64,000 bases of DNA, taken from the IMG/VR virus record IMGVR_UViG_3300045999_009829. One strand, 5' to 3'. A program made the position numbers and the translations under genes. This DNA comes from a virus. The notes beneath the pieces were generated by a model, which did no database searches, was not told the origin of the DNA, and saw nothing but the letters and a program-made list of their open reading frames with translations. Shown here piece after piece: positions 1 to 64,000 of this stretch. Positions within the stretch are counted from its first letter, which is position 1, and the number at the start of each line of letters is the position of its first letter.

Positions 1-851
1 CCGTAGTTGTCAGTCTTGTTCAAGATCGTCACGTCCTTCTTGAGGATCAGTGGATTCAGTCGAGCCTGCTGACCGTGCTTGTTGACGATCGCCTCTAGAT
101 CCACATGATGATGCACTCTACCATACCTTTCCTGTAAAGTCACCACATCTGGATGCATCTCGACAAGCATCTGAGACTTCTTGAGTGAGGCGTCCTCTGC
201 GTAGTTATTGTAGATCTCAGAGGTGTTGCCGCCCTTGACCGTGCCAGTTCTTGCCTTGCCACACAAGAAGGAGTAGATCAGCATGGTGCAGAGACCCTCC
301 TTGAGCACTCGGATGGACAGGTCGACGTCCTCGTTGTACCGACCACGCCACTTGTGAGGGCAGTCGTTGTCGATCAGGAAGCAAGACATGATCCGCGTGT
401 TCAGGATGTATGGCGGATATGGGTAGTCGTCAACACAGAAGAACTTGTACTGGAGACCGGCGAGGGCTACATTCTCGAAGCGATCCACAAAGTCTTCTGT
501 GGCACGGAAGCAGGCAGAGCCACGCTCGATCCGATAGCGCTTGTTCTGGTGAAAGCGCCAGAACTCGAAGATGTTGTCGTCCATGAGCCAGTGGCGCTTG
601 AAGCCGTTAGCCTGCGAGTGTTCCCAGCACCAGTTGCGGGCGGGACCAGAGCCCTTGCCGTGGTTGCTGAACGGTAGAGTCAGCACCTTCTTGGGGTCAA
701 TGACCGCAGCATAGTTTTCGTACTCCTGCGGCTCGACCGCAATGTAGTACGGGACGCCCATCCGCTCTAGAGCTCGAGAAGTGTGACGAGTCTCCCACCG
801 ACCCTTGCTGATGATGTAGATGGGGTAGCGAGTGGTGAAGGCATCACTCAT
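1..851 (-). CDS. GREB1-like / TET-associated (TAGT-type) GT-A glycosyltransferase, runs off the left edge
   Basis: Not in the ORF track; translated by hand from ATG at 851: MSDAFTTRYPIYIISKGRW...GSGPARNWCWEHS...HWLMDDNI...WRGRYNEDVDLSIRVLKEGLCT...KGGNT. The motifs PIYIISKGR, ARN, MDDN, NEDxD and GGN fit this family. Confidence 0.75.
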   Translation of the reverse strand, partial: MSDAFTTRYPIYIISKGRWETRHTSRALERMGVPYYIAVEPQEYENYAAVIDPKKVLTLPFSNHGKGSGPARNWCWEHSQANGFKRHWLMDDNIFEFWRFHQNKRYRIERGSACFRATEDFVDRFENVALAGLQYKFFCVDDYPYPPYILNTRIMSCFLIDNDCPHKWRGRYNEDVDLSIRVLKEGLCTMLIYSFLCGKARTGTVKGGNTSEIYNNYAEDASLKKSQMLVEMHPDVVTLQERYGRVHHHVDLEAIVNKHGQQARLNPLILKKDVTILNKTDNY

Positions 852-1113
852 CTTCAACGATCCTGTTCATGTTGTTCTTCTCACGACCCTTGTCTGGGTA
901 CCAGACCACGGCAGTCTTCTCGGTCAGGCTGTATCCAAGTAGTTCGGCAAACGCCTGACGGTCTTCCATGGTCTTGAACTTCACCTTGATCTGCTTGTAT
1001 GGAGACAGGTCACCGGTGTTGAACGCCGGCATGCCCGCCGCATACCACTGTAGGTATGGGTTGCGCCACTCGTTCTGTAGGTCTTCTACTGTAGATGTAT
1101 TTCCAAATAGCAT
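844..1113 (-). CDS. small conserved phage protein adjacent to the TAGT glycosyltransferase
   Basis: W..GMPAF...PYKQIKVKF...D..AFAELLG..LTEKT..VWYP pattern; its end overlaps the GT start. Confidence 0.6.
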   Translation of the reverse strand: MLFGNTSTVEDLQNEWRNPYLQWYAAGMPAFNTGDLSPYKQIKVKFKTMEDRQAFAELLGYSLTEKTAVVWYPDKGREKNNMNRIVEDE

Positions 1114-1114
1114 G

Positions 1115-1420
1115 TCAGTCTCCCATGAATCCTAGGATGCCGTCATCGGTTTCCTTGGAGAACACAAGCACCGAGGTCTTGGGTCCGATGGGCTGTCCGA
1201 TGGCTTTCATGAACTCGTTGAGTTCACCCTGACACGTGAAGTTCACGTACAGGTTCTGCCAGTCTTCCGGAAACTCTGGGTCAATTGGCTTCGGCTTGAT
1301 GTAGGGCTTGTGCTCTTCTTGCTCGCCAAGAAACGAAGACAGACCCGTTGGGGTTGTCTCCTTGGCTTTATAACCCACTAGGTCTTCATAGTCAACTGAA
1401 GTATCGCGGACGTTTGTCAC
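1115..1420 (-). CDS. small protein, probable paralog of 844..1113
   Basis: WQNLYVNF...ELNEFMKAIGQPIGPKTSVLVF aligns by eye with the neighbour; GTG start at 1420 follows GGAG. Confidence 0.55.
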   Translation of the reverse strand: MTNVRDTSVDYEDLVGYKAKETTPTGLSSFLGEQEEHKPYIKPKPIDPEFPEDWQNLYVNFTCQGELNEFMKAIGQPIGPKTSVLVFSKETDDGILGFMGD

Positions 1421-1424
1421 AAGT

Positions 1425-1886
1425 TCATCTCCAAGTAGATAGGGTATACCTGTTGAATTGGTCAACAATCAATGAATCCGAGATCGTGTCAAGCAGTCGA
1501 GCATTCTCTTTCTTAAAGAGGTGCATCGTTCGGCCGTCTCGAGTGCGAAGTGATCGTGTCTCCCGCTTGTCCTTGGGAAAATCGTACAGGTTGACCACGT
1601 TCCCGTTGTATTTAGACGGCGTCTCGACGAAGATCAAGATGTCGACGTCACGGCACTTGGCGATCTGTCCTGGTTTGACGGTGAACGCGTTTTCCTTGTG
1701 CCACAGCTGTTGAGTCTTTACCTCACACGTGTGCTTTCCTAGGCCTATGACCATGTCCTTCTTCTGGTCAAATAGGTCAATGGACTCCTCCACATGGAGG
1801 CCTAGGTTACGAAAGTAGCGAGCTACCAGTCTCTCACCAAGGTCGCCTGTCTTGACCTTCATCTGATCTGCGTCTAGCACCGTCAT
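1425..1886 (-). CDS. PD-(D/E)XK-family nuclease
   Basis: GDLGERLVARYF...KDMVI...CEVKT pattern (E...D...ExK). Confidence 0.6.
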   Translation of the reverse strand: MTVLDADQMKVKTGDLGERLVARYFRNLGLHVEESIDLFDQKKDMVIGLGKHTCEVKTQQLWHKENAFTVKPGQIAKCRDVDILIFVETPSKYNGNVVNLYDFPKDKRETRSLRTRDGRTMHLFKKENARLLDTISDSLIVDQFNRYTLSTWR

Positions 1887-2347
1887 GTCCTCAGATAGGT
1901 GTGGATCTTTCTGATCTGATCAAGACGAACCTCAAAGTCGTTGAGCTGTCTTGTCTTACCAGATGGATGGTACAACTTTAGATGGGGAAAGTCAACCACT
2001 TGTAAAGCTTTGCTCACAAAGCCGCCAAGTGCAATCACCTTCTTCTTGTAGAAGGGAAGAAGTCTCTTCCTGAGAGAGGTGAGATCCACCAGCTTCAAGT
2101 CTGGCGGTGCATTGACCTCGTGGGGTATGACGTTCTGGAAGTCGAACTCATAGCACCGTGCCGCATGCATCCAGTCGATGACTGTCTGGACGGTGTCCTG
2201 CTTGTTGTACTTGCTGCTTCGCTCCTCCACCGTCTTAGTGGAGGGACAGAAGCCGACCACGATCACGCCGTCACTGAAAGCGTGTCGTGGGTCGATCATC
2301 TTCATGTACGCTACAGAAGCCTCTCGAGTATAAAGAGACTCGTGCAC
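1883..2347 (-). CDS. uracil-DNA glycosylase superfamily protein
   Basis: IVVGFCPS, FQNVIP, KKVIALGGFVSKAL and KLYHPSG motifs. Confidence 0.6.
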   Translation of the reverse strand: MHESLYTREASVAYMKMIDPRHAFSDGVIVVGFCPSTKTVEERSSKYNKQDTVQTVIDWMHAARCYEFDFQNVIPHEVNAPPDLKLVDLTSLRKRLLPFYKKKVIALGGFVSKALQVVDFPHLKLYHPSGKTRQLNDFEVRLDQIRKIHTYLRT

Positions 2348-2358
2348 GGTAGTTCTCC

Positions 2359-2733
2359 TTAGCTGAAAACGGCGCCCTTGGTATCGGGAGGCGTCCAGCC
2401 CTCGGGTTTCAGGATCTTTCCGTCCTCACGGCTGATCGGCTTACCGTCAACTAGCTTTGCCATGTTGGACCGGTGGACCTCAGCAAACACTCGATCAAGT
2501 GGAATGCCGTAGGAGACCGCCGTGCCGCACGCAATGTAGATGATGTCGGCAAGTGCATCAGCAATCTCTACGATGTCGTTCTCCCACTCCGCGTCGAGGT
2601 ACTCATTAACCTCTTCACGCAGCAGATTTACCCTGAGAGTACGTTCCTCAATGGGAGGCAACTCAGGCTTTGTGCCCACGTTGAGACCGAAGGCGACCTG
2701 GAAGTCCTTGACGTCGTTGTACATATCAGTCAT
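2359..2733 (-). CDS. MazG-like / PRA-PH family nucleotide pyrophosphohydrolase
   Basis: LLREEVNEY...IVEIADALADIIYIACG...EVHRSNMAKL...REDGKILKP; likely start MTDMYNDV at 2733. Confidence 0.85.
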   Translation of the reverse strand: MTDMYNDVKDFQVAFGLNVGTKPELPPIEERTLRVNLLREEVNEYLDAEWENDIVEIADALADIIYIACGTAVSYGIPLDRVFAEVHRSNMAKLVDGKPISREDGKILKPEGWTPPDTKGAVFS

Positions 2734-2944
2734 TGAGAATGTTCCCACGCACCAGGCAGATTCCCGAGTTGTTGTTTGGGATCCAAGTGCCACCTGCATC
2801 GATACACTTATTCATCGAAGCATAGTAATGTCGGTTGCCATTCATGGTGCCGATCGTAACGCCGATAATCAGAATCGACATAATGATTGTACCGCAGATA
2901 AAGAACAGGACTTCTGTCCCGTGTTCCCGTAAAAGTTCCTTCAT
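2726..2944 (-). CDS. small membrane protein
   Basis: One hydrophobic helix followed by a CIDAGGTW...C motif; overlaps the downstream gene and abuts the upstream one. Confidence 0.55.
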   Translation of the reverse strand: MKELLREHGTEVLFFICGTIIMSILIIGVTIGTMNGNRHYYASMNKCIDAGGTWIPNNNSGICLVRGNILND

Positions 2945-2945
2945 A

Positions 2946-3482
2946 TCACATGATCCATTCAGGGGGTTGACGATTGGTCCAACTGTGCATCCGAGCCTTG
3001 CCTACCTTGTAGTAGTTTCGGTAGTTGGTCACCGGATCCTCACTGATGATGTACTGCTTGTCCATAGCGCAGGGCATCTCAGTCATGTCGTAGTCCCTCA
3101 GATTCTGGGGAGGGGACTGTAGGCAATAAGCAAGGTCAAAGCACTTATGTACCTTGCCGCCGTAGCGGTGAGAGTACTCGTCGTTGAGTGCATAGAAGTG
3201 CTCCACTAGCCAGAGGTAGTTCTCTACAGAAGTTCGGGTCCAGACCGCGGACGGATGGTTCATGTGCGTCGCTTGATACACGATGCTGTCACGGCCGTCG
3301 TCGAGAATGAACCGCTTGGCATTCCGTCCAGTCTTGGTCTTACCGAGAGTCATGCGGCCGTCAAGCATCCGATGGGCGGTCGACAAGAGCTGTGCAGTTT
3401 CCAAAATCATTTTTACTACATGACGGTCGACCATCCACTGTGCAGCTTGGCGAGGACAGCGGTCAATATAGAAAATGTTAAT
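2946..3482 (-). CDS. pyrimidine-dimer DNA glycosylase / DenV-related protein (probable ATT start)
   Basis: NIFYID..P..AAQWMVDRHVVKMILETAQLLSTAHR...THMNHPSAVW...YRNYY...K...WTNR..PEW. Confidence 0.75.
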   Translation of the reverse strand: MNIFYIDRCPRQAAQWMVDRHVVKMILETAQLLSTAHRMLDGRMTLGKTKTGRNAKRFILDDGRDSIVYQATHMNHPSAVWTRTSVENYLWLVEHFYALNDEYSHRYGGKVHKCFDLAYCLQSPPQNLRDYDMTEMPCAMDKQYIISEDPVTNYRNYYKVGKARMHSWTNRQPPEWIM

Positions 3483-4191
3483 TTTTTGTCTCCTTTGAGC
3501 GACAATTGTCAAAGTGATAGCGTTTCATCGCAAACGCACCCCCACTTTTACCACAATGTGGACAACTTGTCAACTCTTGTTTGAAGCCTTTCTCTCTTAC
3601 AGGAGAGTAGGCCTCATTCCAACCTTTTGCTTGTCTAAGAAGGCCTTCAGGTGATATTGACTCTCTTGATCTTTTACCATGTTCTTTAAGCTCTTCGGCT
3701 GTCATACTAGAAAATCTTTTGGCTTGAGCTTCACTTTTTAACCTTCTGGAATGCTCACTTTCCTTCATACCTCTTTTGCTTTTGTTTGCAGATTCGGTCA
3801 ACATCCGTTTTTGTTCCATGGTCATCCTTGATCTTTGCTCCTTAAGACTATTAGACAGCTTAAGAAGTGTTTCAGGTGAACATTCACGATCCACACAACC
3901 TTCTCCACCAGCCGTCATGTTATAGCCGAACTCGTACGAGTTTGAATTGTAGTGCCTTATCCACTTTTGCTCTAACTCATAGACATGTTCTGGCGCACAT
4001 GTTTCCAATAGACTGACATCAAAGTTTTCCACACCGTGCTTTTTCATTGATTGATACAGACGACGACCTTCAAGATTGGGCCCTCTGCTATTGCGAATGT
4101 GTTCCTTAAATCTGGATTCTATTGAGTGTTTTGTTATGCCGACATACTTTTTGCTGTTCAGTCGATTTTCTATCAGATAAACAAACGGCAT
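3478..4191 (-). mobile_element. free-standing GIY-YIG homing endonuclease gene (Seg-like) with C-terminal Zn-finger-like motif
   Basis: FVYLIENRLNSKKYVGIT...RFKEH...ELEQKWI...GYNMTAGGEG; C-terminal CPHCGK...HFDNC; visibly more AT-rich than its flanks; has its own late-promoter-like motif. Confidence 0.85.
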
Positions 4192-4219
4192 GTGAATCTC
4201 CCATACTTGACCACATGCT

Positions 4220-4227
4220 TATTTATC
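4220..4227 (-). promoter_or_regulatory. T4-type late promoter-like motif (GATAAATA)
   Basis: About 30 nt upstream of the GIY-YIG start; a GGAG SD follows. Confidence 0.55.
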
Positions 4228-4251
4228 TTTACGACATGCTTGACGGCGTTA

Positions 4252-4365
4252 TTACTTGTCCGCGTGATAGCCGAGATGGAGCAGCCAGACAAGGATGACT
4301 CCTATGTGAGCCCAAAAGCCGGCTTCCAAGATGCTGAGTAAGAGAAATGCAATTAAGAGGGTCAT
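4252..4365 (-). CDS. 37-aa hydrophobic mini-protein (below the ORF-track cutoff)
   Basis: MTLLIAFLLLSILEAGFWAHIGVILVWLLHLGYHADK*; ATGA overlap with the deformylase stop; fills the gap. Confidence 0.5.
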   Translation of the reverse strand: MTLLIAFLLLSILEAGFWAHIGVILVWLLHLGYHADK

Positions 4366-4850
4366 CGCTTCCACTTCCTGAATGCTTGAGCTCGATGGAT
4401 CGGGTTGGCCTTCGAGTAGAAGTGCTCGCCGTTTAGGAAGTCCATGCAGTGCTGGAAAGTCCTAGCGGTTAGACCCGTGAAGGTCTCCGTCCTGGTCTGC
4501 CCGTTCGGCGTAGAGAAGCGGACCTTGACGTGCTGAGGGCGCTTGATCTTTACAAGCAGACCTGGATACGACATGGAGGTTTCCTCCAGCCTTATCTGCT
4601 CCTCGCTGGGCATCACGATCCTAGGATTGAAGCAGACAAAGTTCTCGGGTGCTCCACGCATTGCAAACACGCGAAGATTGATCCCAACCTGAGGTGCAGC
4701 AAGGCATACGCCGTTGTAGTCGTACATCGTCTTGACCAGTCTCTGAGCTAGATCAAGTGGGTCAAGCGGAGAGGATTGAAAGTTGAACTGTTCACAGATT
4801 GCCAGCTTCGCTAATTGACCTGGCCCTAGTATCGGCATGTTGTTCTCCAT
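4362..4850 (-). CDS. def: peptide deformylase homolog with degenerate active site
   Basis: GVCLAAPQVG / EETSMSYPG / FQHCMDFLNG align to PDF motifs GxGxAAxQ, EGCLS and HExDH. Confidence 0.8.
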   Translation of the reverse strand: MENNMPILGPGQLAKLAICEQFNFQSSPLDPLDLAQRLVKTMYDYNGVCLAAPQVGINLRVFAMRGAPENFVCFNPRIVMPSEEQIRLEETSMSYPGLLVKIKRPQHVKVRFSTPNGQTRTETFTGLTARTFQHCMDFLNGEHFYSKANPIHRAQAFRKWKR

Positions 4851-4851
4851 T

Positions 4852-6567
4852 CTATTGAACCTCTTCAAGTCTGCTGAAGTTCTTGTGCTTCACGAACCGG
4901 ATGGTGTTGGTGAACTTGTCGTGTAGATTATCCCTGTGAGAGATGATGAACACGTTGGACTCCCTGCTGAGTGCTTGCAGGATCTTCAGTAGATCATCTG
5001 CGGCATTACCGTCAAGGCTCGAGTCGAACACCTCGTCGAGGATGAGCAGGTTGGTGTTCAACGAGTTCCTGAGCTTGGCGACTGCCCTCCACGTGAACAG
5101 GATCGCCAGGTCGATCTTCTGCTTCTCGCCCTCGCTGAAGGACGCGTAGGAGAACTCGTCACGGTGCCTGGACTTGATGGTCTCGTTGAACTGCTCGTCC
5201 AGGTGGAACTCCACGAACAGGTCAAACTCGCTCAAGTACTTATTGATGAGCTTGTTGATGATCGGCACGTACTGGTTGACGATCTTGGTCTTGATGCCGC
5301 CGTCCTTGAGCAATGCGGATGCCGCAGCGAGCACCTGACGGTCATCCTGGAGCTCGTTGTAGAGGCTGGTCAATCCGTTAAGCTGGGTCTCCAGGTCTGC
5401 AACCTTGACGTCGCTGGTCTCGTCCTTGTCACGCTGGGCATCCTCGATCTCTTTCTGGATGGACTTGATCTGGTCCTCGTACATCCGTGCACGTAGAGTC
5501 TCGTGTGATATCTGAGTGATGATCTCGTCGTACTTCTTGTCTAGAGCCAGGAGCTCGTTGAGTTCGGCGTGCAGTTGCTCGTGTTTCTCCGCCAGCTTCT
5601 GCAGACCGGCTTCAATCTCCTTGGTCTCCGTCTCCCGCTGAGAGACTATCTGACAGCTGAATTCTCGGTCGATGTTCTGTCGGCAAGTCGGACAGCTGTC
5701 GTGGTCAGTGAAGAACTTGATGTCCTTGACGAGCATGGAGGTCTTTGCCTCCATCTGTGCCCGGAGGGCTCGCATCTTCTCAAGCTTTAATTTCAGAGCA
5801 GTCGACTGCCCTGCATCGGTGTTCAGGTCATCCGCTTGCTTCCTGAGAGTCTGCTTTGCGTTCAGGATCTCAGCGACCTTGGACTCTAGACTCTCCAGGG
5901 TCACCGTCTTTTCCCTGATGAACTGCTCGCTCTTGGACCGAACCTCGTTGAGGTGAGCCTTGAGCATCTTGATCTTTTCAGACACCAGCTTCTGGTCAGT
6001 CGAGTTCTGGAAGATCTGGTCCTGGTTCTCCTGCACACGGGACTTCAGCAGCGTGTTCATGACCGTAAAGACCTGCAGGTCTAGCAGGTCCTCGATGATC
6101 GAGCGCCTCTGTCCCGCCGGCAACTGCATGAACGGAACAAAGGATGCGGACCCAAGCACCACTACCTGACAGAAGGACTTGTAGTTAGTCTTTAGGATCT
6201 TTCGCTCCAGGAGCTCCTGGTAGTCCCTCATCTCTGCTTCTTGGTTAAGCAGTACGTCGTTGCAGAAGACCTCAAACACGTTCGGCTTGAGGCCTCGGCG
6301 GATCATGTAGTGGTTCCTGCCGATCATGAACTCCAGCTCGACCAGTGCGTCACGGTTGGTGATGCTGTTGATTAGCTGGGGCTTGTTGATGTTACGGAAG
6401 GGCTTGCCGAAGAGGGCAAACGTCAGGGCGTCAAGGATCGTTGACTTGCCGGCGCCGTTCTCGCCCACGATCAGGGTCGTGCCCTGAGTCGACAAGTCTA
6501 GCTCAGTGAACGCGTTTCCGGTGGAGAGTAGGTTCTTCCACCTGATCTTGCCAAATGCAATTCCCAT
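4852..6567 (-). CDS. gp46: recombination endonuclease ATPase subunit (Rad50/SbcC-like)
   Basis: GENGAGKS Walker A, CPTC hook, FSEGEK signature, LILDEVFD. Confidence 0.97.
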   Translation of the reverse strand: MGIAFGKIRWKNLLSTGNAFTELDLSTQGTTLIVGENGAGKSTILDALTFALFGKPFRNINKPQLINSITNRDALVELEFMIGRNHYMIRRGLKPNVFEVFCNDVLLNQEAEMRDYQELLERKILKTNYKSFCQVVVLGSASFVPFMQLPAGQRRSIIEDLLDLQVFTVMNTLLKSRVQENQDQIFQNSTDQKLVSEKIKMLKAHLNEVRSKSEQFIREKTVTLESLESKVAEILNAKQTLRKQADDLNTDAGQSTALKLKLEKMRALRAQMEAKTSMLVKDIKFFTDHDSCPTCRQNIDREFSCQIVSQRETETKEIEAGLQKLAEKHEQLHAELNELLALDKKYDEIITQISHETLRARMYEDQIKSIQKEIEDAQRDKDETSDVKVADLETQLNGLTSLYNELQDDRQVLAAASALLKDGGIKTKIVNQYVPIINKLINKYLSEFDLFVEFHLDEQFNETIKSRHRDEFSYASFSEGEKQKIDLAILFTWRAVAKLRNSLNTNLLILDEVFDSSLDGNAADDLLKILQALSRESNVFIISHRDNLHDKFTNTIRFVKHKNFSRLEEVQ

Positions 6568-7640
6568 TATGTCTCTACCGTGATTGCCTGACCGTATAGG
6601 TCCACAATCAGTCTTTCAAGTTTAGCGTGGTTCAGGTTCGGTGCCTGTATTTGATTTAGGTGCTTCTTGAACACGTCGAGCGTGGACTCCGCCTCGTTGA
6701 CGATGTCCTCGTCGTTCTCTAGATTCAAGTTCAGGTGATCCTCTACGATCTGCATGCCCAGAGGACCCGCCTTGTCGAGTCGCTCACACACCATGTCAAA
6801 CCAGTAGGGATTGGTCTTTTCCTGCACGATGAGCTTGATGTACTTGCCCGAGCACTCACCGAAGTTCATGCCGAGTACTTCCTCCAGAGTCTTGCCCTTG
6901 TCGCTGTACCACACCTTCTTGAACATGGTATGCGGGTTGGGGATGAACTCTAGTTCTTGCGTCTTGAGATCAAAGATATGAAAGCCACGGGGATCGCCAT
7001 GATCAGACCAAGTAAACTCGCCATGAGAACCAACGTAAGTGATGCTGCCATCACTAGACTTATGATGAAAATGGCCAGAGAAAGTAGCAGCAAACCTATC
7101 AAACAGGCTGCGGCTCTCTCCATGAGTTGACACACTGCCCCTGTACATCTCGAAGCCGCTGATTTCAAGGTGTCCCATGCAGACATTGGCTTTGCTCTCC
7201 TTCAGTAGAGTCAGACTCTTGGCTCGATTGTCGTCACAGATCCACGGGATGAACAGGACCTGGTACCCACAGAGATCGACCTCTTCAGGTCCGATGTAGC
7301 ACTCGATGTTGGGATAGTTGACGCCCAAGAGCTCAGTCAGGGCGTTGACCTGGTTCGTGTTCTTGTAATAGCAGTCGTGGTTGCCAGCAATGACGTGCAT
7401 CTGATAGTTCTTGCGCCGCAGGACGTTTAGAAAGTCCTTGCGTAGTCGACCTGCAGTCAGATAGCTGATATGTTTTCGGCGGTCGACAAGGTCTCCTAGG
7501 TGCACGATGTCACTGATTCCTCGGTCATGCAGAGTCGGGAAGAACACGTCATCAAGGAACCGCTTGGTCATGTCCATGAAGGGAACGCTGTCGCCGCGGA
7601 CACCCCAGTGGGTGTCGGCTATAATAGCTACTTTAGTCAA
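6567..7640 (-). CDS. gp47: recombination endonuclease nuclease subunit (Mre11/SbcD-like)
   Basis: DTHWG, HLGDLVD, GNHD and SGHFH metallophosphoesterase motifs. Confidence 0.97.
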   Translation of the reverse strand: MTKVAIIADTHWGVRGDSVPFMDMTKRFLDDVFFPTLHDRGISDIVHLGDLVDRRKHISYLTAGRLRKDFLNVLRRKNYQMHVIAGNHDCYYKNTNQVNALTELLGVNYPNIECYIGPEEVDLCGYQVLFIPWICDDNRAKSLTLLKESKANVCMGHLEISGFEMYRGSVSTHGESRSLFDRFAATFSGHFHHKSSDGSITYVGSHGEFTWSDHGDPRGFHIFDLKTQELEFIPNPHTMFKKVWYSDKGKTLEEVLGMNFGECSGKYIKLIVQEKTNPYWFDMVCERLDKAGPLGMQIVEDHLNLNLENDEDIVNEAESTLDVFKKHLNQIQAPNLNHAKLERLIVDLYGQAITVET

Positions 7641-7644
7641 TGCT

Positions 7645-8163
7645 CTACTCCAGAAACTTCTCTACTCCGGAGACTTTATCCTGCTTTTTGTTCTTTGTCA
7701 ACTTACTTTCGAAGCTATGGATGATCTCGTTGGACAGGTCGTTGTTCTTGATCTGAAATGATGCGCCCGTGTCACCGTACTGCATGTCGTCCATCTCACC
7801 TGACAGGTAGGTGTGCTGGATGTTCTTGTGCTTCACGTACTGTTCTCGCTTTTCACTGCTGATTCGGCGAATGAAGGCGTTCCATGCAATCTGGGTGAAG
7901 TAGGCAAACGGGTTGTTGGTCCTGGCGGGATCAAACAGGTGCACAGCCTTGATGCAGTTTTCGATGCCGTCGGACACCATCTCATCCCGGAATGAATAGC
8001 CGACAAAGTTGGGCTTGGTCGAGAGTCGCTCACAGATCTTGAAGATGCACACGCCTAGGTACTCTGGGATCCTGGCGTTGGGGTCCTCCTTGAGCTTCTC
8101 CCTGTAAGCAACAATGGCTTCATAGAAATCTCGGTTGTTGACATAGTGTCGCTTTGCTGCCAT
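7645..8163 (-). CDS. gp55: late-transcription sigma factor
   Basis: HYVNNRDF...PNFVGYSFRDEMVSDGIENC...NPFAYFTQIAWNAFIRRI; lies next to gp47. Confidence 0.95.
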   Translation of the reverse strand: MAAKRHYVNNRDFYEAIVAYREKLKEDPNARIPEYLGVCIFKICERLSTKPNFVGYSFRDEMVSDGIENCIKAVHLFDPARTNNPFAYFTQIAWNAFIRRISSEKREQYVKHKNIQHTYLSGEMDDMQYGDTGASFQIKNNDLSNEIIHSFESKLTKNKKQDKVSGVEKFLE

Positions 8164-8169
8164 TTTCAG

Positions 8170-8197
8170 TTGACCCGTCCGTGTTGTGTGGTATAAT
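8170..8197 (+). promoter_or_regulatory. sigma70-type promoter, antisense to the gp55 leader and uvsW
   Basis: TTGACC-16 nt-TATAAT with an extended -10 TG. Confidence 0.5.
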
Positions 8198-8238
8198 AGA
8201 GCTGTGGTGATGAGGAAATATCAACACCTTACTTAAGT

Positions 8239-8267
8239 AATATACACCAAAACTGATTTGGTGTAAA
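8239..8267 (-). promoter_or_regulatory. sigma70-type promoter for gp55, overlapped by a 9-bp inverted repeat
   Basis: TTTACA-17 nt-TATATT; TACACCAAA-actga-TTTGGTGTA at 8243-8265. Confidence 0.55.
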
Positions 8268-8271
8268 ACTA

Positions 8272-9714
8272 TTAAGTTAGGTCTATGTTGTAGAGCTTGT
8301 ACTTGAACTTCTCACTGCTGTAGATCTTGATGCGCTCGATGAAGTGCAGCAGGGTGTAGTTCTTCTTGGTCTTCCATGAGAGGTTGTCCGCTATGTCATA
8401 CAGCGTGGCGCTAGTCTTTTGCTCCGTGGTGCGGAGACCTCGACCGATGGACTGCAGGTTCCGCACCCGGGACTTTGATGGACTGGCGAACACGACGTTG
8501 GAGAGGCTCTTGATGTTGATGCCAGTCGACGAGGTGCCGTAGCTGGCGACTATGATGGCGTTCTGTTCAGTCTCGATGATCTGCCGGATCTCTTCTCGTC
8601 TCTCACCGTCGACCGCACCAGAGATGAAGAACACCTTGCGGTCAACCGCATCCTTGGATATCATGTCGAACAGCACCTTGCCGTGCTTCTCCACGTACTG
8701 AAAGAGCAGCAGGGTATTGCCCTCGAGCGACAGAACCAGGTTCTTGATGAACTTGTTCCTCTGCTCACTTCGGGCAAGGAAGTCCATCTCGTCTTGGTAC
8801 TCGGCCTTGCACATGACCTTTCTGACTTCATCTGGGTGCTTGAGTACCAGAGCCTTGATCATGAGCTCCGCTAGGTGCTTTTGATCCATGAGCTCTGCGG
8901 TGCTGGTCACCTTGCGGACGGGACCGAACAGTCCCTCCAGCACCAACTTGTTGGTCTGCATTCCGTCCAGGGTGCCAGTGAACCCAAACTTGTACTTGCA
9001 GCCATCAGTTGCAGCCATGATAGAGGTGAGGGACTTTGCCTTGAACAGGTGAGCCTCGTCGCCTATCACCATACCGAACTGCTGGAACCACTTCTTGGGG
9101 AGCTTGTAGATGGACTGCCAGGTAGAGATGACGAACGGCTTGTCTGAGTCCTTCTCCTCACCAGACATGATCTTGTGGATCAGTCCCTTCGGCATGCCGT
9201 AGTCCTCGAAGTCAGATGCCATCTGGTGCACGAGAGACGTGGTGGGTACGATGATCAGAGTCTTCTGTCTGTAGTAGCATGACAGCAGGTAGATGATGAG
9301 TGACTTGCCGGAGCCAGTCGGGGAGAGCAGTAGAGCTCTTCTCTTTCTGACGCCATGGACAAAGGCGTCTAGCTGGTAGTCCCTGGGTGCATGCTTTGGA
9401 GCAAGCTTCTGCACAAACTCGTTGGCCTCCTTGAGGGAGAACTCCTCGTCGCCCGGAAGGTCATCAACATCGAGCTCGTACTCCCTGCTCTTGCAGAAGC
9501 TGCCTAGCTGTTCAGTCAGTCCGCAGTACAGGAGTCGAGTGAGGGGATTGAACAGCCTTATCTTGCCGTCCCAGACTCTATTCCTGTACTGCGGTGAGAA
9601 CTTGGCGCCCGGCACGTCAAACGTAAAGTGCTCTGCTATCTCCATAGCCGTACTGGGGTCACACTCTATTCGGTTGTGTACCTCGTTGTACTTCCTTACC
9701 GTAACTGTTTCCAT
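8272..9714 (-). CDS. uvsW: SF2 DNA helicase UvsW
   Basis: PRDYQ, SPTGSGKS, GDEAH, GFTGT, LQSIGRGLR. Confidence 0.97.
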   Translation of the reverse strand: METVTVRKYNEVHNRIECDPSTAMEIAEHFTFDVPGAKFSPQYRNRVWDGKIRLFNPLTRLLYCGLTEQLGSFCKSREYELDVDDLPGDEEFSLKEANEFVQKLAPKHAPRDYQLDAFVHGVRKRRALLLSPTGSGKSLIIYLLSCYYRQKTLIIVPTTSLVHQMASDFEDYGMPKGLIHKIMSGEEKDSDKPFVISTWQSIYKLPKKWFQQFGMVIGDEAHLFKAKSLTSIMAATDGCKYKFGFTGTLDGMQTNKLVLEGLFGPVRKVTSTAELMDQKHLAELMIKALVLKHPDEVRKVMCKAEYQDEMDFLARSEQRNKFIKNLVLSLEGNTLLLFQYVEKHGKVLFDMISKDAVDRKVFFISGAVDGERREEIRQIIETEQNAIIVASYGTSSTGINIKSLSNVVFASPSKSRVRNLQSIGRGLRTTEQKTSATLYDIADNLSWKTKKNYTLLHFIERIKIYSSEKFKYKLYNIDLT

Positions 9715-9729
9715 CTAGCTGCCTTCTTA

Positions 9730-10164
9730 TCACGCACCCATTGTGAACTTCATGAAGTCTATGGCGTTCTTGATCAGGAAGTTTCGAGTCTGGAGACTCT
9801 TGATGATCGACTCGAGGAACTCTACCTTCTCTCCCTGCATCCCGATCTTCAGGGAGAGCTCGATGGTATCCCTGTCTGCTTCCATGTACATCGGAATGTC
9901 AGCCTTGAGGATCAAACCTCTGGCTGGCAGTTCCCATCCGAGCTTCTTGGTCTCCTCGGTGTGACCCTGACTGTAGAACTCATACTTGGATAGCTTGAGC
10001 TGCTTGAGCTCTGCCTCTAGCTTGCGAAGGGATGCCTTCTCAGCCACAAGGATCATGTGGTACTTATGGTGCAGCTTAGGGATCTTTAGACTCTCGTTGC
10101 CGAGATCGGTGTTGTCGATCTCGCTGTCCTTCTTCCACTCTTCAAAGATTTGCTCGAACTTCAC
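9730..10164 (-). CDS. uvsY: recombination mediator UvsY
   Basis: EEWKKDSEID...ESLKIPKLHHKY...RNFLIKNAIDFMKF; GTG start at 10164 after GGAG. Confidence 0.92.
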   Translation of the reverse strand: MKFEQIFEEWKKDSEIDNTDLGNESLKIPKLHHKYHMILVAEKASLRKLEAELKQLKLSKYEFYSQGHTEETKKLGWELPARGLILKADIPMYMEADRDTIELSLKIGMQGEKVEFLESIIKSLQTRNFLIKNAIDFMKFTMGA

Positions 10165-10192
10165 CTGGTGCTCCATCTCAACAAATAAGTTC

Positions 10193-10221
10193 AATGTAAC
10201 ACATCAGAGCTTACTTGTCAA
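10193..10221 (-). promoter_or_regulatory. sigma70-type early/middle promoter for uvsY-uvsW
   Basis: TTGACA-17 nt-TACATT. Confidence 0.65.
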
Positions 10222-10538
10222 CCACCGACAAAGACCGTAGAGAATCCTGAAGTTATGATGTTGTCAGACGTGTACCTGTCTCCGATCCTACCTATACCCT
10301 TTCCACCTACAAGAACAGTAGATGAAAATGCTGTAAGCGGAGATATATCGGGCCCACATCCTGAAAATGGGTGTAGTCCCACAAGATCTCCCTGCAACAC
10401 TATTTGTGAACCGCCAACAAATACAGTTGAAGTGCCAGGCCCCGTGGATGTCGTCATAGGTGCTCTACACCCTTTGCCAAGTCCTGTACGAGAAAGAACC
10501 CTATCGACACCATTTGCTCTAGCTATAGCTGGCATCAT
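10218..10538 (-). CDS. PAAR-like spike tip protein (gp5.4-like)
   Basis: MPAIAR...STVFVGG..IVLQGD...H...SSTVLVGGKGIGRIGD...GFSTVFVGG. Confidence 0.8.
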   Translation of the reverse strand: MMPAIARANGVDRVLSRTGLGKGCRAPMTTSTGPGTSTVFVGGSQIVLQGDLVGLHPFSGCGPDISPLTAFSSTVLVGGKGIGRIGDRYTSDNIITSGFSTVFVGG

Positions 10539-11131
10539 GCATCTCCTGAATTGACTAGATTCTGAAAAGCGGCTTGTGCAGAGGTTTGATCCCAGTACAC
10601 ATATTGATCCAATGTGACCGAAGCTTCGGTTGCAGTACCGAAATCGACCGTAAAATTATACACGTTCTCTAATAGTTCCCAAGAGGGATTCGGCGGCGGT
10701 ACCCAGTTATAAACTGCAAAGAAGTTATCAGGAATTGTTCCAGACACGCTTACGTTGTCTAGAGTCGGAAACGGTAGCGTGGGGTCTGGCTGATCCAGGA
10801 CGAATGAATACGTTGCCGGAAAGTCGACTGACGGCACGCCTGTTAGTCTGATGACGTATGCATACGGATCTGTATCGGTCACCTGAAACGTAACACCGGT
10901 ATAGCCTATAAGTGTAGAGCTAGCGGTCGATATCGGATACGGTGTGAGCACGTCCCCTTCGGGACCAGGAATGGACTCATACAGTCTTAGTGTCACATCC
11001 ACCACAAATGATGCGCCAAGAGTAGCTGAAAACATGTATGTACTAGCAGTTGAATCTTCTGGGTAGAGGTCTCCGCCGATGGTAGGGACATTAACGGCGG
11101 TCTTGGTTAGGACCAACACATATGTTGTCAT
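10535..11131 (-). CDS. hypothetical protein, probably virion-associated
   Basis: Overlaps gp3 and the PAAR gene by 4 nt each; beta-rich composition. Confidence 0.55.
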   Translation of the reverse strand: MTTYVLVLTKTAVNVPTIGGDLYPEDSTASTYMFSATLGASFVVDVTLRLYESIPGPEGDVLTPYPISTASSTLIGYTGVTFQVTDTDPYAYVIRLTGVPSVDFPATYSFVLDQPDPTLPFPTLDNVSVSGTIPDNFFAVYNWVPPPNPSWELLENVYNFTVDFGTATEASVTLDQYVYWDQTSAQAAFQNLVNSGDA

Positions 11132-11643
11132 GCTAGAACTTTAGTGATGTCGTATGTCGTGTACCGGAACGTGGCAGTCGCCTGTATGTAGTCGATGTCC
11201 TCATCCGTGGTTGCAAAGTCCACCCCAGACACGTTTGTCGGAAACGCGTCCTTGAACACCACCTCGTAGTTGGCGTTCCTGTTGCTGGTGAGGACCGTAA
11301 GGGAGATATCAGACTTCAGTGACTCGCCCGTGGTCTTGGGTCTGTTGGCTATAGTCCTGTACTCTTCAAATGACCTCTTGCCGAGAGCTCTGATCCATTC
11401 GTGCAGCTCCATGTAGTTTCTGAGGTTCTCGTCTACCTTGTAGGTGATCTGGAGCTCGTCGTAGAGAAGGTGGTCACCTGCATACGGCACGCGGATAAGC
11501 GGATTGCTCACGTCGATCTCTGGCAGTGACAGACCAGGTAGGTTTACAGCCTGGATGAAGAAGTTGACGTGAGGGGCTCGCTTGAGGCTGAACTTAAAGT
11601 TGAGCGGTGACAGGAAGTTTTTGTTTGTAACTTGATCCGACAT
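11128..11643 (-). CDS. gp3: tail completion / sheath stabilizer
   Basis: NFLSPLNFKF...FFIQAVNLPGLSL...VDENLRNYMELHEWI...FKDAFPT. Confidence 0.9.
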   Translation of the reverse strand: MSDQVTNKNFLSPLNFKFSLKRAPHVNFFIQAVNLPGLSLPEIDVSNPLIRVPYAGDHLLYDELQITYKVDENLRNYMELHEWIRALGKRSFEEYRTIANRPKTTGESLKSDISLTVLTSNRNANYEVVFKDAFPTNVSGVDFATTDEDIDYIQATATFRYTTYDITKVLA

Positions 11644-11661
11644 GACAAGGTCCTCCTCTAG

Positions 11662-11668
11662 TATTTAG
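11662..11668 (-). promoter_or_regulatory. late promoter-like motif (CTAAATA) for gp3
   Basis: Directly upstream of a GAGGAGG SD and the gp3 ATG. Confidence 0.6.
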
Positions 11669-11670
11669 GC

Positions 11671-11696
11671 AAAAAGAAAGGGAGCCGAAGCTCCCT
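11671..11696 (-). terminator. rho-independent terminator with UUCG loop
   Basis: AGGGAGC-TTCG-GCTCCCT-TTCTTTTT. Confidence 0.85.
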
Positions 11697-11760
11697 CAGG
11701 TTGCGTTGTGGCTTGCGAGCCACTTTATAGGTTCTCAAATTGTGCTGTCTGAGATTCAAT
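11697..11760 (-). ncRNA. candidate late small RNA (body only; it would end at the 11671 terminator)
   Basis: CATAAATA at 11763-11770, two hairpins, then a terminator; no ORF in between. Confidence 0.35.
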
Positions 11761-11776
11761 ATTATTTATGTGCAAT

Positions 11777-11803
11777 AAAAAAGGGGAGCCGAAGCTCCCC
11801 TTT
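11777..11803 (-). terminator. gp23 rho-independent terminator with UUCG loop
   Basis: AAAGGGGAGC-TTCG-GCTCCCC-TTTTTT. Confidence 0.9.
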
Positions 11804-11830
11804 CTAGTCGGCCGGTTAACCCGGCTCTGA

Positions 11831-13210
11831 TTACATGAGGTTATTAACGATAACCCTGCGGTAGTACACGTTGGTGTTGATGGCAAGAGCGCCGTCACCC
11901 TTTGTGATGCCCTGGGCGAATGGGTTGGCGACCATGCCGTACCTGGTCTTGAAGCCGATCTTGGGCTGGAATGTGCCCTGGTCGACCGCACGGACCATCT
12001 GCAGAGGCACGTATGGGCAGTAGAAGAGGCCGGCATCGAAGGCCGAAGAGCCCTTGTAGCCAACGGTGAGGTAGTTACCACCGATCGCGTATGGATCGAT
12101 GTAGACCTTCAGGCGGCCGTTCAGAACACCGGCAAAGGTGTTGCCTGTGTCGTCAACCTGGAGGTTGTTGGAGTTGAGGGCAGGAGCGTAGTCAAGGACA
12201 CCGGCCATCTGCAGAGCCGAAGCAACGTCGGACGAGCAGATAACGATGTTACCCTTACCACGGCGGGTCTGCTTGGCGATCTGGTTGGCTTCACGCTCTA
12301 GCTGGAACATCAGACCCTTGAACTTCTCAACCGACCAACGGCCGTTTGAGTCTGTGTCGAGGTCGAACACGCCGGCAGTTGTGACGTTGTCCTGGGCGCC
12401 TGGAACGGCTGTGATGTTGATCGTACGAACAACTTCACGGTTGATTTCGGCAAGGATTTCAGCAGACAGGATGTTGGCGAGCTCTGTCTCGGCGTCGAGG
12501 CCGTGAATCGCCTTCAGGTCCTGAGCCAGTTCCATGGTGTACTCGGCCTTCAGGGCACGTGACTTAGCTGTCACTGTAACCTTTTCGATCGAGAACGCCA
12601 TCGAGGCAAACATCGTGTTGCTGTCAGCGCCGAGGGCTTCAGCCTGGGCTGTTGACATGCCTGTACCGGTGTTGTAGGTGTTAACGGCAGACAGACCAGA
12701 TGTGTTGGAGTCGCCGGGGATTGAGCCGACAAACTTCTGACCGAATGAGTTGGCGCCAGATACAACGGTCGAGAAGGAGGTGTTGACTTCGTTGTAGAAT
12801 GTCTCACCACCGGCAAGGGCGTTGGCTGTCGTGGCGTTGGCAGCGTAGCGTGAGCGCATGGCAAAGATCAGGCCTGTTGGGCCAGTCATTGGCTGCGTGC
12901 CGCAGATGTCATAGGCAATCAGGTTCGGCATTGCACGGCGAACCAGGCTGATCAGCACTGGGTCAAACGTGTCGATGGCGCCTGTACCAGCTGTTGAGCT
13001 AGAACCGCCCATGTTGTTCAGGGGGAGAGCAGAAGTCGTCTCCATGAGTGTCTGGAACTGACCATGGGCAGAGGCCTCACGGAGAGCTCTTTCGGTGTTC
13101 TCAAGAACTACCGCTGTAACTGAACGGCGGTGAGCGTCCTTAATTGTGGGCAGGTCCTCGTGCTCGAGGATAGGCGCCCACTTCTTCTGTACTTCTTCTT
13201 GTAGAAACAT
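11831..13210 (-). CDS. gp23: major capsid protein
   Basis: KWAPILEH, FDPVLISLVRRAMPNLIAYDICG.QPMTGPTGLIFAMR, FYCPYVPLQM, FQPKIGFKTRYG. Confidence 0.99.
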   Translation of the reverse strand: MFLQEEVQKKWAPILEHEDLPTIKDAHRRSVTAVVLENTERALREASAHGQFQTLMETTSALPLNNMGGSSSTAGTGAIDTFDPVLISLVRRAMPNLIAYDICGTQPMTGPTGLIFAMRSRYAANATTANALAGGETFYNEVNTSFSTVVSGANSFGQKFVGSIPGDSNTSGLSAVNTYNTGTGMSTAQAEALGADSNTMFASMAFSIEKVTVTAKSRALKAEYTMELAQDLKAIHGLDAETELANILSAEILAEINREVVRTINITAVPGAQDNVTTAGVFDLDTDSNGRWSVEKFKGLMFQLEREANQIAKQTRRGKGNIVICSSDVASALQMAGVLDYAPALNSNNLQVDDTGNTFAGVLNGRLKVYIDPYAIGGNYLTVGYKGSSAFDAGLFYCPYVPLQMVRAVDQGTFQPKIGFKTRYGMVANPFAQGITKGDGALAINTNVYYRRVIVNNLM

Positions 13211-13238
13211 TAGTTAATCCCTTTCCTAAGGTTTTTTC

Positions 13239-13246
13239 TATTTATA
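13239..13246 (-). promoter_or_regulatory. T4 late promoter TATAAATA (gp23)
   Basis: Exact consensus in the gp22-gp23 gap. Confidence 0.85.
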
Positions 13247-13251
13247 CTAGA

Positions 13252-14292
13252 TTACTTCTTGATGGTTCTCGAGATGGCCTGGACGTACTTGCCGACCGAT
13301 GGGTCAACAGACACAGTCGCCTGCTGAGTTCCGACGTCGCCTTCAAATGTCTCCTCCTCGATGTTCACCGCTGTGGTCGGTGACTTCTTGGAGAAGTACT
13401 GTTCCTTAACGACGGAAAGCTTCTTCGCGTAGACATCGAGGTCGCCGTCAAAGTCGATCCCTTCAGCCAGTGCAAAGAACTTTTCAGCCTGAGTCATCGT
13501 CAGGCCCTCTGCAAGATCATTAAGCACATCGTGCCTGACAGACTCGGCGACGATGTCCTTAAGCTCTGCATTCTCGTTGATGGATTCGGCAAGCGCCTCT
13601 TCCAGTTCCTCAACCTTGTTAGCGAGGGACTCGACCACGTCGATCTTCTCCTCGGGCATCTCGATGTAGTTTTCAGCGAACAGGTTCTTCAGTCCGCCGA
13701 TGAACTCTTCCATGATCTCATTGCGCAGTGCAGACTCGATGGCGACCTTGTTGTCCTCCATCCACTTCTCCACGACGTAGTCTAGATATGTGTCGAGGCC
13801 CTTCTCGAGAGACTCTGTGATCTCTGTCTTGGCTTCCTCGAGCTTCTCTTCGTACTGCTCTTCAAGCTTAGCGACCTCAAGTGAGATGCGGGCTGTAACA
13901 GCGGCTTCAAACAGAGTTGAGGCCTTGTCCTTGAACTCCTCTGAGAGCTCCTGACCGTCAAACATCTCCTCGACGTCTTCCTTGACGCTAAGCTTTGGCA
14001 TCGGATCCTTAGTCTTGGGACCCTTGCCCGTCTTCATGTCGATCGAGCCCTGATTGGCGTCGGCTGTGGCGCCGCCTGGCAGAGAATCGGCTTCCTTGCC
14101 GATCAGAGCCATGGCTTGATTAAACCACTTGGTCAAGTCTTCCTTCTTCATGCCGTTCATTGCACCCAGTGTGCGCTGCATGAACTCAATCTTTGACTTG
14201 GGGTTATCGTCTGGACGAGAACCAGCCTTAAGAGTTTCGGAGGCGATAGATTCGTCGATCTTCTCGACTTCGTTAGTTTCATCTGACATCAA
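13252..14292 (-). CDS. gp22: prohead core scaffold protein
   Basis: LSEEFKDKASTLFEAAV, YLDYVVEKWMEDNKVAIE; acidic coiled coil; conserved gene position. Confidence 0.93.
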   Translation of the reverse strand: MMSDETNEVEKIDESIASETLKAGSRPDDNPKSKIEFMQRTLGAMNGMKKEDLTKWFNQAMALIGKEADSLPGGATADANQGSIDMKTGKGPKTKDPMPKLSVKEDVEEMFDGQELSEEFKDKASTLFEAAVTARISLEVAKLEEQYEEKLEEAKTEITESLEKGLDTYLDYVVEKWMEDNKVAIESALRNEIMEEFIGGLKNLFAENYIEMPEEKIDVVESLANKVEELEEALAESINENAELKDIVAESVRHDVLNDLAEGLTMTQAEKFFALAEGIDFDGDLDVYAKKLSVVKEQYFSKKSPTTAVNIEEETFEGDVGTQQATVSVDPSVGKYVQAISRTIKK

Positions 14293-14318
14293 AGGTGTCT
14301 CCCTTTACTAGTTTTGTA

Positions 14319-14326
14319 TATTTATA
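14319..14326 (-). promoter_or_regulatory. T4 late promoter TATAAATA (gp22)
   Basis: Exact consensus at the gp21 stop. Confidence 0.8.
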
Positions 14327-14996
14327 AAGAATTCTTCTTTGAAAGGCTTACAATAAAGCCCTCAAAAATACCTAGCTTTGAACGCTCGATGTCGTCCATT
14401 CCCATCTTTCTTAGAGTCGCCTTTGTCTCGTGCAGCCTCTCCTGGTACCAAGAGTCGGTCGAGGCATCATAGACCCAGTCAACATTCTCCATCACACCCT
14501 TGACGAACGCGTCTGGAGCAGAGGGATCCGCAACGATATCAGCCGCTGTAGCCAGCTTGAAGTCAGTGCCGACTTCCATGATGCCCTGCTTGTTGGGCTT
14601 AAGTGAACCGAGGCCTCTTGATGACACACCGAGATTAGCGCCAGACTTCAGTAGACCCTTGGCGATGTTGCCCATGGGCGTCTCTGCTAGCTTTGCCTTA
14701 CCGATGTAATTATCACCCTCTTTCTTGAGGCTCGTGATCAGGTGTGAAACTCTGTCGAGGTTGATCTGTGGGCCGTCGGGGTGACCGAGCTCGCCGTATG
14801 CACGGTTATTGGTGACGTGACTGTCTGTGTATCTCTGGACAGCGGCATCCATCACGTGGGTTGGGTAGATTCTTCCGTTACGATTAGGCTTGTTTGCCTG
14901 CAGGAAGATGCCCTCAATGTAGTGGTCCTTAGAGCCGTCTTCCTTGGCTTCCGTGAGGTAGCTTACCTCTTCGGTGAGTTCTGTGATGAGCTTCAT
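14322..14996 (-). CDS. gp21: prohead protease
   Basis: IEGIFLQA...NRNGRIYP, GELGHP, LGVSSRGLGS, DIVADPSAPDAFV. Confidence 0.97.
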   Translation of the reverse strand: MKLITELTEEVSYLTEAKEDGSKDHYIEGIFLQANKPNRNGRIYPTHVMDAAVQRYTDSHVTNNRAYGELGHPDGPQINLDRVSHLITSLKKEGDNYIGKAKLAETPMGNIAKGLLKSGANLGVSSRGLGSLKPNKQGIMEVGTDFKLATAADIVADPSAPDAFVKGVMENVDWVYDASTDSWYQERLHETKATLRKMGMDDIERSKLGIFEGFIVSLSKKNSL

Positions 14997-14997
14997 C

Positions 14998-15243
14998 TTA
15001 GCCTCTATATGCGGCGACTGTAGCTTGAACTGCTACATTAGCGGAGATCAAGTCTGTCGGTGCCTTCTGTACAAAGATGTACTGATTGGCAGGGATCACA
15101 AACGATGCATACTGTGTTGTTGAATTGGAAAAGAGATTAACCTGTGCAGCAGCGGTAGCTGCAATGTAGACCACAACGCAGTTAGCGACAGTGTTCTGGG
15201 TTGTCAACGCTATGGCATTAGCGGATGGCTTGATGATATTCAT
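14998..15243 (-). CDS. small hypothetical head-region protein
   Basis: Coupled ORF between gp21 and the prohead core genes. Confidence 0.6.
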   Translation of the reverse strand: MNIIKPSANAIALTTQNTVANCVVVYIAATAAAQVNLFSNSTTQYASFVIPANQYIFVQKAPTDLISANVAVQATVAAYRG

Positions 15244-15938
15244 ACGTTTCGTCCCGTATTGACATCAGCGGAGAAGTTCGGCAGGGTATTCCTGACGGTG
15301 CCGCTTGACATGTCGATTCCGCCGACATAAGGCGCTGTCTGCTCTTCGTGATCACCGTAGACCATGTAGTCATGGACAGATGAGACGTAGTCCTTTGCCT
15401 TCGTGATCTTTGACTGCACCCACGGCTCCAGAGTCATAGAGTCTGGGATGTTGGCAACTAGTGCCAAAGCCTTGGCAGACAGAGCACGAAGCTCAGACTT
15501 TGCCATCTCGGCGGATTCGTCATCCGCCGATCCGACTAAAGGGACAGCGAGGGACTCCTTGAGCTTGCCTCTGATCTCGCGAAGGCTCTTAGTGCCAGAT
15601 GGGCAAGCGGCTTCTGCATGTACGGGGCATGCGGTGCCCTCTTCTGTCATGTTGCACTTGGAGCCTTCGGTGATGCCCTTGTCGTATACCTTCTTGTCCT
15701 TGGGCGTCTTGTGGCCGTGCTTGGTTTCCTTGTCAAGGACATACTTTGTGGTGCCCTTGTACACGTCGTCACCGTTGCCTACTCTGTCGGCATGCTTCTC
15801 GGTCTTGTGTAGGGCGACAAAGTCCTGCTCACCCTTGGCCTTCGGCATGTAGTCCACGCCAGGCTCGTCGCCGGTTGAACCGGGAACTACCGTTGACTTC
15901 TTTACGCCAGCTAAAATGTCCTTAAGCGACTTCGGCAT
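15240..15938 (-). CDS. putative prohead core / internal head protein
   Basis: Likely start MPKSLKDIL at 15938; C-terminal EMAKSEL...LEPWVQSKITKAKDYV domain; lies between gp20 and gp21. Confidence 0.55.
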   Translation of the reverse strand: MPKSLKDILAGVKKSTVVPGSTGDEPGVDYMPKAKGEQDFVALHKTEKHADRVGNGDDVYKGTTKYVLDKETKHGHKTPKDKKVYDKGITEGSKCNMTEEGTACPVHAEAACPSGTKSLREIRGKLKESLAVPLVGSADDESAEMAKSELRALSAKALALVANIPDSMTLEPWVQSKITKAKDYVSSVHDYMVYGDHEEQTAPYVGGIDMSSGTVRNTLPNFSADVNTGRNV

Positions 15939-16155
15939 CTTCGTCTCCTGCTTCTGAGTCGTCTGATTCATCGCTCTCGGAATCATCGTTGTTGAACATG
16001 CTGTGGGCAACTTCAATCTTCTTCGTGTTGATGGCTGCGTCGATCTTGGGAGCAATCAGTGAGCTAAATGCGCTTCCAAACTCCAGAGGCTTTTGCTCAG
16101 AGCTAAACTTGACCAGATCGGCCAGTGTGTGTTGGATCTCTGCCATCGTCATCAT
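15922..16155 (-). CDS. prohead core protein (gp67-like)
   Basis: Small protein with an acidic tail, directly after the portal gene. Confidence 0.6.
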   Translation of the reverse strand: MMTMAEIQHTLADLVKFSSEQKPLEFGSAFSSLIAPKIDAAINTKKIEVAHSMFNNDDSESDESDDSEAGDEDAEVA

Positions 16156-17876
16156 TCTGCCTTATTCTTTGCTAGTGTCATGAGAGCTGATCTATATTTA
16201 GACTCATCCTGAAGTGAACGGTTCTTAGGGCCCTTCTCTTCCATCTGCTTCTTAATCAGCGTGGCCTGTCTGATCTTTTCATCGGGGTTATCATCAGCCG
16301 AGGGCTGACCGCCACCGCTATTTACACCGGCTAGATTTTCAGGTCCTTGCTGATCATCACCTATCTCAGGCATAGGTGGATTCCACCTTGGGTCCGCCTG
16401 CTCCTCGTTGATCTTCTCGTCCTGCTCTTCAATGTCATCATCGGACTGGCGGAGGATCTGTCTCCGAGCCCAGTCGTGTGAGTAGTACTTGCCGAGGAGT
16501 CCGCCCTGCTCGAACGTCATCATCAGGTTGGCTCTGTTCTGCATGATCTCTGCATCTTTGAGCTCGGTGAAGTAGTTGTCTCTGGAGAAGTCGTACTTGA
16601 CTTCATTAGAGATCTGCTGCCACTCCTCGATCGACATGATGCCCTTGAGGACCAACTGCTTCTCGAGGATCTGGTTAAACAGTGATGAGAACTTGCCGCG
16701 AAGTCTGACAATGAACTTGTAGAACTTTAGTTCGTCTCTCGTGACCTCTGTCGCCCTACCGATGGAGAACAGGGCGTCTGAGTTGAGCCTGTTCACGGGG
16801 ACGTTGAGGGTCTGATATAGCTTCTTCTGGAAGTACAGGACGTCGTCCATCTCGCCGAGGGTCTGACCGCCCGGGAGTGTGGTGACCTCTGTTCCGCGGC
16901 CGCCCTCGCGGCGGGGCAGCCAGTAGTCCTCAAGCATGGTCATGAACTTCCTGTCGTCCCTGACCTCGCCAGTTGAGGCGTCGTAGATCAGCCTGTTCTT
17001 GTGCTTGATCATGATGTCGCGGACGTACTGCTCAGCCTTCATCTTGGGCAGGTTGCCTACGTCGATGTACCAGATTCTTCTCTCTGGCGCACGGGCAAGC
17101 CTGTAGATGATTAGCGAGTCTTCTAGTGTCCTGAGCTGATTGAGCGGCTTGATAGCCTTGTGCATGTAAGACAAGACCATGGTGCCCTGCGTGTCGGTCA
17201 AGCCTGATGTCACGTGGACAATGGAGTCCTTGGCGATCTTCATGCCGGTCGTGGACGGACCGACTACCTTGTTGCCGTAGTTAAAGCCCTTGTCGTTGTA
17301 GATGTAGTACTCGTTCTGAATCTTGGGAATCAGCGCCTGCGAGCCGTCCTGTGAACCAGGGGCTCTCTTCTTTCCTACTTCCCTTACCTTGCGGATCTTT
17401 CTGGGATCCACGTAGCGCAGTTCCCTGACACCCTCGGATGGGTTGTCCTTGTCGATGATGGCGTGGTAGTAAAGTCGACCGTCGATGTACCAGCGCCTGT
17501 AGATCTCATAGCCCTGGTTATTGAAGTTGAGTAGCTTCAGAACAGTGACGAACTCGTCTCTGATAGCCTTCTTGACTCTCTCGGGTAGATCCTCGAGGTC
17601 GTCAAGGTTGATGGAGACCATGGTTTCTTCGTCGACTGAAATGGACTCGTTGACAATCTCATCTACAGCAGTGTCAATCTCTGGCTGCAGGGACATCTCT
17701 CTGTACTTGGTGACTAGCTCTGCTTCGGTCCTTACGGTACCGTCCAAGTCGATGTAGGTACCGTAAGCGCCGCCTGCAGCAACGATGACTGCACCGTCAT
17801 CGGCCTCTTTCGGGGCAAATGACGGTGCGGCCTCTACAGGCTCATTTCGCTTAAACTCAAATCCAAAAAGTTTCAT
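16152..17876 (-). CDS. gp20: portal vertex protein
   Basis: RRWYIDGRLYYH, IYRLARAPERRIWYIDVGNLPK, EDYWLPRREGGRGTEVTTLPGG. Confidence 0.99.
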   Translation of the reverse strand: MKLFGFEFKRNEPVEAAPSFAPKEADDGAVIVAAGGAYGTYIDLDGTVRTEAELVTKYREMSLQPEIDTAVDEIVNESISVDEETMVSINLDDLEDLPERVKKAIRDEFVTVLKLLNFNNQGYEIYRRWYIDGRLYYHAIIDKDNPSEGVRELRYVDPRKIRKVREVGKKRAPGSQDGSQALIPKIQNEYYIYNDKGFNYGNKVVGPSTTGMKIAKDSIVHVTSGLTDTQGTMVLSYMHKAIKPLNQLRTLEDSLIIYRLARAPERRIWYIDVGNLPKMKAEQYVRDIMIKHKNRLIYDASTGEVRDDRKFMTMLEDYWLPRREGGRGTEVTTLPGGQTLGEMDDVLYFQKKLYQTLNVPVNRLNSDALFSIGRATEVTRDELKFYKFIVRLRGKFSSLFNQILEKQLVLKGIMSIEEWQQISNEVKYDFSRDNYFTELKDAEIMQNRANLMMTFEQGGLLGKYYSHDWARRQILRQSDDDIEEQDEKINEEQADPRWNPPMPEIGDDQQGPENLAGVNSGGGQPSADDNPDEKIRQATLIKKQMEEKGPKNRSLQDESKYRSALMTLAKNKAE

Positions 17877-17900
17877 GATATGTATGTTCTGACTTAGTTA

Positions 17901-18515
17901 TTAGGCGTTAACGTCGATCTGCGGGGAGGTCGGGCCGCCCTCTAGATCGACGTTATTCATCAGAGGCACCCAGTAGTCGTAGGCAAACGTAACGCCGAAT
18001 GTCTGAATGGTATTCTGGGCTTCCCAGTCAAGAGCCATCTCATCGACAGCAACTGGGAACAGGTTTACAAACGTGTAAGCCTTAATGAAGTCATTATCAC
18101 CACCTTGAGTTCCTCTCTTCGAGTACTGTCTTACAGTAGCGGTGCCCTTATATCCACCACGGGGATTGTCAGAAACAACCCTTCTGTTGGAGACGATCGT
18201 GTTGACGTTGTTATGCCAAGCTTCCATGGCATTTCTGACCGAGTAGTCTTCGTCGTTCATGATCGTGACAGACCAATCGGCAAATGTTCTGTCGCCTGCA
18301 ACCTTTATGTTTCTACCGAAGTAGGGAACGTCGACTGAACCTACAGTTGAAGCAGGGATTGAGGTGGCCCTAGCTGTAAACCTTAGCTTCTCTGCCGCAC
18401 CCGAGGGAACGCCCACCAGAGCGGTCGGGAAGGTTACGACCACATCGAAGAGGGTGGGCCTAGCACCGCCGTGTCTAAGCCCGTTGTTGACAAAGTTGTT
18501 AATGTTAAAAGCCAT
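17901..18515 (-). CDS. gp19: tail tube protein
   Basis: GGARPTLF, VPYFGRNIKVAGDRTFADWSVTIMNDEDY, F.VTFAYDYW. Confidence 0.97.
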   Translation of the reverse strand: MAFNINNFVNNGLRHGGARPTLFDVVVTFPTALVGVPSGAAEKLRFTARATSIPASTVGSVDVPYFGRNIKVAGDRTFADWSVTIMNDEDYSVRNAMEAWHNNVNTIVSNRRVVSDNPRGGYKGTATVRQYSKRGTQGGDNDFIKAYTFVNLFPVAVDEMALDWEAQNTIQTFGVTFAYDYWVPLMNNVDLEGGPTSPQIDVNA

Positions 18516-18537
18516 CAGAGTAACTCCTTGTTTCCTC

Positions 18538-18545
18538 TATTTATT
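18538..18545 (-). promoter_or_regulatory. late promoter AATAAATA (gp19)
   Basis: Upstream of the AAGGAG SD of gp19. Confidence 0.7.
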
Positions 18546-20625
18546 AGAATCGACCGACGACTGTAGAGAACTCTACACCCGTTCTGACGGCGACAAAGTT
18601 CAGCTGGATGAAATTGATCGAGCGATTTGGCTTGATGTAGATGTCACCCCAGAACTCGTTACGATCAATTCTCTCAGGCGTATTGTTTGTGTTGTCGCAC
18701 ACAACGAGGAAGTCGGTGACACCGCGACGTGACTGAACATCTCTGAGGAAAGGCGTGATCAGGTTTCTAAACTGAGCCCTTGTAAACTCGTCATTGAACT
18801 CAAATAGCGAGAATCTTGCGGACTGAGAGATAGCCTTCTCAAGTGTAATGAAGAGTCTGCGAACGTTAAGTCTATCAAATGCCGAAGACTTTACAGTGGC
18901 CGTCTTGTCACCATAGAGAACAGTTCCCTGACCTGGGAATGAAACAACCGGGTTGATCGCACTCTTGTAAAGAACGTCACGGTCAGCCTGTGTTGGATTG
19001 AAGCGAAGCTTCACGATGTTCCTGATCTGACCGCGGTTGAAACCAGCGGGCGAGTACCAGGGATCCGTCGATGCATCAGACCTTGCGGTCAGACCGGCGA
19101 TGTCACCGTTTAGCGGAACATAGCGGTACACGTCGTTGTAACGGTCGTACATGTACTTGTAGCCAGAGTCAAGGAAGGCATAGGTTGAGTCGCGAACGCT
19201 TGTCTTCCATGTAGCAAGTGCTATGGCTTCGTTTCCAACATTTGTTCTTGTAATGGAATCATCAGGTGTGATGAAGACCACGCAGTCCTTGCGAAGTTCA
19301 GCAATGTTGTCGATCAGGTAGTTACCGACCTGCGTGTTTGAAACACCGCCGCGTGGCTTGCCTGCCATGACTAGCGATATGTCAGCTGTTTCCTTTAGCT
19401 TGAACAGGTCATATGCAGTTGTCAGTGTGGTGATGGGGACATTGCCCTCGTCAGCACCGTCCTGACCGGCAGTAAAGTCAAGTGTAAGAGGCTTCACATT
19501 TGTGGAGCTAACAATGTTTGCCGCTGTGTTTGAGAGAGCATTCGAGCGGTCGTTTGCCCACCACACGTACCTTGAGCCATCATTGATTACGGTCTTGTAG
19601 TAGATGGAAGCGCCGTCAGAGCTCTTGGCATCGGTTGCACGAGACATTGCCGGGAAGACCTCAAGGATCCCGCCAGCCACGCCGTTGAACTTGCCGTCCT
19701 GGTCAATAATAACTGCATGAACCTGGTCGATTGCGGCTGTATTGCCACCGTATGTTGCCACCCACTCAGAGGTACCTGGGGCTCCATCAACTACGTTGAA
19801 GTATTCCCAATTTCTGGTGAGATTTGCAACAGTCGTGTTTCCGTTGACCGTATTGCTGATCACGAAGTTGGCTGCAAGCTTGTTATAGTCAGAGAATGAC
19901 ACGTCAACAATTGCGTGTGTCGTATTTGTTGTCAGAGCGCCGATTGCACTGATCTTTAGGTACTGAGTGCCGAGTGTTGTGTTGCCGATCTTGATCAGGT
20001 CGCCGATTGAAAGCTGTCCGATGACCGTATTTGCATAGGTGTTGGCAGCGGCCGCGGTACCGGAAGTCTCAAACAGCATTGAGGCTGTATTTGAGCCCAC
20101 GTTGACCGTGAAGGATCCCGTGATGGTGTTTCCGGTCTCAGTGCCGATCAGGTCGATTGTTGAACCGAACGCAGTCGTGCTGTCGCAAACGCTGATGCGA
20201 AGTGAGTTGCCGAGGTCGCCGGGATACTTGGCGATATAAGCGGCATTCGCATTGAACGATGAATATGAGTCGTAGTTGTCTCTGTTGGTTACAGCGACGG
20301 TGGCTACGTTGATTGCGCCTGTGTTGGCAACAGCATTGAGAGCCGCATTTGCGCCCGAATCTGCTGTGTTGGCTGCACGTGCAAGAAGAAGCACGTTGCC
20401 ATAGCCAAGAAAGTTGGCTGCTGTGAAGAATGTTTCTGGGTTGAACGATGTAGGTCTGCCGAATGTGTCAACGAGCTTGTTCTCTGAGTCGATTAGGACT
20501 CTCTCGCCGACTGGACCCCAACGGAATACGCCGGCAAATGCGCCGACAGTAGACGATACGCCTGGTACCGACGTTGTTAGATCAATCTCGGAAACGTTTA
20601 CGCCTGGGCTTACTTGAAACGCCAT
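18544..20625 (-). CDS. gp18: tail sheath protein
   Basis: SPGVNVSEIDLT, PWYSPAGFNRGQI, FDRLNVRRLF, IKPNRSINFIQLNFVA. Confidence 0.99.
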   Translation of the reverse strand: MAFQVSPGVNVSEIDLTTSVPGVSSTVGAFAGVFRWGPVGERVLIDSENKLVDTFGRPTSFNPETFFTAANFLGYGNVLLLARAANTADSGANAALNAVANTGAINVATVAVTNRDNYDSYSSFNANAAYIAKYPGDLGNSLRISVCDSTTAFGSTIDLIGTETGNTITGSFTVNVGSNTASMLFETSGTAAAANTYANTVIGQLSIGDLIKIGNTTLGTQYLKISAIGALTTNTTHAIVDVSFSDYNKLAANFVISNTVNGNTTVANLTRNWEYFNVVDGAPGTSEWVATYGGNTAAIDQVHAVIIDQDGKFNGVAGGILEVFPAMSRATDAKSSDGASIYYKTVINDGSRYVWWANDRSNALSNTAANIVSSTNVKPLTLDFTAGQDGADEGNVPITTLTTAYDLFKLKETADISLVMAGKPRGGVSNTQVGNYLIDNIAELRKDCVVFITPDDSITRTNVGNEAIALATWKTSVRDSTYAFLDSGYKYMYDRYNDVYRYVPLNGDIAGLTARSDASTDPWYSPAGFNRGQIRNIVKLRFNPTQADRDVLYKSAINPVVSFPGQGTVLYGDKTATVKSSAFDRLNVRRLFITLEKAISQSARFSLFEFNDEFTRAQFRNLITPFLRDVQSRRGVTDFLVVCDNTNNTPERIDRNEFWGDIYIKPNRSINFIQLNFVAVRTGVEFSTVVGRF

Positions 20626-20660
20626 CTTTATCTCCTTTCAAAGGGACTCTGAGTTTTTCT

Positions 20661-20668
20661 TATTTATT
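20661..20668 (-). promoter_or_regulatory. late promoter AATAAATA (gp18)
   Basis: Located in the gp17-gp18 gap. Confidence 0.7.
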
Positions 20669-22311
20669 CAGAATCGGTCTTCAACCTCCGAGAACCAATT
20701 GCCCTGTCTTGGCGTGTCAATTATCTCATCCGCGTGCATTCCATTGTCTACAAATCCAAACGGCACCAAATCTTGAGCAATCTCTTCGTCAGTTTTTTCC
20801 CGTAACTTTGCCAGTGTATTTATCGAGGTGAGCTCTTTGAAGTACATCTGGTCGGACAGCCAGGCGAACAGGACCAGACCCATGACAAGGTCGTCATGCT
20901 TTCCGGACTCCGCCTCGTACGACACTCCCTTTCTAGAGAACGTGGACAGCTCACTGATGGTGTCAAAGTCGTTGACTATGAGCTGATTCTGCTCTACAAG
21001 AAGCTTGAGGATCGAGCAGCCGACTGACTTGACGGACTTGGTGGTCCTGATGCCCTGGTCGATGTTGGCGCCGAAGCCTGACGTGATCCTCTTTCCAGAT
21101 CTACCTGCGGACTCCGTGAAGAGGACGTTCTCGTACTCGAAGTCAAAGTGCAGAGACGTGGCGACTTGCTCACCTATGTCGTTGATCTCTACGAGCGTGG
21201 CAGCAGAGTTGTATGACTTACAGACTCTGTGTATGATGTCGGCATAGTCGATGGGCGTGATTAGATTGTTCTTGTACGTGCAGGCCTGACTGTAGGGCAT
21301 CTCTGTCACATCGACTATACTGAATGCAGAGTAGTCCAGTCCCTTGCCCCTGGACACGTCTGCTATGCATACGTACGACCTGCCAGGTTTTGGAGTCTCG
21401 TACTGCCTCAAGCCTTCCTTCTCGTACAGAGGAGTCTTGTGCACGAGCTCCTTGAGCTTCCAGCCAGCGATCAGAGTGCCAGACGAGCCAAGGAACTCGA
21501 CCTCATACTCCTGAGCAAACTTCTCGGTGTCGAAGTTCATTGCCGCAAGGGTATCACGGCGCCAGTTGTCGTCTCGACCCGGCACTTCCTTCCATACGAC
21601 CTTGATGGCTCTGTACCCGTTTCTGCCCTCCTGGGCATTCTGCCAGGTCTTGTAGAAGTGGTTGAGCCCGTTCGGCGTGGACACCAGGATGATCTGAGTC
21701 GACTTACCGGATGAGATCGTAGGATACACTGAGGTAAAGAATGTGTCCCAGTTCTCGATGAACGCAGCCTCGTCAATGAACAGCAGGTTGATCGAGAAGC
21801 CGCGAATGTTATTGGATGACGTAGCGGTGGCGAGCACGCGGCTGTTGTTCTCTAGTACAAACGAGCCCTTGTTCCACTCGACCACGCCCTGCTGCAGCCA
21901 CTTCGGCAGGTGCTCGTACGCGAGCTGGATCCTGCTGAGAATCTCTCGGGCAGTCTCAGCCTTGTTTGCCAGCAGAGCAACGGTCTTGTCCGGCTGGAAC
22001 AGGATGTACCAGAGGATGTACGCGCAGGTGGTGGTCGACTTGCCCGACTGACGAGACGTGGCGATGATGGTGTAGCGCTCTTCGGACATCGCCTTGAGCA
22101 TCTCGATCTGGTAGTCATACGGCTCGAAGTTGATCAAGCCGCGGTCGACGTTCACGATCTTCATGTAGGTCTTCACGAAGTACACGATGTCTGTAGAGCA
22201 CTTCATGTACTCCTGGACCATCTCTGGGGTCCAGTTTACTCCAACGCCCGAGCGCTTTAGGTTCGGGTTGCCGAGGTAGCTTTTAAAGTTCGGAATATCC
22301 GCAGCTGACAT
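20668..22311 (-). CDS. gp17: terminase large subunit
   Basis: YLGNPNLK, RQSGKST, IDEAAF, STPNGLNHFY, DVSRGKGLDYS, HDDLVM. Confidence 0.99.
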   Translation of the reverse strand: MSAADIPNFKSYLGNPNLKRSGVGVNWTPEMVQEYMKCSTDIVYFVKTYMKIVNVDRGLINFEPYDYQIEMLKAMSEERYTIIATSRQSGKSTTTCAYILWYILFQPDKTVALLANKAETAREILSRIQLAYEHLPKWLQQGVVEWNKGSFVLENNSRVLATATSSNNIRGFSINLLFIDEAAFIENWDTFFTSVYPTISSGKSTQIILVSTPNGLNHFYKTWQNAQEGRNGYRAIKVVWKEVPGRDDNWRRDTLAAMNFDTEKFAQEYEVEFLGSSGTLIAGWKLKELVHKTPLYEKEGLRQYETPKPGRSYVCIADVSRGKGLDYSAFSIVDVTEMPYSQACTYKNNLITPIDYADIIHRVCKSYNSAATLVEINDIGEQVATSLHFDFEYENVLFTESAGRSGKRITSGFGANIDQGIRTTKSVKSVGCSILKLLVEQNQLIVNDFDTISELSTFSRKGVSYEAESGKHDDLVMGLVLFAWLSDQMYFKELTSINTLAKLREKTDEEIAQDLVPFGFVDNGMHADEIIDTPRQGNWFSEVEDRF

Positions 22312-22317
22312 AGTTAG

Positions 22318-22345
22318 TTGACTTTCGTCCGGATCACGGTATAAT
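22318..22345 (+). promoter_or_regulatory. sigma70-type promoter, antisense to gp16
   Basis: TTGACT-16 nt-TATAAT in the gp16-gp17 gap. Confidence 0.5.
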
Positions 22346-22369
22346 GTCTAGTGACAGAGTGATAAAGCT

Positions 22370-22789
22370 CTATTGTCCCTTGTCCTTCATTGACTGAAGC
22401 ATCTTGCTCAACTCTGCGGTGCTTCCGACAAACAGGTTGTTGGTGACGGACTTTGCCGCCTCATCGTGGGGTACATCGGCCTTGTCGATGGTCCTGATCT
22501 CCTTTTGGAGCTCAAGGAGGTGCTTGCTGGCGACCACGGCCGTGTCCATGAGCTTGGCAAGCACTTCGAACGCCCTGGGGTTCTGTGATTGGTCCGCTAT
22601 GATTGCCAGCTTTGCTATGGCGTCGTTGGCGTTCTCCACAACATCTCTGACGTTGGCCCGAGCAAAGGTGAAGTCCTCTCGGGCAGAGTCGTCGTGCGCT
22701 TTGGCTATGATTGTCGATAGAGCGGTCGACTGGTTGCCCATGGGCGCCAGGTCAAAAGCCTTGTCAATGGGTGATTCATCGTCTGTCAT
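22370..22789 (-). CDS. gp16: terminase small subunit
   Basis: DFTFARAN...SQNPRAFEVLAKL...NNLFVGSTAELSKML. Confidence 0.95.
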   Translation of the reverse strand: MTDDESPIDKAFDLAPMGNQSTALSTIIAKAHDDSAREDFTFARANVRDVVENANDAIAKLAIIADQSQNPRAFEVLAKLMDTAVVASKHLLELQKEIRTIDKADVPHDEAAKSVTNNLFVGSTAELSKMLQSMKDKGQ

Positions 22790-23607
22790 TGCTGTGGGCC
22801 TAGAGGATCATCTATATCTATCACGAAGCCGAAGTCGTCCGTCGCTACGATCTCATCCACCGGAATCGAGAGAGACGAGTTCGACGTGGGCGAGCCGTTG
22901 GCAAGTAGTCCCGGTTGGATATCTATCTTGGCTACCGGGTCAGCGGTCCTGTCGATCTCGTCGTACAGGTTGGTGATGGAGTACTTGATGACCTTCGTAG
23001 ACTTGACTGGTCCGTATAGGTATCCCTTCAGAGTGAAGTCGAGTGTCCAGATCATGGACCGCCTCTCAGTAAACTCACCCTCATACACGTCGTCGAGGTT
23101 GACTCGGTTCAGCACCACTGGTATGTCGTGCTTGATGTCCATCTCTGGAATCAGGAGAGCAGTCACCGTCCAGTCTGGCGTGAAGTAGGGCAGGATCTGC
23201 TCCACGATCTTTGTACCGTCCTCGGCATTCTTGACTAGGATGCTTAGTTGGAACCCGATGTTGTATGGCACCGGGTTGTACTGGTACTTTCTCTTGGCCT
23301 TGTCTGAGCTGTTGTACGCATTTCTATTGATTGTCTGCAATTTTCTGGTGCCGTCGTAGTCGAATCCAGTCATTTCAAACGTCATCATCGGCAGCGGATA
23401 GGTAGCTGTCGGTCTGTCGATGTTGGGATCCTGGAAGACACGAGTCAGCGCCTTGTCCTTGGGACCATACGTGATCGGCACCCTGATTGTAGAGACCTTG
23501 TTTCCGTTCTTGTCAGTTCGGTCTATGTAGATGTTGTTGAACAGAGTACCGAACGTGATGATGTACTTGCGGATCAGGTTGTGGTAGAAGGGCGTGGTGG
23601 AGAACAT
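22786..23607 (-). CDS. gp15: tail terminator / sheath stabilizer
   Basis: FYHNLIRKYIITFGTLFNNI, VPITYGPK, QILPYFTP, WTLDFTLKGYLYGP. Confidence 0.96.
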   Translation of the reverse strand: MFSTTPFYHNLIRKYIITFGTLFNNIYIDRTDKNGNKVSTIRVPITYGPKDKALTRVFQDPNIDRPTATYPLPMMTFEMTGFDYDGTRKLQTINRNAYNSSDKAKRKYQYNPVPYNIGFQLSILVKNAEDGTKIVEQILPYFTPDWTVTALLIPEMDIKHDIPVVLNRVNLDDVYEGEFTERRSMIWTLDFTLKGYLYGPVKSTKVIKYSITNLYDEIDRTADPVAKIDIQPGLLANGSPTSNSSLSIPVDEIVATDDFGFVIDIDDPLGPQQ

Positions 23608-24350
23608 CAGTAGTTATTCTCCGCAAAGGGATTGCGCTCTGTGAAGTCCACAAAGTCGTTGGATCCAAGCGGGAAGTTATCGGTGCCTTCCTGGATGGCG
23701 TCATTGTCAGAAGCGGGATTGAGTGTCGCCAGGTTGTACTTCTCGTCTACGATGACGTTCTCGGACTCATCTAGTAGGATGTTTCCGCTCTCGTCCCTCA
23801 GGGCGTAGTCTAGGATGTTCATGGAGAACTCAGACTGCAGCCTGTCGATCTCTGGAATGCCCGTGTTCATCCTCTCACTGCCGTACTCGAACAGCTCGAC
23901 TGTAATCTCCCACGTGGGCAGGGTGCCCATTGGGTAGAAGAACTCCTGCTTCTTCACGTACATGATCTTGAAGCACTTCTGGTTCAGCGGGAAGTAGATC
24001 AAGTCGCCTTCGTTGGGCCTTGTCTGTCCAGTCAGAGCGGCGACTTCAGCTGAGAACACCCTCTGCGCTATGGAGAACACCGCCTGGTCCCTGATCTGCA
24101 GGCCGAACTTTGACATGAAGTTGCCGTCGCCGGTGAAGCCGTCCACCGACTTGATGTAGAACTCGACAAAGATAGCTCTGTTGTACTCAGAGATGTCGTC
24201 CTCGCCGAACAGCCTGTCATAGCGCTTCAGCTCACGAGGCACGTAGTACATGTCCTCGCCGTAGATCTTGATCGACTCGATGATCAGGTCGTGGAGGAGG
24301 TCTTGCTCGTTGGATGCATCGTAGTTGCGGAAATAGAAGTTGGTTGCCAC
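23607..24350 (-). CDS. gp14: neck protein
   Basis: EQDLLHDLIIESIKIYGED.YYVPR, SKFGLQIRD, RPNEGDLIYFP, DFTERNPF. Confidence 0.95.
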   Translation of the reverse strand: MATNFYFRNYDASNEQDLLHDLIIESIKIYGEDMYYVPRELKRYDRLFGEDDISEYNRAIFVEFYIKSVDGFTGDGNFMSKFGLQIRDQAVFSIAQRVFSAEVAALTGQTRPNEGDLIYFPLNQKCFKIMYVKKQEFFYPMGTLPTWEITVELFEYGSERMNTGIPEIDRLQSEFSMNILDYALRDESGNILLDESENVIVDEKYNLATLNPASDNDAIQEGTDNFPLGSNDFVDFTERNPFAENNY

Positions 24351-24354
24351 CGCA

Positions 24355-25095
24355 CTATCCGATCATGTCGGTTGCAGGCAAGCTGTAGGAGAAGATCATC
24401 TCGGACTCTAGCTGCTGTCTCTCCTGAGTCGCCTCGTCGTATATCTGCTGACCGTTGAACGTCAAGCCGCCTGGCATCTGCATACCCTGGAACTTCTTCA
24501 GGTTGGTACCCCACTGCTGCTTGATCAGGCACGACGCATACCTTAGGAGCCAACGGTCCTTCCACACATCTGAATACACGGTGGGATCCACAATCTGGTA
24601 AGCCTCAGCGATGATGTAGTCGCCCTCGTTGATGATGCTCCAGTCCATGTCGATGTACAGGCGGTTCACGTGCCTGTTGTAGCGCAGGGGCTGCTGACCG
24701 ACTAGCATCTGCTCGAGGAACTGAACGTGAGTCAGCGCCATGTAGTAGGGCACCATCGACACCGACGTGAGCGTGTACAGGTCATTCAGCGCAATCTGGT
24801 ACCTGATGTTGAACAGGTTGTTCGTATTGAGTCCCTGACCGATGGGAAACAGGTTGATCACGCCGATTACGTTCTCTGGGACTGGCACATACCTGTCGAT
24901 CTTCGTCTGGGCGGTCACCTGATAGCGATAGAAGATCTTCTCCGAGCCGTCAAAGTGATAGTCCCAGTAGTAGCTCAGAGCCTCGTCGATCCTGTCATCG
25001 ACCTGGTCGTCGTCGACGTTGATCTCAATAACGGGCTTGCCGAGGTTCCTCAGGCAATACTCCTTGAATGTCGCTCTTGTTGTAGGAAGTGCCAT
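24355..25095 (-). CDS. gp13: neck protein
   Basis: YCLRNLGKPVIEINVDDDQ, QWGTNLKKFQGMQMPGG. Confidence 0.96.
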   Translation of the reverse strand: MALPTTRATFKEYCLRNLGKPVIEINVDDDQVDDRIDEALSYYWDYHFDGSEKIFYRYQVTAQTKIDRYVPVPENVIGVINLFPIGQGLNTNNLFNIRYQIALNDLYTLTSVSMVPYYMALTHVQFLEQMLVGQQPLRYNRHVNRLYIDMDWSIINEGDYIIAEAYQIVDPTVYSDVWKDRWLLRYASCLIKQQWGTNLKKFQGMQMPGGLTFNGQQIYDEATQERQQLESEMIFSYSLPATDMIG

Positions 25096-25120
25096 CAGAT
25101 ACTATTCCTGCATTTTTGAC

Positions 25121-25128
25121 TATTTATT
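25121..25128 (-). promoter_or_regulatory. late promoter AATAAATA (gp13)
   Basis: About 25 nt upstream of gp13. Confidence 0.7.
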
Positions 25129-25342
25129 CTGACTGATCCGTGCTCTCGCTGAGCTCATATGGAATGCCAAAGTAAGCCTTAGCTTCTTGCTCTGAGTCGA
25201 ACCAGAACCATCCGTCGATGGGATACTCGTTCTCAGAGTGTGTTTGCTTGTGGAGAGAGTACGCCTGATATGGACCCAAAACAAAGTTGGGTGCATACAG
25301 CAGCTCTCCGTCCAACTTGTAGAACCCTGATGTGTCTTGCAT
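25124..25342 (-). CDS. small hypothetical protein (possible fibre/LRR partner)
   Basis: GFYKLDGELLYAPNFV...YPIDGWFWFDSEQEAKAYFG; immediately follows the LRR gene. Confidence 0.65.
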   Translation of the reverse strand: MQDTSGFYKLDGELLYAPNFVLGPYQAYSLHKQTHSENEYPIDGWFWFDSEQEAKAYFGIPYELSESTDQSE

Positions 25343-25346
25343 GATG

Positions 25347-27596
25347 TTATCCCGTTACCGTCCAGCCCTTGGCTTGTGCAATTGCCGGATTGTCTGTCAC
25401 TGTTCCCCAGTTGCCAGTAACTGTAATGGTCTGCCCCGTAACTGAGGGCAGATTTGTGTAGATTTCATCTAGTGCAGCCGCAGACAACTTACAGCTAACT
25501 AATGAGAAGGTAAATCTGAAGTTTCTAGCCTCTACCCTTGATAGGGAAGAACATGAGTTAAACATAATGGAAAAACCAGCACTAGATGTCACCGCTGTCG
25601 TTACAAGTGCAGGCACAGATTGAAGACTGGTGCAATTGTTGAACATTGCGTTCATTGAGGTAACAGCCGCGGTGTTGAATAGCGGTACTGTAGTGAGTGC
25701 GGCGCAACCGCTAAACATGCTGTTCATATTAATAACAGCACCGGTGTTAAACAGAGGCACTGTAGTGAGCGCAAAGCAATTGTTGAACATTGCGTTCATG
25801 GCAGTAACTGATGCTGTATTGAATAGCGGTACTGTAGTGAGTGCGGCGCAACCGCTAAACATGGCGGACATGTCAAGAACTGATGCTGTGTTAAACAAAG
25901 GCACTGTAGTGAGTGATGAGCAACCGCTGAACATGCTGGACATATTAGTAACAGCCGCGGTGTTAAACAGAGGTACCGACTTGAGTGATATGCAACCGTT
26001 GAACATATTGGACATATCGTTAACGACTACCGTATTGAATAGCGGCACTGTGGTGAGAGCACGGCAACCGTTAAACATGGTGGCCATGCTTACACTAGCG
26101 CCGGTTGTTCTAATGTTAAACAATGGCACTGTGGTGAGTGATGAGCAACCGCTGAACATGCTGTTCATATTAGTAACAGCAGCAACGTTGAACTGCGGCA
26201 CTGTGGTGAGTGCACCGCAATTTATAAACATACTGGACATATTAGTAACTGATGCTGTATTGAATAGCGGCACTGTGGTGAGTGATGAGCAACCGCTGAA
26301 CATGCTGTTCATATTAGTAACTGATGCTGTGTTGAATAGAGGTACCGACGTGAGTGCACCGCAATTTATAAACATACTGGACACATTAGTAACTGATGCT
26401 GTATTGAATAGCGGCACCGTAGTGAGAGCACGGCAACTGTTGAACATGGTGGACATATCACTGACTGCTACTGTATTGAACTGCGGTACTGTGGTGAGTG
26501 CGGAACAACCGGTGAACATACTGGACACATTAGTAACTGATGCTGTATTGAATAGCGGCACCGTAGTGAGAGCACTGCAAGCAGAAAACATGGTGTTCAT
26601 GGTAGTAACAGCAGATGTGTTGAATAGAGGCACCGACGTGAGTAAAAAGCAATTGCTGAACATACCGAGCATGGTGGTAACTGATGCAGTGTTGAATAGA
26701 GATACCGAGGTGAGCCCAAAGCAACTGTTGAACATGGATTCAGTACTGGTAACAGAAGCAGTACTGGCAAACACCAATTCACGCAACCTTCTCATATTCC
26801 TAAAACGATGCGCCAAGGTAGTCGTGCCGCCGAAGTTTCTAACCGCCACCCTCTCACACATGTTTTTATTGACGTTTATGGTAGTAGAGTCCGATGAAAT
26901 GATCAGCCCGGTTGTCGAAAAGTTTGGGCTTCCCACTTCGATGTCCAACCACCCGGCTTCATATGCTGATAAACCGCTCTGCGTGTGCCTGACATTTAAG
27001 TTCATGGCGGTGAGATTCTGACCCGCCTGCGGAGTCACTGTGATGATGGCTTGCTTGTAGGGCAGCAGTGTGGCAGAGCCGTTGTTGGTGAGCGCAACCG
27101 CAGATCCACCGACAGTAGTGGACACTTGAAATGTATCAGCGGTTGCATTGATCACGTAGTAAACTTGCCCTCGACTCAAGCCCGTCGTGGTGACTATGTT
27201 GTAGAATTGAACAGTCATGTTGTTGCTGTAGCCGTGAGCAGTCCGACCCACTAGGTCACCTGTATCAGTCAGTGTGACTGGAGCATCTGTACCGTTTAGA
27301 TCCGCATCATTGAAGTCGTAGAGCTTCAGTGCAGTAGCGCCGGAGGTGTAGTTTTCTGTGGTGCCGTCGCCCCAGTCGACTGTATAAGCGCCTGCTGCAC
27401 TAAATGCTACGAACGAACTGTTGGTGTGAACCGCCATCAGTCCGCGGAATGCCTGTTCAGAATCGCCCACTGCTGTAAGGGCTCGCCAGGAAGGATTTCG
27501 CACCCATGGAGTATTGACGGGCGTGGCTTCAGGTAGTCTGTAGGTGTTTACCCGCTTCGCTTGTGCTCCAGATCCCAAAATGTTACGGGTGGACAT
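25347..27596 (-). CDS. BspA/DUF285-type leucine-rich-repeat surface protein, probable receptor-binding or decoration protein
   Basis: About 17 tandem 23-aa repeats (VPLFNTASVTNMSSMFSGCSSLTT); N-terminal YTVDWGDG PKD-like motif. Confidence 0.85.
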   Translation of the reverse strand: MSTRNILGSGAQAKRVNTYRLPEATPVNTPWVRNPSWRALTAVGDSEQAFRGLMAVHTNSSFVAFSAAGAYTVDWGDGTTENYTSGATALKLYDFNDADLNGTDAPVTLTDTGDLVGRTAHGYSNNMTVQFYNIVTTTGLSRGQVYYVINATADTFQVSTTVGGSAVALTNNGSATLLPYKQAIITVTPQAGQNLTAMNLNVRHTQSGLSAYEAGWLDIEVGSPNFSTTGLIISSDSTTINVNKNMCERVAVRNFGGTTTLAHRFRNMRRLRELVFASTASVTSTESMFNSCFGLTSVSLFNTASVTTMLGMFSNCFLLTSVPLFNTSAVTTMNTMFSACSALTTVPLFNTASVTNVSSMFTGCSALTTVPQFNTVAVSDMSTMFNSCRALTTVPLFNTASVTNVSSMFINCGALTSVPLFNTASVTNMNSMFSGCSSLTTVPLFNTASVTNMSSMFINCGALTTVPQFNVAAVTNMNSMFSGCSSLTTVPLFNIRTTGASVSMATMFNGCRALTTVPLFNTVVVNDMSNMFNGCISLKSVPLFNTAAVTNMSSMFSGCSSLTTVPLFNTASVLDMSAMFSGCAALTTVPLFNTASVTAMNAMFNNCFALTTVPLFNTGAVINMNSMFSGCAALTTVPLFNTAAVTSMNAMFNNCTSLQSVPALVTTAVTSSAGFSIMFNSCSSLSRVEARNFRFTFSLVSCKLSAAALDEIYTNLPSVTGQTITVTGNWGTVTDNPAIAQAKGWTVTG
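25600..26770 (-). repeat. 69-bp tandem coding repeat array
   Basis: Recurrent gtaactgatgctgtattgaatagcggcactgtggtgagtg unit on the + strand. Confidence 0.85.
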
Positions 27597-27922
27597 CAGG
27601 TAACCTCAGCACCAAACAAAGAAAACGATACGTCGGCTGTTGCGGCTTGCACAGAAACCACATCGGTGGTCGCCAAGGAGATGCCTAGAGTCAAAAAGAT
27701 GCTGTCGTACTGGCTTATCACTGTATCAAACGCGATGTAATGCGAGTTTGCAATAGACGCTCCTGCAGGCCTGATGGCTATTCTGAAGAAGGTAGACGTG
27801 CCTCGATTGGCGATTGCAAGCGTCGAGCAGACAGTGGTTGTGCTGGAAGGCACGGTGTATAGCGTAGTGAGGGTGTTGGCAGCGGGCGCAGATTGACCCA
27901 ATACCTTATAGGCTGTAGGCAT
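27596..27922 (-). CDS. small fibre-associated structural protein
   Basis: YKVLGQSAPAANTLTTLYTVP...LTLGISLATTDVVSV...SFSLFGAEV; resembles the C-terminal domains of 44771..46522. Confidence 0.65.
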   Translation of the reverse strand: MPTAYKVLGQSAPAANTLTTLYTVPSSTTTVCSTLAIANRGTSTFFRIAIRPAGASIANSHYIAFDTVISQYDSIFLTLGISLATTDVVSVQAATADVSFSLFGAEVT

Positions 27923-27923
27923 T

Positions 27924-28253
27924 CTATGCTCCCATTAAAAGAAATGCATCTAGCGTTTGCGTAGACCCGCCCCCACCAGACACGGTAGACCAGTACACAC
28001 CGGCTCCATTGGAGGTCAAGACTTGACCGCTTGTACCCAAGCCGCCGTTGGCCACCACCGCGTTTATAGTTAGATTTCCAGTAACTGATAGGTTGACCAG
28101 ATTTGATCCAAGTTCAAACACTGCAGTAGCATTAGCAGTAAAGAGTTTTCTGTCGGATAGGTTGATGCCCAACTCACCTGGAGACAGGTCACCAGTAGTG
28201 GGGACTACACCCGATACCGTGCTTCTCTTGTGCTGAAACCTGTTATTCGCCAT
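27924..28253 (-). CDS. short tail-fibre-like protein
   Basis: FQHKRSTVSGVVPTTGDLSPGELGINLSDRKLF fibre N-terminal motif plus a GTSGQVLTSNG module. Confidence 0.7.
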   Translation of the reverse strand: MANNRFQHKRSTVSGVVPTTGDLSPGELGINLSDRKLFTANATAVFELGSNLVNLSVTGNLTINAVVANGGLGTSGQVLTSNGAGVYWSTVSGGGGSTQTLDAFLLMGA

Positions 28254-28704
28254 CCGACCACTCTAACTTTGCTGCTTTCTTATGAGCTTTCTTCTCCGGA
28301 TACTTGGGGGAAGGGCTATTGTTGCTCTGTAGCTTGGTCAACTCGGCGCACACCAACTCGTAGTTTGACTTGATCGTTTCATTTTCAGCCTTGAGTGCTG
28401 TGAGCTCTGACAGTTTTGACTTCTCTACCAAGCAGTCGTTTAGATTCAGCATCAAGCTCTTGACCTTGGTTGACAGTTCGTCTCGCTCGACAGTTAAGGC
28501 CTTAAGTCCCACTAGACTTTGGTTCAAGGTCTCCTCTGCTCTTTCGAGCTGTTCTTTAAGGACTTCTGCTTTCTTGCCTGACTCCAGCAGCGCCGATTCC
28601 AGCACTGCAATCTTAGTTTCAGCTTGAAGAGTTCTTCTGATGAACTCTACTACTAGTCCCTCTTGCTTGGAGAGATACGTATCAACGACGTGCTTTTCGG
28701 TCAT
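28243..28704 (-). CDS. coiled-coil protein (possible fibre chaperone)
   Basis: Heptad-rich sequence; likely start MTEKHVV at 28704. Confidence 0.55.
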   Translation of the reverse strand: MTEKHVVDTYLSKQEGLVVEFIRRTLQAETKIAVLESALLESGKKAEVLKEQLERAEETLNQSLVGLKALTVERDELSTKVKSLMLNLNDCLVEKSKLSELTALKAENETIKSNYELVCAELTKLQSNNSPSPKYPEKKAHKKAAKLEWSDGE

Positions 28705-28723
28705 ATTAAAACACCAATCAGGT

Positions 28724-30010
28724 TCAGAAAGAGCCACCATCCAGCGTATCATAGACCAAGGCAGTTCCGTTTGACTGGAGTACTAGTCCGTCGGCTCCTA
28801 GAGTCAGCTGGTTGTAGCCGTTGGTGGTGTTACCCACCAGCAGTGCATTGTTGGTGGATGTAGTCCTCCCCGTGCCGCCGCTGTTGCCCGCTAGAGCTGT
28901 AGTGAGGGTGAGGGTATTGGCTACTATGGCTACGTTAACACTCGCGTTCGCGGTGATGGCTATGGTCGTTGCATTTGTAGTCAGGGCTCCAGATGCAAGG
29001 TATGCCTGCAGGGTGGCTATGGTAAAGCCCGCCGCAGCTGTATTGACGGTGAACCCTGGCTCCTGGCTGAGTCCGGTGTATAGCTTGTACACGTCATCAG
29101 TCTGATCTCTGAATAGACCGGTGTAGATCTCACCGGATCCCGCGTTGTATGAGCCAAAGAAGCCTATGTCTAGAAGGTCGGCCGAGGTGTTGTTTGCAGC
29201 TAGGTGCAGAAGCGGGTCGTCGACAATCAGGGTGTTGGCGCTCACGGTAAACGTGGTGCCAAGTACAGTTAGGTTGCCGCTGATCTGCACGCTGCCGTCA
29301 AAGTTACCGGTCACACCGTGTACGTTAGCGACGTGCACCTGCGACCAGCGAACAGTGTTGTTGCCTAGGCCATAGGTGACGTTGGCGGATGGCATGATGT
29401 CTGTGTTGACGGATCCGCGGATGGACACGATATCAGCAATCGCGTCACCGAGGGCAGCATTACCTGTAACGGACAGAGTGCCAAACGTCACAGAATCTGT
29501 AGTACTTACAGCCTGTCCGATGTGTACACCGGAGGAGTTGACTGTGACTCCAGTGCCCGGATTGACGAATAGACCCGTAGAGTTAGCCACTATGCCGTTA
29601 TTAGCCAGAACCGAAATGGTACCCGATGAAGTTATTGCCCCACCGGTCAGGCCGCTACCAGTAGCAACAGACGTGACTGTACCGGTGCCACCCGAGGGTG
29701 CCCAGTATACTCCAGAGCCGTTTGAGGTGAGTACTTGACCACTAGTACCTAGACCGCCGTTGGCAAAAACGGCTCCCACATTTGCCGTGCCGACTCGGAT
29801 CTCGTTGATGCCGCTGGTCGAGTTAGCCACAAGTGCTTGGTTGGCAGTAAGTGTACCAGGGAATCTAGCGCCGCCGATTCCTACCACCGATCCGTTAGGA
29901 CTGCCGATGTACAGGACATTGCCGTTTGATGTAAAGGCAAGCTCGCCGTTTGCGAGCGATTCCGGGACTGCTGCGGTAGCGCTTCTCTTGATCTGAATCC
30001 GATTGGACAT
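28724..30010 (-). CDS. tail-fibre-like protein
   Basis: MSNRIQIKRS...LANGELAF; G/T/S/N-rich; GTSGQVLTSNG module; ends LDGGSF. Confidence 0.75.
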   Translation of the reverse strand: MSNRIQIKRSATAAVPESLANGELAFTSNGNVLYIGSPNGSVVGIGGARFPGTLTANQALVANSTSGINEIRVGTANVGAVFANGGLGTSGQVLTSNGSGVYWAPSGGTGTVTSVATGSGLTGGAITSSGTISVLANNGIVANSTGLFVNPGTGVTVNSSGVHIGQAVSTTDSVTFGTLSVTGNAALGDAIADIVSIRGSVNTDIMPSANVTYGLGNNTVRWSQVHVANVHGVTGNFDGSVQISGNLTVLGTTFTVSANTLIVDDPLLHLAANNTSADLLDIGFFGSYNAGSGEIYTGLFRDQTDDVYKLYTGLSQEPGFTVNTAAAGFTIATLQAYLASGALTTNATTIAITANASVNVAIVANTLTLTTALAGNSGGTGRTTSTNNALLVGNTTNGYNQLTLGADGLVLQSNGTALVYDTLDGGSF

Positions 30011-30011
30011 A

Positions 30012-30464
30012 CTAGAAGTTACCCCCGTCAATATCTATTGCTTTTGATATGTATTTATTCTGCGCCGTATCAAACACAAGGGTGTCGTTGTTAGCCCTTG
30101 TATTAGCGCTGACGTCATTGAGAGAAGACAACTGCAGAGAAGAGCTGTTGGTGTAGTTGGTCTCTACAAACGCGATCGAATTTGAATATGCTGTATTGAC
30201 AAACCCGAGGACAACTTCCGTGTTAGAGTAGTTTGAGAGATCGCTGATAGCTTGGTTTGTGAGTGTCGGAGTTGTAGACTGTCCAGGGATGATTATTTGC
30301 TGGTAACTTTGAACCACGCTTGATATGCTTGGACCTTCAGTAGCTTGAGACTGTACCACTGTAAAGGTCGGTGACGGCACAACCTTAATTATAGGCTGAC
30401 CTGCATAAGCCGATACGATTACGCCATTAGATTGCTTTACTCGGATTACAGCAGTGAGTGACAC
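30012..30464 (-). CDS. fibre-associated hypothetical protein
   Basis: LSSLNDVS...NDTLVFD...IDGGNF C-terminus. Confidence 0.6.
   Translation of the reverse strand: MSLTAVIRVKQSNGVIVSAYAGQPIIKVVPSPTFTVVQSQATEGPSISSVVQSYQQIIIPGQSTTPTLTNQAISDLSNYSNTEVVLGFVNTAYSNSIAFVETNYTNSSSLQLSSLNDVSANTRANNDTLVFDTAQNKYISKAIDIDGGNF
30052..30059 (-). promoter_or_regulatory. late promoter-like AATAAATA upstream of the 30010 fibre gene
   Basis: About 40 nt before the ATG at 30010. Confidence 0.5.
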
Positions 30465-30470
30465 CGAATC

Positions 30471-30797
30471 CTACCTTGTGACTTGTGGAGTTACAGTCAC
30501 TATTCCTTCAACCAACCTGATCACCGTGCCTGACTGATCCACCGACTCGACGTCGTACACGTATCTTCCGGCGGTGATGGATCCAGTGGTGGCAGCATTC
30601 ATGGACAGCGCTACCACACCCAGCGACGTAAGGGTAACACCGAACGCAAACGACGTCGACGACGAGTACGACTTCCTCAACTGGGATTGAGCCGTATAGT
30701 TGGTAAAGTCTATGGGATCGCCGTTGTCAGTCAGGATCGTAAAGGACGTATTAAAGGTAGTTCCCTGGTCGATGACTATGTTTACTTTCTGCGCCAT
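30471..30797 (-). CDS. small virion structural / fibre adaptor protein
   Basis: NIVIDQGTTF...DFTNYTAQSQLRKSYSS...GRYVYDVE...RLVEGIVTVTPQVT. Confidence 0.7.
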   Translation of the reverse strand: MAQKVNIVIDQGTTFNTSFTILTDNGDPIDFTNYTAQSQLRKSYSSSTSFAFGVTLTSLGVVALSMNAATTGSITAGRYVYDVESVDQSGTVIRLVEGIVTVTPQVTR

Positions 30798-30821
30798 CTA
30801 CACTCACTCCGAGTTTTGCAC

Positions 30822-30829
30822 TATTTATA
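30822..30829 (-). promoter_or_regulatory. T4 late promoter TATAAATA
   Basis: Exact consensus in an intergenic gap. Confidence 0.8.
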
Positions 30830-30832
30830 AAA

Positions 30833-31636
30833 CTAGGAGAGTCCCATCTCCTGTCTGATCTTTGTGGCGGAGATGGAGTGGATGGCCTCGTCGAACACCT
30901 CCTGCTCGATCTTGTATCCAACATCACGGCCGTAGGTGATGTTCACGATGTTGGGAACTACCATCACGGTATACTTGCCGAAGTACTTAAGTCCGAGTGC
31001 GGCATGGATCCTTTGCTCAACGTTGACCGGGTCAAACGGGTTGGAGTCGTTCCATCCCTGGCAGTCACGAATCATGATGCAGACCTGCCCAGTCTTTGCA
31101 AGAGCTCTCTCGAAGAGCGCCTGGTGGCCCGGGTGCCATGGCTGCCACCTTCCTAACATCTGGACTGTAGGCTTCCTAGGATCAAAGCGCTCTGGCTTTC
31201 TGCCAGCTGCAATGTCGGCTGCAATGAGCTTTGCCCAGCCATCAGCGTCGACGCTTCGGATCCTGTAGTCGCACTGCGTGGGTGCCTCAAAGATCTTGTT
31301 GGTGTCCTCAAAGCGACCAGCAGTGATGGTGTCCAGCCAGATCACGTAGTCGGGCTCACCTCTCTCCGCAAACACGTCCCTGAGCTTCCTTGTCGGGCAC
31401 ACGAACTCACAGATGGAGACGTATCCCTCGCTCTTGTCCTTGGTGCCGTAGTCACCCATGCGGATGGCCTGGCGAGTCCTGCCCTCGTCCGAGAAGTCCC
31501 AGTCGTCGAACATGCTGCGGACCGAATCCGCGTTGTGCCACCGAACCTTGGATCCCAGGAGCTCTAGCTCTTCCACAAGCTTTCCAGCCAGAGTCGTCTT
31601 GCCCGACCCCGGTAGACCCATAATCAAAACCTTCAT
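30833..31636 (-). CDS. adenylylsulfate (APS) kinase-like domain fused to an HxGH nucleotidyltransferase domain
   Basis: GLPGSGKTT, NADSVR..FDDWDFSDEGRTRQ, FVCP and FEAP (CysC-like); C-terminal GRWQPWHPGH and ISATKIR. Confidence 0.8.
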   Translation of the reverse strand: MKVLIMGLPGSGKTTLAGKLVEELELLGSKVRWHNADSVRSMFDDWDFSDEGRTRQAIRMGDYGTKDKSEGYVSICEFVCPTRKLRDVFAERGEPDYVIWLDTITAGRFEDTNKIFEAPTQCDYRIRSVDADGWAKLIAADIAAGRKPERFDPRKPTVQMLGRWQPWHPGHQALFERALAKTGQVCIMIRDCQGWNDSNPFDPVNVEQRIHAALGLKYFGKYTVMVVPNIVNITYGRDVGYKIEQEVFDEAIHSISATKIRQEMGLS

Positions 31637-32349
31637 CACCAATCTCCTGTCCAATGCTTTAACTTAAACTCTCTGTAGAACTGTCTCTTCTCGAACTCGT
31701 GGTCTATCTGATCCAGCTCGGGGCGATACAGTATAGTGTCATAGGGCGGCACCTCATCATAAGTCTGGATGAAGCCGCACTCGCTTATCCGCTTTCGAAT
31801 CAACCCAAACGCTTGCTCGCCCGGATTTATGTCGACCATCTCACCGAGCAGGTTGATAGTCACCGCATGGAAGTATGTCTGCGGTCCCAGGAAATACGTG
31901 TTGTTGGATCCTTCAGCTCTCCTCTTTAGGTTGAGCCCCAGCGCTGTAGTGAAGATGGGATTGCCCGGTGCGCTGCACATGAAGTCGTGAGAGAAATCAC
32001 GCCCTGCGCAGATGGGAAGAACCATCATTGCTTTGTGATCAATCACGCTATCGAGCGAGACATTGCACAGTCTATCTATGTCGACGTATAGACCGCCCTC
32101 CTCATACAGCTTAATCAGCCTCCACACGTCTGACTTTACAACTGGATGGCAGTGCTTCAATCTAGAGTAGTCACTCGCGTCGAGCTTAACCCTGAGGTAG
32201 TCATCAAGGTCGCCATCGTCGCTTATCTCTACAGTCCAGTTGGGCGACAGCTGCACCAGTCTGCCTATGCAGTTCCTGACAAACCTCGACTCAGACTGCA
32301 GTAGGTCCTTCGTCTTCCATGATATATGTATCTTGCGAGGTATGATCAC
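31636..32349 (-). CDS. glycosyltransferase, GT32/OCH1-like (DxD)
   Basis: IPRKIHISWK, KSDVWRLIKLYEEGGLYVDID, FLGP. Confidence 0.85.
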   Translation of the reverse strand: MIIPRKIHISWKTKDLLQSESRFVRNCIGRLVQLSPNWTVEISDDGDLDDYLRVKLDASDYSRLKHCHPVVKSDVWRLIKLYEEGGLYVDIDRLCNVSLDSVIDHKAMMVLPICAGRDFSHDFMCSAPGNPIFTTALGLNLKRRAEGSNNTYFLGPQTYFHAVTINLLGEMVDINPGEQAFGLIRKRISECGFIQTYDEVPPYDTILYRPELDQIDHEFEKRQFYREFKLKHWTGDW

Positions 32350-32996
32350 GGGAACACCAGCTTGAACTCTAACCTCGACTTCTCGTTAGGCATGTCGAGT
32401 GGGTGTGGCATCTCTACATCTCTATAGAACACGTTCTGTGCGGACGAGAACGTAAGCTCCAGACAGCTCGGTATGAACTGCTCTGGCGTCTCGATGTACG
32501 AGTTGTTGTTTGCGTGCACGTGAACTAGCTTCTGGTCGACCTTGCCGATGAAGTTTGCTATCTGGTCAAACTTGTCGGGCTGATTTACGTCGTGGAACTC
32601 TATGACCATGCCAGTAAATCTTCGCGTGTTCGCTATAAGCGAGTCTAGCAGACCGTATTCGTCTCCCTCTATGTCGCACTTCAAGAACACGTTGCTGCCA
32701 TGCAAGATGTCATCTATAGATCCTTTGACGTTCTGCTTGTGTAGGCGCTTGCCGTCTATGAAGAAGGATTCGTCGACCTTTGCTTGCTCGTCGTAGGCAT
32801 CCATCTGGCACGGGTTCAACCGAAAGAAGTCTACCTCGTACGAGTTGTCGGGCCCGATGCCCAAGCTCAGCAGTCTGGTGGTTGCAATCACGTCGCTGTA
32901 GTTGACCAGATACCCGCCGTCGTAGTCCTTGCCCAGACGAACAAGCTCCCTGCAGTAGAAGGGCTTCAGGATCCTGGGTAGCTTCATGGTGTTCAT
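32346..32996 (-). CDS. FkbM-like SAM methyltransferase
   Basis: RLGKDYDGGY, LSLGIG, FLKCDIEGDEY, IEFH, HVHANN; likely start at 32996 or 32987. Confidence 0.8.
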   Translation of the reverse strand: MNTMKLPRILKPFYCRELVRLGKDYDGGYLVNYSDVIATTRLLSLGIGPDNSYEVDFFRLNPCQMDAYDEQAKVDESFFIDGKRLHKQNVKGSIDDILHGSNVFLKCDIEGDEYGLLDSLIANTRRFTGMVIEFHDVNQPDKFDQIANFIGKVDQKLVHVHANNNSYIETPEQFIPSCLELTFSSAQNVFYRDVEMPHPLDMPNEKSRLEFKLVFP

Positions 32997-33058
32997 GTCA
33001 ATGCGCTCTCTTGATAAACGCAGATTGGTAGCCGTTGAGCTGGTGAAACTCGTATAGG

Positions 33059-33973
33059 TCATACGGCACTTGCAATTTCTTTCAGTTGTTCCCTCGTGAA
33101 CTTCATGGCGCCGTCGTTGAGCCTGTCGGCAAACTCACAGTCGGGCCCGCCTATGCGGATGGGGTTGTAAGCTACCTGAACGGACTTATTCCTGTAGAAC
33201 TTGAAGTGCTTGGGATAACTTACGTTGACTTCGAACGTGGACCCCATTATAATGGTTCCTGACCGATTAAACGATCTAGCCATGTGTTGACCAACTGAGT
33301 CGACACCGACAAAGTAGTCACACTGAGATATCATAGCCATGTAGAACCTGAGGTCTGCATTCATGCCCTTACCATTGAGCATGAAGTTGTCCTTGGGGTG
33401 AATGTAGTCGTTGGGTCCGAAGTACAGGACTGCAGCCTTCTCCGATAGCATCCTGCCCAATTCAAGTGCATCGTCGACGTCGAGGCTCCTGCTTGTGGTG
33501 TCCGTAGGTCTGCCGTTGACTACTTGAATGCCGGACCCATAGGGCTGAAACACAACGAACTTGCTCTTGCCCTTGGCTCGCCTGGCTTCCTCGATGAGCT
33601 TTTGTGCGGTCGCGACCTCGTTCGAGTGTAGGTATAGTTTAGGCTGAGCTAGATCCGAGTGGTCATCGGTCTGGTTGATCTCTTCGTCGAACGCCTCCAC
33701 CAGGGACTTCCTCTGGTTGTAGTAGCTCCACCGGTGGTAGGGCTCTGGGGCTTTGAGCTCCCTGTCCTTGATCACCAGGTCAAAGATGCCCTTCTGACCT
33801 ATGCCGTATGTTCTGGGCTGCAGGAGCGGGTGGTTCCAGTACAGGTTCTCCCACCCATGCACGATGACCTTGAAGTCATCATTGGGATTGAGTCTTGCAT
33901 ACTTCTCTAGAGCGGGAATAGCCGTTATGACTCTCCCCGCCCCACCACTGATCATGAACGCGGTGCTTCTCAT
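33059..33973 (-). CDS. GT9-like (heptosyltransferase-like) GT-B glycosyltransferase
   Basis: ISGGAGRVITAIPAL, VVFQPYG, MISQCDYFVGVDSVGQHMA, IMGST. Confidence 0.75.
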   Translation of the reverse strand: MRSTAFMISGGAGRVITAIPALEKYARLNPNDDFKVIVHGWENLYWNHPLLQPRTYGIGQKGIFDLVIKDRELKAPEPYHRWSYYNQRKSLVEAFDEEINQTDDHSDLAQPKLYLHSNEVATAQKLIEEARRAKGKSKFVVFQPYGSGIQVVNGRPTDTTSRSLDVDDALELGRMLSEKAAVLYFGPNDYIHPKDNFMLNGKGMNADLRFYMAMISQCDYFVGVDSVGQHMARSFNRSGTIIMGSTFEVNVSYPKHFKFYRNKSVQVAYNPIRIGGPDCEFADRLNDGAMKFTREQLKEIASAV

Positions 33974-34428
33974 CCCCGCTTGAGGTCCTGCGTCATGGGG
34001 TTGTACTCCTTGAACCACTCCATGAACTCCTTGTCACCGAGATAGTTCCACACGCCGTCAAGCTGGTAGATGACTGGCATGCCGGTCTCAAGCCAGTTCT
34101 GCACGAGCCAGGACAGGTACTTGGACTCCATCTTCTGACCGCACTCGACGACTCGCAGCATGGGCTTGCTCTTGTTGGGACCCCAGCCCTCTATGTTGAC
34201 AAGCACCTTGGACTCTGATGGCTTCATCCACTCGGGCACTATGTTTTGGATATATCCACACCAGTAGTCCCTGCACGACTGAGGTCTGTGCTCGTGAATG
34301 GTGCAGTTCTTTCCTAGGTAGTGACAGGGTCTCCCGGGGAACTTGCGGCGACCGAACACCTCGTACTGAAGCCACTTGCAGCACTCGTTGCAGTCGCCGC
34401 AAGACCTCTCAACTTTCGGTTCCATCAC
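33970..34428 (-). CDS. YkgJ-like CxxCxxCC metal-binding protein
   Basis: CGDCNECC...PCHYL...CTIHEHRPQSCRDYWC. Confidence 0.8.
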   Translation of the reverse strand: MMEPKVERSCGDCNECCKWLQYEVFGRRKFPGRPCHYLGKNCTIHEHRPQSCRDYWCGYIQNIVPEWMKPSESKVLVNIEGWGPNKSKPMLRVVECGQKMESKYLSWLVQNWLETGMPVIYQLDGVWNYLGDKEFMEWFKEYNPMTQDLKRG

Positions 34429-35056
34429 TTCTCCATCTATTCAATACCGAATCCATCTGGTCCATGGTCGCCTGCAGGCTCACCCCCGTGCCCAGGTGCA
34501 CGAAGTAGTATCTCTGCCAGTCTTCCCACGTGATGCCGTTGTACTTGAGTCCGAACCTGGCTAGGTTCTCTGAGAAGGCAAACTCGTCGACGTGACTCTT
34601 CTTGTGGAGCAGGAACGACTTTGCCTCTGTGGCGGTGTAGTCAAGCGGTCGGAACAGGTCGTGGGTGTGGCGACAAGCGATGACTGCATTGGTGGCGATG
34701 CCTACGTTCCTGCCGTCCCTCTTGAAGTATATATTGCGCTCTGTGTCGAAGAACTCACTGGCGTGGAAGTTGTCGTTGAACCCCACGTGGTATGGATGAC
34801 AGAGAGTAGTGAAGTCGGGAAACTTGGCGTGGATCAAGATGTCGACGTCGAGCAGTAGGTTCCAGTCATAGCCAGCGCCGTCCCTGTAGACCTGGAGCTT
34901 CTCATACAGGATGTTCCAGTCGGGATACTTCCTCTGCGTGATCAAGTTCAGGTCGGCGCCTATTCGATCTGCATAGCGCTTGATCCGAGGATAGGTCACC
35001 GACCAGACTTCTGGCAGGTAGTTACCGATGTTGACTACGTGGATGCACTTGCTCAT
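34409..35056 (-). CDS. GT-A fold glycosyltransferase
   Basis: YADRIGADL, YEKLQVY, LLLDVDILIH (DxD), DEF, FVH. Confidence 0.65.
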   Translation of the reverse strand: MSKCIHVVNIGNYLPEVWSVTYPRIKRYADRIGADLNLITQRKYPDWNILYEKLQVYRDGAGYDWNLLLDVDILIHAKFPDFTTLCHPYHVGFNDNFHASEFFDTERNIYFKRDGRNVGIATNAVIACRHTHDLFRPLDYTATEAKSFLLHKKSHVDEFAFSENLARFGLKYNGITWEDWQRYYFVHLGTGVSLQATMDQMDSVLNRWRSDGTES

Positions 35057-35508
35057 AGATAGAGCGCCGAGAAGTCCTTGCCTGATGGATCCTTGGGTAG
35101 GTTGGTGCTCATGCCGTCGTCGAGCAGGGCTTGCAGAACTTGCTCTCTGGTGACATCACCCTTCCTTGCCATCTCGACCATCACGGCGACTGGCATGTGG
35201 TATATGTACGCGATGGCAAGTACTGTGGCGTGCAGGTTGTGCACTAGGAGACCCTTGTCCTCTTCCTTGCATACTCCGGCAAGCACCTGTCGAGCAGTCT
35301 TCCTGTACTTCATGGCTGGAAAGTGCGGCTGCATCTTGTGGAACCTATCTGGATCCTTGGGATCCTCCAGAACAAGAAGTGGCTCTGCCGCTTCCTCTTC
35401 CTGGCACCACTTCTCCAGATTGATAAGAGCTAGCATGATGCCCACGATATCGTCATCGTAGTCTGCATCTTGGAACCTGCAGTGGAGGTCCCTCAGTCTG
35501 TTACTCAT
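35053..35508 (-). CDS. hypothetical protein
   Basis: Overlaps both neighbours; phage-like codon use. Confidence 0.6.
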   Translation of the reverse strand: MSNRLRDLHCRFQDADYDDDIVGIMLALINLEKWCQEEEAAEPLLVLEDPKDPDRFHKMQPHFPAMKYRKTARQVLAGVCKEEDKGLLVHNLHATVLAIAYIYHMPVAVMVEMARKGDVTREQVLQALLDDGMSTNLPKDPSGKDFSALYL

Positions 35509-36041
35509 CTTTCCTCCTTTCTGTCAATGTTCATAGCGACCACTAGCCTCTCAGCGATGGTCTTCGGCACCTCGTGGTAGAGGATGCCAGGGAACACCAG
35601 CAGTGTGCCGGTCTTTGGCGTCACCGTCAGTGTGTCCTCGAATATGATCGGCGCAGCGCCCTCTGCTATCTCCAGATAAGCGACTGCAGCAAAGTCGCTG
35701 GGGTAGTGATAGTGTCGGTCGGTGTGGTCGCCAGGTCCGTAGTGAGCGCCCCAGCAGTTGTAGCACATGAAGTCCAAGTCGACCTTGAAGTAGTCTCTGG
35801 ATATGAACTTCACACAGGATAGAGTCAAGTCGACCAGCGGCATGAAGTTCTGATTGAATATGTGGCTTGACCAACCGCTCACATATTTAGCCTTCACGTT
35901 GCTCTCCATGGAGATCGGGTACCGCTCTTGCTCCTGCTGTATGGCTAGCTTTGCGGCCTCTATGGCGTCCAAGTGAGAGCTTATATCTACCGTGAAGACC
36001 GGGAGGCGCTTCTCTACGGTAAGTACTTCGACTGTTGACAA
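35505..36041 (-). CDS. putative 2OG-Fe(II) oxygenase (HxH...H type)
   Basis: WGAHY..GDHTDRHYHYPSDFAAVAYL, LLVFPGILYHEV, RLVVAMN. Confidence 0.75.
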   Translation of the reverse strand: MSTVEVLTVEKRLPVFTVDISSHLDAIEAAKLAIQQEQERYPISMESNVKAKYVSGWSSHIFNQNFMPLVDLTLSCVKFISRDYFKVDLDFMCYNCWGAHYGPGDHTDRHYHYPSDFAAVAYLEIAEGAAPIIFEDTLTVTPKTGTLLVFPGILYHEVPKTIAERLVVAMNIDRKEER

Positions 36042-36697
36042 TTGTCCAATCCTCTGACTGTGGTTTCACCCCTGAGGTCGTACGCGTACACGTCGAACTG
36101 ACTCATGGGAAACAGCTCGGCTCTCACATACATGTCCAGGCTCTCGTAGATCCCATGCTTTATTGTGTACGAGACTAGAGACCTGGCGACCGCTGGATCT
36201 ATGGCGTATGCATGGGCTCTGCACAAGCTCCTGAGCCTGCCTCTCTGGTCACTGGCGTGCGGCGGAGTCGCGTAGACCGGCTGACCGCGAGTCTGCTCTA
36301 TAGAGCCGAGATATACTATGGAGTTGAACAGTCTGTGCATCAGATACGGCTTGACCATGATGGCGTCGTGTTCGAGGATGACTATCGGCTTATCGACCGT
36401 GAGGCACCGGCACCACAAGCTGTAGTGACTCATGAAGCATGCCACCTGCGCCCACGAGAGCTTCTCAGTGATCAGCTTTGGCCAAAGCAGGTGTGGAATT
36501 CCCTTTAGGTGCTCTGGAATCTCTGGTCTGCCGTTAACGCCGTCAAAGCCCTGCCATAGAGTGAACTTTTGGCCGACTGACTGAAGTGACTCGACACACC
36601 GAGCGGTGAGCTCTTCTGAAGTCTTGTTGCCCTTCAGGGTGATGACGTATGCCGAGTCGACGTCGTTGTCGTGGAAGTTGGCGTCAAGGCTCTTCAT
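36014..36697 (-). CDS. GT25-family glycosyltransferase
   Basis: AYVITL, GFDG, ACFMSHYSLW.RC, IVILEHDA, AHAYAIDP..A. Confidence 0.85.
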   Translation of the reverse strand: MKSLDANFHDNDVDSAYVITLKGNKTSEELTARCVESLQSVGQKFTLWQGFDGVNGRPEIPEHLKGIPHLLWPKLITEKLSWAQVACFMSHYSLWCRCLTVDKPIVILEHDAIMVKPYLMHRLFNSIVYLGSIEQTRGQPVYATPPHASDQRGRLRSLCRAHAYAIDPAVARSLVSYTIKHGIYESLDMYVRAELFPMSQFDVYAYDLRGETTVRGLDNCQQSKYLP

Positions 36698-36703
36698 GGC
36701 GAG

Positions 36704-37546
36704 TTACCTGCTGGTCAATAGCTCCGGATAGAAGGTCTCATAGAACCACCTGCAGTTGTGCAGGACCGAAGCGGAATCCTGTTCCGACATGTACTTAGGC
36801 CATGACGGACCGTGAGACTCGAGCCGCGGCTTGGTAACGTGACTGACAAGCGCCCTATAGACCGTGTCGTGCTCGTAGTACTCAGACTGCTTGATGTTGT
36901 TCATGTCGTGCTCATAGTTGTCCATGCCTAGCCACTGGTACATGGACCTAAGTGACCTGACTGGCTCCTTGCTGAAGTCTTCCCAACGAGCAATGAAGAA
37001 GTTGTTGGGCCTCTTCTGCATCCACTCGAACACGTGCCTGAGAAACATGAGAGGTCTACCCATGTTTCCGCCAACGTCGGTGCAGTAAAGCTCTACTCGC
37101 TTTGACACGGGTAGCATGTGGAAGGGATCATCTCTGGATCCCATATGTATGTGCGTGTTCTTGAACAGTAGCTTTTCGAACGACGCTATGATGTCTCTGA
37201 GGTCCCTGAGGCATACTATGAACTTGGGATCATCGTAGATCGTGAACAGGGTATTGATGTGTGTATCCCAAGTCCTAGACTTGCTGATGACCACGGGCTT
37301 GTCAGTCAGCGTGGAGAACCAGCCGTCAATGCCGCCGCGGATGAAGCCCTTGACCGCTTCAGCGGCGGTGTCCTGCGGCATGGCTATGAACTCTGACACC
37401 GACGTCGACTGAGCTTTGACGGCTTCGGTCACATAGGGTAGTGGACATGTTCCGGTGGTGTAAATCTTTGGGTTCTGCTGAAGGATATTCATCAGAACCG
37501 TAGATCCAGAACGAGGTAGTCCGATGCAGAAGTTCACTGCTTTCAT
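36704..37546 (-). CDS. sulfotransferase family protein
   Basis: GLPRSGSTVLMNILQQNP (PAPS-binding loop), KSR.W, LRDLRDIIASF, RWEDF. Confidence 0.85.
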   Translation of the reverse strand: MKAVNFCIGLPRSGSTVLMNILQQNPKIYTTGTCPLPYVTEAVKAQSTSVSEFIAMPQDTAAEAVKGFIRGGIDGWFSTLTDKPVVISKSRTWDTHINTLFTIYDDPKFIVCLRDLRDIIASFEKLLFKNTHIHMGSRDDPFHMLPVSKRVELYCTDVGGNMGRPLMFLRHVFEWMQKRPNNFFIARWEDFSKEPVRSLRSMYQWLGMDNYEHDMNNIKQSEYYEHDTVYRALVSHVTKPRLESHGPSWPKYMSEQDSASVLHNCRWFYETFYPELLTSR

Positions 37547-37578
37547 GATATGGTGCACACCCTTTCAAGTTTTAATTA

Positions 37579-38715
37579 TTAAGCAAATTTGCGAGCCAAA
37601 AATGAGCGTCCATCAACTGCAAATTCGGTCCACTGAGTTCCAGGTACCTGAACCGGCGAAGATCTATTTATTCTAGATATGTCTACATTGCCAAAATAAT
37701 TATCTCCCCAAGCCCATAAAGTTCCATCCGTCTTAAGTGCACCGCTTGACCTATATCCCCCTGAAATTCCTGACCACTGGTTACCAGGCACCTGAGTAGG
37801 AGCGCATACACTAATGGTAGTGTTATGACCGAGACGGCCGTCATCATTAAGGCCCCAAGACCACAGTGTTCCATCTGATTTACGAGCTAGACTAAATCTT
37901 GCACCAGCCGAGATGTCGGTCCATTGTGTGCCTGATATCTGTACGGGCGAAGATCTGTCAGTGGTATAACTGTTACCTAACTGCCCAGCAATGTTAAAGC
38001 CCCATGTCCACAGGGTCCCATCTGATTTACGCGCCATTGCATGGCCATCGACCTTATCACCAGAATAGTCGACCCACTGAGTACCCGGTATTTGAATTGG
38101 TGATGATCTTGCTATGACATTTCCTTGACCCAACTGTCCCCGCGTGTTATCACCCCAAACCCACAAGGTATTATCGCTTTTAAAAGCTGCAAAACCACCG
38201 GCGCTTCCGCGAAAAATCCTAGACCACTGAGTACCCGGTACTTGTACGGGAGACGATCTGTTTTCAGTATTGTTGATGCCCAACCGACCTGATGAGCCAG
38301 AACCCCATGTCCACAGGGTTCCATCTGATTTACGAGCTGCATTACTATTAACTGTACTAGAGATCTCAGCCCACTGAGTACCCGGTATTTGAATTGGTGA
38401 TGATCTTTGAACTACTGTATTATCGCCGATCTGACCAAAGGCACCACACCCCCAAATCCACAGTGTATTATCGGATTTACGAGCTGCACGTGCACTTCCT
38501 TTACCTTGGATTGCAGTCCACTGAGTACCAGGTATCTGTGTCGGGGATGATCTGTCATTTGTAATGCCAACACCTAATGCACCGGCGTAATTACAGCCCC
38601 AGGACCACAATTCCGTTACGTTACTATTGGAGCTACTATAAATTACCTGCCCATCAACTACCAGCTGATAGAGCTTGTTCAGCGTGAATACGTTTGTCTC
38701 TACGGTACCTGACAT
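37579..38715 (-). CDS. RCC1-repeat (7-bladed beta-propeller) protein 1
   Basis: Seven ARKSDGTLWxWG.N..GQLG.....RSSPxQxPGTQW repeats. Confidence 0.92.
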   Translation of the reverse strand: MSGTVETNVFTLNKLYQLVVDGQVIYSSSNSNVTELWSWGCNYAGALGVGITNDRSSPTQIPGTQWTAIQGKGSARAARKSDNTLWIWGCGAFGQIGDNTVVQRSSPIQIPGTQWAEISSTVNSNAARKSDGTLWTWGSGSSGRLGINNTENRSSPVQVPGTQWSRIFRGSAGGFAAFKSDNTLWVWGDNTRGQLGQGNVIARSSPIQIPGTQWVDYSGDKVDGHAMARKSDGTLWTWGFNIAGQLGNSYTTDRSSPVQISGTQWTDISAGARFSLARKSDGTLWSWGLNDDGRLGHNTTISVCAPTQVPGNQWSGISGGYRSSGALKTDGTLWAWGDNYFGNVDISRINRSSPVQVPGTQWTEFAVDGRSFLARKFA

Positions 38716-39893
38716 GTCCCTGAGTCCATCCTACTTCTGATCTCTTCTGACACGTCACCCCAGGATCCGTCTACTCTCTGCCGCAGCTCTAGGACGTTCG
38801 AACCGTACCAGGGCTTTCCCTCCCACACGAAGTAAGGAACCAGCGGAGTCAGTACGGCCAATCCCTTGCCCATCCCAGCGGCTAGGTGCGCCACCGACGT
38901 GCAGCTAGATACGACTAGATCCATCTCTCTCATAATGCAGTATGTGTCCAACCAGCTATTTATCCGATTGCCGATCCACGTGGATCCTCTGACCGCATGG
39001 CTCTCTATCTGGAAGTCGTAGAGGTCACCGACGCTAGCTAGTGACTCGAAGTTCTCCACCGGAACCTGCCTAAACTGCTCGTGCTCGAACTCTGGGTTGC
39101 CCGCCCACTTCACGCCGATCTTGAATCCAGGCTTGAACTTCAGCGTGGGATCCTCGACGTTGACTTGTATATAGTCAGGCCTGTCCACTTCCTCAAATGG
39201 ATCATCGAGTCTGAGCAGAGACGGGATCGCCATGGACGGAACCACGCAGTCGAACTGGTTAGGATCAAAGTTCTTTTCAGCTGACGCTAGGTGACCCATG
39301 CCACGGATCAAGTCTACCATCGACTTGGGGCAGTATACCACCAGAGAGTCAGACTCGCGCTCGAGCAGCGGAAGCCATCTGGCAAAGATCAGGCAGTCGC
39401 CGTGACCTCCCTCCATGTAGACCGCAGTCCTGTCTCTCTTGGTCGGAGCTCTGATCTTCCTTGGATCCACCCTGGCGTCTCTGTGGATGCTTCCGAACAC
39501 GTTGATCTCTCGACCGGTGTTCATCAGATCAAAGCCCTCCAGGAACTTGCCCTGTCTGACCAGGTGCCAGCCCAGGTTGAACTTGACTGCGGGAATGTCC
39601 TGCGGGAGTGACTGGAGGATCTGAAACGACTCGTCGTGCTTTCCCTGCCAGTTCAGGTACAGTGACAGGTCTATCTGAGCCATAGGATCGTCGGATCCGT
39701 AGTCGAGGTTTCTGATGAGCCCTTCGGCAAGGTCAGGTCGACGCAGCTGATAGAAGCACTTAGCCATGTTGAGCTTGAGCGCCCGCCTGACGGTGCTGTC
39801 TCTCTCGTGTACGTGCACGGCCGCCATGAACTCAAGTGAAGCTAGGTATTCTCTCTTGTCAAACAGCTCCTTTGCCTGGTCAAACGCTACCAT
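38700..39893 (-). CDS. TPR-domain plus GT9-like glycosyltransferase
   Basis: N-terminal helical repeats; EGGHGDCLIFARW, IGVKWAGNP, MDLVVSSCTSVAHLAAGMGK, PWY, RQ...GSW. Confidence 0.8.
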   Translation of the reverse strand: MVAFDQAKELFDKREYLASLEFMAAVHVHERDSTVRRALKLNMAKCFYQLRRPDLAEGLIRNLDYGSDDPMAQIDLSLYLNWQGKHDESFQILQSLPQDIPAVKFNLGWHLVRQGKFLEGFDLMNTGREINVFGSIHRDARVDPRKIRAPTKRDRTAVYMEGGHGDCLIFARWLPLLERESDSLVVYCPKSMVDLIRGMGHLASAEKNFDPNQFDCVVPSMAIPSLLRLDDPFEEVDRPDYIQVNVEDPTLKFKPGFKIGVKWAGNPEFEHEQFRQVPVENFESLASVGDLYDFQIESHAVRGSTWIGNRINSWLDTYCIMREMDLVVSSCTSVAHLAAGMGKGLAVLTPLVPYFVWEGKPWYGSNVLELRQRVDGSWGDVSEEIRSRMDSGTCQVP

Positions 39894-40470
39894 AGTTCAG
39901 ACCATCCTGCTGAGGGGACGTCTTTGTCCATGCCACTAGAGAGTACTTCGTGCCTCTGGTGACAGGCGTTGACCTGTGGATGTGCTGCAGACCACTGGGC
40001 CACACCAGCATGGATCCGACTGGTGACTTCTTGTTGGTAAAGCCGTACCTCGGAAACTCTAGCTCTCCGCCGTCGTGCTCGTCATTCAGCTTCACGGTGC
40101 CTGTCACCATAGAGTCATCCCAGTGCACCGGCAACTCCCTCTGCGTAGTCGGCGTGTACTTGATGATGAACGGCACCTTCCAGCCGCTGAACCACATGCT
40201 AGACGGCATCTTGTAGAAGTCCTCTAGTACCGGCTGAACGGTCTGCTTCCAGTGCATGCAGAATGACCTGTAGAGCTCCGGACTGATCTTGTCGATCCTG
40301 AGCTCCTGACCCGGGACTGGATCGTTGGGTCTGCTCTCGTACTGGTTGATGGAGTCAGCGGCTTCGGTCAGGATCCTGCAGAACTCTGGCTTCCAGAACT
40401 CTATCTGCAGGATGTCGGTCGCTACTTGCTCTACTTTAGGATTGAACACGACGTAGTCGGTGTAGCTCAT
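39880..40470 (-). CDS. 2OG-Fe(II) oxygenase resembling the lysyl-hydroxylase (PLOD) catalytic domain
   Basis: FIIKYTPTTQRELPVHWDDS.VTGTVKLND...GGELEFPR...WPSGLQHIH.STPVTRGTKYSLV. Confidence 0.8.
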   Translation of the reverse strand: MSYTDYVVFNPKVEQVATDILQIEFWKPEFCRILTEAADSINQYESRPNDPVPGQELRIDKISPELYRSFCMHWKQTVQPVLEDFYKMPSSMWFSGWKVPFIIKYTPTTQRELPVHWDDSMVTGTVKLNDEHDGGELEFPRYGFTNKKSPVGSMLVWPSGLQHIHRSTPVTRGTKYSLVAWTKTSPQQDGLNYGSV

Positions 40471-40485
40471 GGTATAGGATATCCT

Positions 40486-41064
40486 TCACTTCTTCGTGTC
40501 GGCTGACATACCTATATATGGCCTTCCATCAAAGAGCCTGTCTCCGTACTGACCGCCTTCTTCCACAAAGTGCATAAACGCTTGGTACTGAGTCCTACCT
40601 AAGAACTCGTCACGCCAGTGATGGAGCTTCGTGCCCTTGTAGATCACCGCGTCGCCAGGATGGAGAGCCGCCATCTGAGGCACCTTCTTCTCTGGATCCA
40701 TGAGCCATATGGGCCAGAGCTCGTCGTAGTCTCCGCCGAAGCTTATGGTCATCGAGTGCTCGCATTCTGGCCTATCCACGTGGGGAAGCAACTCAGCGCC
40801 TCTCTCGTAGATCCTGGCGTAGGTGTATGTCGGTAGCAGTGGTCGACCGGTCGCTCTAGCTAGCATCGGAGCTGACATAAGCATGAACGTGTCGAGCGCT
40901 GGGTCTCCATACACGCAGTGACTCTTCCCGACCTGCGGATCGCCGTCTGTCATCTTACCCGCTATGCGCAGGGTGTTCATGTGCTCGCGAAAGAAGGCGG
41001 CCATAAAGTCAGGGATGAAGTTCCTGATGATCACGAAGCCCTCTTGCTCATACTCAGCGCTCAT
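40486..41064 (-). CDS. 2OG-Fe(II) oxygenase (phage type)
   Basis: LLPTYTYARIY..GAELLPHVDRPECEHS, PGDAVIYKG..LHHWR. Confidence 0.85.
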   Translation of the reverse strand: MSAEYEQEGFVIIRNFIPDFMAAFFREHMNTLRIAGKMTDGDPQVGKSHCVYGDPALDTFMLMSAPMLARATGRPLLPTYTYARIYERGAELLPHVDRPECEHSMTISFGGDYDELWPIWLMDPEKKVPQMAALHPGDAVIYKGTKLHHWRDEFLGRTQYQAFMHFVEEGGQYGDRLFDGRPYIGMSADTKK

Positions 41065-41620
41065 ACACTCTCCTGTCTGTTTCAATCCATGTCACTAGGC
41101 ACTTGCGGACACCTCGAGTAACCGGCGTCACTGCATGCTCGAACTCTGCATAGGACGGGAATATGATCATGTCTCCCGCCTTGGGGTTGAACGTGATCCC
41201 GAGCCTGCAGAAGTCTAGCTTGCCGCCCTCGTAGTCGTCGTTCAGATACCAGATCATAGTCCAGTCTCTGGGGACTACCCTGGTCAGCTTGTTGTTGACA
41301 AAGTCTTCCGAGTCATTGTGTGGGTCGTACTTGCCGCCAGGTCCATACGATAGCAGTTGAGGCTCCTCTACGGACTTAAGTGTAGTCCGGTGCTTTGGTG
41401 CAAGCAGAGTCTCGTGGATATGCTTTGCAGTCGACTCTATATCTATGAGTGTCTGCGGCGGGATCTTGTGTCGACCCGTGTTCCTATACTCTGCGTTGAC
41501 TGACTCGGTGGATCCGTGACCTGTTGAGGTCGGATAAGCCACCGAGTCAGTCAGAGCAAGCAGGTGCGTTACAATGTGTTGCGGGATAAAGTCTCGCTTT
41601 ATAGTCACATATTCAAGCAT
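41054..41620 (-). CDS. prolyl-4-hydroxylase-like 2OG-Fe(II) oxygenase
   Basis: YGPGGKYDPHND, YLNDDYEGGKL, IFPS...HAVTPVTRGVR. Confidence 0.88.
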   Translation of the reverse strand: MLEYVTIKRDFIPQHIVTHLLALTDSVAYPTSTGHGSTESVNAEYRNTGRHKIPPQTLIDIESTAKHIHETLLAPKHRTTLKSVEEPQLLSYGPGGKYDPHNDSEDFVNNKLTRVVPRDWTMIWYLNDDYEGGKLDFCRLGITFNPKAGDMIIFPSYAEFEHAVTPVTRGVRKCLVTWIETDRRVYER

Positions 41621-41694
41621 GATGTAAGACCTTAAGTGTTTTAGTTACTTATTGGGAATGAGCTTAAGGTATCTCATCTTACTTGTTTCCTACG

Positions 41695-42867
41695 TTAAAC
41701 TGACTTGCGGGCCAGGGCATTTTGAACACCAGCTGATATATCAAGCCATTGGGTACCTGGTACCTGTACCGGTGAGGACCTAGTGATTCCGGTGTTGTCA
41801 CCGAGTTCTGCAAATCTATTTCTACCCCAAGACCATAAGGTCCCATCCGATTTACGCGCTAGGGTAAAAGGATCTAGTCCGACCCCACCAGCAGACACCT
41901 CAATCCAGGATGTACCTGGTATTTGTGTCGGTGATGATCTTAGGACTCTATCATTTAAACCAAGTTCTCCATTAAAGTTTCTACCCCAGACCCATAAGGT
42001 GTTATCGGACTTGCGAGCTACAGAAACATAGTTTTTTGTCGACACCTCAACCCATGAGGTACCTGGTACTTGTACCGGAGAGGACCTATCGACTCTATCA
42101 TTTAAACCAAGTTGCCCATTACCATTATATCCCCAGGACCATAGAGTCCCATCTGACTTGCGAGCTAAGACGGGACCGGTTCCCGCACCACCAGCAGGAG
42201 ACATTTCCACCCATGAGGTACCTGGTATTTGTGTCGGTGATGATCTTTGGACTCTATCATTTAAACCAAGCTGCCCGAGAACATTATACCCCCAAGACCA
42301 TAGAGTTCCATCTGTCTTTCTAGCTAGTGAGACTATACCCGAGGTCGCAATATCAGACCATGAGGTACCCGGTATTTGTGTCGGTGAGGACCTACTGTCC
42401 GCCGGATAGGCAGCTGAGGTATTAAGTCCAAGACGACCATTACCATTATACCCCCATGACCACAGAGTCCCATCTGACTTGCGAGCTAGGGAAAGGGACA
42501 TGCCAGCTGCTACCTCGACCCATGAGGTACCTGGTACCTGTATCGGAGAGGATCTATTGACCAACGTATTGTCACCGAGGATGCCAAATTGGTTATATCC
42601 CCATGACCACAGAGTCCTATCTGATTTTCTGGCTAGGGAATGGTTACCACCAGCTGAAATTTCCATCCATGAGATACCGGGTACTTGTATCGGAGAGGAC
42701 ACTTTGCCTGTAGTGTTGTTACCGAGTTGCCCACCATAACCTGTACCCCAAGCCCATAGTGAACCTGGATCATTTGCCGGACTGTAGCACACCCACTTGT
42801 TGGCGCTGATCTTCAGGTAGACCTCGTCGAGGCTCCATACCCCGCAGTCGGCATTAGTTACAGGCAC
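41695..42867 (-). CDS. RCC1-repeat protein 2
   Basis: Seven LARKSDGTLWSWGYN..GQLGLN....RSSPxQxPGTSW repeats. Confidence 0.92.
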   Translation of the reverse strand: MPVTNADCGVWSLDEVYLKISANKWVCYSPANDPGSLWAWGTGYGGQLGNNTTGKVSSPIQVPGISWMEISAGGNHSLARKSDRTLWSWGYNQFGILGDNTLVNRSSPIQVPGTSWVEVAAGMSLSLARKSDGTLWSWGYNGNGRLGLNTSAAYPADSRSSPTQIPGTSWSDIATSGIVSLARKTDGTLWSWGYNVLGQLGLNDRVQRSSPTQIPGTSWVEMSPAGGAGTGPVLARKSDGTLWSWGYNGNGQLGLNDRVDRSSPVQVPGTSWVEVSTKNYVSVARKSDNTLWVWGRNFNGELGLNDRVLRSSPTQIPGTSWIEVSAGGVGLDPFTLARKSDGTLWSWGRNRFAELGDNTGITRSSPVQVPGTQWLDISAGVQNALARKSV

Positions 42868-42868
42868 A

Positions 42869-43591
42869 TCAGCCCCCTTCGATCACCTGGTATCTAGCCC
42901 CGAGTTCCGGACCGTAGTGCCTGACTTGGAGAGGAACTTCTTTGTCGACCATCTGTCCGTTCTCGAACACCTGTTCGGTCCTCGTTCCGATGGTCTCAAG
43001 CTTGAAGAACTCCTGCCAGGATCCCCATGGATCTGCGGCGTCGAATTGAAAGCCGTTGATCCTGTCGAGCTGCTTGCCCCTGAGTCCGGCGATGATGGCT
43101 TCCTTTGTCCTGAAGCTCTCGTGGTTGGCTACGATCCTCTCGGCCAGGACCTGCACGGTGACGCCGCGAACTGAAGCCTCCGTCTCGAGGACTGGCTTTA
43201 CTCCTGGATCGCCGGCAAGGTATGCCTTGGCCTGCTCGTACTTGTAGATGCCGGCGATGGATGCCGTGTCGTCGTACTTGCCCTGCAGGTAGACTCTTCG
43301 GAGTCCACGCTCTTCCTCGAACAGCTGCTCCCTGGCTCTGTCGACCTCTCTGTCAAGATTGGCCTTGACCGCGTCGGCAAACTCCTGCGGCGTGAGCTCC
43401 CAGCACTGATTCTCTGGGTTGGGCTCTGCATCCTCTGACACGGTACCATACCAGAAGCACGAGTTGATGCCGTCCTGCATTAGGATCTGCAGGCCGTCAA
43501 GGTCCGGATTCTTGGGTCCCTCCTTGGAGGTCTCCCTGTTGACTGAGATCCCAGTGATCGAGTCGACCTGAGTGAACTTGAAGTATCTCAT
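42869..43591 (-). CDS. putative fibre assembly chaperone
   Basis: KYEQAKAYL...LETEASVRGVTVQVLAERIV pattern resembles tail-fibre assembly proteins; lies between two RCC1 genes. Confidence 0.5.
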   Translation of the reverse strand: MRYFKFTQVDSITGISVNRETSKEGPKNPDLDGLQILMQDGINSCFWYGTVSEDAEPNPENQCWELTPQEFADAVKANLDREVDRAREQLFEEERGLRRVYLQGKYDDTASIAGIYKYEQAKAYLAGDPGVKPVLETEASVRGVTVQVLAERIVANHESFRTKEAIIAGLRGKQLDRINGFQFDAADPWGSWQEFFKLETIGTRTEQVFENGQMVDKEVPLQVRHYGPELGARYQVIEGG

Positions 43592-43625
43592 TTGTACTGT
43601 GTCTCCATAGAGATCTTACTAATTA

Positions 43626-44771
43626 TTAGACAGCCTTCCGGGCTGCGGTGTGACTACCTGTAGCACCGACAGAGACTTCGGTCCACTGGGTACCTGGTAT
43701 CTGAATCGGTGATGATCTTTGGATGGCTGTATTATCACCTAGTCGACCAGACCCATTGCATCCCCATGTCCACAGGGTCCCGTCGGACTTCCGAGCTGCG
43801 GTGTGACAACCGCCACTAGAGACTTCGGTCCACTGGGTCCCTGGCACCTGAATTGGGGATGACCTTGAAAGGATGTTGCTGTTGTCACCTAGTTGACCAA
43901 ACCCATTGCATCCCCATGTCCACAGGGTCCCATCTGACTTCCGGGCAGCGGTGTGATAACCACCACTAGAGACTTCGGTCCACTGGGTCCCTGGCACCTG
44001 AATTGGAGATGACCTATTAATACTTGTATTGTCACCTAATCGGCCCCAATTATTAAAACCCCATGCCCACAGGGTCCCATCTGACTTCCGGGCTGCGGTG
44101 TGACAAAGACCACCCGAGACTTCGGTCCACTGAGTACCGGGTATTTGAACTGGTGATGACCTTGAAATGACTGTCCCATCACCCAGCTCAGCGGATCCAT
44201 TTAATCCCCATGCCCACAGGGTCCCATCTGACTTCCGGGCTACGGTGTGACGACCACCACTAGAGACTTCGGTCCACTGGGTCCCTGGCACCTGAATAGG
44301 TGATGACCTTGAAATGGCTGTACTGTCGCCTAGTCGACCAGCAACGTTGTCACCCCATGTCCACAGGGTCCCGTCGGACTTCCGGGCTGCGGTGTGACAA
44401 CCACCACTGGAGACTTCGGTCCACTGGGTCCCTGACACCTGAATTGGAGATGATCTGCTTACAAGGCCGATCAGATCTACACCGAGCTCACCGCTGCCGC
44501 TGCTACCCCATGTCCACAGAGTCCCATCTGACTTCCGGGCTGCGGTGTGATAACCGCCACTAGAGACTTCGGTCCATTGGGTCCCTGGCACCTGCACTGG
44601 TGATGACCTATTAACACTTGTATTGTCGCCTAGTCGGCCGAACGCGTTTAAACCCCATGTCCACAGGGTTCCCGGATCATTGTCTCGATTATAAATCACC
44701 CACCCGTTGTTCAGAATGGCGTCTCTTACATCCTGTAGTCTAAACGGCGCCTTAGTAGTGCTACCGCTCAT
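43626..44771 (-). CDS. RCC1-repeat protein 3
   Basis: Seven near-identical PGTQWTEVSSGGxHTAARKSDGTLWTWG repeats. Confidence 0.93.
   Translation of the reverse strand: MSGSTTKAPFRLQDVRDAILNNGWVIYNRDNDPGTLWTWGLNAFGRLGDNTSVNRSSPVQVPGTQWTEVSSGGYHTAARKSDGTLWTWGSSGSGELGVDLIGLVSRSSPIQVSGTQWTEVSSGGCHTAARKSDGTLWTWGDNVAGRLGDSTAISRSSPIQVPGTQWTEVSSGGRHTVARKSDGTLWAWGLNGSAELGDGTVISRSSPVQIPGTQWTEVSGGLCHTAARKSDGTLWAWGFNNWGRLGDNTSINRSSPIQVPGTQWTEVSSGGYHTAARKSDGTLWTWGCNGFGQLGDNSNILSRSSPIQVPGTQWTEVSSGGCHTAARKSDGTLWTWGCNGSGRLGDNTAIQRSSPIQIPGTQWTEVSVGATGSHTAARKAV
43640..44670 (-). repeat. about 150-bp tandem coding repeats with near-identical constant blocks
   Basis: gagacttcggtccactgggtccctggcacctgaa and ccccatgtccacagggtcccatctgacttccgggctgcggtgtga recur with few changes. 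Confidence 0.9.
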
Positions 44772-46522
44772 CAGATGAGTCTCCCAGACACCGCAGCCTC
44801 AAGCCTATTGCCCACGTTGGCGTAGACTCTGATCTTGAAGCCGCTCGGTAGGTACTTGGCCTGCTCTAGGATCTCAACCGTCGCGTCGGCTGGAATGATC
44901 AGGTCATAGCAGTAGTAGCCCTGGATATTGTTGGAGCCATCAGTCCAGACCACACGAGCCTTGACGTCGTTGACTCCGTCGTCATTGCTCAATAGCACCG
45001 ACTGGATGACAGCGTTGCCGGACGCAGTGTAGAGGTCCGTAAACGTAGCGTCAGCAGTGATGTCCACGCCAGCCCCAAACAGGTTGGTGCTTGTCTGGGT
45101 CTCGTACGTGATCGTGGCGTGCAGAGGAGTGTTGTCCTGAACCTGGATGCTCAGCACGTCAGATGGCTGCATGACCTTGGGCATCTTCAAGAGCTCGACT
45201 GCAGACTCTACAGGCAGAGGAACTGTGGTAGCAAGGGATACGTTGGCATATGTTGCCCCGTTGATCTTAGCAGTCACGCCGCTGTTTGCCGTTCCGATGT
45301 TGGTCACGTGGATGGAGTACACGATGTACCTGAGACCAGCAGTTCCTGGAGCCGTGAATGCCGGTGACAGAGTCGAGTTAGCAGCAAAGCCGACCGAGGC
45401 GGTGAGACTGGTGTTGAACAGTCCGCTGCCACCGCTAGCTGCAACGTTGGCCCAATACACGCCCGTACCGTTTGATGACAGCACCTGACCTGATGTGCCA
45501 AACGTACCGTTTGCTTGGATTCCGGCGCCGTTGGAGATGATGAGCTCGCCGGTTGCAGATATAGTCAGGTTTGCCGTGACGTTGGCAGACCCAGAAATGA
45601 CCACATTGCCACCGAATGTCGAGGTGGTGTTGGATATTATAACGTTGGTGGCGGTATTACCGACTCGTATGTTAGTCAGTCCGAGGCTTGTGGTGCTAGT
45701 AGAGTTCGATATAAGGATGACAGAGTTTGAGTGCTGGGTGTTGACCGTGGTGTTACCGACAATCACGTTAGTCTGGTAGGTGTGCACTCCCGTGATGGTG
45801 TAGGCGGCAGAGGTGTTGACAAACATAGAGGAGTTGACGTGCACGCCAGTGGTGTTGACTACCGTACCGGTTCCCTGCACGACAAGCAAGGATCCTGTGC
45901 TGGTTATTGGCCCACCACTAAGTCCGTTGCCGCTGGCTACATTGGTGACGCCGGTAGCCGCAGGTGTGCTCCAGTAAATACCAGTTCCGTTCGAAGAGAG
46001 GACTTGCCCAGACGTGCCGACCGACCCGTTAGCCACCAGAGCTGCTGTGCTAAGGAAGGTGACATCGCCTGCAACACTCAGGGTGTTTGAAAGAACTGCT
46101 GCCCCGGTAACGGTGATGGTGTTAGAGAACGTGGAGTTGCCAGTGACTGAGACGGTGTTAGACGTGACTGAGACGGTGTTAGACGTGATTGTAAAGGTGT
46201 TTACGGCCGCCGTAATGACTTGAGTCGTGGTGTTTGCAGCTACAGAGAATAGGTTTGCTGTCGTGTACCTAAAGGCTGAATTTGAAAGTATGAGGAGAGA
46301 GCTATTGGTCGACACGTTCCCGCCGACCAGACCGCTTCCGGCATAGAGCACGTCTGCGCCGAAGTGGCCCTGGACATACCCGTTACCGACCGTCAGTGAG
46401 CCTCCAGTTGTAGAGTCGGTGGTGACGGTGTTCTGCGTCATCAAGTTAGCGAGTCGGTTAGTTACCGATAGCCAAGACCCGAATGTCTGCGTATTTGAAA
46501 CTGGTGTAACAGTTATTGTCAT
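44771..46522 (-). CDS. tail-fibre-like structural protein
   Basis: N-terminal TFGSW...TN.L motif; two GTSGQVLSSNGTG.YW modules; duplicated C-terminal beta domain. Confidence 0.75.
   Translation of the reverse strand: MTITVTPVSNTQTFGSWLSVTNRLANLMTQNTVTTDSTTGGSLTVGNGYVQGHFGADVLYAGSGLVGGNVSTNSSLLILSNSAFRYTTANLFSVAANTTTQVITAAVNTFTITSNTVSVTSNTVSVTGNSTFSNTITVTGAAVLSNTLSVAGDVTFLSTAALVANGSVGTSGQVLSSNGTGIYWSTPAATGVTNVASGNGLSGGPITSTGSLLVVQGTGTVVNTTGVHVNSSMFVNTSAAYTITGVHTYQTNVIVGNTTVNTQHSNSVILISNSTSTTSLGLTNIRVGNTATNVIISNTTSTFGGNVVISGSANVTANLTISATGELIISNGAGIQANGTFGTSGQVLSSNGTGVYWANVAASGGSGLFNTSLTASVGFAANSTLSPAFTAPGTAGLRYIVYSIHVTNIGTANSGVTAKINGATYANVSLATTVPLPVESAVELLKMPKVMQPSDVLSIQVQDNTPLHATITYETQTSTNLFGAGVDITADATFTDLYTASGNAVIQSVLLSNDDGVNDVKARVVWTDGSNNIQGYYCYDLIIPADATVEILEQAKYLPSGFKIRVYANVGNRLEAAVSGRLI
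46143..46184. repeat. exact 21-bp tandem duplication (SNTVSVT x2)
   Basis: gtgactgagacggtgttagac occurs twice in tandem. Confidence 0.9.
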
Positions 46523-46737
46523 CTCTGCCCTACTAGATCCTTGAGGAGACCCTTGATCTCTCTGAGTTCACTCTTGAGCTCGTCGTGCTCTCTGAGAACT
46601 CTGTCGATCGCCGCCTCCTTGGCCTTTCTTGTTTTATAGCTCTGCAGAGCCAAACTATCTGTATTTAGGATAGCCGATGAAGAGGTGTCTCGAACTAGAC
46701 TCTCTTCATCCTTGACCTTTAAGTACTGATTCATCAT
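46519..46737 (-). CDS. small conserved T4-like protein following VrlC
   Basis: KVKDEESLVRD.SS.AILNTD...LKSELREIKGLL. Confidence 0.75.
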   Translation of the reverse strand: MMNQYLKVKDEESLVRDTSSSAILNTDSLALQSYKTRKAKEAAIDRVLREHDELKSELREIKGLLKDLVGQR

Positions 46738-49700
46738 GTCTGCAGGGCGATTGCGCGCATGTCGGAGACCCTGGGAACTATGTGGGACCCCTCCTCGGTG
46801 GTCATCACTATCTTCACCGCGAACGTCTTGTATGAGTGCACGTGAGCGCCCGTACTGGTGTAGTAGGAGACCACATTGCTCAGGGACAGGTCCTTGAATG
46901 CAGTCTGCGGCACCACGTACAGGGATGCTGTGTTCGCAGAAGCCGCCGGAGTGATGGTAACCGGAGTCGACGTGCCCGCCGTAGCAAGTCTGACCGCGGT
47001 CGTGTTAGAGGTGAACACGCTGTAGAAGCCGTTCGATATGCTGTTTGATGCGGTACCGATGTAGTAGACCAGCGTGCCGATGTCGAGCGGAGTCGTGTTC
47101 GAGATCGTGATGGTGTTGGATGATATGCTCGTGTTGGTGAACGTGCCGTAGACAGCGTAGTCAGCCATTGCGGTGTTCGACGCCGCGTTGACTGCATACT
47201 TGAATGGCAGATCGTACACGAACTCCTTGAAGTCGTTTCGATCGACTCTGCTTGACACCACCGCAGATGACGTATTCTGGTTGAGGGGCGTCCACCACTT
47301 GTTCTCGATGCCCTCAGCGTCCTCGCCGTTCAGGAACTTTGCATACACCGTTATGTCGGTGTTGGACGGCTTGTAGGCTGACAGGTACACCTGGAGATCC
47401 TCGGCGTCCTGACCCTCAGCCAGAACAACTCTCTTGGAGATGTACTTTGCGCCCGTGTTGCCGCCCGTGGGATAGGTCTCTCTGGCAAGGGTAGAGGTGT
47501 TGCCGGAGACATTTCGTAGTGTGACTATGTTGGACTTGATGTCGTCGATGAACGGCGAAGTCTTGTTTGTTGTAGCAGTGAGAGGGATGGTCACCTCGAC
47601 ACTCTTTGCGCCGCCCGCCTGCAGTTCGTTGGAGTACGACCTGATGGTCCTCTCACGATCTGTAAAGAACGTCTCAAGGTCGCCGGTCATGGTCGTGTAG
47701 ACCGCGTCGTTGGTAGTGGCGTTGGATCCCTTCATCTGCAGGTACGCGGACGTGCCAGTGGGCGAGATATAAGAGAACTGCGGGATGACCACCGAGTAGA
47801 CCAGGTTGTCGACTGACACCAGATTGGCCTTGGCCCGTGACTCCTCGCCGATAAGGATTGCGTTTGCGGTGCCCGTGACCACGTTTCCAAATCCCGACGT
47901 GGAGTTGGCAGAGGACCTCTCCAGGTGCACGATACCTGTGTCCAGAGAGACCCTGGACATGTAGCCGAACAGAGCGCCGTTCGACTTCAGGTAACCGATG
48001 GAGCAGTTGCCGTCAGTGAACGAGAGTATGGAATCAACCACCACGTGACTCGCGTTAGGGACGCTGGTGATGAACCTCACGTCGGTCGTGTTTCCGGTGT
48101 TGGACGTCACGTAGATGTAGCTGCCGTTCGCGAACAGGGCCTGCGCGTTCGAGGTCGAGTTGGCGATCACGGCGATGGCGTTAGATGAGTTGCTAGTCGA
48201 CACGTTGGAAGAGATGATGTTCACGGCATTGCTGACATACACCTTCTCTCCGGCAAGGAAGAAGCCGCCGAAGTTGTTGGCAGTCAGGTACTCGGTGTTG
48301 GAGTTCTTGTACACCGCAGTGCCCGATGTAGTCGTGAAGTTCTTCCTGTGGATGACAAACTTGATGTCTTCCTTCTGGAACGGAGTCCAGATCCTGTTTG
48401 TCGACGATGTGAACATGACGCCGGTCGAGTTGTTGAAGTAGACTGGGTTGCCAGTTCTGATGTCGGTAGCCCCGAGCTCTCCGAGCCAGATGTTGTACCC
48501 GTCGTTGGATCCGTCAGGCATCACGACAAAGCAATACTCTGAGCCAGCCTTGAGGAACACGGGAGTGTCAAACTCGAACGAGGTCACTGCCGTCGAGTCG
48601 TTGCTGACGGTGACCTGAGCGGCAGTCAGGTGCTTCCTGCCGAACGGCACGATCTTAAGCGTCGGTGACCCGTTCTCGACTTCGCGGATCTGAACCTCGA
48701 CACCGAGCGTGGGGTGCTTGGTCCTGAAGAACAGGTCAAGCTTCTTCATGAAGATGCCGGTGTTATCCTCGATCTCGTTGATGAGGAACGTCTGCGCGAT
48801 GGGGTCCCATTGCTGAACTGTTGTGTTGATGACTGTACTGGAGACCGTTCTGGATGAAACTCTAGTTCCCTGAGTCACGTTCACGGTGTTGATCGCGATG
48901 TCAGGAAGTCTTGAGTTGAGCCCTAGTCTGGCCTTCGTGATCGTGATGTTGCTGGCAGAGTAGGTGGCTGCAGCCTGTGTCGTTACAGAATCAGCTGCCA
49001 CGACTAGATCGTCAACGTCGACAAGCCTAAAGACTCTATCACCCGTCTTGAAGGTCTCAGCCGGGATGATGAACCTTCCTTGAATTGTTCCAAGAGAGTC
49101 CGTCACAAGGGGATCACCCAGGCTTATAGATGAGGTAGGAGAGCAATGCTGAGACACCGGCTGACCGTCAAAGTATGCATACACCCGGGTATTCGGCTTT
49201 AGGTTTGTAGCGCTGAAGCTTATCCTGCGAGGCCTGATGAACTGCTGGATTGCAATGTCCTGAACCACGTCGCCGAAGTCGAATGACGTGTTGAGAGTCG
49301 ACGCACTGAAGTCGAGGTCAGATCTAATAGTCGTTTCGGTTGTTGTTGCTACTACGTCTCTGGTTGTGGTAGTGGTTTGAGTCCAATTTTGTCTATTTAC
49401 TGTTGTAGAGGTTCTGTCGACTGTTGTCGTAACCGGTGAGCTGCTGACGATGCGCTCAACACCTGTGAGGTTTGGCAGAGCATTGATCAGAGGGGTGAGA
49501 CCAGACAGGTCGAAGTTTGCAACCACGTCTGGGTTTCTGTCGATGTCTGGCTGTGCGTCGCCGCCGGGCGTCAACTCGATGTTGCCCGTCCAGACGTAGA
49601 TGATGTTCTCTACGCAGTTTCGCACCTTCGATGCAAAGGGCTGCTCGATGTATGGGACCGTGTTGCCTACCAGCGTTATGAGGTTTCCTTCCTTCACGAC

Positions 49701-52700
49701 TCCGGTGCTTGCGCCCGTGTCCAGATCTAGATCAACGTAGGTGCGATTGACGGTCGGTGCCATCTCCTGCAGCTTGATGTCGATGGATGCCTTGAACTCG
49801 GGGCTGCTGGTGTCTGAAACAGTGAAGCCCTTGAACGGATCGACGATGAACCCGTTCTTGAACCTTTCAGCTCCCGTATCATCCTTTACAATCAGTGTCT
49901 TTGCAGACGATTCGAGAAGGGATAGAGATGTGTAGTACTCGAGTCGGGCCATCCTCTTGTCGATTGTGCCGATGTCGCGCATCGTGTACCTGCGATTCTG
50001 CTGCAGGTCGATAGTGACGCCGTACTCTGGCCTCTGGTATGTCCTGACATCAGCCTGTGACAGTGACGGATACGGGGAAATTGTCAGGACGCCGAGGGTC
50101 ATGGCGCCGTCAAGGTCTCTGGGCGATAGCGGATTAGCGGCCGGGGCTCCCTCGACCGTGTTGATAACGCCCTCTGGAGACAGGGCTATCTTGTCCTTCC
50201 TTCCCAGGTAATAAGAAAACGCTGTGTTGAAGTTCTTGTCGGGCGAAGGCGAATAGGCGCCATCCACGTCGATGAACAGGACCACGTTTGCAGATGGATT
50301 CTCGGTCGCGTTGGCTATGAGCGTAGCGCTGTTTGCGGTGTTGTTGGAGTACGGCCTGAAGTCGATGGAGTCTCTCAAGTCATACGACACGCCAGTTTCA
50401 GACGTGAACACAGGGATTTCCTGCGTCAGGATTGCCGTCGTGTTGGCGGTGTTGGCGTCGTCGATCGGATACGACATGACCGAGAAGTACCCGATGCCGC
50501 CCGAGTAGTCAGGAGTGAGGTGATCGAGCTCGACCAGAAGGCGATCGTTTGCGCCGACCGTGTGACCGCTGCCTGGCTTGATCGAGAGCTGAGCCAGCCC
50601 GTAGTAGCTTCCCTTCTGTCCGCTGTCAAGAGAGAACAGTCTGGACAGGTTCTGATTCGTGGTCGCGTATGAGGTGCCCTGGTAGACAGCTCTGATCTTT
50701 GTGACGTCGGCAATGCCAAGTGACCACGGGCCCTGGTTGCCTGCTGGGTGCGTGTTGGCCTGGATCTTGACAAAGCGATTCTTGTTGATGACCTTCGATG
50801 CCTGAACCGCCTGGTTTCTGAACGCGTCATAGTAGATGGTAGCGACAAATGTCGACGCCAGGTTGGTGCCTAGGTTGAAGGTAGCTGATGAGCCGTCAGA
50901 TGCAACCACCACGTTGGCGGAGTCATCCCTGGTAAACGGAATCGGTGCGCCTGCAGGGAAGTGTCTAGCTACCGTTGCAGTCGTGTTGGCGTAGCTGAAG
51001 TTCGCGTTCACCACCATGTGTGTGGTGTTGGTGATCGACGTGACCCTTCTGACGTTGAACACAGAGGAGTTGCCGACTGATACGTAGTCGCCCACCTCAA
51101 AGTTGGAGGTGAACACGGCGTTGCCTGTGACGTTGGGAGACGAGGTGTTCACGCTCACCGAGACCGCAGTCACGTTGACGGCATTTGCAGCCGTATTGGC
51201 TACCACTACGAACCTGAGCTCGTTTGCCTCTGAAAGAGATCCCGTCAGTGCAATGGTGTCCAGACCGCCCGGGTGCGAAGCGGCGGGAGTCAGTACGGCA
51301 GTGCCGTTTGCCTGGAACGTGCGTGTGCCCTTTGTCCTGTAGAAGAACGAGGTTGCAGTCGTGTTCACGGTCTGGATGGCACTGCGACCCAGGCTGAACA
51401 CCACATCAGGAGTGGCCGTCTCTCTAAGTACGGCTGAACCGCTGACCAACACCGCATCTGCATATCCAGCTACAGAGGCGCTGTCGGTGGCATAGACCGA
51501 GCGAACGTCGGCAAAGCTAAAGTTGCCGGCAGTTATGTTGATGTCGAACAGGTACATCCTGTACGTGCAGCTCGGGGTGCCCGGGATGCCGGAGTCGTAC
51601 TCCAGGCCTCTGACCTTGGCGGTGCCGATCAAGTTTGCCGGCGCAGATCCAGTCGGTGTGTAGTCGCCAGCTGTGAGCTTTGTAGCCGCAGTTGCGTACA
51701 GACCGACATCGTCGAGCGTGTTGATGTCAAAGACGCCAGCCAGCTCGTTGACGATGACGTAGTTTCCGTAGTTCGCGGTGACGATCTGGTTGGGGAAGTA
51801 GAGGGTATCAGTTCCCTTCCTGATGTTCGCGCGGTTGGTGTCGGCATACTCGACCCTGTAGCCCTGGACGTATCCGAGACCCCTGCCCACTTCAAGCACC
51901 AGGTTATTGGAGTTGGTGGTGTTTGACGCTACGCTGAGCTCGAATGGGTCAACAATGTAGTTGCCTGACTCCTCGAATGTCCTCCTCGCCATCTCGTTTC
52001 CGATCTTGGCGTACTGGGGATCAACGAGCTTGACTACGGGCTTACCGCCGTTGAAGTCGACAACAGAGAAGAAGTTCGAGGTGTTTGCCGCAGAGTTAGA
52101 GGTGTCGATGGGCCTTGTAGCGAGTCTGGGAAACAGCTTGAGCCTGTTTGCGCCGGGCGCATTGAAGTTCGGTGAACCCAGCGCATTGTCGAACAGAGAG
52201 GGATCACTGTCAGATGTGGCGATGGTCTCGTCAGTGATGAACCCGACCGTTAGGTCCTCTGGGCTGTTGTCGTACTTCGACACAACGATTGTCTGGGGCT
52301 GAACTGTAATGAAAAAGCCCTTGTTAAACACGGTGCCCTCGGATATGGACACCGCGTATCCGGTTCCGATGGGAGAATAGGCGGCATTTGCAACTGCCAG
52401 TTCCGCAACCTGAACGTCGTCTGGAGTCCTGATCTCTAGGACCTCGTCAGGATCGAACGTCCTCTGCTGAGCGCCGTTGGCGTAGTTTGTGGAGTTCAGG
52501 TACTTGACGTAGAAGGTGTTTAGGTTGGGGTCGTTGGTCTCTAGACCTGCAATAGCGTTAACGATGACAGCCTGGAGGTTTGCCGCTGACACCAGCTTGT
52601 CGCCGACAAAGTCACCGACGCTGATCACGAAGCCGTTTGTAGCGGTGTCTGTCACCTTGACGTAGGCATAGCCGTCGTCGAATGCCAGAGTGCATCCCTC

Positions 52701-52889
52701 GACTACAGACCCCTCCTTGAAGATGTGTCTGCCGAACTTGTCGATCTGATCCTGAAGGATTGTCTGAGACTGAGTTAACTCACGAGCCTGCACAGCAACG
52801 CCGGGCTTATACAGCACCCTGTAGTAGTTGCTGTTCGCGCTGTAGTCATCAAAGTAAGGGGCTGCGTTGAAGTTGGTTTCTAAAGACAT
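46734..52889 (-). CDS. large VrlC/DUF4815-like baseplate/virion structural protein
   Basis: FNAAPYFDDY...YYRVLYKPG.AVQARELTQSQTILQ.QI, ARRTFEESGNY, RRYTMRDIG, RFKNGFIVDPF, DPIAQTF. Confidence 0.9.
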   Translation of the reverse strand: MSLETNFNAAPYFDDYSANSNYYRVLYKPGVAVQARELTQSQTILQDQIDKFGRHIFKEGSVVEGCTLAFDDGYAYVKVTDTATNGFVISVGDFVGDKLVSAANLQAVIVNAIAGLETNDPNLNTFYVKYLNSTNYANGAQQRTFDPDEVLEIRTPDDVQVAELAVANAAYSPIGTGYAVSISEGTVFNKGFFITVQPQTIVVSKYDNSPEDLTVGFITDETIATSDSDPSLFDNALGSPNFNAPGANRLKLFPRLATRPIDTSNSAANTSNFFSVVDFNGGKPVVKLVDPQYAKIGNEMARRTFEESGNYIVDPFELSVASNTTNSNNLVLEVGRGLGYVQGYRVEYADTNRANIRKGTDTLYFPNQIVTANYGNYVIVNELAGVFDINTLDDVGLYATAATKLTAGDYTPTGSAPANLIGTAKVRGLEYDSGIPGTPSCTYRMYLFDINITAGNFSFADVRSVYATDSASVAGYADAVLVSGSAVLRETATPDVVFSLGRSAIQTVNTTATSFFYRTKGTRTFQANGTAVLTPAASHPGGLDTIALTGSLSEANELRFVVVANTAANAVNVTAVSVSVNTSSPNVTGNAVFTSNFEVGDYVSVGNSSVFNVRRVTSITNTTHMVVNANFSYANTTATVARHFPAGAPIPFTRDDSANVVVASDGSSATFNLGTNLASTFVATIYYDAFRNQAVQASKVINKNRFVKIQANTHPAGNQGPWSLGIADVTKIRAVYQGTSYATTNQNLSRLFSLDSGQKGSYYGLAQLSIKPGSGHTVGANDRLLVELDHLTPDYSGGIGYFSVMSYPIDDANTANTTAILTQEIPVFTSETGVSYDLRDSIDFRPYSNNTANSATLIANATENPSANVVLFIDVDGAYSPSPDKNFNTAFSYYLGRKDKIALSPEGVINTVEGAPAANPLSPRDLDGAMTLGVLTISPYPSLSQADVRTYQRPEYGVTIDLQQNRRYTMRDIGTIDKRMARLEYYTSLSLLESSAKTLIVKDDTGAERFKNGFIVDPFKGFTVSDTSSPEFKASIDIKLQEMAPTVNRTYVDLDLDTGASTGVVKEGNLITLVGNTVPYIEQPFASKVRNCVENIIYVWTGNIELTPGGDAQPDIDRNPDVVANFDLSGLTPLINALPNLTGVERIVSSSPVTTTVDRTSTTVNRQNWTQTTTTTRDVVATTTETTIRSDLDFSASTLNTSFDFGDVVQDIAIQQFIRPRRISFSATNLKPNTRVYAYFDGQPVSQHCSPTSSISLGDPLVTDSLGTIQGRFIIPAETFKTGDRVFRLVDVDDLVVAADSVTTQAAATYSASNITITKARLGLNSRLPDIAINTVNVTQGTRVSSRTVSSTVINTTVQQWDPIAQTFLINEIEDNTGIFMKKLDLFFRTKHPTLGVEVQIREVENGSPTLKIVPFGRKHLTAAQVTVSNDSTAVTSFEFDTPVFLKAGSEYCFVVMPDGSNDGYNIWLGELGATDIRTGNPVYFNNSTGVMFTSSTNRIWTPFQKEDIKFVIHRKNFTTTSGTAVYKNSNTEYLTANNFGGFFLAGEKVYVSNAVNIISSNVSTSNSSNAIAVIANSTSNAQALFANGSYIYVTSNTGNTTDVRFITSVPNASHVVVDSILSFTDGNCSIGYLKSNGALFGYMSRVSLDTGIVHLERSSANSTSGFGNVVTGTANAILIGEESRAKANLVSVDNLVYSVVIPQFSYISPTGTSAYLQMKGSNATTNDAVYTTMTGDLETFFTDRERTIRSYSNELQAGGAKSVEVTIPLTATTNKTSPFIDDIKSNIVTLRNVSGNTSTLARETYPTGGNTGAKYISKRVVLAEGQDAEDLQVYLSAYKPSNTDITVYAKFLNGEDAEGIENKWWTPLNQNTSSAVVSSRVDRNDFKEFVYDLPFKYAVNAASNTAMADYAVYGTFTNTSISSNTITISNTTPLDIGTLVYYIGTASNSISNGFYSVFTSNTTAVRLATAGTSTPVTITPAASANTASLYVVPQTAFKDLSLSNVVSYYTSTGAHVHSYKTFAVKIVMTTEEGSHIVPRVSDMRAIALQT

Positions 52890-52906
52890 TCAGTAGACCC
52901 TCTGGG

Positions 52907-55900
52907 TTAGAACTTTATAATCAGTCTTAATTCTTCTGTGCTATTTAACGACCTAGTGATCACGCTGTTTGAATTCTCTATGTAAAGAACTCTACCCGAT
53001 TCCCGTGTTAGGTCGGGATCTGTTACCAAGCTCAGTGTGGCCACAGACCCTGTATTCTGTCCTGTAACAAGTTGAGACCCCGTCTCAAAGTTATTAGCTC
53101 TGGAGACATCCGAAACGATAACGACCTGATAGTTCCTCTGCACAGTCGCTGTGGATCCCAATCCATTATTTATAACAGAGTTGGCGGGAAAGAGACTGGT
53201 ATTACTGACTGCGGTCAGCTTGATGTAGCTTGAGTTGGCAAACACGCACTTGGCGTTTGCCGACGTATTGGAGTTGGTCACGGTGTCACCGATAGAGAAT
53301 GATCCCGAAACTGAGTTGACCTGTAGATCTAGATCATATCCAGTCAGTATGACCCTGCCCGTGGCGTTTGTCTGAGCCTGCGTGATGGTCTCGAAGTTTG
53401 CAAATGCGCCTGTGTTGCTGTTGATAGTCAGCCTTGATGTCTGGTTAAACCTATCAGCAAACGTAGTCGACAAGTTCCTTGAGCCATCAGCGCTGAATAT
53501 GGAACTTACGGTCGCTACTGCATTCGACTGCAAGCCGCGGATCACCTGGTTGTTGGCAAGAGAGCCGACAACGTTTGACAAGTACAGAGTCGTATTTCCG
53601 ACATACAGTGATATCTTGCCAGACGCGTTGGTGTTGACCTGCAACACGTTCTCGCCCTCGATGAACCTGACCGACGTGACGCCAGACACGTTGGCCGAGG
53701 CGCCAGATGTCAATCCAGCGATCGTGTTGGACTGGGCAAACACGCCTGTGGTGTCGTACAGGCGCAAGACGGTAGAGTTACTGGAGATGACCTTTCCGAC
53801 TGCATTGGTGGTTGCCTGCAGGACATACTCGTTGGGCACCCACGAGCCCGCCTGGTTTGCCAAGTTTAGATCAACGCTGGTGTAGTTTACGGTCTGAGCT
53901 GTGCAGTTTGCAAACTTAGGATTCTTAAGTATGCCTATCCTGCGGAAGGAGACGTTGGACGGGAAGTACCAGCTCTCGTTTGCGGTGGTGTCAAACTTTA
54001 TGGTCATGCCGGCATAGCGAGCGCCTAGTTCACTTATCGGATCAAAGCCGTGTCCCTCCAGAGGAGATATGACGGGCGCAACAACGGCGCCTGATCCGTA
54101 TAGCGTGTTCGAGTACACCACCACGTTTGCCTGAGTGTAACCTGATCCGGGTGAGATCACGCTGACGCTCTGGATGGCGTTTGAGAATCCGGTGTTTGGA
54201 TTTACGGTTGCAACCGCGATCGCTCCGTTGCCGTCACCCGTGATCCTGACTGTGGGCGCAATCTCGTACTCGATGGCGCCGCGTGACAGGTTGACGATCG
54301 AGGTGAGAGTCGCTAGACCCGTGTTAGAGCCAGTTGTTGATCTGAAGTCGACTGGATCACCGAGCGTATATGTGCCAGATGGATTCCTAACCGTGACGTT
54401 GGGGTTGCTGTCCAGAGTCACAATGTCGGCAGCCAGCTCAGACGAGTTGCCCCGGACCCTCTGACCGCTGTACCAGGTGCCGCTGATTCCGGCGATGAAC
54501 AGCGTCGATGAGTTGGAGTATGCTACCGTGCCGTTTGCGTTGAGTGAGGCATTTGCTGACGTTACAAAGTCCACTCTCTCACCCAGGATGAACGAGGCGC
54601 CCGCCACCGTGGTGTTTGAGATTGTGAGCCTTATGGAATCCAGGTTCGTATTCGAGATGATGCCAGATGCCACTGTAGTCGTGATGGAGGACGGCAGTAG
54701 AGCAGTTGACAGCTTGTAGGTGTTTGCGGACAGAAGCGTGCTGGAGAACGGACTGTCGACTATGACTACGGTCGAGTTGACGCTGCTGATTCTCTTGATG
54801 TTGTTGTTGGCGTTCTCTCCGACCCTGAAGAAATTGCCCACCGAATACTCAGCTGCCAGTGTTGAGGCTGCAGCCGCGTTCACGGCGTACATGCTTGTCG
54901 GGACGATCCTTCCGGTTGCTCTGATTCCCTGCAGCGTGTGACCGGTCTGAGTCGCACCCTTCGTCAGGGCAATCCTGTTCCCCGGCGACGTATTTGAGGT
55001 GTTGGAGAATGCAACCACGGTCGAGTTCGAGAACTGGATGAAGTACACGGAGTTGTTTGTCAGCCCTCCGATTACCGTATTTCCCGCTGAGACCGTATAC
55101 CTTATCTGGTCACCGACCGCAAAGGAGTTGGCAGTTGCCAGAAGTACAATGTTGTTTGAGCCCTCACCAGTACCGCCGGTCACGTCTGTGTTCGCGTTGA
55201 AGGTCTGCGCCGTCGGGGCTGATACCGTCACCGTCGGCTCTGAGATGTAACCAGTTCCGGTGTTGGATATGTTGATGGCGACTATCTTGCCAGTTGAGTT
55301 GGCCTGCGCGTTGGCGACTCCACCAGACCCGCTGTTCGACGTGATGGTTACGGTAGCGTTTCCTGTGTATCCGGATCCAGCTGTAAGGACTATTCCAAGC
55401 CCAAGCGTTGATGCATTGGATATGTTGACCTTGTCTGTCCTGAGGGCGCCCGTATCGGATAGGTCCCTGATCGCCAGTCCCACAGTAAAGTCCTGGTCCT
55501 TGTTGAACTTTGAGAGCCGGAGGACGTTGCTGTTGGCAGAAAGGACCGTGGCGGCAACGCCTGACGTAGTCTGCACGACGTTGGCGCCAGCGTTGAAGTA
55601 GCCCGTGCTGAACACGTAGTTGATGGAGTCTATTTCCTGCCGCACCGTTTCACCGACGGTGCCGCCAGAGATGGTGACGCTGTTTGCAAAGTCTAGACGG
55701 GTGTATGTCTCGATGGGTGAGTCAATGGTCGCGGATCTGGTCGGGCCCACATACGAGATTATTTCTCTGACCTGACCTGCGCCGAATCCGGACTTGAGGT
55801 ATATTGACGACTTTACGTAGTGCCCATCAGCGGATGAGGAGTCATCTGGAAGCTTGATCGTGAGGGTATCGACAATGGCATCGATGAATCCAGACTCATA

Positions 55901-56506
55901 GACCGAATAGCTGTTACCGCCGTTGGAGACTCGGATGACGTCGATTGTCCCGGGGACGGCATTCCCTACAACAGCCGAATTGGACAGAATAGGAATAAAG
56001 CTAGCGCTCGTGAACTTCGCGTTGGACGTGGCGTCGACGCTGTACATGTACTTCCAGACGTAGTCGTCTCCCGTCTGAAATGTTCCGCTAGTTGCGGTCA
56101 GAGTGGGCTTTACAGTCGATGCCCTTCCTCCGGCATTGTCGATGCACTTGAATACTGCGTACTGATCCGTAATGACATAGAATGATGTCGAGTATAGGTT
56201 GGCGTCACTCTGGTCGTAGCGAGAGTAGACGGTGTTCGACGTCCAGTTATACCTCGGAGCCACGTGGTTGATGTCGGTGGGCTCTATCTTCTTGCCAAAC
56301 ATGATGTCGTTGTAGGTATCAAGCTGAACCTGCACGACTGAATCGTTGGCGACTTGCACCGCTGTGTCGTCGTTGCCGCCAGACGAGTTGGCCCATGGCT
56401 GCGGCCGCGACACAAACATGTAGTAGGTGTTGTTGGCGTGCTCGACACTCTCAACGTAGGTGTTGACCTCGTTGATGTGGTGATTGATTGTAAGCAATGA
56501 CGTCAT
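52907..56506 (-). CDS. gp8: baseplate wedge protein, enlarged by inserted domains
   Basis: PRYNWTSNTVY..YD, FYVITD..VFKCIDN, DDYVWKYMY, ISPLEGHGFDP..ELG, SGRVLYIEN...EELRLIIKF. Confidence 0.85.
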   Translation of the reverse strand: MTSLLTINHHINEVNTYVESVEHANNTYYMFVSRPQPWANSSGGNDDTAVQVANDSVVQVQLDTYNDIMFGKKIEPTDINHVAPRYNWTSNTVYSRYDQSDANLYSTSFYVITDQYAVFKCIDNAGGRASTVKPTLTATSGTFQTGDDYVWKYMYSVDATSNAKFTSASFIPILSNSAVVGNAVPGTIDVIRVSNGGNSYSVYESGFIDAIVDTLTIKLPDDSSSADGHYVKSSIYLKSGFGAGQVREIISYVGPTRSATIDSPIETYTRLDFANSVTISGGTVGETVRQEIDSINYVFSTGYFNAGANVVQTTSGVAATVLSANSNVLRLSKFNKDQDFTVGLAIRDLSDTGALRTDKVNISNASTLGLGIVLTAGSGYTGNATVTITSNSGSGGVANAQANSTGKIVAINISNTGTGYISEPTVTVSAPTAQTFNANTDVTGGTGEGSNNIVLLATANSFAVGDQIRYTVSAGNTVIGGLTNNSVYFIQFSNSTVVAFSNTSNTSPGNRIALTKGATQTGHTLQGIRATGRIVPTSMYAVNAAAASTLAAEYSVGNFFRVGENANNNIKRISSVNSTVVIVDSPFSSTLLSANTYKLSTALLPSSITTTVASGIISNTNLDSIRLTISNTTVAGASFILGERVDFVTSANASLNANGTVAYSNSSTLFIAGISGTWYSGQRVRGNSSELAADIVTLDSNPNVTVRNPSGTYTLGDPVDFRSTTGSNTGLATLTSIVNLSRGAIEYEIAPTVRITGDGNGAIAVATVNPNTGFSNAIQSVSVISPGSGYTQANVVVYSNTLYGSGAVVAPVISPLEGHGFDPISELGARYAGMTIKFDTTANESWYFPSNVSFRRIGILKNPKFANCTAQTVNYTSVDLNLANQAGSWVPNEYVLQATTNAVGKVISSNSTVLRLYDTTGVFAQSNTIAGLTSGASANVSGVTSVRFIEGENVLQVNTNASGKISLYVGNTTLYLSNVVGSLANNQVIRGLQSNAVATVSSIFSADGSRNLSTTFADRFNQTSRLTINSNTGAFANFETITQAQTNATGRVILTGYDLDLQVNSVSGSFSIGDTVTNSNTSANAKCVFANSSYIKLTAVSNTSLFPANSVINNGLGSTATVQRNYQVVIVSDVSRANNFETGSQLVTGQNTGSVATLSLVTDPDLTRESGRVLYIENSNSVITRSLNSTEELRLIIKF
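52942..52948 (-). promoter_or_regulatory. late promoter-like TTAAATA upstream of the VrlC-like gene
   Basis: About 55 nt before the ATG at 52889. Confidence 0.4.
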
Positions 56507-56521
56507 CTTTGTTTTACACCA

Positions 56522-58765
56522 CTACTGCTGTTGTATTGATGAACCGGCAACTGTAGCCGCATCGCCCTCGATGTAGTCTATCGAGCGATATCGACCGTAT
56601 AGAGCAATGCCCGCCGGATGGACAAGGTTTCTTACCAGCTTGTCGTACGACTCTAGCATCCTCTGCGCCACAATCTCGTACGAGTAGTTCTGGTAGAACA
56701 GTCCATCCTGGATCTTATCTACATCACTCGGGAAACTCTTTCTATTTAACCACCTACCGGTGCCCTTGCCGGTGCCGTAGACTATTGCAGATCCTAGGAC
56801 CGTGGTGTCGTTCCCTGTCAGGTTCAGACTTACGCTCTCTGTATCAAGGTAACCAAAGCCCGAGTCGATCACGTCAACCGCTGATATCACTCCGTTGCCG
56901 GATATGATAGTTGAGTCGACGATCGCGTTGTTTCCCTTTTGGCTGCCGTCGATGTCGAACAGGTTGAGCGATATGATCGAAGGCTCCTTGACCGTTATGA
57001 ATGGACGGGTCAGATATCCAGAGCCTGGATTTATGGCAGTCAGTGACGCGATCGTGCCTATCTCTTCGGTTGTCTCTGGAGTTACGTCGGTGATGACAGA
57101 GTCCAGGTTATCAAATACGGTGATGGAGTTAGCAAAGTTCCAATCTGTCAGTCGTACCACTGAACTGATAGTCGCCGACCCTGCAGCGTTGCTGTTGTTC
57201 AGGGTAGATGTAGTCACGAAGTATCCGTTGACCGACGACAGTCTGATCTGAGACGAATTTGCAGCCTCTACCAACCCGGCGCCGTTAACGGTCTCCTTTA
57301 CAGGTTGATGGATGAGCTGTATAGAGCTTCCGGACACGTTGCCGACAAGTATTGACCCCGAGATGAGGTTTGCGTTGGTCAGGTCTGCATCGGTGCCGGT
57401 GCACAAGATGAGAGACTCATCTGCCCTGTACACGTAGAGTCCCGATATACCTAGCGCTGTATTGCTGAGTCCCTCGTCCTTTTGGATGAGAGTGTTCGAG
57501 GTCGGAATGCACTCGATGGTGATTGAGTTGGCGGAGCTAGTGACCGTGGCGCCAGTGCCGAACGTGCCGGACACTCCCGAAACGTCCAGGGCATATGAAT
57601 TAGCGCCACTCGAGTCCAATTGAATTGATAGGTATGGATCAAGCACATCAGCGATGAACGTGATGGATTCCTTGTTGATGATAGATCCTACTCTGAAGGA
57701 TGCTCTCTCGCCGGTACCGCCAGTTACTCTTGTAATCGTGGTGTTACTGGAAGATCCCTGCAGCACGTTACCCGGTGTGAACTGTAGAGACGGACTGAAG
57801 TCAACTAGCTGGACGAACACGCTGTTTGAAAATACGACTGTCCCGTTGGCGTTGGTGGTGGTATCCACAACCACATCGCCCACCACCATGGGGAACACCA
57901 TCTCAGTGACGTTGAGATTTAGAGTTTTTGCAACCGTGACAACTGCATTTAACGTGTAGCCTGATCCGCCGTCGACCAGAAGAAAGTCAACTGAACCCGT
58001 GAAGTTATTGGAGATTGCAGCGACTCTAGCCCGACCCTCCACACCAGCGCCGCTTACGTCAAGTATGTCACCGACGGAATAATTCTGTCCACCGTCAGTG
58101 ATGGCAATAGCAAGCAGTGATCCCCTGACTATCGGAGCATCGTCGACTGAATACCCTCCCAGCGCAAGCGGTATGATCTTGTCGCCGTTCTTGAACTCGC
58201 CGATGACTGACGAGAGCTCCAGGACGTTGATCGTTCTGCCCTGAACAACTCGTCTGGAGTAGTTTTCAACAATGGCCGTGGCGGTACCGTCAGAATTCGT
58301 TATGTCAGTCCCAATCAGCTGCGCCAGGAAGGGACTGGATGTTACCTCGAGGTACCTAGGGATGGTCCAGGTGTTGTCGGACGGCTTGAATATGAACTCG
58401 TTGGGTACATAGATCTCTATGTCTTCGTTGAACGCCAGCCTGAATAGCAGCTCGTAGCCGAGTCGAGATCCCTTTGACCTGTATAGGTCGGTTATGTGCT
58501 TGATCAGAAGTCTCTTGTCAGCAACCACCGACTCGGGTAAGTTGGCGATGTACTGCGTGCGGAAGTTCTCGATGAAGTCGTCTGTGGTCAGGTCTACGTC
58601 GGCATATTCCAGGAGTGATCTGGAGGCACTTGTTACGTTGTTGCTCTGCTCCATCCACTCGTAGTATGCCTTTACGAAGGCTACAAAGTTCTTGCCTTCA
58701 GACCTATAGAACGAAGGAAACTGTTGGGCTATAAAGGGTGAGATAAACTTTTCGATGTTGCTCAT
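56522..58765 (-). CDS. baseplate wedge protein (gp7-like)
   Basis: QFPSFYR...FVKAYYEWME, IKHITDLYRSKGS, IQDGLFYQNYSYEI, LVHPAG. Confidence 0.8.
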   Translation of the reverse strand: MSNIEKFISPFIAQQFPSFYRSEGKNFVAFVKAYYEWMEQSNNVTSASRSLLEYADVDLTTDDFIENFRTQYIANLPESVVADKRLLIKHITDLYRSKGSRLGYELLFRLAFNEDIEIYVPNEFIFKPSDNTWTIPRYLEVTSSPFLAQLIGTDITNSDGTATAIVENYSRRVVQGRTINVLELSSVIGEFKNGDKIIPLALGGYSVDDAPIVRGSLLAIAITDGGQNYSVGDILDVSGAGVEGRARVAAISNNFTGSVDFLLVDGGSGYTLNAVVTVAKTLNLNVTEMVFPMVVGDVVVDTTTNANGTVVFSNSVFVQLVDFSPSLQFTPGNVLQGSSSNTTITRVTGGTGERASFRVGSIINKESITFIADVLDPYLSIQLDSSGANSYALDVSGVSGTFGTGATVTSSANSITIECIPTSNTLIQKDEGLSNTALGISGLYVYRADESLILCTGTDADLTNANLISGSILVGNVSGSSIQLIHQPVKETVNGAGLVEAANSSQIRLSSVNGYFVTTSTLNNSNAAGSATISSVVRLTDWNFANSITVFDNLDSVITDVTPETTEEIGTIASLTAINPGSGYLTRPFITVKEPSIISLNLFDIDGSQKGNNAIVDSTIISGNGVISAVDVIDSGFGYLDTESVSLNLTGNDTTVLGSAIVYGTGKGTGRWLNRKSFPSDVDKIQDGLFYQNYSYEIVAQRMLESYDKLVRNLVHPAGIALYGRYRSIDYIEGDAATVAGSSIQQQ

Positions 58766-58768
58766 CCC

Positions 58769-60592
58769 TTAGGCCTTTCTAACGGTGACCGATATTCCGG
58801 ACTCGATGTCGATCGCGATCACGTCGTTTTCCTTGGACTGTATGTCCTGCAGCAGTGGCTTTGCGTAGAACAGGATCCCGTCGTTGCCCTCCAGAGACGT
58901 GAGCACGATGGAGTTCAGGGTTATGGAGCCCGTGCTGTAGTCCACGGTGCCCGCTGGTGAGTACGACACCGCACCGGGATTTGTGATATTCTTAAGATAG
59001 ACCGCATTTGTCGAGTTCACGATCGTGGTCTTGTTATCGGTCACGGTCACCGATAGAGTCTGCTGGTTTGGATTGTAGTCGGTGTACTCGAACCTGCTCC
59101 CGTCTGAGATGAAAGCAGACGAGGTTATTGTTCCGGGGACTATGGCGTTCCTGAATGTCACGCTGGGGAACGTGCGCTGTAGAATGAGCGCCTTGAAGTC
59201 CTTGCGGAGAGTGAGTTCGGTGGTGTTTGTCTGTATCGAGGGATCGGCGTCGTTGATTGCAGCCTCAAGTCGAGAGAGCTTAAGCTCCACATTGAAGTCA
59301 ACAAGCTCTGAGCTGTTGTAGTTCTCGATGGCCTGCTTGATTGCAGCCTCGATGTCGGCAGGACTCAGTGTCGTGTCCGCGTCGCTGTATGCAGCGTTGG
59401 TATCCACCTCAATGAAGAGGTAGTCAGGGTCGATCACGACTGGATCTATCCCGATGGTTGTTCTAGCCTTGAGGTATGACTGAATGTCAGACTTCTGGTT
59501 CAGCGATGGGATGTCGCCAGAGAATGTCAGGGGAACTACAAACACCCTGCCGAACGCCGGCGTTCCGGTGATCTGGTCACCGCCGTATGCCCTCACGCTC
59601 TTGACGTACTGAAACTGTTGGGTGACAAGCGCTTCAAAGTCGTTTGGGGTGATTGCCCTGTCCTGCGTCTGATAGGACCTCGGAGCTCTGAACCTGATCT
59701 CGTCCAGTGTCTCTGGATCACTGCCACCCGAGCTCGTGTTGACAACCGTTATTGTCGGAGCTATGGCGGATCCAAAGCCGTTTAGGCTCCCTAGGTTATC
59801 CGAAAGTATGAACCCCGTGCACTCGTCGCCCGCGGCACCGGCGACGTTCCTGTACGACGCTGTAACTACGGCGGAGTCTTTGGGTCTCCTTCCGAACACC
59901 CCGTCACCGAACACCAGTTCGTACCTGGAGTCGTCAGTCGCCTGCAGGAAGTAGATATTAGAGTTGGATGTCAGACCGAAGAGGCTGGTCGCCAGCGTAA
60001 ACTGAGTGTTGGTCTGCCCCTGGTCTTCCGACACGACGACCTGCACAGAGTCGGTGTCTATTGTCTCGTTCGACATTATGAATCGCTGACCCTCGGTGGA
60101 GTAGTCGACAACGAACGAATCCGTAACTATGGATCCCTCGTACACGCTCACGTTGCTAGCCCTGAAGGCGCCGTTTGCCGGGTAGAGGATCTGAGACTCG
60201 TTGGTCAGGAACTGGAATGTCCCTCTGGAATTCCTTGCTATGAACCTGGTGTTCTCTGGTATGGTGAACTTCTGCAGGCCCGACTGAAGGAACACCAGAT
60301 TGATGACTGCTCTGGAAGACTTAGCGGACCTGGGCGTGTAGTTCAGAGCCTTGGCGACGGATACCACGGAGTTCCTGAGCTGTGCGGAATCCAGGAACAT
60401 CTCAGACGCTACCATGTTTAGGTAGAACGCGTTGAGGTGCGTGTTGTATGTCAAGATGTCCAGAAGTACGGACATGTTCGACCCGTCAAAGTCGTAGTCA
60501 GAGAACTGAGCTTGACCCTTGAGGTACGTCTTTAGCTGTGTCTTTAGAGTGTCAAAGTCCAGGTTGACCAGACTTATCGAGTTGTTTGCCAT
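58769..60592 (-). CDS. gp6: baseplate wedge subunit
   Basis: LDFDTLK..LK.YL, DYDFDGSNMSVLLDIL.YNTH, FLDSAQLRNSVVS.AK.L.YTPRS, FGDGVFGR. Confidence 0.96.
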   Translation of the reverse strand: MANNSISLVNLDFDTLKTQLKTYLKGQAQFSDYDFDGSNMSVLLDILTYNTHLNAFYLNMVASEMFLDSAQLRNSVVSVAKALNYTPRSAKSSRAVINLVFLQSGLQKFTIPENTRFIARNSRGTFQFLTNESQILYPANGAFRASNVSVYEGSIVTDSFVVDYSTEGQRFIMSNETIDTDSVQVVVSEDQGQTNTQFTLATSLFGLTSNSNIYFLQATDDSRYELVFGDGVFGRRPKDSAVVTASYRNVAGAAGDECTGFILSDNLGSLNGFGSAIAPTITVVNTSSGGSDPETLDEIRFRAPRSYQTQDRAITPNDFEALVTQQFQYVKSVRAYGGDQITGTPAFGRVFVVPLTFSGDIPSLNQKSDIQSYLKARTTIGIDPVVIDPDYLFIEVDTNAAYSDADTTLSPADIEAAIKQAIENYNSSELVDFNVELKLSRLEAAINDADPSIQTNTTELTLRKDFKALILQRTFPSVTFRNAIVPGTITSSAFISDGSRFEYTDYNPNQQTLSVTVTDNKTTIVNSTNAVYLKNITNPGAVSYSPAGTVDYSTGSITLNSIVLTSLEGNDGILFYAKPLLQDIQSKENDVIAIDIESGISVTVRKA

Positions 60593-61014
60593 TAGCGCAC
60601 TCTTCTTAGAATTATGTCAAGGCTCTGGGGTTGCATGTTATTTATTAAAGCAAATATGATTGTGACGTTGACGGAAACTTCATCCGACTGAGGACTGACT
60701 ATGATATCTATTAGAGTCACTCTAGGCTCGTTTGACTCTATGACGTTTTTGATGCTGCTCCTCAAGTCGTCTGCAAGGAACGCGTCGTTGGGCTCAAACA
60801 GTGATCCGGTGACCGTTGATCCGATCGTGGGCTGAAACAGCCTCTCTCCGATGTTGGTGAGGACCAGGTTCTTCACAGACTGCTTTACAGATTGGTCGTT
60901 CCTCACCCGCATCAGGTCCTTGGTGACTGGATGCGGCGTTAGGTCATCAAAGAAGTCCGAGTATAGGTCCGGGACCTTCTGTATCTGTGTGTACCTGTCG
61001 GCTCTAGTTGACAT
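60592..61014 (-). CDS. gp25: baseplate wedge subunit
   Basis: YSDF...HPVTKDL...SVKQSVKNLVLTNIGERLFQP, EPRV. Confidence 0.95.
   Translation of the reverse strand: MSTRADRYTQIQKVPDLYSDFFDDLTPHPVTKDLMRVRNDQSVKQSVKNLVLTNIGERLFQPTIGSTVTGSLFEPNDAFLADDLRSSIKNVIESNEPRVTLIDIIVSPQSDEVSVNVTIIFALINNMQPQSLDIILRRVR
60639..60646 (-). promoter_or_regulatory. late promoter-like AATAAATA upstream of gp6
   Basis: About 47 nt before the gp6 ATG. Confidence 0.5.
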
Positions 61015-61029
61015 CTCTGATTATCCTAC

Positions 61030-61752
61030 CTAGTCGTTCAGGCGAATCTGCGTGCCGTTGATGTAGACAACACCCTGGGCAGTAACTGTAATCGGACCGC
61101 CTGCAGTTGTTATGGTGATGGAACTGCCCGCCTTAATCTCCACAGTATCTGATGCATCAATCTCCATGGTCCTGCACTTGACCTTGAACAGGCCTGTCAT
61201 GTTGATCTCTGCATTCTTGCCCGTGACGAACCAGTCGTCGTTCAGCACGTCCGTCCTTGTGCCCTTCACGTCGGTCGAGCATGCGCCTTCAATCCCGGTA
61301 TTCATGTCGCCGCGGATAGCAGTCGTGCAAGATCCGTTGATGCTCTCGGTCTTGTCCCGCTCCGTGTGCACCTCTCTGACACCGCCCACGCCGTCAACTA
61401 GATCATCGCCCACTGCGGTGAACTTCTTGCCCGCCACGTTCTCATACGATGACTTGTCGATGTTCAGTGCGTAGGTGCCGCCGATCTTTATGTCTGCATG
61501 CGAGTCTATGGTCTGCGTAAACGTGCCCTTGAAGTAGTTGTAGACTTTCTCCACCACAGTTTGAACCCATCGACCAGATTTCTCTATCTCGACGTATGTG
61601 CCAGTGGTGTGCGCTACCCTCAAGCTCTCGTTTCCGGGAGCGTCGTTGATGTGGAACTCGTGACCACTTCTGGTGATCGTCGCTTGGTTGTAGGGATACT
61701 CAGTCGAGAAAGTAGACTGTGGGTGTCTCCTGTTGGAGCCGCTGTCTGACAT
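61030..61752 (-). CDS. baseplate spike, gp5 C-terminal beta-helix part
   Basis: YPYNQATITRSGHEFHINDAPGNE.LRVAHTTGTYVEI; VxG-type repeats; ends I.LN. Confidence 0.85.
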   Translation of the reverse strand: MSDSGSNRRHPQSTFSTEYPYNQATITRSGHEFHINDAPGNESLRVAHTTGTYVEIEKSGRWVQTVVEKVYNYFKGTFTQTIDSHADIKIGGTYALNIDKSSYENVAGKKFTAVGDDLVDGVGGVREVHTERDKTESINGSCTTAIRGDMNTGIEGACSTDVKGTRTDVLNDDWFVTGKNAEINMTGLFKVKCRTMEIDASDTVEIKAGSSITITTAGGPITVTAQGVVYINGTQIRLND

Positions 61753-61753
61753 G

Positions 61754-63289
61754 TCAAATGCTCCTGAACGCGTTTTCCATCTGAGCCCTTCTTATAGCTA
61801 GAACAGACTGAGCTTGTGTGAACCTCTGCATGGACTGCTGTATGGCTCCCGAGTTAGGGAGCACGGACACGGAGATGCTTGGGTTGAAGAGTCCAGTCAG
61901 GCTTGCATATATCTGCGGGACAAGTCTGGCTGCAGCCGCAAGAATCTGAACTGGGTTACCGCCGCCGATTACGCTACGGAGAGCCGATGCCTGCGCCACT
62001 CCAGTTGCCTGACTCAGTATTGATTGTAGGTTGGTCGTATTTAGAGTTCCAGTTCGTATCGCGTTGAACAGGCTGGATCTGATGGCGCCGCTTACGTCAA
62101 AGCTAGCCTGCTGTTGGGCGCTCACGAAGTTCGGCTGCCCATTTCTAAGAGTGAAGGCAGGAGTGCCCGCACCAGTCGGGTCGTTCCATCTGATGTATCC
62201 GGGGTATGGATCTCTAGCAAATGAGTGATACTCTTGGACATAGCCGGCCGGCGCCGTTAAGACTACAGACACGGGCCTAAAGGCTTCTGTTGGAGCCCTT
62301 GACCGGATCTCTTGCTGAGTCTGACCAAGTCTCCTGCGCAGCGTCTGCGGGGTGTTTGACCCACGCTGGATTGCAGTCTGGATGTTGGTGTACGAGCGAA
62401 GCAGCGCCCTGGTGCCGGTGTCGATGGAGTTTAGTGCAGCAGGTGCGCCGCAGATGCCCCCTGACTGCAGTGCATCAAATGCCGCTCTGAAGTTAGCGAG
62501 GGCAAACGCCGCTTGATCTAGTGCTCTCAGGACGCTGTTGACACCTAACTGCTCCATCAGATCAAGTATGGTCCTAGTTAGAGCATCGGCAACCACGTTG
62601 ATGAAACCTGCGGCAATTGCGCCCAGATCTATGGATATGGTGAGTCTTGTCGCCGCACCCGGAAAGCACTGCAGCGCTGCTATCTGATTCTGCGGATCTA
62701 CCTGATTCAGTATGGCGAGGATGTCTCCAGCCTGCGGATCGGCAGATGCAGTTGTCGGCGCCTCAGCGTATGTCATCCCCTCCTCTACGGCGGAAGTGAT
62801 CACGGCGCCCTCGGTGTTGTTGACCTCGTCGACGCTTATCTCACCGGAGTTAATCGAGGACACAAGGATCCTCTCTGGCGCTAGGGATGAGTACGGGTTG
62901 TTTGGACTGTTTACAGTAGCAGATGGAATGCTGCCGAATGCGGTATTGACCGCTGGGGCGCCGCCTTCAGTCTGACCTGAAACCGGTGCGCCTGCCCGAC
63001 CGACCGTCCCCATCACCAGCGGATACTGCTGGTCCCTATCGAGCCAGTGTCCGAATACTCTAGTCCCCACCACTATTCCAACTGGTGCAGTTCCTATTCT
63101 ACCGATAGCAGCAGAAGTAACCGGCTGAATGACCTGGGCCCAGGGTAGATCCTCATCTGGAATGTTGATGACGTCGTCATGGCGACCGAACACACGAACC
63201 TGGACTCTGCCAGACTCGTGTGGATCCATGACGTTGGCGACAATGCCGATCCAGGTGGTGGTGTTCTCTCCGAAGTTTCTCTCAGTCAT
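61754..63289 (-). CDS. baseplate hub, gp5 N-terminal OB-fold part
   Basis: WIGIVANVMDP..SGRVQVRVFGRH...DLPWA..QP, GTRVFGHWLD...QYPLVMG. Confidence 0.85.
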   Translation of the reverse strand: MTERNFGENTTTWIGIVANVMDPHESGRVQVRVFGRHDDVINIPDEDLPWAQVIQPVTSAAIGRIGTAPVGIVVGTRVFGHWLDRDQQYPLVMGTVGRAGAPVSGQTEGGAPAVNTAFGSIPSATVNSPNNPYSSLAPERILVSSINSGEISVDEVNNTEGAVITSAVEEGMTYAEAPTTASADPQAGDILAILNQVDPQNQIAALQCFPGAATRLTISIDLGAIAAGFINVVADALTRTILDLMEQLGVNSVLRALDQAAFALANFRAAFDALQSGGICGAPAALNSIDTGTRALLRSYTNIQTAIQRGSNTPQTLRRRLGQTQQEIRSRAPTEAFRPVSVVLTAPAGYVQEYHSFARDPYPGYIRWNDPTGAGTPAFTLRNGQPNFVSAQQQASFDVSGAIRSSLFNAIRTGTLNTTNLQSILSQATGVAQASALRSVIGGGNPVQILAAAARLVPQIYASLTGLFNPSISVSVLPNSGAIQQSMQRFTQAQSVLAIRRAQMENAFRSI

Positions 63290-63999
63290 TAAAGCGCCTC
63301 CTCATAGCGACCCTTGATTCCCTCGATGGAGCACGTGTATCTAGGCCTGTCAGTTGCCGTACCGATCCTGTGGTGTATCCTAGTGATCAGCACCTTACCA
63401 GTGATCAAGGGATCTTCTGATGGAGCGTCGGTGAATGACTTGCGGTTAGGCAAGGTGCAATTGATCGTGGCTCCGGCGGTGAGCACCGTATCTCCTATGA
63501 CCTTGATCCTCAGCGAGTTCTGCATCAATAGCGCTATGAGCGCCTGAGTGTCGGGCGTAGCCTCTGGGATGAACGTCTCGGGCCTCTGCGAGATGTCTAC
63601 CGGGATCATCGACTGCGGTGGAGTATCTGAGGTAAAGTACTTGTTTTGGAATGCCCGACTGTCTAGCGATCCTGCACCGCCGACAGCAGCAAAGGTAGAC
63701 TCGCTTGTCTCGACATTCCTGGTCTCAAACTGCCACGTGGTAAAGTTGAACGTGACTATTCTTCTTGGACCGCCGTACGCGATTCGATCTGTGGAGCTGA
63801 ACTGGTTTGGGATCCTGAACGCGATTATGTTGTCATCGCCCCTGGCAAAGATGGAGGTGTTGATGGCGTCGGACATCTGAAAGTCCTTGACCGTGGATTC
63901 GCTAAAAAGCTTTTCAAGCGTCACAAAGTTGAACGTCTGCTGCTCGTTCCTTCTGTTCTCAAAGAACACATAGAAGGATGACCTCTGGTCCGCGGATAC
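63289..63999 (-). CDS. baseplate hub protein (gp27-like), 5' end outside the window
   Basis: SSFYVFFEN...FNFVTLEKL, IKVIGD..LTAG..I, GKVLITRIHH; frame is open to the window edge. Confidence 0.65.
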   Translation of the reverse strand, partial: VSADQRSSFYVFFENRRNEQQTFNFVTLEKLFSESTVKDFQMSDAINTSIFARGDDNIIAFRIPNQFSSTDRIAYGGPRRIVTFNFTTWQFETRNVETSESTFAAVGGAGSLDSRAFQNKYFTSDTPPQSMIPVDISQRPETFIPEATPDTQALIALLMQNSLRIKVIGDTVLTAGATINCTLPNRKSFTDAPSEDPLITGKVLITRIHHRIGTATDRPRYTCSIEGIKGRYEEAL

Positions 64000-64000
64000 G

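Follow-up and report, generated by a model that had tools for sequence, protein, structure and literature searches.

A recurrent module of RCC1 propellers, a tail-fibre protein and modification enzymes in a lake T4-like phage, with a probable role in decorating tail proteins of the phage itself

Here we ask why an uncultured lake T4-like phage interleaves hydroxylase, glycosyltransferase and sulfotransferase genes with RCC1 propeller genes among its structural genes, and on which molecules the encoded enzymes may act. An earlier note on this DNA (IMG/VR record IMGVR_UViG_3300045999_009829; 64,000 nucleotides, the whole analysed stretch, hereafter the window) had proposed that these genes form one pathway that hydroxylates, glycosylates, sulfates and methylates virion proteins, and not a set of unrelated auxiliary genes. 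We examined this proposal by family and fold assignment of each protein, by complex prediction and by comparison with related loci.

Position and packing of the block

Every gene between 63289 and 30833 lies on the minus strand, as do all the features of the block described below. T4-type baseplate genes (gp5/25/6/7/8-like) occupy 52907-63289 and gp13/14/15 neck genes occupy 22786-25095, in agreement with the claimed co-oriented placement between baseplate and neck genes. Between them, a fibre gene, RCC1 propellers and enzymes form an unbroken minus-strand run (30833-46522), flanked on both sides by additional fibre genes. The fibre gene (44771-46522), which had been left outside the limits drawn in the earlier note, belongs to this block and overlaps the RCC1-3 gene by 1 nt. 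From the fibre gene through the last enzyme, 12 of the 18 junctions overlap, part of these overlaps being contingent on the choice of the longest ORF, and the widest gap is 74 nt. The three RCC1 genes (RCC1-1, 37579-38715; RCC1-2, 41695-42867; RCC1-3, 43626-44771) alternate with the enzyme genes, as had been described, and the TPR-GT9 and RCC1-1 genes do share 16 nt, the stop of the former overlapping the start of the latter.

Motif and hairpin searches placed the end of the transcription unit at 30822-30852, where a terminator-like hairpin (30852-30835) covers the last codons of the final enzyme gene and is followed, directly past the end of the block, by the T4 late-promoter motif TATAAATA (30822-30829), which would serve the next fibre-region gene. 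The window contains this motif four times, always on the coding strand (0.31 expected), and its exact form is absent from all intergenic gaps of the block. It is the layout of the operon that suggests late expression of the module.

Enzymes of the module and their nearest relatives

Four 2OG-Fe(II) oxygenases had been claimed and four were recovered, three by Pfam (35505-36041, 39880-40470 and 41054-41620) and the fourth (40486-41085) by its predicted fold. The prolyl-4-hydroxylase-like (P4H-like) enzyme at 41054-41620 (188 aa; PF13640, E 9e-18) has invariant H101, D103, H162 and R172, and its family profile matches the P4H of B. anthracis (3e-15) and that of PBCV-1 (7e-13). Its neighbour at 40486-41085 (199 aa; AF2 pLDDT 87) is predicted to adopt a PHD-type prolyl-hydroxylase fold, with P. 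putida P4H (4j25) and human PHD2 as best Foldseek matches (E 2e-10, TM 0.70); it has an invariant HxD...H motif, and the 'ferrochelatase' label of its PHROG looks wrong. The third, at 39880-40470 (196 aa), resembles collagen-type lysyl hydroxylases (LH), its family profile matching the LH domain of mimivirus L230 (6ax6; 1.5e-16) and human LH3 (1e-9), while the PF13759-type oxygenase at 35505-36041 (178 aa; E 7e-9) has the uncharacterised structures 2rg4 and 3bvc as its nearest (E 1e-4). The LH-like profile found 12 loci, every one inside the module, and the 32 near-full-length matches of the P4H-like protein all lie there too, 48 more distant ones lying elsewhere. Collagen (G-X-Y) repeats are absent from the 64-kb window and from most full-module relatives, and a collagen-type hydroxylase set without a collagen repeat in the window is the distinctive feature of this locus.

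Enzymes of these kinds are known to act on translation factors, P. putida PHD modifying EF-Tu and EarP modifying EF-P. The hydroxylases and transferases might thus act on host factors, or the RCC1 proteins might play no structural part and serve as effectors, or as scaffolds to which the enzymes are recruited. We hold this to be very unlikely, despite the best structural match of the 40486-41085 protein being the EF-Tu-hydroxylating P. putida enzyme and despite the clustering of the three hydroxylase types without RCC1 in six viral contigs (L141, L144, L149, L161, L168 and L170), as orthologues of these particular hydroxylases were found only in the fibre-RCC1 module.

Among the glycosyltransferases, the protein at 38700-39893 (397 aa; AF2 pLDDT 91) joins a TPR region (residues 1-135) to a GT9 fold (residues 154-397) that on fold comparison is nearest WaaF (Z 16.7), TibC (15.7) and WaaC (15.4); its best Foldseek matches are SPY and OGT. 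The GT25 enzyme (36014-36697, 227 aa; PF01755, E 8e-12) is conserved in 22 loci, and homologues of the GT32-type enzyme with a DXD sugar-binding region (31636-32349, 237 aa; PF04488, E 5e-10) stand at the corresponding module end in four loci (L008, L084, L087 and L089). The protein at 33059-34018 (319 aa) belongs to phrog_8954 (E 1.5e-78), whose function is not annotated, and may be a second GT9-like enzyme: it aligns with the TPR-GT9 family over both GT9 motifs (hhalign, E 0.003) and matches heptosyltransferase III at E 0.025. The sole candidate for a GT-A enzyme that had also been called, at 34409-35056 (215 aa), has a DxD motif (D70 and D72 invariant) and no match in Pfam, NCBIfam, PHROG functions or PDB profiles, and none of its 105 homologues carries a Pfam domain.

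The PAPS-type sulfotransferase (36704-37558, 284 aa; PF13469, E 3e-14; PF00685, E 7e-11) has a family profile nearest to protein-tyrosine sulfotransferases (TPST1, 6e-10; TPST2, 1e-6), a match that spans the N-terminal, cofactor-binding half only. Because of this proximity, sulfate need not cap a glycan. The RCC1 and fibre proteins contain no TPST-type acidic tyrosine motif. At the end of the block, a 273-aa protein (30833-31654) fuses an APS-kinase-like P-loop kinase (PF01583, E 1e-10, residues 8-96) to a small HxGH/ISxTxxR nucleotidyltransferase (PF01467 and NMNAT models, residues 163-234), both matches being real and far under the full-family cut-offs. This candidate PAPS-supply enzyme has motifs that are invariant in five homologues, and it is present only in loci that have the sulfotransferase. 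Methylation rests on one non-conserved gene (32346-33062, 238 aa), a possible FkbM-type methyltransferase that scores below threshold (PF05050, E 3e-4, 21.3 bits against a cut-off of 22.7; TIGR01444, E 0.006) and has no homologue among the related loci. The CxxCxxCC metal-binding protein (33970-34428, 152 aa) matches PF03692 at the family level (E 0.23 alone; 12 of 12 family members, best E 2e-4), has eight invariant cysteines and has a homologue in S-SRM01, and a 151-aa protein (35053-35508) is syntenic in 10 loci and has no family match.

The enzyme inventory of the earlier note thus stands for the four oxygenases, GT25, GT32, TPR-GT9, the weakly GT9-like protein, the sulfotransferase, the APS-kinase fusion and the CxxCxxCC protein; the GT-A call found no support, and the FkbM enzyme is at most a possible member. 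Three conserved members (240, 151 and 215 aa) carry no assigned role, which we counted against reading the block as an enzymatic toolkit.

Propellers, fibre protein and conservation of the module

The tail-fibre protein (583 aa) was recognised by its composition (S+T 27%, K 1%), its synteny and its C-terminal domain, a repetitive Thr/Ser/Asn-rich stalk being followed by a conserved domain of about 215 aa (38-64% identity across 15 syntenic loci). The protein itself matches nothing in Pfam or PHROG; the gene preceding RCC1 in related loci matches tail-fibre PHROGs, and the fibre gene invariably directly precedes the first RCC1 gene. RCC1-3 (381 aa) is a seven-bladed beta-propeller (PF25390, E 1e-79; phrog_4219, E 6e-40), and RCC1-2 (390 aa; PF25390, E 4.9e-75) and RCC1-1 (378 aa; PF25390, E 3.5e-68) are propellers of the same family. 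Always between the first two RCC1 genes lies the gene of a conserved helical protein (42869-43591, 240 aa; synteny in 15+ loci) with no match in Pfam or PDB. By Atlas features it matches viral 'tail protein' clusters (0.92), which we take as a lead only.

Three RCC1 paralogues of about 40 kDa, which share phrog_4219 with RCC1-3, were found by mass spectrometry of particles of the E. coli phage W70 (PMC11370258), and virion proteomics detected an RCC1 protein in GAP32 (PMC5259590). The physical presence of same-PHROG proteins in virions speaks against host-directed effectors, and so does the location of RCC1 genes after tail-fibre genes, where in relatives they sometimes form giant multi-propeller ORFs of up to 2,873 aa. 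When modelled as a complex with three copies of the C-terminal fibre domain, RCC1-3 reached an ipSAE of 0.55 (runs 0.55, 0.57 and 0.44; best control 0.00), passing a mark that 58 of the 80 solved complexes and 2 of the 110 mismatched pairs also pass, and that at ipSAE values of 0.60 or less is reached by only seven of the 80 solved complexes and by both passing mismatches; the prediction used its own alignments and a 3:1 stoichiometry, unlike the calibration set-up. At least 84% of contacts agree between runs and partner pLDDT is at least 85. The prediction weakly supports binding of RCC1-3 to the trimeric fibre domain.

P4H, LH and GT25 enzymes classically act on collagen-like repeats, and many related loci have long stretches of these (up to 133 triplets) in the fibre gene that lies upstream of RCC1, the L083 gene matching a 'collagen like minor tail' PHROG. 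The RCC1 proteins could then be assembly chaperones or adaptors of the fibre, and the enzymes might modify only the fibre stalk or the product of a gene elsewhere, for example a collagen-like fibre encoded beyond the 64 kb of genome in view. We give this a slim chance: collagen repeats are hardly ever present within 10 kb in full modules with hydroxylases, the GT9-like gene stays beside RCC1 irrespective of stalk type, and mature W70 virions contain RCC1 proteins, which argues against a pure chaperone.

Synteny over the whole block extends to 33 IMG/VR contigs (30-79% amino-acid identity), in the recurring order fibre C-terminal domain, RCC1, 240-aa protein, RCC1, P4H-like, PHD-like, TPR-GT9, (LH-like), RCC1, (sulfotransferase), GT25 onward, and two cultured cyanophages, S-SRM01 and BUCT-ZZ01, have a reduced form of the module. 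In the gene-neighbourhood survey that had been suggested, based on the 71 loci fetched via the GT9-like protein, 66 have an RCC1 gene on the same strand no more than 2.5 kb from the GT9-like gene, and in 49 an RCC1 gene ends less than 700 nt upstream of it, so that TPR-GT9 is a near-universal partner of RCC1 genes. RCC1-3 is matched by only 27 of 50,697 deposited phage records, and all three distinct deposited phages that have the GT9-like protein also have RCC1. Domain fusions join the same activities: seven listed homologues (560-620 aa) combine a GT9-like protein with precomputed sulfotransferase domains, one of them (P0100) being rescanned, and in P0122-P0124 an LH-like domain (49% identical) is fused with GT25 and GT_PLOD. 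Synteny, RCC1 adjacency and these fusions uphold the view of one module linked to fibre and RCC1 genes instead of unrelated auxiliary genes. We found no paper that describes this RCC1/enzyme module.

Possible targets of the enzymes

GT9, GT25 and GT32 are classically enzyme families of LPS and LOS synthesis, and are named so in Pfam and NCBIfam, which counts against modification of the phage's own proteins. The enzymes might instead be auxiliary ones altering the LPS core, O-antigen or exopolysaccharide of the host, with RCC1 proteins as ordinary receptor-binding proteins that share the operon; if so, they could block superinfection or keep progeny off debris. Clusters of this kind in cyanophages have indeed been read as cell-wall modification genes (PMC12801897). 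Nevertheless we consider host glycans an unlikely target, since polysaccharide synthesis has no use for P4H- and LH-like enzymes or for a TPR domain that binds substrates, the module lacks flippases, polymerases, ligases and any other membrane proteins, and the block lies inside a late structural operon. Moreover, the GT9-like gene follows RCC1 across very different phages (cyanophages and the present proteobacterial-type T4-like phage), a pattern not expected of enzymes aimed at a host-specific glycan. No membrane segment was found in any module protein, and this would be compatible with host glycan targets too, because the LPS core transferases of the cytoplasmic face are also soluble.

The nearest solved relatives of the enzymes, as placed by profile and predicted fold, modify proteins (P4H, L230/LH3, P. 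putida P4H/PHD2, SPY/OGT/TibC and TPST). Taking these results together, we favour, somewhat beyond even chances, a soluble toolkit co-transcribed with late tail-fibre genes that would act in the host cytoplasm, before assembly, on the RCC1 propellers, on their probably attached fibre or on both. In weighing this reading we set against it the missing collagen substrate and acidic tyrosine motif, the half-length TPST match and the weak pass of the predicted complex.

We infer the substrates, the sugars and the order of the steps from these assignments, and they fit parallel branches better than the single linear pathway that had been proposed. In one branch, the LH-like oxygenase would form hydroxylysine and GT25 would add a sugar to it, resembling collagen maturation in animals and mimivirus. 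A second would have the P4H-like and PHD-like oxygenases hydroxylate prolines, which other transferases might glycosylate, as in the glycosylated hydroxyproline of Dictyostelium Skp1. In a third, TPR-GT9 would bind its protein substrate through the TPR or another surface and O-glycosylate it, resembling FlmG, OGT and TibC. Finally, the sulfotransferase would sulfate protein or glycan, the kinase-nucleotidyltransferase fusion providing the PAPS locally. The module may thus represent a recurrent package with which phages probably decorate their own tail proteins.

Position of the module and identity of the phage

The window comes from a T4-like myovirus, whose late structural region it represents, and the minus strand carries every gene from 63289 down to 22786. 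PHROG profiles placed the baseplate hub and wedge proteins at 52907-63289 (minus strand), followed on the same strand by a phrog_358 protein of 2051 amino acids (46734-52889) and a small virion protein, which together occupy 46519-52889 between the baseplate and the fibre genes. The module analysed here extends over 30833-46522, and the minus strand continues beyond it with further fibre-type genes (25347-30797) and with gp13/14/15-like neck and sheath-stabiliser genes (22786-25095). Eighteen further genes lie between the 583-aa fibre gene of the module (44771-46522) and position 30833, with overlaps at 12 of 18 junctions, some of them hinging on the choice of the longest ORF, and a largest gap of 74 nt. 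The T4 late-promoter motif TATAAATA was found in four copies in the window against 0.31 expected, all on the coding (minus) strand (13239-13246, 14319-14326, 30822-30829 and 53167-53174). Three of them stand in short gaps ahead of structural genes, that for the major capsid protein among these, none falls within the intergenic gaps of the module, and one lies directly past its last gene, beside a hairpin. Membrane segments were predicted in none of the module proteins.

The major capsid protein (gene 11831-13210) shares 73% identity with its counterpart in Stenotrophomonas phage DLP6 and about 66% with those of Sinorhizobium and Methylophilales T4-like phages. The DNA of the window occurs in lake-water metagenomes, which may be its source, with no RNA run among those listed as containing it, and no deposited phage is close to it at the DNA level. 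The window therefore belongs to an uncultured freshwater T4-like phage of the proteobacterial-type branch and not to a classical cyanophage.

Several observations concern the surroundings of the module. The first gene after it (30471-30797, 108 aa) has its own late-promoter motif and matches phrog_1084 and the 'L-shaped tail fiber protein assembly' PHROG 3304, and its homologues also follow the module in two related viral loci (L008 and L088). Just upstream of the neck genes, 25347-27596 encodes a fibre-type protein of 749 aa with 19 cysteines, 26% serine plus threonine and 0.9% lysine; an opposite-strand ORF of 463 aa (25630-27021) probably arises as an artefact from the composition of this gene. 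The homologue of the 2051-aa protein in the cultured cyanophage BUCT-ZZ01 is annotated as 'T4-like phage virulence associated protein'. PHROG 460 ('head closure Hc2'), to which the gp14-like neck gene belongs, is also matched by stretches of the two large baseplate-wedge proteins 52907-56506 and 56522-58765, and from these profile matches one domain appears to be common to wedge and neck proteins.

RCC1 propellers, fibre and linked enzyme genes

The three RCC1 genes named in the earlier note (37579-38715, 41695-42867 and 43626-44771) are unambiguous, their products scoring 231-269 bits against a cut-off of 150 (PF25390/PF00415) with six to seven repeats each, as expected of seven-bladed RCC1-like propellers. 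The composition of these proteins is fibre-like (serine plus threonine 20-24%, lysine 2-3%), compared with about 10% and about 5%, respectively, in the enzymes. The best PHROG match of the third propeller (43626-44771) is phrog_4219 (E 6e-40), the family to which three RCC1 proteins in tandem, each about 40 kDa, belong that were detected by mass spectrometry in purified particles of the E. coli phage W70 (PMC11370258), and one RCC1 protein of phage GAP32 is likewise a structural protein (PMC5259590). The published virion proteomics of these phages supports a place for RCC1 proteins in the particle.

Complex prediction of the third propeller with three copies of the fibre C-terminal domain gave an ipSAE of 0.55, with a best control of 0.00, the runs sharing at least 84% of their contacts and the partner pLDDT being at least 85. 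In calibration, 58 of 80 solved complexes attained the mark, as did 2 of 110 mismatches, and at ipSAE values up to 0.60 just seven solved complexes did so, together with both passing mismatches; the RCC1-fibre prediction, unlike the calibration, used its own alignments and a 3:1 set-up. We take this model as a hint that the propeller may bind the trimeric C-terminal domain of the fibre.

Examination of related phages showed that the association of propellers and enzymes extends well beyond the window. The cultured freshwater cyanophage S-SRM01 has, in order, the long-tail-fibre distal subunit, RCC1, a hypothetical gene, RCC1, a TPR protein, a 2OG oxygenase, a further gene group, RCC1, a sulfotransferase, a glycosyltransferase and an epimerase, and in BUCT-ZZ01 a tail-fibre gene is accompanied by a double RCC1 and by a GT9-like gene. 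A profile search of IMG/VR with the GT9-like protein returned at least 546 stretches, and linkage could be judged in 71 of the best 80 loci, where enough upstream DNA was present. In 49 of these 71 loci the end of an RCC1 gene is at most 700 nt upstream of the GT9 gene, and in 66 of them there is a same-strand RCC1 gene no more than 2.5 kb away. Thirty-three contigs, some of them near-duplicates, share the gene order of the full module with the window, at 30-79% identity. Relatives of the lysyl-hydroxylase-like (LH-like) protein lie inside the module in every case (12/12), as do all 32 near-full-length relatives of the prolyl-4-hydroxylase-like (P4H-like) protein, 48 more distant oxygenases lying elsewhere, and in seven relatives the GT9-like domain is fused to a sulfotransferase. 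By the earlier note, the pathway would be refuted if related phages carried the enzymes apart from fibre and RCC1 genes, and the loci examined clearly contradict this. The module is common in lake and marine viromes, yet the GT9-like enzyme is almost absent from cultured phages.

The RCC1 ORFs of related loci range from a single propeller up to poly-propeller giants of 2,873 aa, and in the loci checked RCC1 is preceded by a tail-fibre gene, whose product often has a collagen-like stalk. Near-pure RCC1 concatemers of 2,255-2,873 aa stand directly before the GT9-like gene in L059:1286-9904, L064:2411-9865 and L075:3152-9916. In the fibre genes before RCC1, G-X-Y runs reach 133 triplets (L005, L022-L034, L041-L045, L060-L064, L082 and L083), and the fibre of the window carries a Thr/Ser/Asn-rich stalk on the same conserved C-terminal domain, as in L005; from these sequences, the fibre stalks appear to be swapped.

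Enzymes of the module

The enzyme list of the earlier note stood in large part. Three 2OG-Fe(II) oxygenases, GT32, GT25, the sulfotransferase and the APS-kinase fusion all pass Pfam thresholds; the Cys-rich CxxCxxCC protein belongs to PF03692, whose model is matched by 12 of 12 family members (best E 2e-4); and the fourth oxygenase and the TPR-GT9-like glycosyltransferase were borne out by the predicted folds described below. A second 'GT9-like' protein is a weakly supported candidate on its sequence. Methylation found no support, because the FkbM-like protein falls below threshold (PF05050 21.3 bits against a cut-off of 22.7, TIGR01444 17 bits against 37.7), and its gene is absent from relatives. 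As to 'GT-A', the sole candidate (a conserved protein of 215 aa, 34409-35056) has an invariant DxD but no family or structure-profile match: Pfam, NCBIfam and PHROG gave no function, two PDB profile searches, one of them with a 25-sequence alignment, gave chance matches only, and hhalign comparison with GT25, GT32 and the PLOD-GT fusion was negative. Two other conserved proteins matched no family, namely a 151-aa protein (35053-35508), for which Atlas gave viral hypothetical or 'tail protein' clusters only, and a 240-aa protein (42869-43591), with no PDB match and with Atlas clusters of the same two kinds.

Family profiles built from syntenic relatives and searched against PDB sequences pointed to hydroxylases of proline and lysine. 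The P4H-like protein (41054-41620) scores 65 bits with PF13640 (cut-off 27), keeps H101, D103, H162 and R172 invariant, as a prolyl 4-hydroxylase would, and its profile matches the P4H of B. anthracis (3e-15) and of the chlorovirus PBCV-1 (7e-13). The fourth oxygenase (40486-41085) has no Pfam match, and hhalign comparison with the P4H-like family gave nothing; its assignment as a prolyl 4-hydroxylase was settled by fold search, the predicted double-stranded beta-helix (pLDDT 87) having P. putida prolyl hydroxylase and human PHD2 as best PDB neighbours (E 2e-10, TM 0.70) and the Dictyostelium PHD (6t8m) among its matches. The label 'ferrochelatase' attached to this family through PHROG 2954/3531 was rejected in view of its predicted PHD-type fold, and looks like an annotation error that will spread into other records. 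The LH-like protein (39880-40470) matches 6ax6 with an E value of 1.5e-16 over residues 14-181 of 196, and human LH3 with 1e-9, and has H116, D118 and H163/H165 invariant, as in LH-type 2OG-Fe(II) domains; 6AX6 is the lysyl-hydroxylase domain of mimivirus L230 (PMC5802723). The GT25 protein (36014-36697) scores 45.9 bits with PF01755 (cut-off 24), and its family profile matches the solved GT25 8xlz (4.8e-4).

A parallel is the collagen lysine pathway, represented by mimivirus L230 and by animal LH3/PLOD with the GT25 COLGALT. The module has a GT25 gene as well as the LH-like gene, and longer database relatives of the LH-like protein comprise three domains, GT25, the PLOD GT domain and LH, whereas in the module LH-like and GT25 are separate small proteins. 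One relative of 647 aa with these three domains (P0122, on an 865-kb NCBI contig that is probably cellular) resembles animal LH3 plus an extra GT25. The collagen lysine pathway acts on G-X-Y repeats, but a six-frame scan of the window turned up no run of at least six G-X-Y triplets, and hence no collagen X-Lys-Gly substrate, and full-module relatives other than L005 are without runs of eight or more. With collagen-type hydroxylases and no such run, the acceptor would be something other than collagen, or would lie outside the window, and this putative collagen-type hydroxylase set inside an RCC1 module without collagen is the distinctive addition of the window. In six other viral contigs (L141, L144, L149, L161, L168 and L170) relatives of the three hydroxylase genes are clustered with no RCC1 gene within reach, and the three may move together as an independent unit.

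The TPR-GT9 protein (397 aa, 38700-39893; predicted model, pLDDT 91) consists of about 135 TPR residues followed by a GT-B domain, which over about 225 residues aligns with WaaF (Z 16.7), a V. parvula GT9 (16.2) and WaaC (15.4), and which also aligns with the protein heptosyltransferase TibC (15.7). Pfam PF01075 does not score on the protein itself; the predicted fold and the EGGxGD and TSCTSVAHLAAAMG motifs conserved in its family assign it to the GT9 fold of CAZy. In a Foldseek search with the whole chain, SPINDLY (SPY) and OGT came on top (E 1e-5), at TM values of just 0.27-0.39; membership of GT41 was rejected, the best match at the domain level being GT9 and SPY aligning through the TPR alone (Z 11.0). 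TibC is a dodecamer with a four-cysteine iron site, and this site is not evident in the TPR-GT9 family, where C331 is the sole invariant cysteine. The TibC match is tied with those of LPS heptosyltransferases. The bacterial autotransporter heptosyltransferases TibC/AAH (PDB 4RAP/4RB4) offer a parallel, as GT9-fold enzymes whose target is a repetitive beta-structured surface protein of a neighbouring gene, and the TPR-GT9 enzyme would have a target of this kind as well; the acceptor is a beta-helix in one case and, as we propose, an RCC1 propeller in the other. FlmG of Caulobacter (PMC7591256) and the GT41 enzymes OGT and SPINDLY are cytoplasmic protein O-glycosyltransferases that combine an N-terminal substrate-binding (TPR) part with a GT-B domain, the same two parts as here, and, in a further likeness, the TPR-GT9 enzyme would have several paralogous structural proteins as its substrates ahead of assembly. 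Its catalytic domain is nevertheless of the GT9 fold (Z 15-17) and not GT41, the likeness to FlmG is one of architecture, and the TPR part is absent from most of its RCC1-linked relatives.

The sulfotransferase (36704-37558) scores 54 bits with PF13469 (cut-off 27) and has an invariant N-terminal GLPRSGS, in agreement with the 5'-PSB loop of a PAPS-dependent enzyme. The best solved matches of its family profile are TPST1 (6e-10) and TPST2 (1e-6), over the cofactor-binding half only, and tyrosines in the acidic context typical of TPST substrates are absent from the RCC1 and fibre proteins. A single-sequence scan of viral contigs with the sulfotransferase gave no match, its homologues having been located by tblastn within loci fetched by other queries. 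The kinase fusion (30833-31654, 273 aa) joins an APS-kinase-like to a cytidylyltransferase-like domain, both above Pfam thresholds. Residues 8-96 score 42 bits with PF01583 (Pfam cut-off 21) and 37.5 with NCBIfam apsK, whose cut-off is 138.7, and a P-loop and D-x-V-R...D-F-S...R-Q-x-x-R-M motifs are invariant. Its C-terminal domain matches cytidylyltransferase-like and NMNAT models and none of the ATP-sulfurylase models, and because this half is NMNAT-type the notion of a 'mini PAPS synthase' is hypothetical. Among the related loci examined, the fusion was found only in those that also have the sulfotransferase, and, on this co-occurrence and on the fusion itself, we hypothesize that it may adenylylate sulfate or supply PAPS.

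Proposed decoration of tail-tip propellers and its implications

All close solved relatives of the module enzymes, where any exist, modify proteins. The most likely explanation is that a late-expressed cytoplasmic toolkit modifies either the RCC1 propellers or the fibre tip, or the two together, ahead of assembly, probably through parallel branches. In one of these a lysine would be hydroxylated and then glycosylated by GT25, following the logic of collagen; in others prolines would be hydroxylated by two enzymes, the RCC1-linked GT9-type enzyme would O-glycosylate in the manner of FlmG, OGT or TibC, and sulfation would use PAPS made locally. The main rival, less probable, is that the enzymes remodel host LPS or EPS, as is usually assumed for glycosyltransferase clusters of cyanophages (PMC12801897), where the 'LPS / cell-wall synthesis and modification' clusters of P-SSM2 and S-SCSM2R are read as modifiers of the host surface. 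These clusters, from T4-like phages that infect aquatic hosts, resemble the module in combining 2OG oxygenases and epimerases with glycosyltransferases (GT25 included), but no linkage to RCC1 or fibre genes is described for them, whereas such linkage defines the module, and remodelling of host glycans leaves the protein hydroxylases, the TPR domain and the strict RCC1 linkage unexplained. The virion-decoration pathway proposed in the earlier note is partly supported: it keeps its footing in the RCC1- and fibre-linked module and in the protein-modifying relatives of its enzymes, and loses its methylation step. In its most specific form, the proposal is that tail-tip RCC1 propellers of aquatic T4-like phages carry hydroxyl groups on lysine and proline, receive sugars from a dedicated protein glycosyltransferase of GT9 type and are sulfated with PAPS from a miniature synthase whose sulfate-activating half is NMNAT-like instead of a classical ATP sulfurylase; we put this forward tentatively, as a combination that is rather unlikely to hold in every part.

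Virus-encoded modification of a virus's own virion proteins is known already, and the RCC1-linked module is undescribed in the literature searched, which covered RCC1 together with cyanophages, tail fibres or glycosyltransferases. Precedent for self-glycosylation by phages comes from mycobacteriophages (Freeman et al. 2023, PMC10527164, as cited by PMC12801897 and PMC12619734), in which phage glycosyltransferases encoded near structural genes add sugars, in the cytoplasm, to virion proteins of the phage itself. The targets named there are the C-termini of capsid and tail-tube proteins and the transferases are of GT2 type only, whereas the putative partners of the module are RCC1 propellers and fibres, and its predicted enzymes also include hydroxylases, a GT9-fold transferase, a sulfotransferase and a candidate for PAPS supply. 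For hydroxylation and then glycosylation in the cytoplasm, the Skp1 pathway of Dictyostelium (PMC3515798), which also exists in Toxoplasma (PMC7864055), is the nearest precedent; in it a PHD-type prolyl hydroxylase and then soluble glycosyltransferases act on one protein, although that pathway serves eukaryotic oxygen sensing at one defined proline and the module is a virion operon.

The idea is directly testable because two cultured cyanophages carry a reduced module, one of them on the tractable Synechococcus elongatus PCC 7942. Tail-fibre tips decide which bacteria a phage infects, and if phages decorate these tips with enzymes of their own, then receptor binding, stability and recognition by host defences could not be predicted from sequence alone. 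If true, these would be the first hydroxylated and sulfated virion proteins of a bacteriophage and a case of collagen-type lysine chemistry on a non-collagen beta-propeller, which would extend the 'animal' chemistry of collagen-type hydroxylysine, together with protein sulfation, to bacteriophage virions.

Follow-up and report, generated by a model that had tools for sequence, protein, structure and literature searches.

A kinase-nucleotidyltransferase module, fused or split, as a candidate compact PAPS synthase in phages, SAR86 and SAR11

The window analysed here, a 64,000-nucleotide stretch of DNA from a T4-like phage (IMG/VR record IMGVR_UViG_3300045999_009829), encodes on its minus strand a 267-aa candidate PAPS synthase (30836..31636, stop codon at 30833-30835) in which an APS-kinase-like domain is fused to a mini HxGH nucleotidyltransferase domain. 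The open reading frame spans 30833-31654 on the minus strand and yields 267 aa when counted from the ATG at 31636; the protein begins MKVLIMGLPGSGKT, its start Met is the same in homologues, and the ATG shares one base with the stop codon of the upstream gene. Pfam assigned residues 8-96 to APS_kinase (E = 1.2e-10, 42.1 bits, cut-off 21.1) and residues 168-217 to CTP_transf_like (E = 1.2e-3), and the AF2 model has a pLDDT of 90.8 and a pTM of 0.86. A preliminary description of this DNA had reported an APS-kinase-like P-loop domain joined to a small domain with GRWQPWHPGH and ISATKIR, and was exact on each of these points. It had also placed a sulfotransferase (ST) about 5 kb upstream in the same gene run, where we find a 280-aa PAPS-type ST (36704..37546, minus strand; ATG at 37546, alternative GTG at 37558) 5.07 kb upstream of the fusion, with all of the intervening genes on the same strand and their ends overlapping or abutting. 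This ST exceeds the Pfam cut-offs for both Sulfotransfer_3 (3.2e-14, 54.1 bits) and Sulfotransfer_1 (7.3e-11, 42.4 bits), belongs to phrog_27463 and conserves the PAPS-binding motifs (5'-PSB GLPRSGST and 3'-PB R...SF), with R16, G18, T20, R118 and S126 invariant across 16 homologues.

Between the ST and the fusion, all on the minus strand, lie genes for a family 25 glycosyltransferase (36014..36697; Pfam Glyco_transf_25, 7.8e-12; syntenic in the related phages L004 and L006) and a 2OG-Fe(II) oxygenase-like protein (35505..36041; Pfam 2OG-FeII_Oxy_5, 6.8e-9; phrog_81, 2.9e-20), followed by four genes without a named family or a Pfam match: 35053-35508, 34409-35056, the Cys-rich 33970-34428 (phrog_9155) and 33059-34018 (phrog_8954). 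The PHROG families matched among these four genes (33059..35508) are of unknown function. An FkbM-type methyltransferase-like protein (32346..33062, minus strand) is only weakly supported, with Methyltransf_21 at 3.1e-4 and 21.3 bits, just below the cut-off of 22.7; the syntenic gene of phage L004 is also labelled FkbM-type methyltransferase. Directly upstream of the fusion is a DXD-motif glycosyltransferase (31636..32349, minus strand; Pfam Gly_transf_sug, 5.4e-10). On the other side of the ST, and again on the minus strand, are an RCC1-repeat protein (37579-38715), whose repeats are visible in the translation and whose syntenic genes in L006 are labelled RCC1, and a 397-aa protein (38700-39893). 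The 589-aa ST fusions of related phages retrieve the latter at 2.4e-111, and it is their C-terminal half that is homologous to it.

The kinase domain (residues 1-148; 31193..31636, minus strand) contains a Walker A P-loop (GxxGxGK[ST]) as GLPGSGKT at residues 7-14, in which 41 homologues share G7, G10, G12 and K13 without exception, together with NADSVR (versus DGDNxR), DWDFSxxGRxRQ and the lid FEDTNKxFExP. A search of PDB sequences returned APS kinases (2yvu, 4e-7; 2gks, E = 1e-5), and the best Foldseek matches were likewise all APS kinases (TMt 0.6-0.8; for example 4rfv, TMt 0.82, rmsd 2.0). Because the domain scores above the Pfam cut-off but reaches only 37.5 bits with the NCBIfam CysC equivalog, far under the cut-off of 138.7, we class it from its sequence as a member of the APS-kinase family and not as a CysC equivalog. 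APS kinases bind APS through the Arg after DGD, a Phe-Ser pair, the Arg of DRxEN and the lid FTGIDxPYExP. In the fusion, R40, F48-S49, R53 and Q56 (the Asn position) align with APS-binding positions, as does FEDTNKxFExP with the lid; we take the roles of these positions to be those in fungal and plant APS kinase structures. A DGDN with both aspartates is absent from the kinase, where the aligned positions are N35-A-D37-S, with N35 and D37 invariant; in human PAPSS1, Ala at either Asp of DGD abolishes kinase activity (PMC8528679). Homology supports phosphorylation of the APS 3'-OH to PAPS by this domain, an activity that remains inferred.

The second domain (residues 150-267, 118 aa; 30836..31189, minus strand) features GRWQPWHPGH, IRDCQGWNxSNPF, VPN, YGRDVGY and ISATKIR, and the NMNAT-type signatures GRFQPFHxGH, NPF and ISxTxIR thus appear as GRWQPWHPGH, SNPF and ISATKIR. 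A profile of the transferase family retrieved NadM (2qjt, 1.6e-6) and M. jannaschii NMNAT (1f9a, 1.9e-4) from PDB sequences, with the alignment confined to the ATP-binding part (profile positions 10-78, the first 68 positions). No full-length NMNAT match that included the NMN-binding half was found (NCBIfam 17-24 bits versus cut-offs of 127-341), and NMNATs exceed the domain by about 50 residues. Sat-type ATP sulfurylases combine a PUA-like N-terminal domain with a catalytic domain of some 200 aa and a GRDHAG loop, an architecture that a 118-aa domain does not match. Pfam gave no Sat match (PF01747) at E 0.01 or better, no ATP sulfurylase among PDB sequences matched the transferase profile at E 10 or better, and CoaD and CoaE models had no sequence match to the fusion protein. 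YGRDVGY resembles the GRD loop of Sat, a likeness that is unreliable because SAR11 has Gly in place of Asp. The adenylyltransferase-site motif HxxH (H168-P-G-H171) is invariant, as are all of the HxGH and ISxTxxR catalytic residues across phages and bacteria; it is not diagnostic of Sat, since the whole superfamily has it. Its equivalent in hPAPSS1, HNGH, is essential (PMC11697783). The preliminary description had named Sat and cytidylyltransferases for structural comparison: similarity to HldC and Fom1 cytidylyltransferase was indeed found, but there was no match to Sat, and the top fold match was PPAT (Z 11, 109 residues), with NMNAT at Z 10. By sequence, the small domain is an NMNAT/NadM derivative and not a shrunken Sat, so that any ATP sulfurylase activity would have evolved anew within the HxGH superfamily.

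More than 7,850 proteins have kinase and transferase in fused form, a very large family counted from homologues of the same length. In phages the two also occur as separate neighbouring genes, either of which may come first, and the transferase can be a free-standing protein of 118-136 aa adjoining the kinase gene. The split adjacent pair was present at all sampled SAR86 loci and at 12 of 14 SAR11 loci, the other two having the transferase without an adjacent kinase. In phages, the commonest real neighbour of the fusion is an ST, which 29 of 80 IMG/VR loci have on the same strand and no more than 5 kb upstream, and about ten IMG/VR loci have an ST-fusion gap of just 2-3 nt. The window's ST family has a baseline of 10 in 50,697 GenBank phage records, and by this comparison the pairing is more frequent than chance. 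Stand-alone kinases of the same clade (146-155 aa, with DLGFSxEDRxEQARRMG) were also found directly after STs, with stop and start codons overlapping. The association across phages that the preliminary description had anticipated is therefore real at the level of enrichment, but it is not obligatory, as several complete fusion-bearing phages lack an ST. The complete Sano and DLP_6 phage genomes carry the fusion without any ST of PF13469, PF00685 or PF09037, and so does an IMG/VR phage of 383 kb whose rated completeness is 100%. Most phage ST loci, moreover, lack the fusion: in 64 of 79, no kinase lies within 10 kb.

The kinase-transferase pair is chromosomal in SAR86 and SAR11. Across 101 genomes of the SAR86 order, 47 have transferase and ST, two have the transferase only, nine have an ST only and 43 have neither (p = 5.7e-17), which means that STs are found in 47 of 49 genomes with the transferase versus 9 of 52 without it. 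This association is kept in both NadD-positive and NadD-negative strata, while the profile statistics are uncorrected for shared ancestry save for one stratification. NadD occurs in 23 of the 49 transferase-bearing genomes and in 29 of the other 52 (p = 0.43), so in this order the transferase lacks the distribution expected of an NAD enzyme that replaces NadD or travels with NAD genes. At least 20 SAR86 genomes have the gene order ST, kinase, transferase on one strand. Sat was detected in one of the 101 SAR86-order genomes, no convincing CysD was detected in those with the transferase, and strong PAPS_reduct matches were limited to two genomes that lack the transferase. Two complete SAR86 chromosomes (G023 and G024) encode 2-4 STs and a CysQ-like protein but no Sat, PAPS_reduct (CysD/H) or AprA, and their sole APS_kinase match is the kinase of the module. 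No other APS-forming enzyme (Sat, CysD or AprA) was found in ST-bearing SAR86 genomes.

Within 101 genomes of the SAR11 order, 82 have the transferase, 87 an ST and 76 both (p = 6e-4), and four have Sat; SAR11 strains have been tabulated with cysC and cysQ and without cysD/H/I/J (PMC5069961). AprA could make APS from sulfite in most SAR11 (for example G031), which leaves SAR86 as the only group with a clean pathway hole. In SAR11 the core context of the pair consists of CoA and organosulfur catabolism genes, not STs, and the pair adjoins genes for an enoyl-CoA hydratase and a CoA-binding protein. At two bacterial loci (L196 and L188), the gene that begins 19-20 nt after the fusion encodes a CysQ equivalog (282 bits, cut-off 228.8), and STs abut the pair at five others (L241, L238, L180, L172 and L243). 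The pair travels with STs and the PAP phosphatase CysQ in both phages and bacteria.

On the strength of comparative genomics, and with no activity data, we are inclined to regard the 267-aa fusion as a compact two-step sulfate-activating enzyme that makes PAPS. The C-terminal 118-aa HxGH domain would transfer AMP from ATP onto sulfate to give APS and PPi, an inferred activity. This reaction is thermodynamically unfavourable, and the N-terminal APS-kinase-type domain, whether fused or encoded next door, would draw off APS at once by phosphorylating its 3'-OH. The resulting PAPS would be used in the T4-like phage by the PAPS-type ST that heads the same gene run, in which glycosyltransferases, an oxygenase and a methyltransferase-like protein are also encoded. 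Sulfation of a glycan or glycoconjugate, carried by the virion or by the infected cell, is the likely outcome, although the acceptor is unidentified. The same module, mostly as two overlapping genes, may supply PAPS in SAR86 and SAR11, where STs and CysQ are present and classical sulfate activation is missing. The tests that sequence data permit all came out as the compact PAPS synthase idea predicts, and thereby support it. Comparative genomics likewise favours the sulfate-to-APS-to-PAPS route put forward in the preliminary description, with the reservation that the small domain is not derived from Sat.

Known systems come close to the proposed arrangement. Animal PAPS synthases (human PAPSS1/2; PDB 1x6v and 1xjq) have the same order of an N-terminal APS-kinase-type P-loop domain and a C-terminal HxGH adenylyltransferase, a kinase domain that superposes on that of the fusion, and the same chemistry (sulfate to APS to PAPS) and use by STs as proposed here. 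They differ in having about 620 aa with a Sat-family ATP sulfurylase of about 400 aa, including a PUA-like part, whereas the second domain of the fusion has 118 aa, lacks PF01747 and derives from NMNAT-like enzymes; their kinase also has DGD where the fusion has NAD. Sat-CysC fusions (Aquifex, 2gks) and rhizobial NodP/NodQ with NodH similarly place activating enzymes with a homologous kinase beside an ST, but these systems use Sat or the GTPase-coupled CysD/CysN sulfurylase, neither of which was found in module-bearing SAR86 genomes.

Other explanations must be weighed against this reading. It is possible, though in our view unlikely, that only the kinase half acts in sulfate activation, converting host-made APS to PAPS, while the small domain has a different, coupled function: it might regulate or scaffold, handle PAP or APS, or adenylylate some other small anion. 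SAR86 would then have to obtain its APS from an enzyme as yet unrecognised. Kinase-only genes directly after STs show that an ST can be served by the kinase alone, no sequence link joins the transferase to Sat, and the two SAR11 loci without an adjacent kinase point the same way. However, the invariant HxGH and ISxTxxR residues argue for a working adenylyltransferase, strict pairing, whichever gene comes first, speaks for consecutive steps, and the complete SAR86 genomes offer no other APS source that we could find. A role in glycan assembly, with a kinase and then a nucleotidyltransferase activating a sugar phosphate, polyol phosphate or other phosphate in the manner of HldE- or TagD-type systems, would suit the abundance of glycosyltransferases, epimerases and heptose-pathway genes in the window's gene run and at many related loci, as well as the fold likeness to HldC and Fom1 cytidylyltransferase. 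We give it little credence, since the module also occurs in replication and nucleotide contexts without glycan genes, adjoins housekeeping genes in SAR86 and coexists in related phages with a separate HldE-like gene, while the kinase retains motifs that align with the substrate-binding ones of APS kinases and the adjacency to CysQ is left unexplained.

The remaining alternatives arise from the relatives of the small domain. Its closest relatives by sequence are archaeal NMNAT, NadM and NadR (1f9a, 2qjt and 1lw7), which have GRxQPxHxGH, NPF and ISxTxIR in common with it, and NadR also links an NMNAT to a P-loop kinase. NAD salvage by phages is a known theme, and a NadR-like protein that phosphorylates nicotinamide riboside and adenylylates NMN could restore NAD+ during infection. 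This seems quite improbable: only the ATP-binding half aligns, in a domain that falls about 50 residues short and scores far under the NMNAT equivalog cut-offs, and the domain order of NadR is the reverse of that in the fusion, whose kinase resembles APS kinases and not the NadR kinase domain. The genomic profile of the module also follows STs and not NAD genes, given that the SAR86 transferase is unrelated to NadD and the neighbours are STs and CysQ. An analogue of CoA synthase (PPAT and DPCK), with a PPAT-like adenylyltransferase and a kinase for the dephospho-CoA 3'-OH, would follow the same logic of an adenylyltransferase and then an adenosine 3'-OH kinase, and would accord with PPAT as the top structural match and with the CoA-related neighbours of the SAR11 pair. 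This is scarcely tenable, however, as all of the SAR86 and SAR11 genomes tested encode canonical CoaD and CoaE alongside the module, a search of the SAR86-order genomes did not detect the pair in roughly half of them, and the CoaD and CoaE models do not detect it.

The relatives in phages, SAR86 and SAR11 thus point to our preferred reading of a compact PAPS synthase, in which the phage enzyme would produce PAPS by way of a hitherto unrecognised type of ATP sulfurylase that has yet to be assayed. This reading also bears on the genes known as phage "cysC" AMGs and SAR11 "cysC", which are probably the same genes, many family members being named "adenylylsulfate kinase" by their sources. The preliminary description had questioned the sulfur-assimilation reading of the phage genes, and the association with STs and CysQ and the attached or adjacent transferase bear it out in pointing to PAPS for sulfation; to read these genes as a lone step of sulfur assimilation ignores the transferase.

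The open reading frame at 30833-31654 of the window is the last enzyme gene of a minus-strand run, from approximately 40470 down to 30471, whose genes all overlap or abut their neighbours. From the ATG at 31636, a position at which all homologues begin, it encodes a 267-aa protein (30836-31636, minus strand) featuring GLPGSGKT, GRWQPWHPGH and ISATKIR, and its start codon overlaps the stop codon of the DXD glycosyltransferase gene upstream. This ORF reading and these motifs confirmed the fusion of an APS-kinase-like domain to a small GRWQPWHPGH/ISATKIR domain proposed in the preliminary description, which had also placed a sulfotransferase (ST) in the same run. The latter was borne out by the protein encoded at 36704-37546 (minus strand), which passed both Pfam sulfotransferase models and retains the PAPS-binding motifs. 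Four of the genes between the ST and the fusion encode proteins without a known function; the others encode a 2OG-Fe(II) oxygenase, an FkbM-like methyltransferase and two glycosyltransferases, one of the GT25 family and the DXD enzyme noted above. PHROG matches to a major head protein, portal, sheath, large terminase, baseplate wedge and baseplate hub mark the window as a T4-like myovirus, and a megablast search of GenBank phages with the 12-kb region returned no match.

Two 2OG-Fe(II) oxygenase-like genes (39880-40470 and 35505-36041) lie on either side of the ST/glycosyltransferase run, and the region, with its RCC1-repeat gene (37579-38715), resembles a single module for decorating proteins or glycans. 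The ST of many related phages is itself a 589-617-aa fusion (L006:3686-5455 and loci L025, L069, L070, L039, L041, L030, L014 and L056) whose C-terminal half is homologous to a separate 397-aa protein of the window (38700-39893; E 2.4e-111, mixed model); judging from this homology, the 397-aa protein is probably a partner of the ST. Heptose-nucleotide pathways adjoin the sulfation genes in three phages: close relatives of the window phage encode an HldE-like PfkB-cytidylyltransferase fusion plus an epimerase (L004:12221-13384 and L006:12194-13360), and a GHMP kinase, SIS isomerase, nucleotidyltransferase and GT1 occur instead in L007 (12183-16066).

Pfam analysis assigned residues 8-96 of the fusion to APS_kinase above threshold, the top PDB sequence matches of the kinase domain (residues 1-148) are APS kinases, and an AF2 model of the whole protein (pLDDT 90.8, pTM 0.86) gave a Foldseek list headed by APS kinases only. 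The DGDN motif of APS kinases reads N-A-D-S in the fusion, with the Asn invariant across the family. In human PAPSS1, substitution of either Asp of the DGD motif by Ala abolishes kinase activity (PMC8528679). Based on homology, adjacency and profile, we infer that this domain is very probably an APS kinase serving sulfotransferases. Some phages have an additional gene immediately upstream of the fusion, encoding an unknown N-terminal domain of approximately 180 aa followed by an APS-kinase-like domain (L035:9031-9993, L042:9488-10381, L044:2-1018, L065:2299-3249 and L068:1512-2495). The P-loop of this kinase-like domain has degenerated in some copies (L035 reads GLPGSSRSS), and the protein may be a paralogue with a regulatory or substrate-binding role.

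Because Foldseek detected only the kinase when the whole model was used, the C-terminal 118 residues (150-267) were folded separately for structure comparison, and were predicted to form a small HxGH nucleotidyltransferase, here termed the transferase. Foldseek matches of the isolated domain were weak (E ∼4e-3), while VIA-align matched it to PPAT (Z 11) and archaeal NMNAT (Z 10). Its sequence profile matched NadM (1.6e-6) and Methanocaldococcus jannaschii NMNAT (1.9e-4) over the ATP-binding first 68 positions only. No match to ATP sulfurylase (Sat), whose activity the preliminary description had suggested for this domain, was obtained, either by this profile, even at E 10, or among the 50 VIA-align matches listed, although the latter does not exclude a distant likeness. 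The restricted NadM/NMNAT match and the lack of a match to ATP sulfurylase indicate that this domain is not a shrunken Sat; from sequence, it is an NMNAT-type enzyme in truncated form, with the half that binds the second substrate either missing or exchanged for another. YGRDVGY was considered as a counterpart of the Sat GRD loop and was dropped, since SAR11 proteins read GRG at this position.

More than 7,850 proteins share the length and architecture of the fusion (56-92% identity for the best 120); IMG/VR contains at least 600 and the species-representative genomes 497. In GenBank, 12 phage records (phages of Xylella, Xanthomonas, Stenotrophomonas and Clavibacter) carry the full-length fusion, annotated there as 'kinase'. 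Free-standing transferases of 118-136 aa also occur, adjacent to a 135-148-aa kinase from the same clade, and both gene orders are seen: the kinase is first in phage locus L167 and the transferase in L168. In SAR86 genomes the two are separate genes with an 8-nt overlap, and they are likewise split in most SAR11. Fusion plus adjacency in both orders is a classic sign of two consecutive steps, which argues that the kinase and transferase act consecutively. Around the fusion or split pair, two large DNA-polB phages (L003:13227-16088 and L167:6653-11145) encode GTP cyclohydrolase I, a QueD-like PTPS, a radical-SAM protein and a phosphoribosyltransferase, a 7-deazaguanine-type gene set with no ST in the vicinity.

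All ORFs of 80 fusion-carrying IMG/VR loci were clustered. The ST model was seeded with single-domain STs only; an earlier iterative model had drawn in the second domain of the 589-aa fusions. The ST family of the window proved to be the commonest real neighbour, present in 29 of the 80 loci, always upstream on the same strand and within 5 kb, with a gap of only 2-3 nt in approximately ten; two further loci carry a member of this family 11-13 kb from the fusion. The baseline for this ST family is 10 of 50,697 GenBank phage records. The predicted co-occurrence across phages is thus supported, but it is not obligatory. No PF13469, PF00685 or PF09037 match was found in the complete Sano and DLP_6 genomes or a 383-kb IMG/VR phage, all of which carry the fusion, and the PF09037 (Stf0) search was uninformative, giving zero matches everywhere, control genomes included. 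Conversely, only 15 of 79 phage ST loci have a kinase of the fusion's clade within 10 kb. Five of these 15 have a kinase-only gene; in L145, L149 and L161 it comes immediately after the ST, overlapping or abutting it, so the link between ST and kinase half persists where the transferase is missing. The fusion is absent from Synechococcus phages that bear the window's ST family; the Synechococcus host genus, which provided control genomes for the Sat and APS_kinase searches, has its own Sat and APS kinase. In Xylella phage Sano, where the fusion is gp28 (L001:3211-3888), a gene annotated as cysteine dioxygenase lies approximately 3 kb upstream and a MazG-like pyrophosphatase is also encoded, which may represent another sulfur link.

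The strongest test of the sulfation reading comes from bacterial relatives, as the module is chromosomal in SAR86, SAR11, SAR116 and others. At bacterial loci L196 and L188, a CysQ (PAP phosphatase) equivalog (282 bits, cut-off 228.8) begins 19-20 nt after the fusion, and a CysQ-like gene and an ST come after the pair in L243. An ST is directly upstream of the pair in L241 and L238, and directly downstream in L180 and L172. The complete SAR86 chromosomes G023 and G024 encode 2-4 STs and a CysQ-like gene, and the kinase of the module is their sole APS_kinase match; searches of both found no Sat, no PAPS_reduct family protein (hence no CysD or CysH) and no AprA. Among 101 evenly sampled SAR86-order genomes, an ST is present in 47 and absent from 2 of the 49 with the transferase, and present in 9 and absent from 43 of the 52 without it (Fisher p 5.7e-17). 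At least 20 of these genomes have the order ST-kinase-transferase on one strand. Sat occurs in one genome, while convincing PAPS_reduct matches occur in two only, both lacking the transferase. Since transferase and ST presence could simply track clades, the sample was stratified by NadD, an unrelated polymorphic gene, and the association persisted in both strata (p 1.5e-11 and 1.8e-6). A lack of association with STs, which would have refuted the proposal, is therefore not seen in either SAR86 or the phage loci.

The absence of a NadD match from G023 and G024 raised the possibility that the transferase replaces NadD in SAR86, which was ruled out by the 101-genome profile (transferase versus NadD, p 0.43). 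SAR86 genomes without a NadD match encode a 372-377-aa protein with a C-terminal CTP_transf_like domain (GRFNPIHSGH ... ISSTILR; L257:831-1946 in G023 and G024:C1:1052260-1052742), for whose N-terminal 200 aa no family or PDB relative was found. This protein may be the NMNAT of these lineages.

Across 101 SAR11-order genomes, 82 encode the transferase, 87 Sulfotransfer_1 proteins and 76 both (p 6e-4), while four encode Sat; these tallies include one unpublished genome (G224), a single count on which no conclusion depends. Cultured SAR11 have been tabulated with cysC and cysQ and without cysD/H/I/J (PMC5069961), a long-standing oddity that the module would explain. Only in SAR86 is the pathway hole unambiguous, however, since AprA could also make APS from sulfite in SAR11. 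The SAR11 pair sits in a neighbourhood of organosulfur or CoA catabolism rather than beside an ST, with a conserved synteny (L259-L267 and L272) of a Rieske oxygenase (GbcA-like) or DddP-like M24 protein, kinase, transferase, enoyl-CoA hydratase and a small CoA-binding protein.

These lineages have STs to use PAPS, CysQ to recycle PAP, and an APS-kinase-type enzyme, yet no known maker of APS; an adenylyltransferase with its catalytic residues intact always accompanies the kinase. The simplest explanation of the module would be that the transferase adenylylates sulfate, with the fused or adjacent kinase pulling this unfavourable step forward, as happens in the PAPS synthases of animals, whose domains are arranged in the same order. 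From this coupling and pathway hole, we infer that the transferase is reasonably likely to be an ATP sulfurylase. That the 118-aa domain constitutes a third, independently evolved ATP sulfurylase class, derived from an NMNAT-like enzyme and always beside a divergent APS kinase, we rate only a little above an even chance. In the window phage, the PAPS would then be consumed by the ST encoded in this run for the sulfation of a glycan, an inference from context without an assigned likelihood.

The one rival that we take seriously confines the part played in sulfate activation to the kinase and gives the transferase some other function coupled to it. NadR-like NAD salvage would suit the ancestry of the small domain, but is at odds with its truncation, its neighbours and the genomic profile. 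The fold, and the enoyl-CoA hydratase and CoA-binding protein near the SAR11 pair, are compatible with an analogue of CoA synthase, which we rejected as CoaD and CoaE are present in all genomes tested. Activation of a sugar or polyol fits the glycan context of the window, yet leaves the many non-glycan contexts and CysQ unexplained.

Textbook accounts of sulfate activation feature two known types of sulfurylase, Sat and CysDN, and SAR11 and SAR86 are known as lineages unable to assimilate sulfate. PAPS synthesis is already known as a system; if sulfate adenylylation by the transferase is correct, the novelty would lie in a first step catalysed by a new class of enzyme that occurs very widely, and in the reinterpretation of phage and SAR11 'cysC'. 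We found no paper describing the module in the literature on phage or SAR86 sulfotransferases plus APS kinase. At 267 aa, the fusion would be the smallest PAPS synthase known and attractive for PAPS regeneration in biocatalysis. A miniature third sulfurylase in very abundant marine bacteria and thousands of phages would alter the textbook picture: SAR11 and SAR86 would activate sulfate after all, for sulfation of surface molecules, which would explain why cysC, cysQ and many STs are kept without a known APS source. Many 'cysC' auxiliary metabolic genes would serve sulfation rather than assimilation, changing viral 'cysC' counts in sulfur-cycle studies. Thousands of phages would bring a two-step enzyme that lets their STs work in hosts without PAPS, and this reading suggests sulfated glycans as a shared currency of the surface interactions between phages and hosts.
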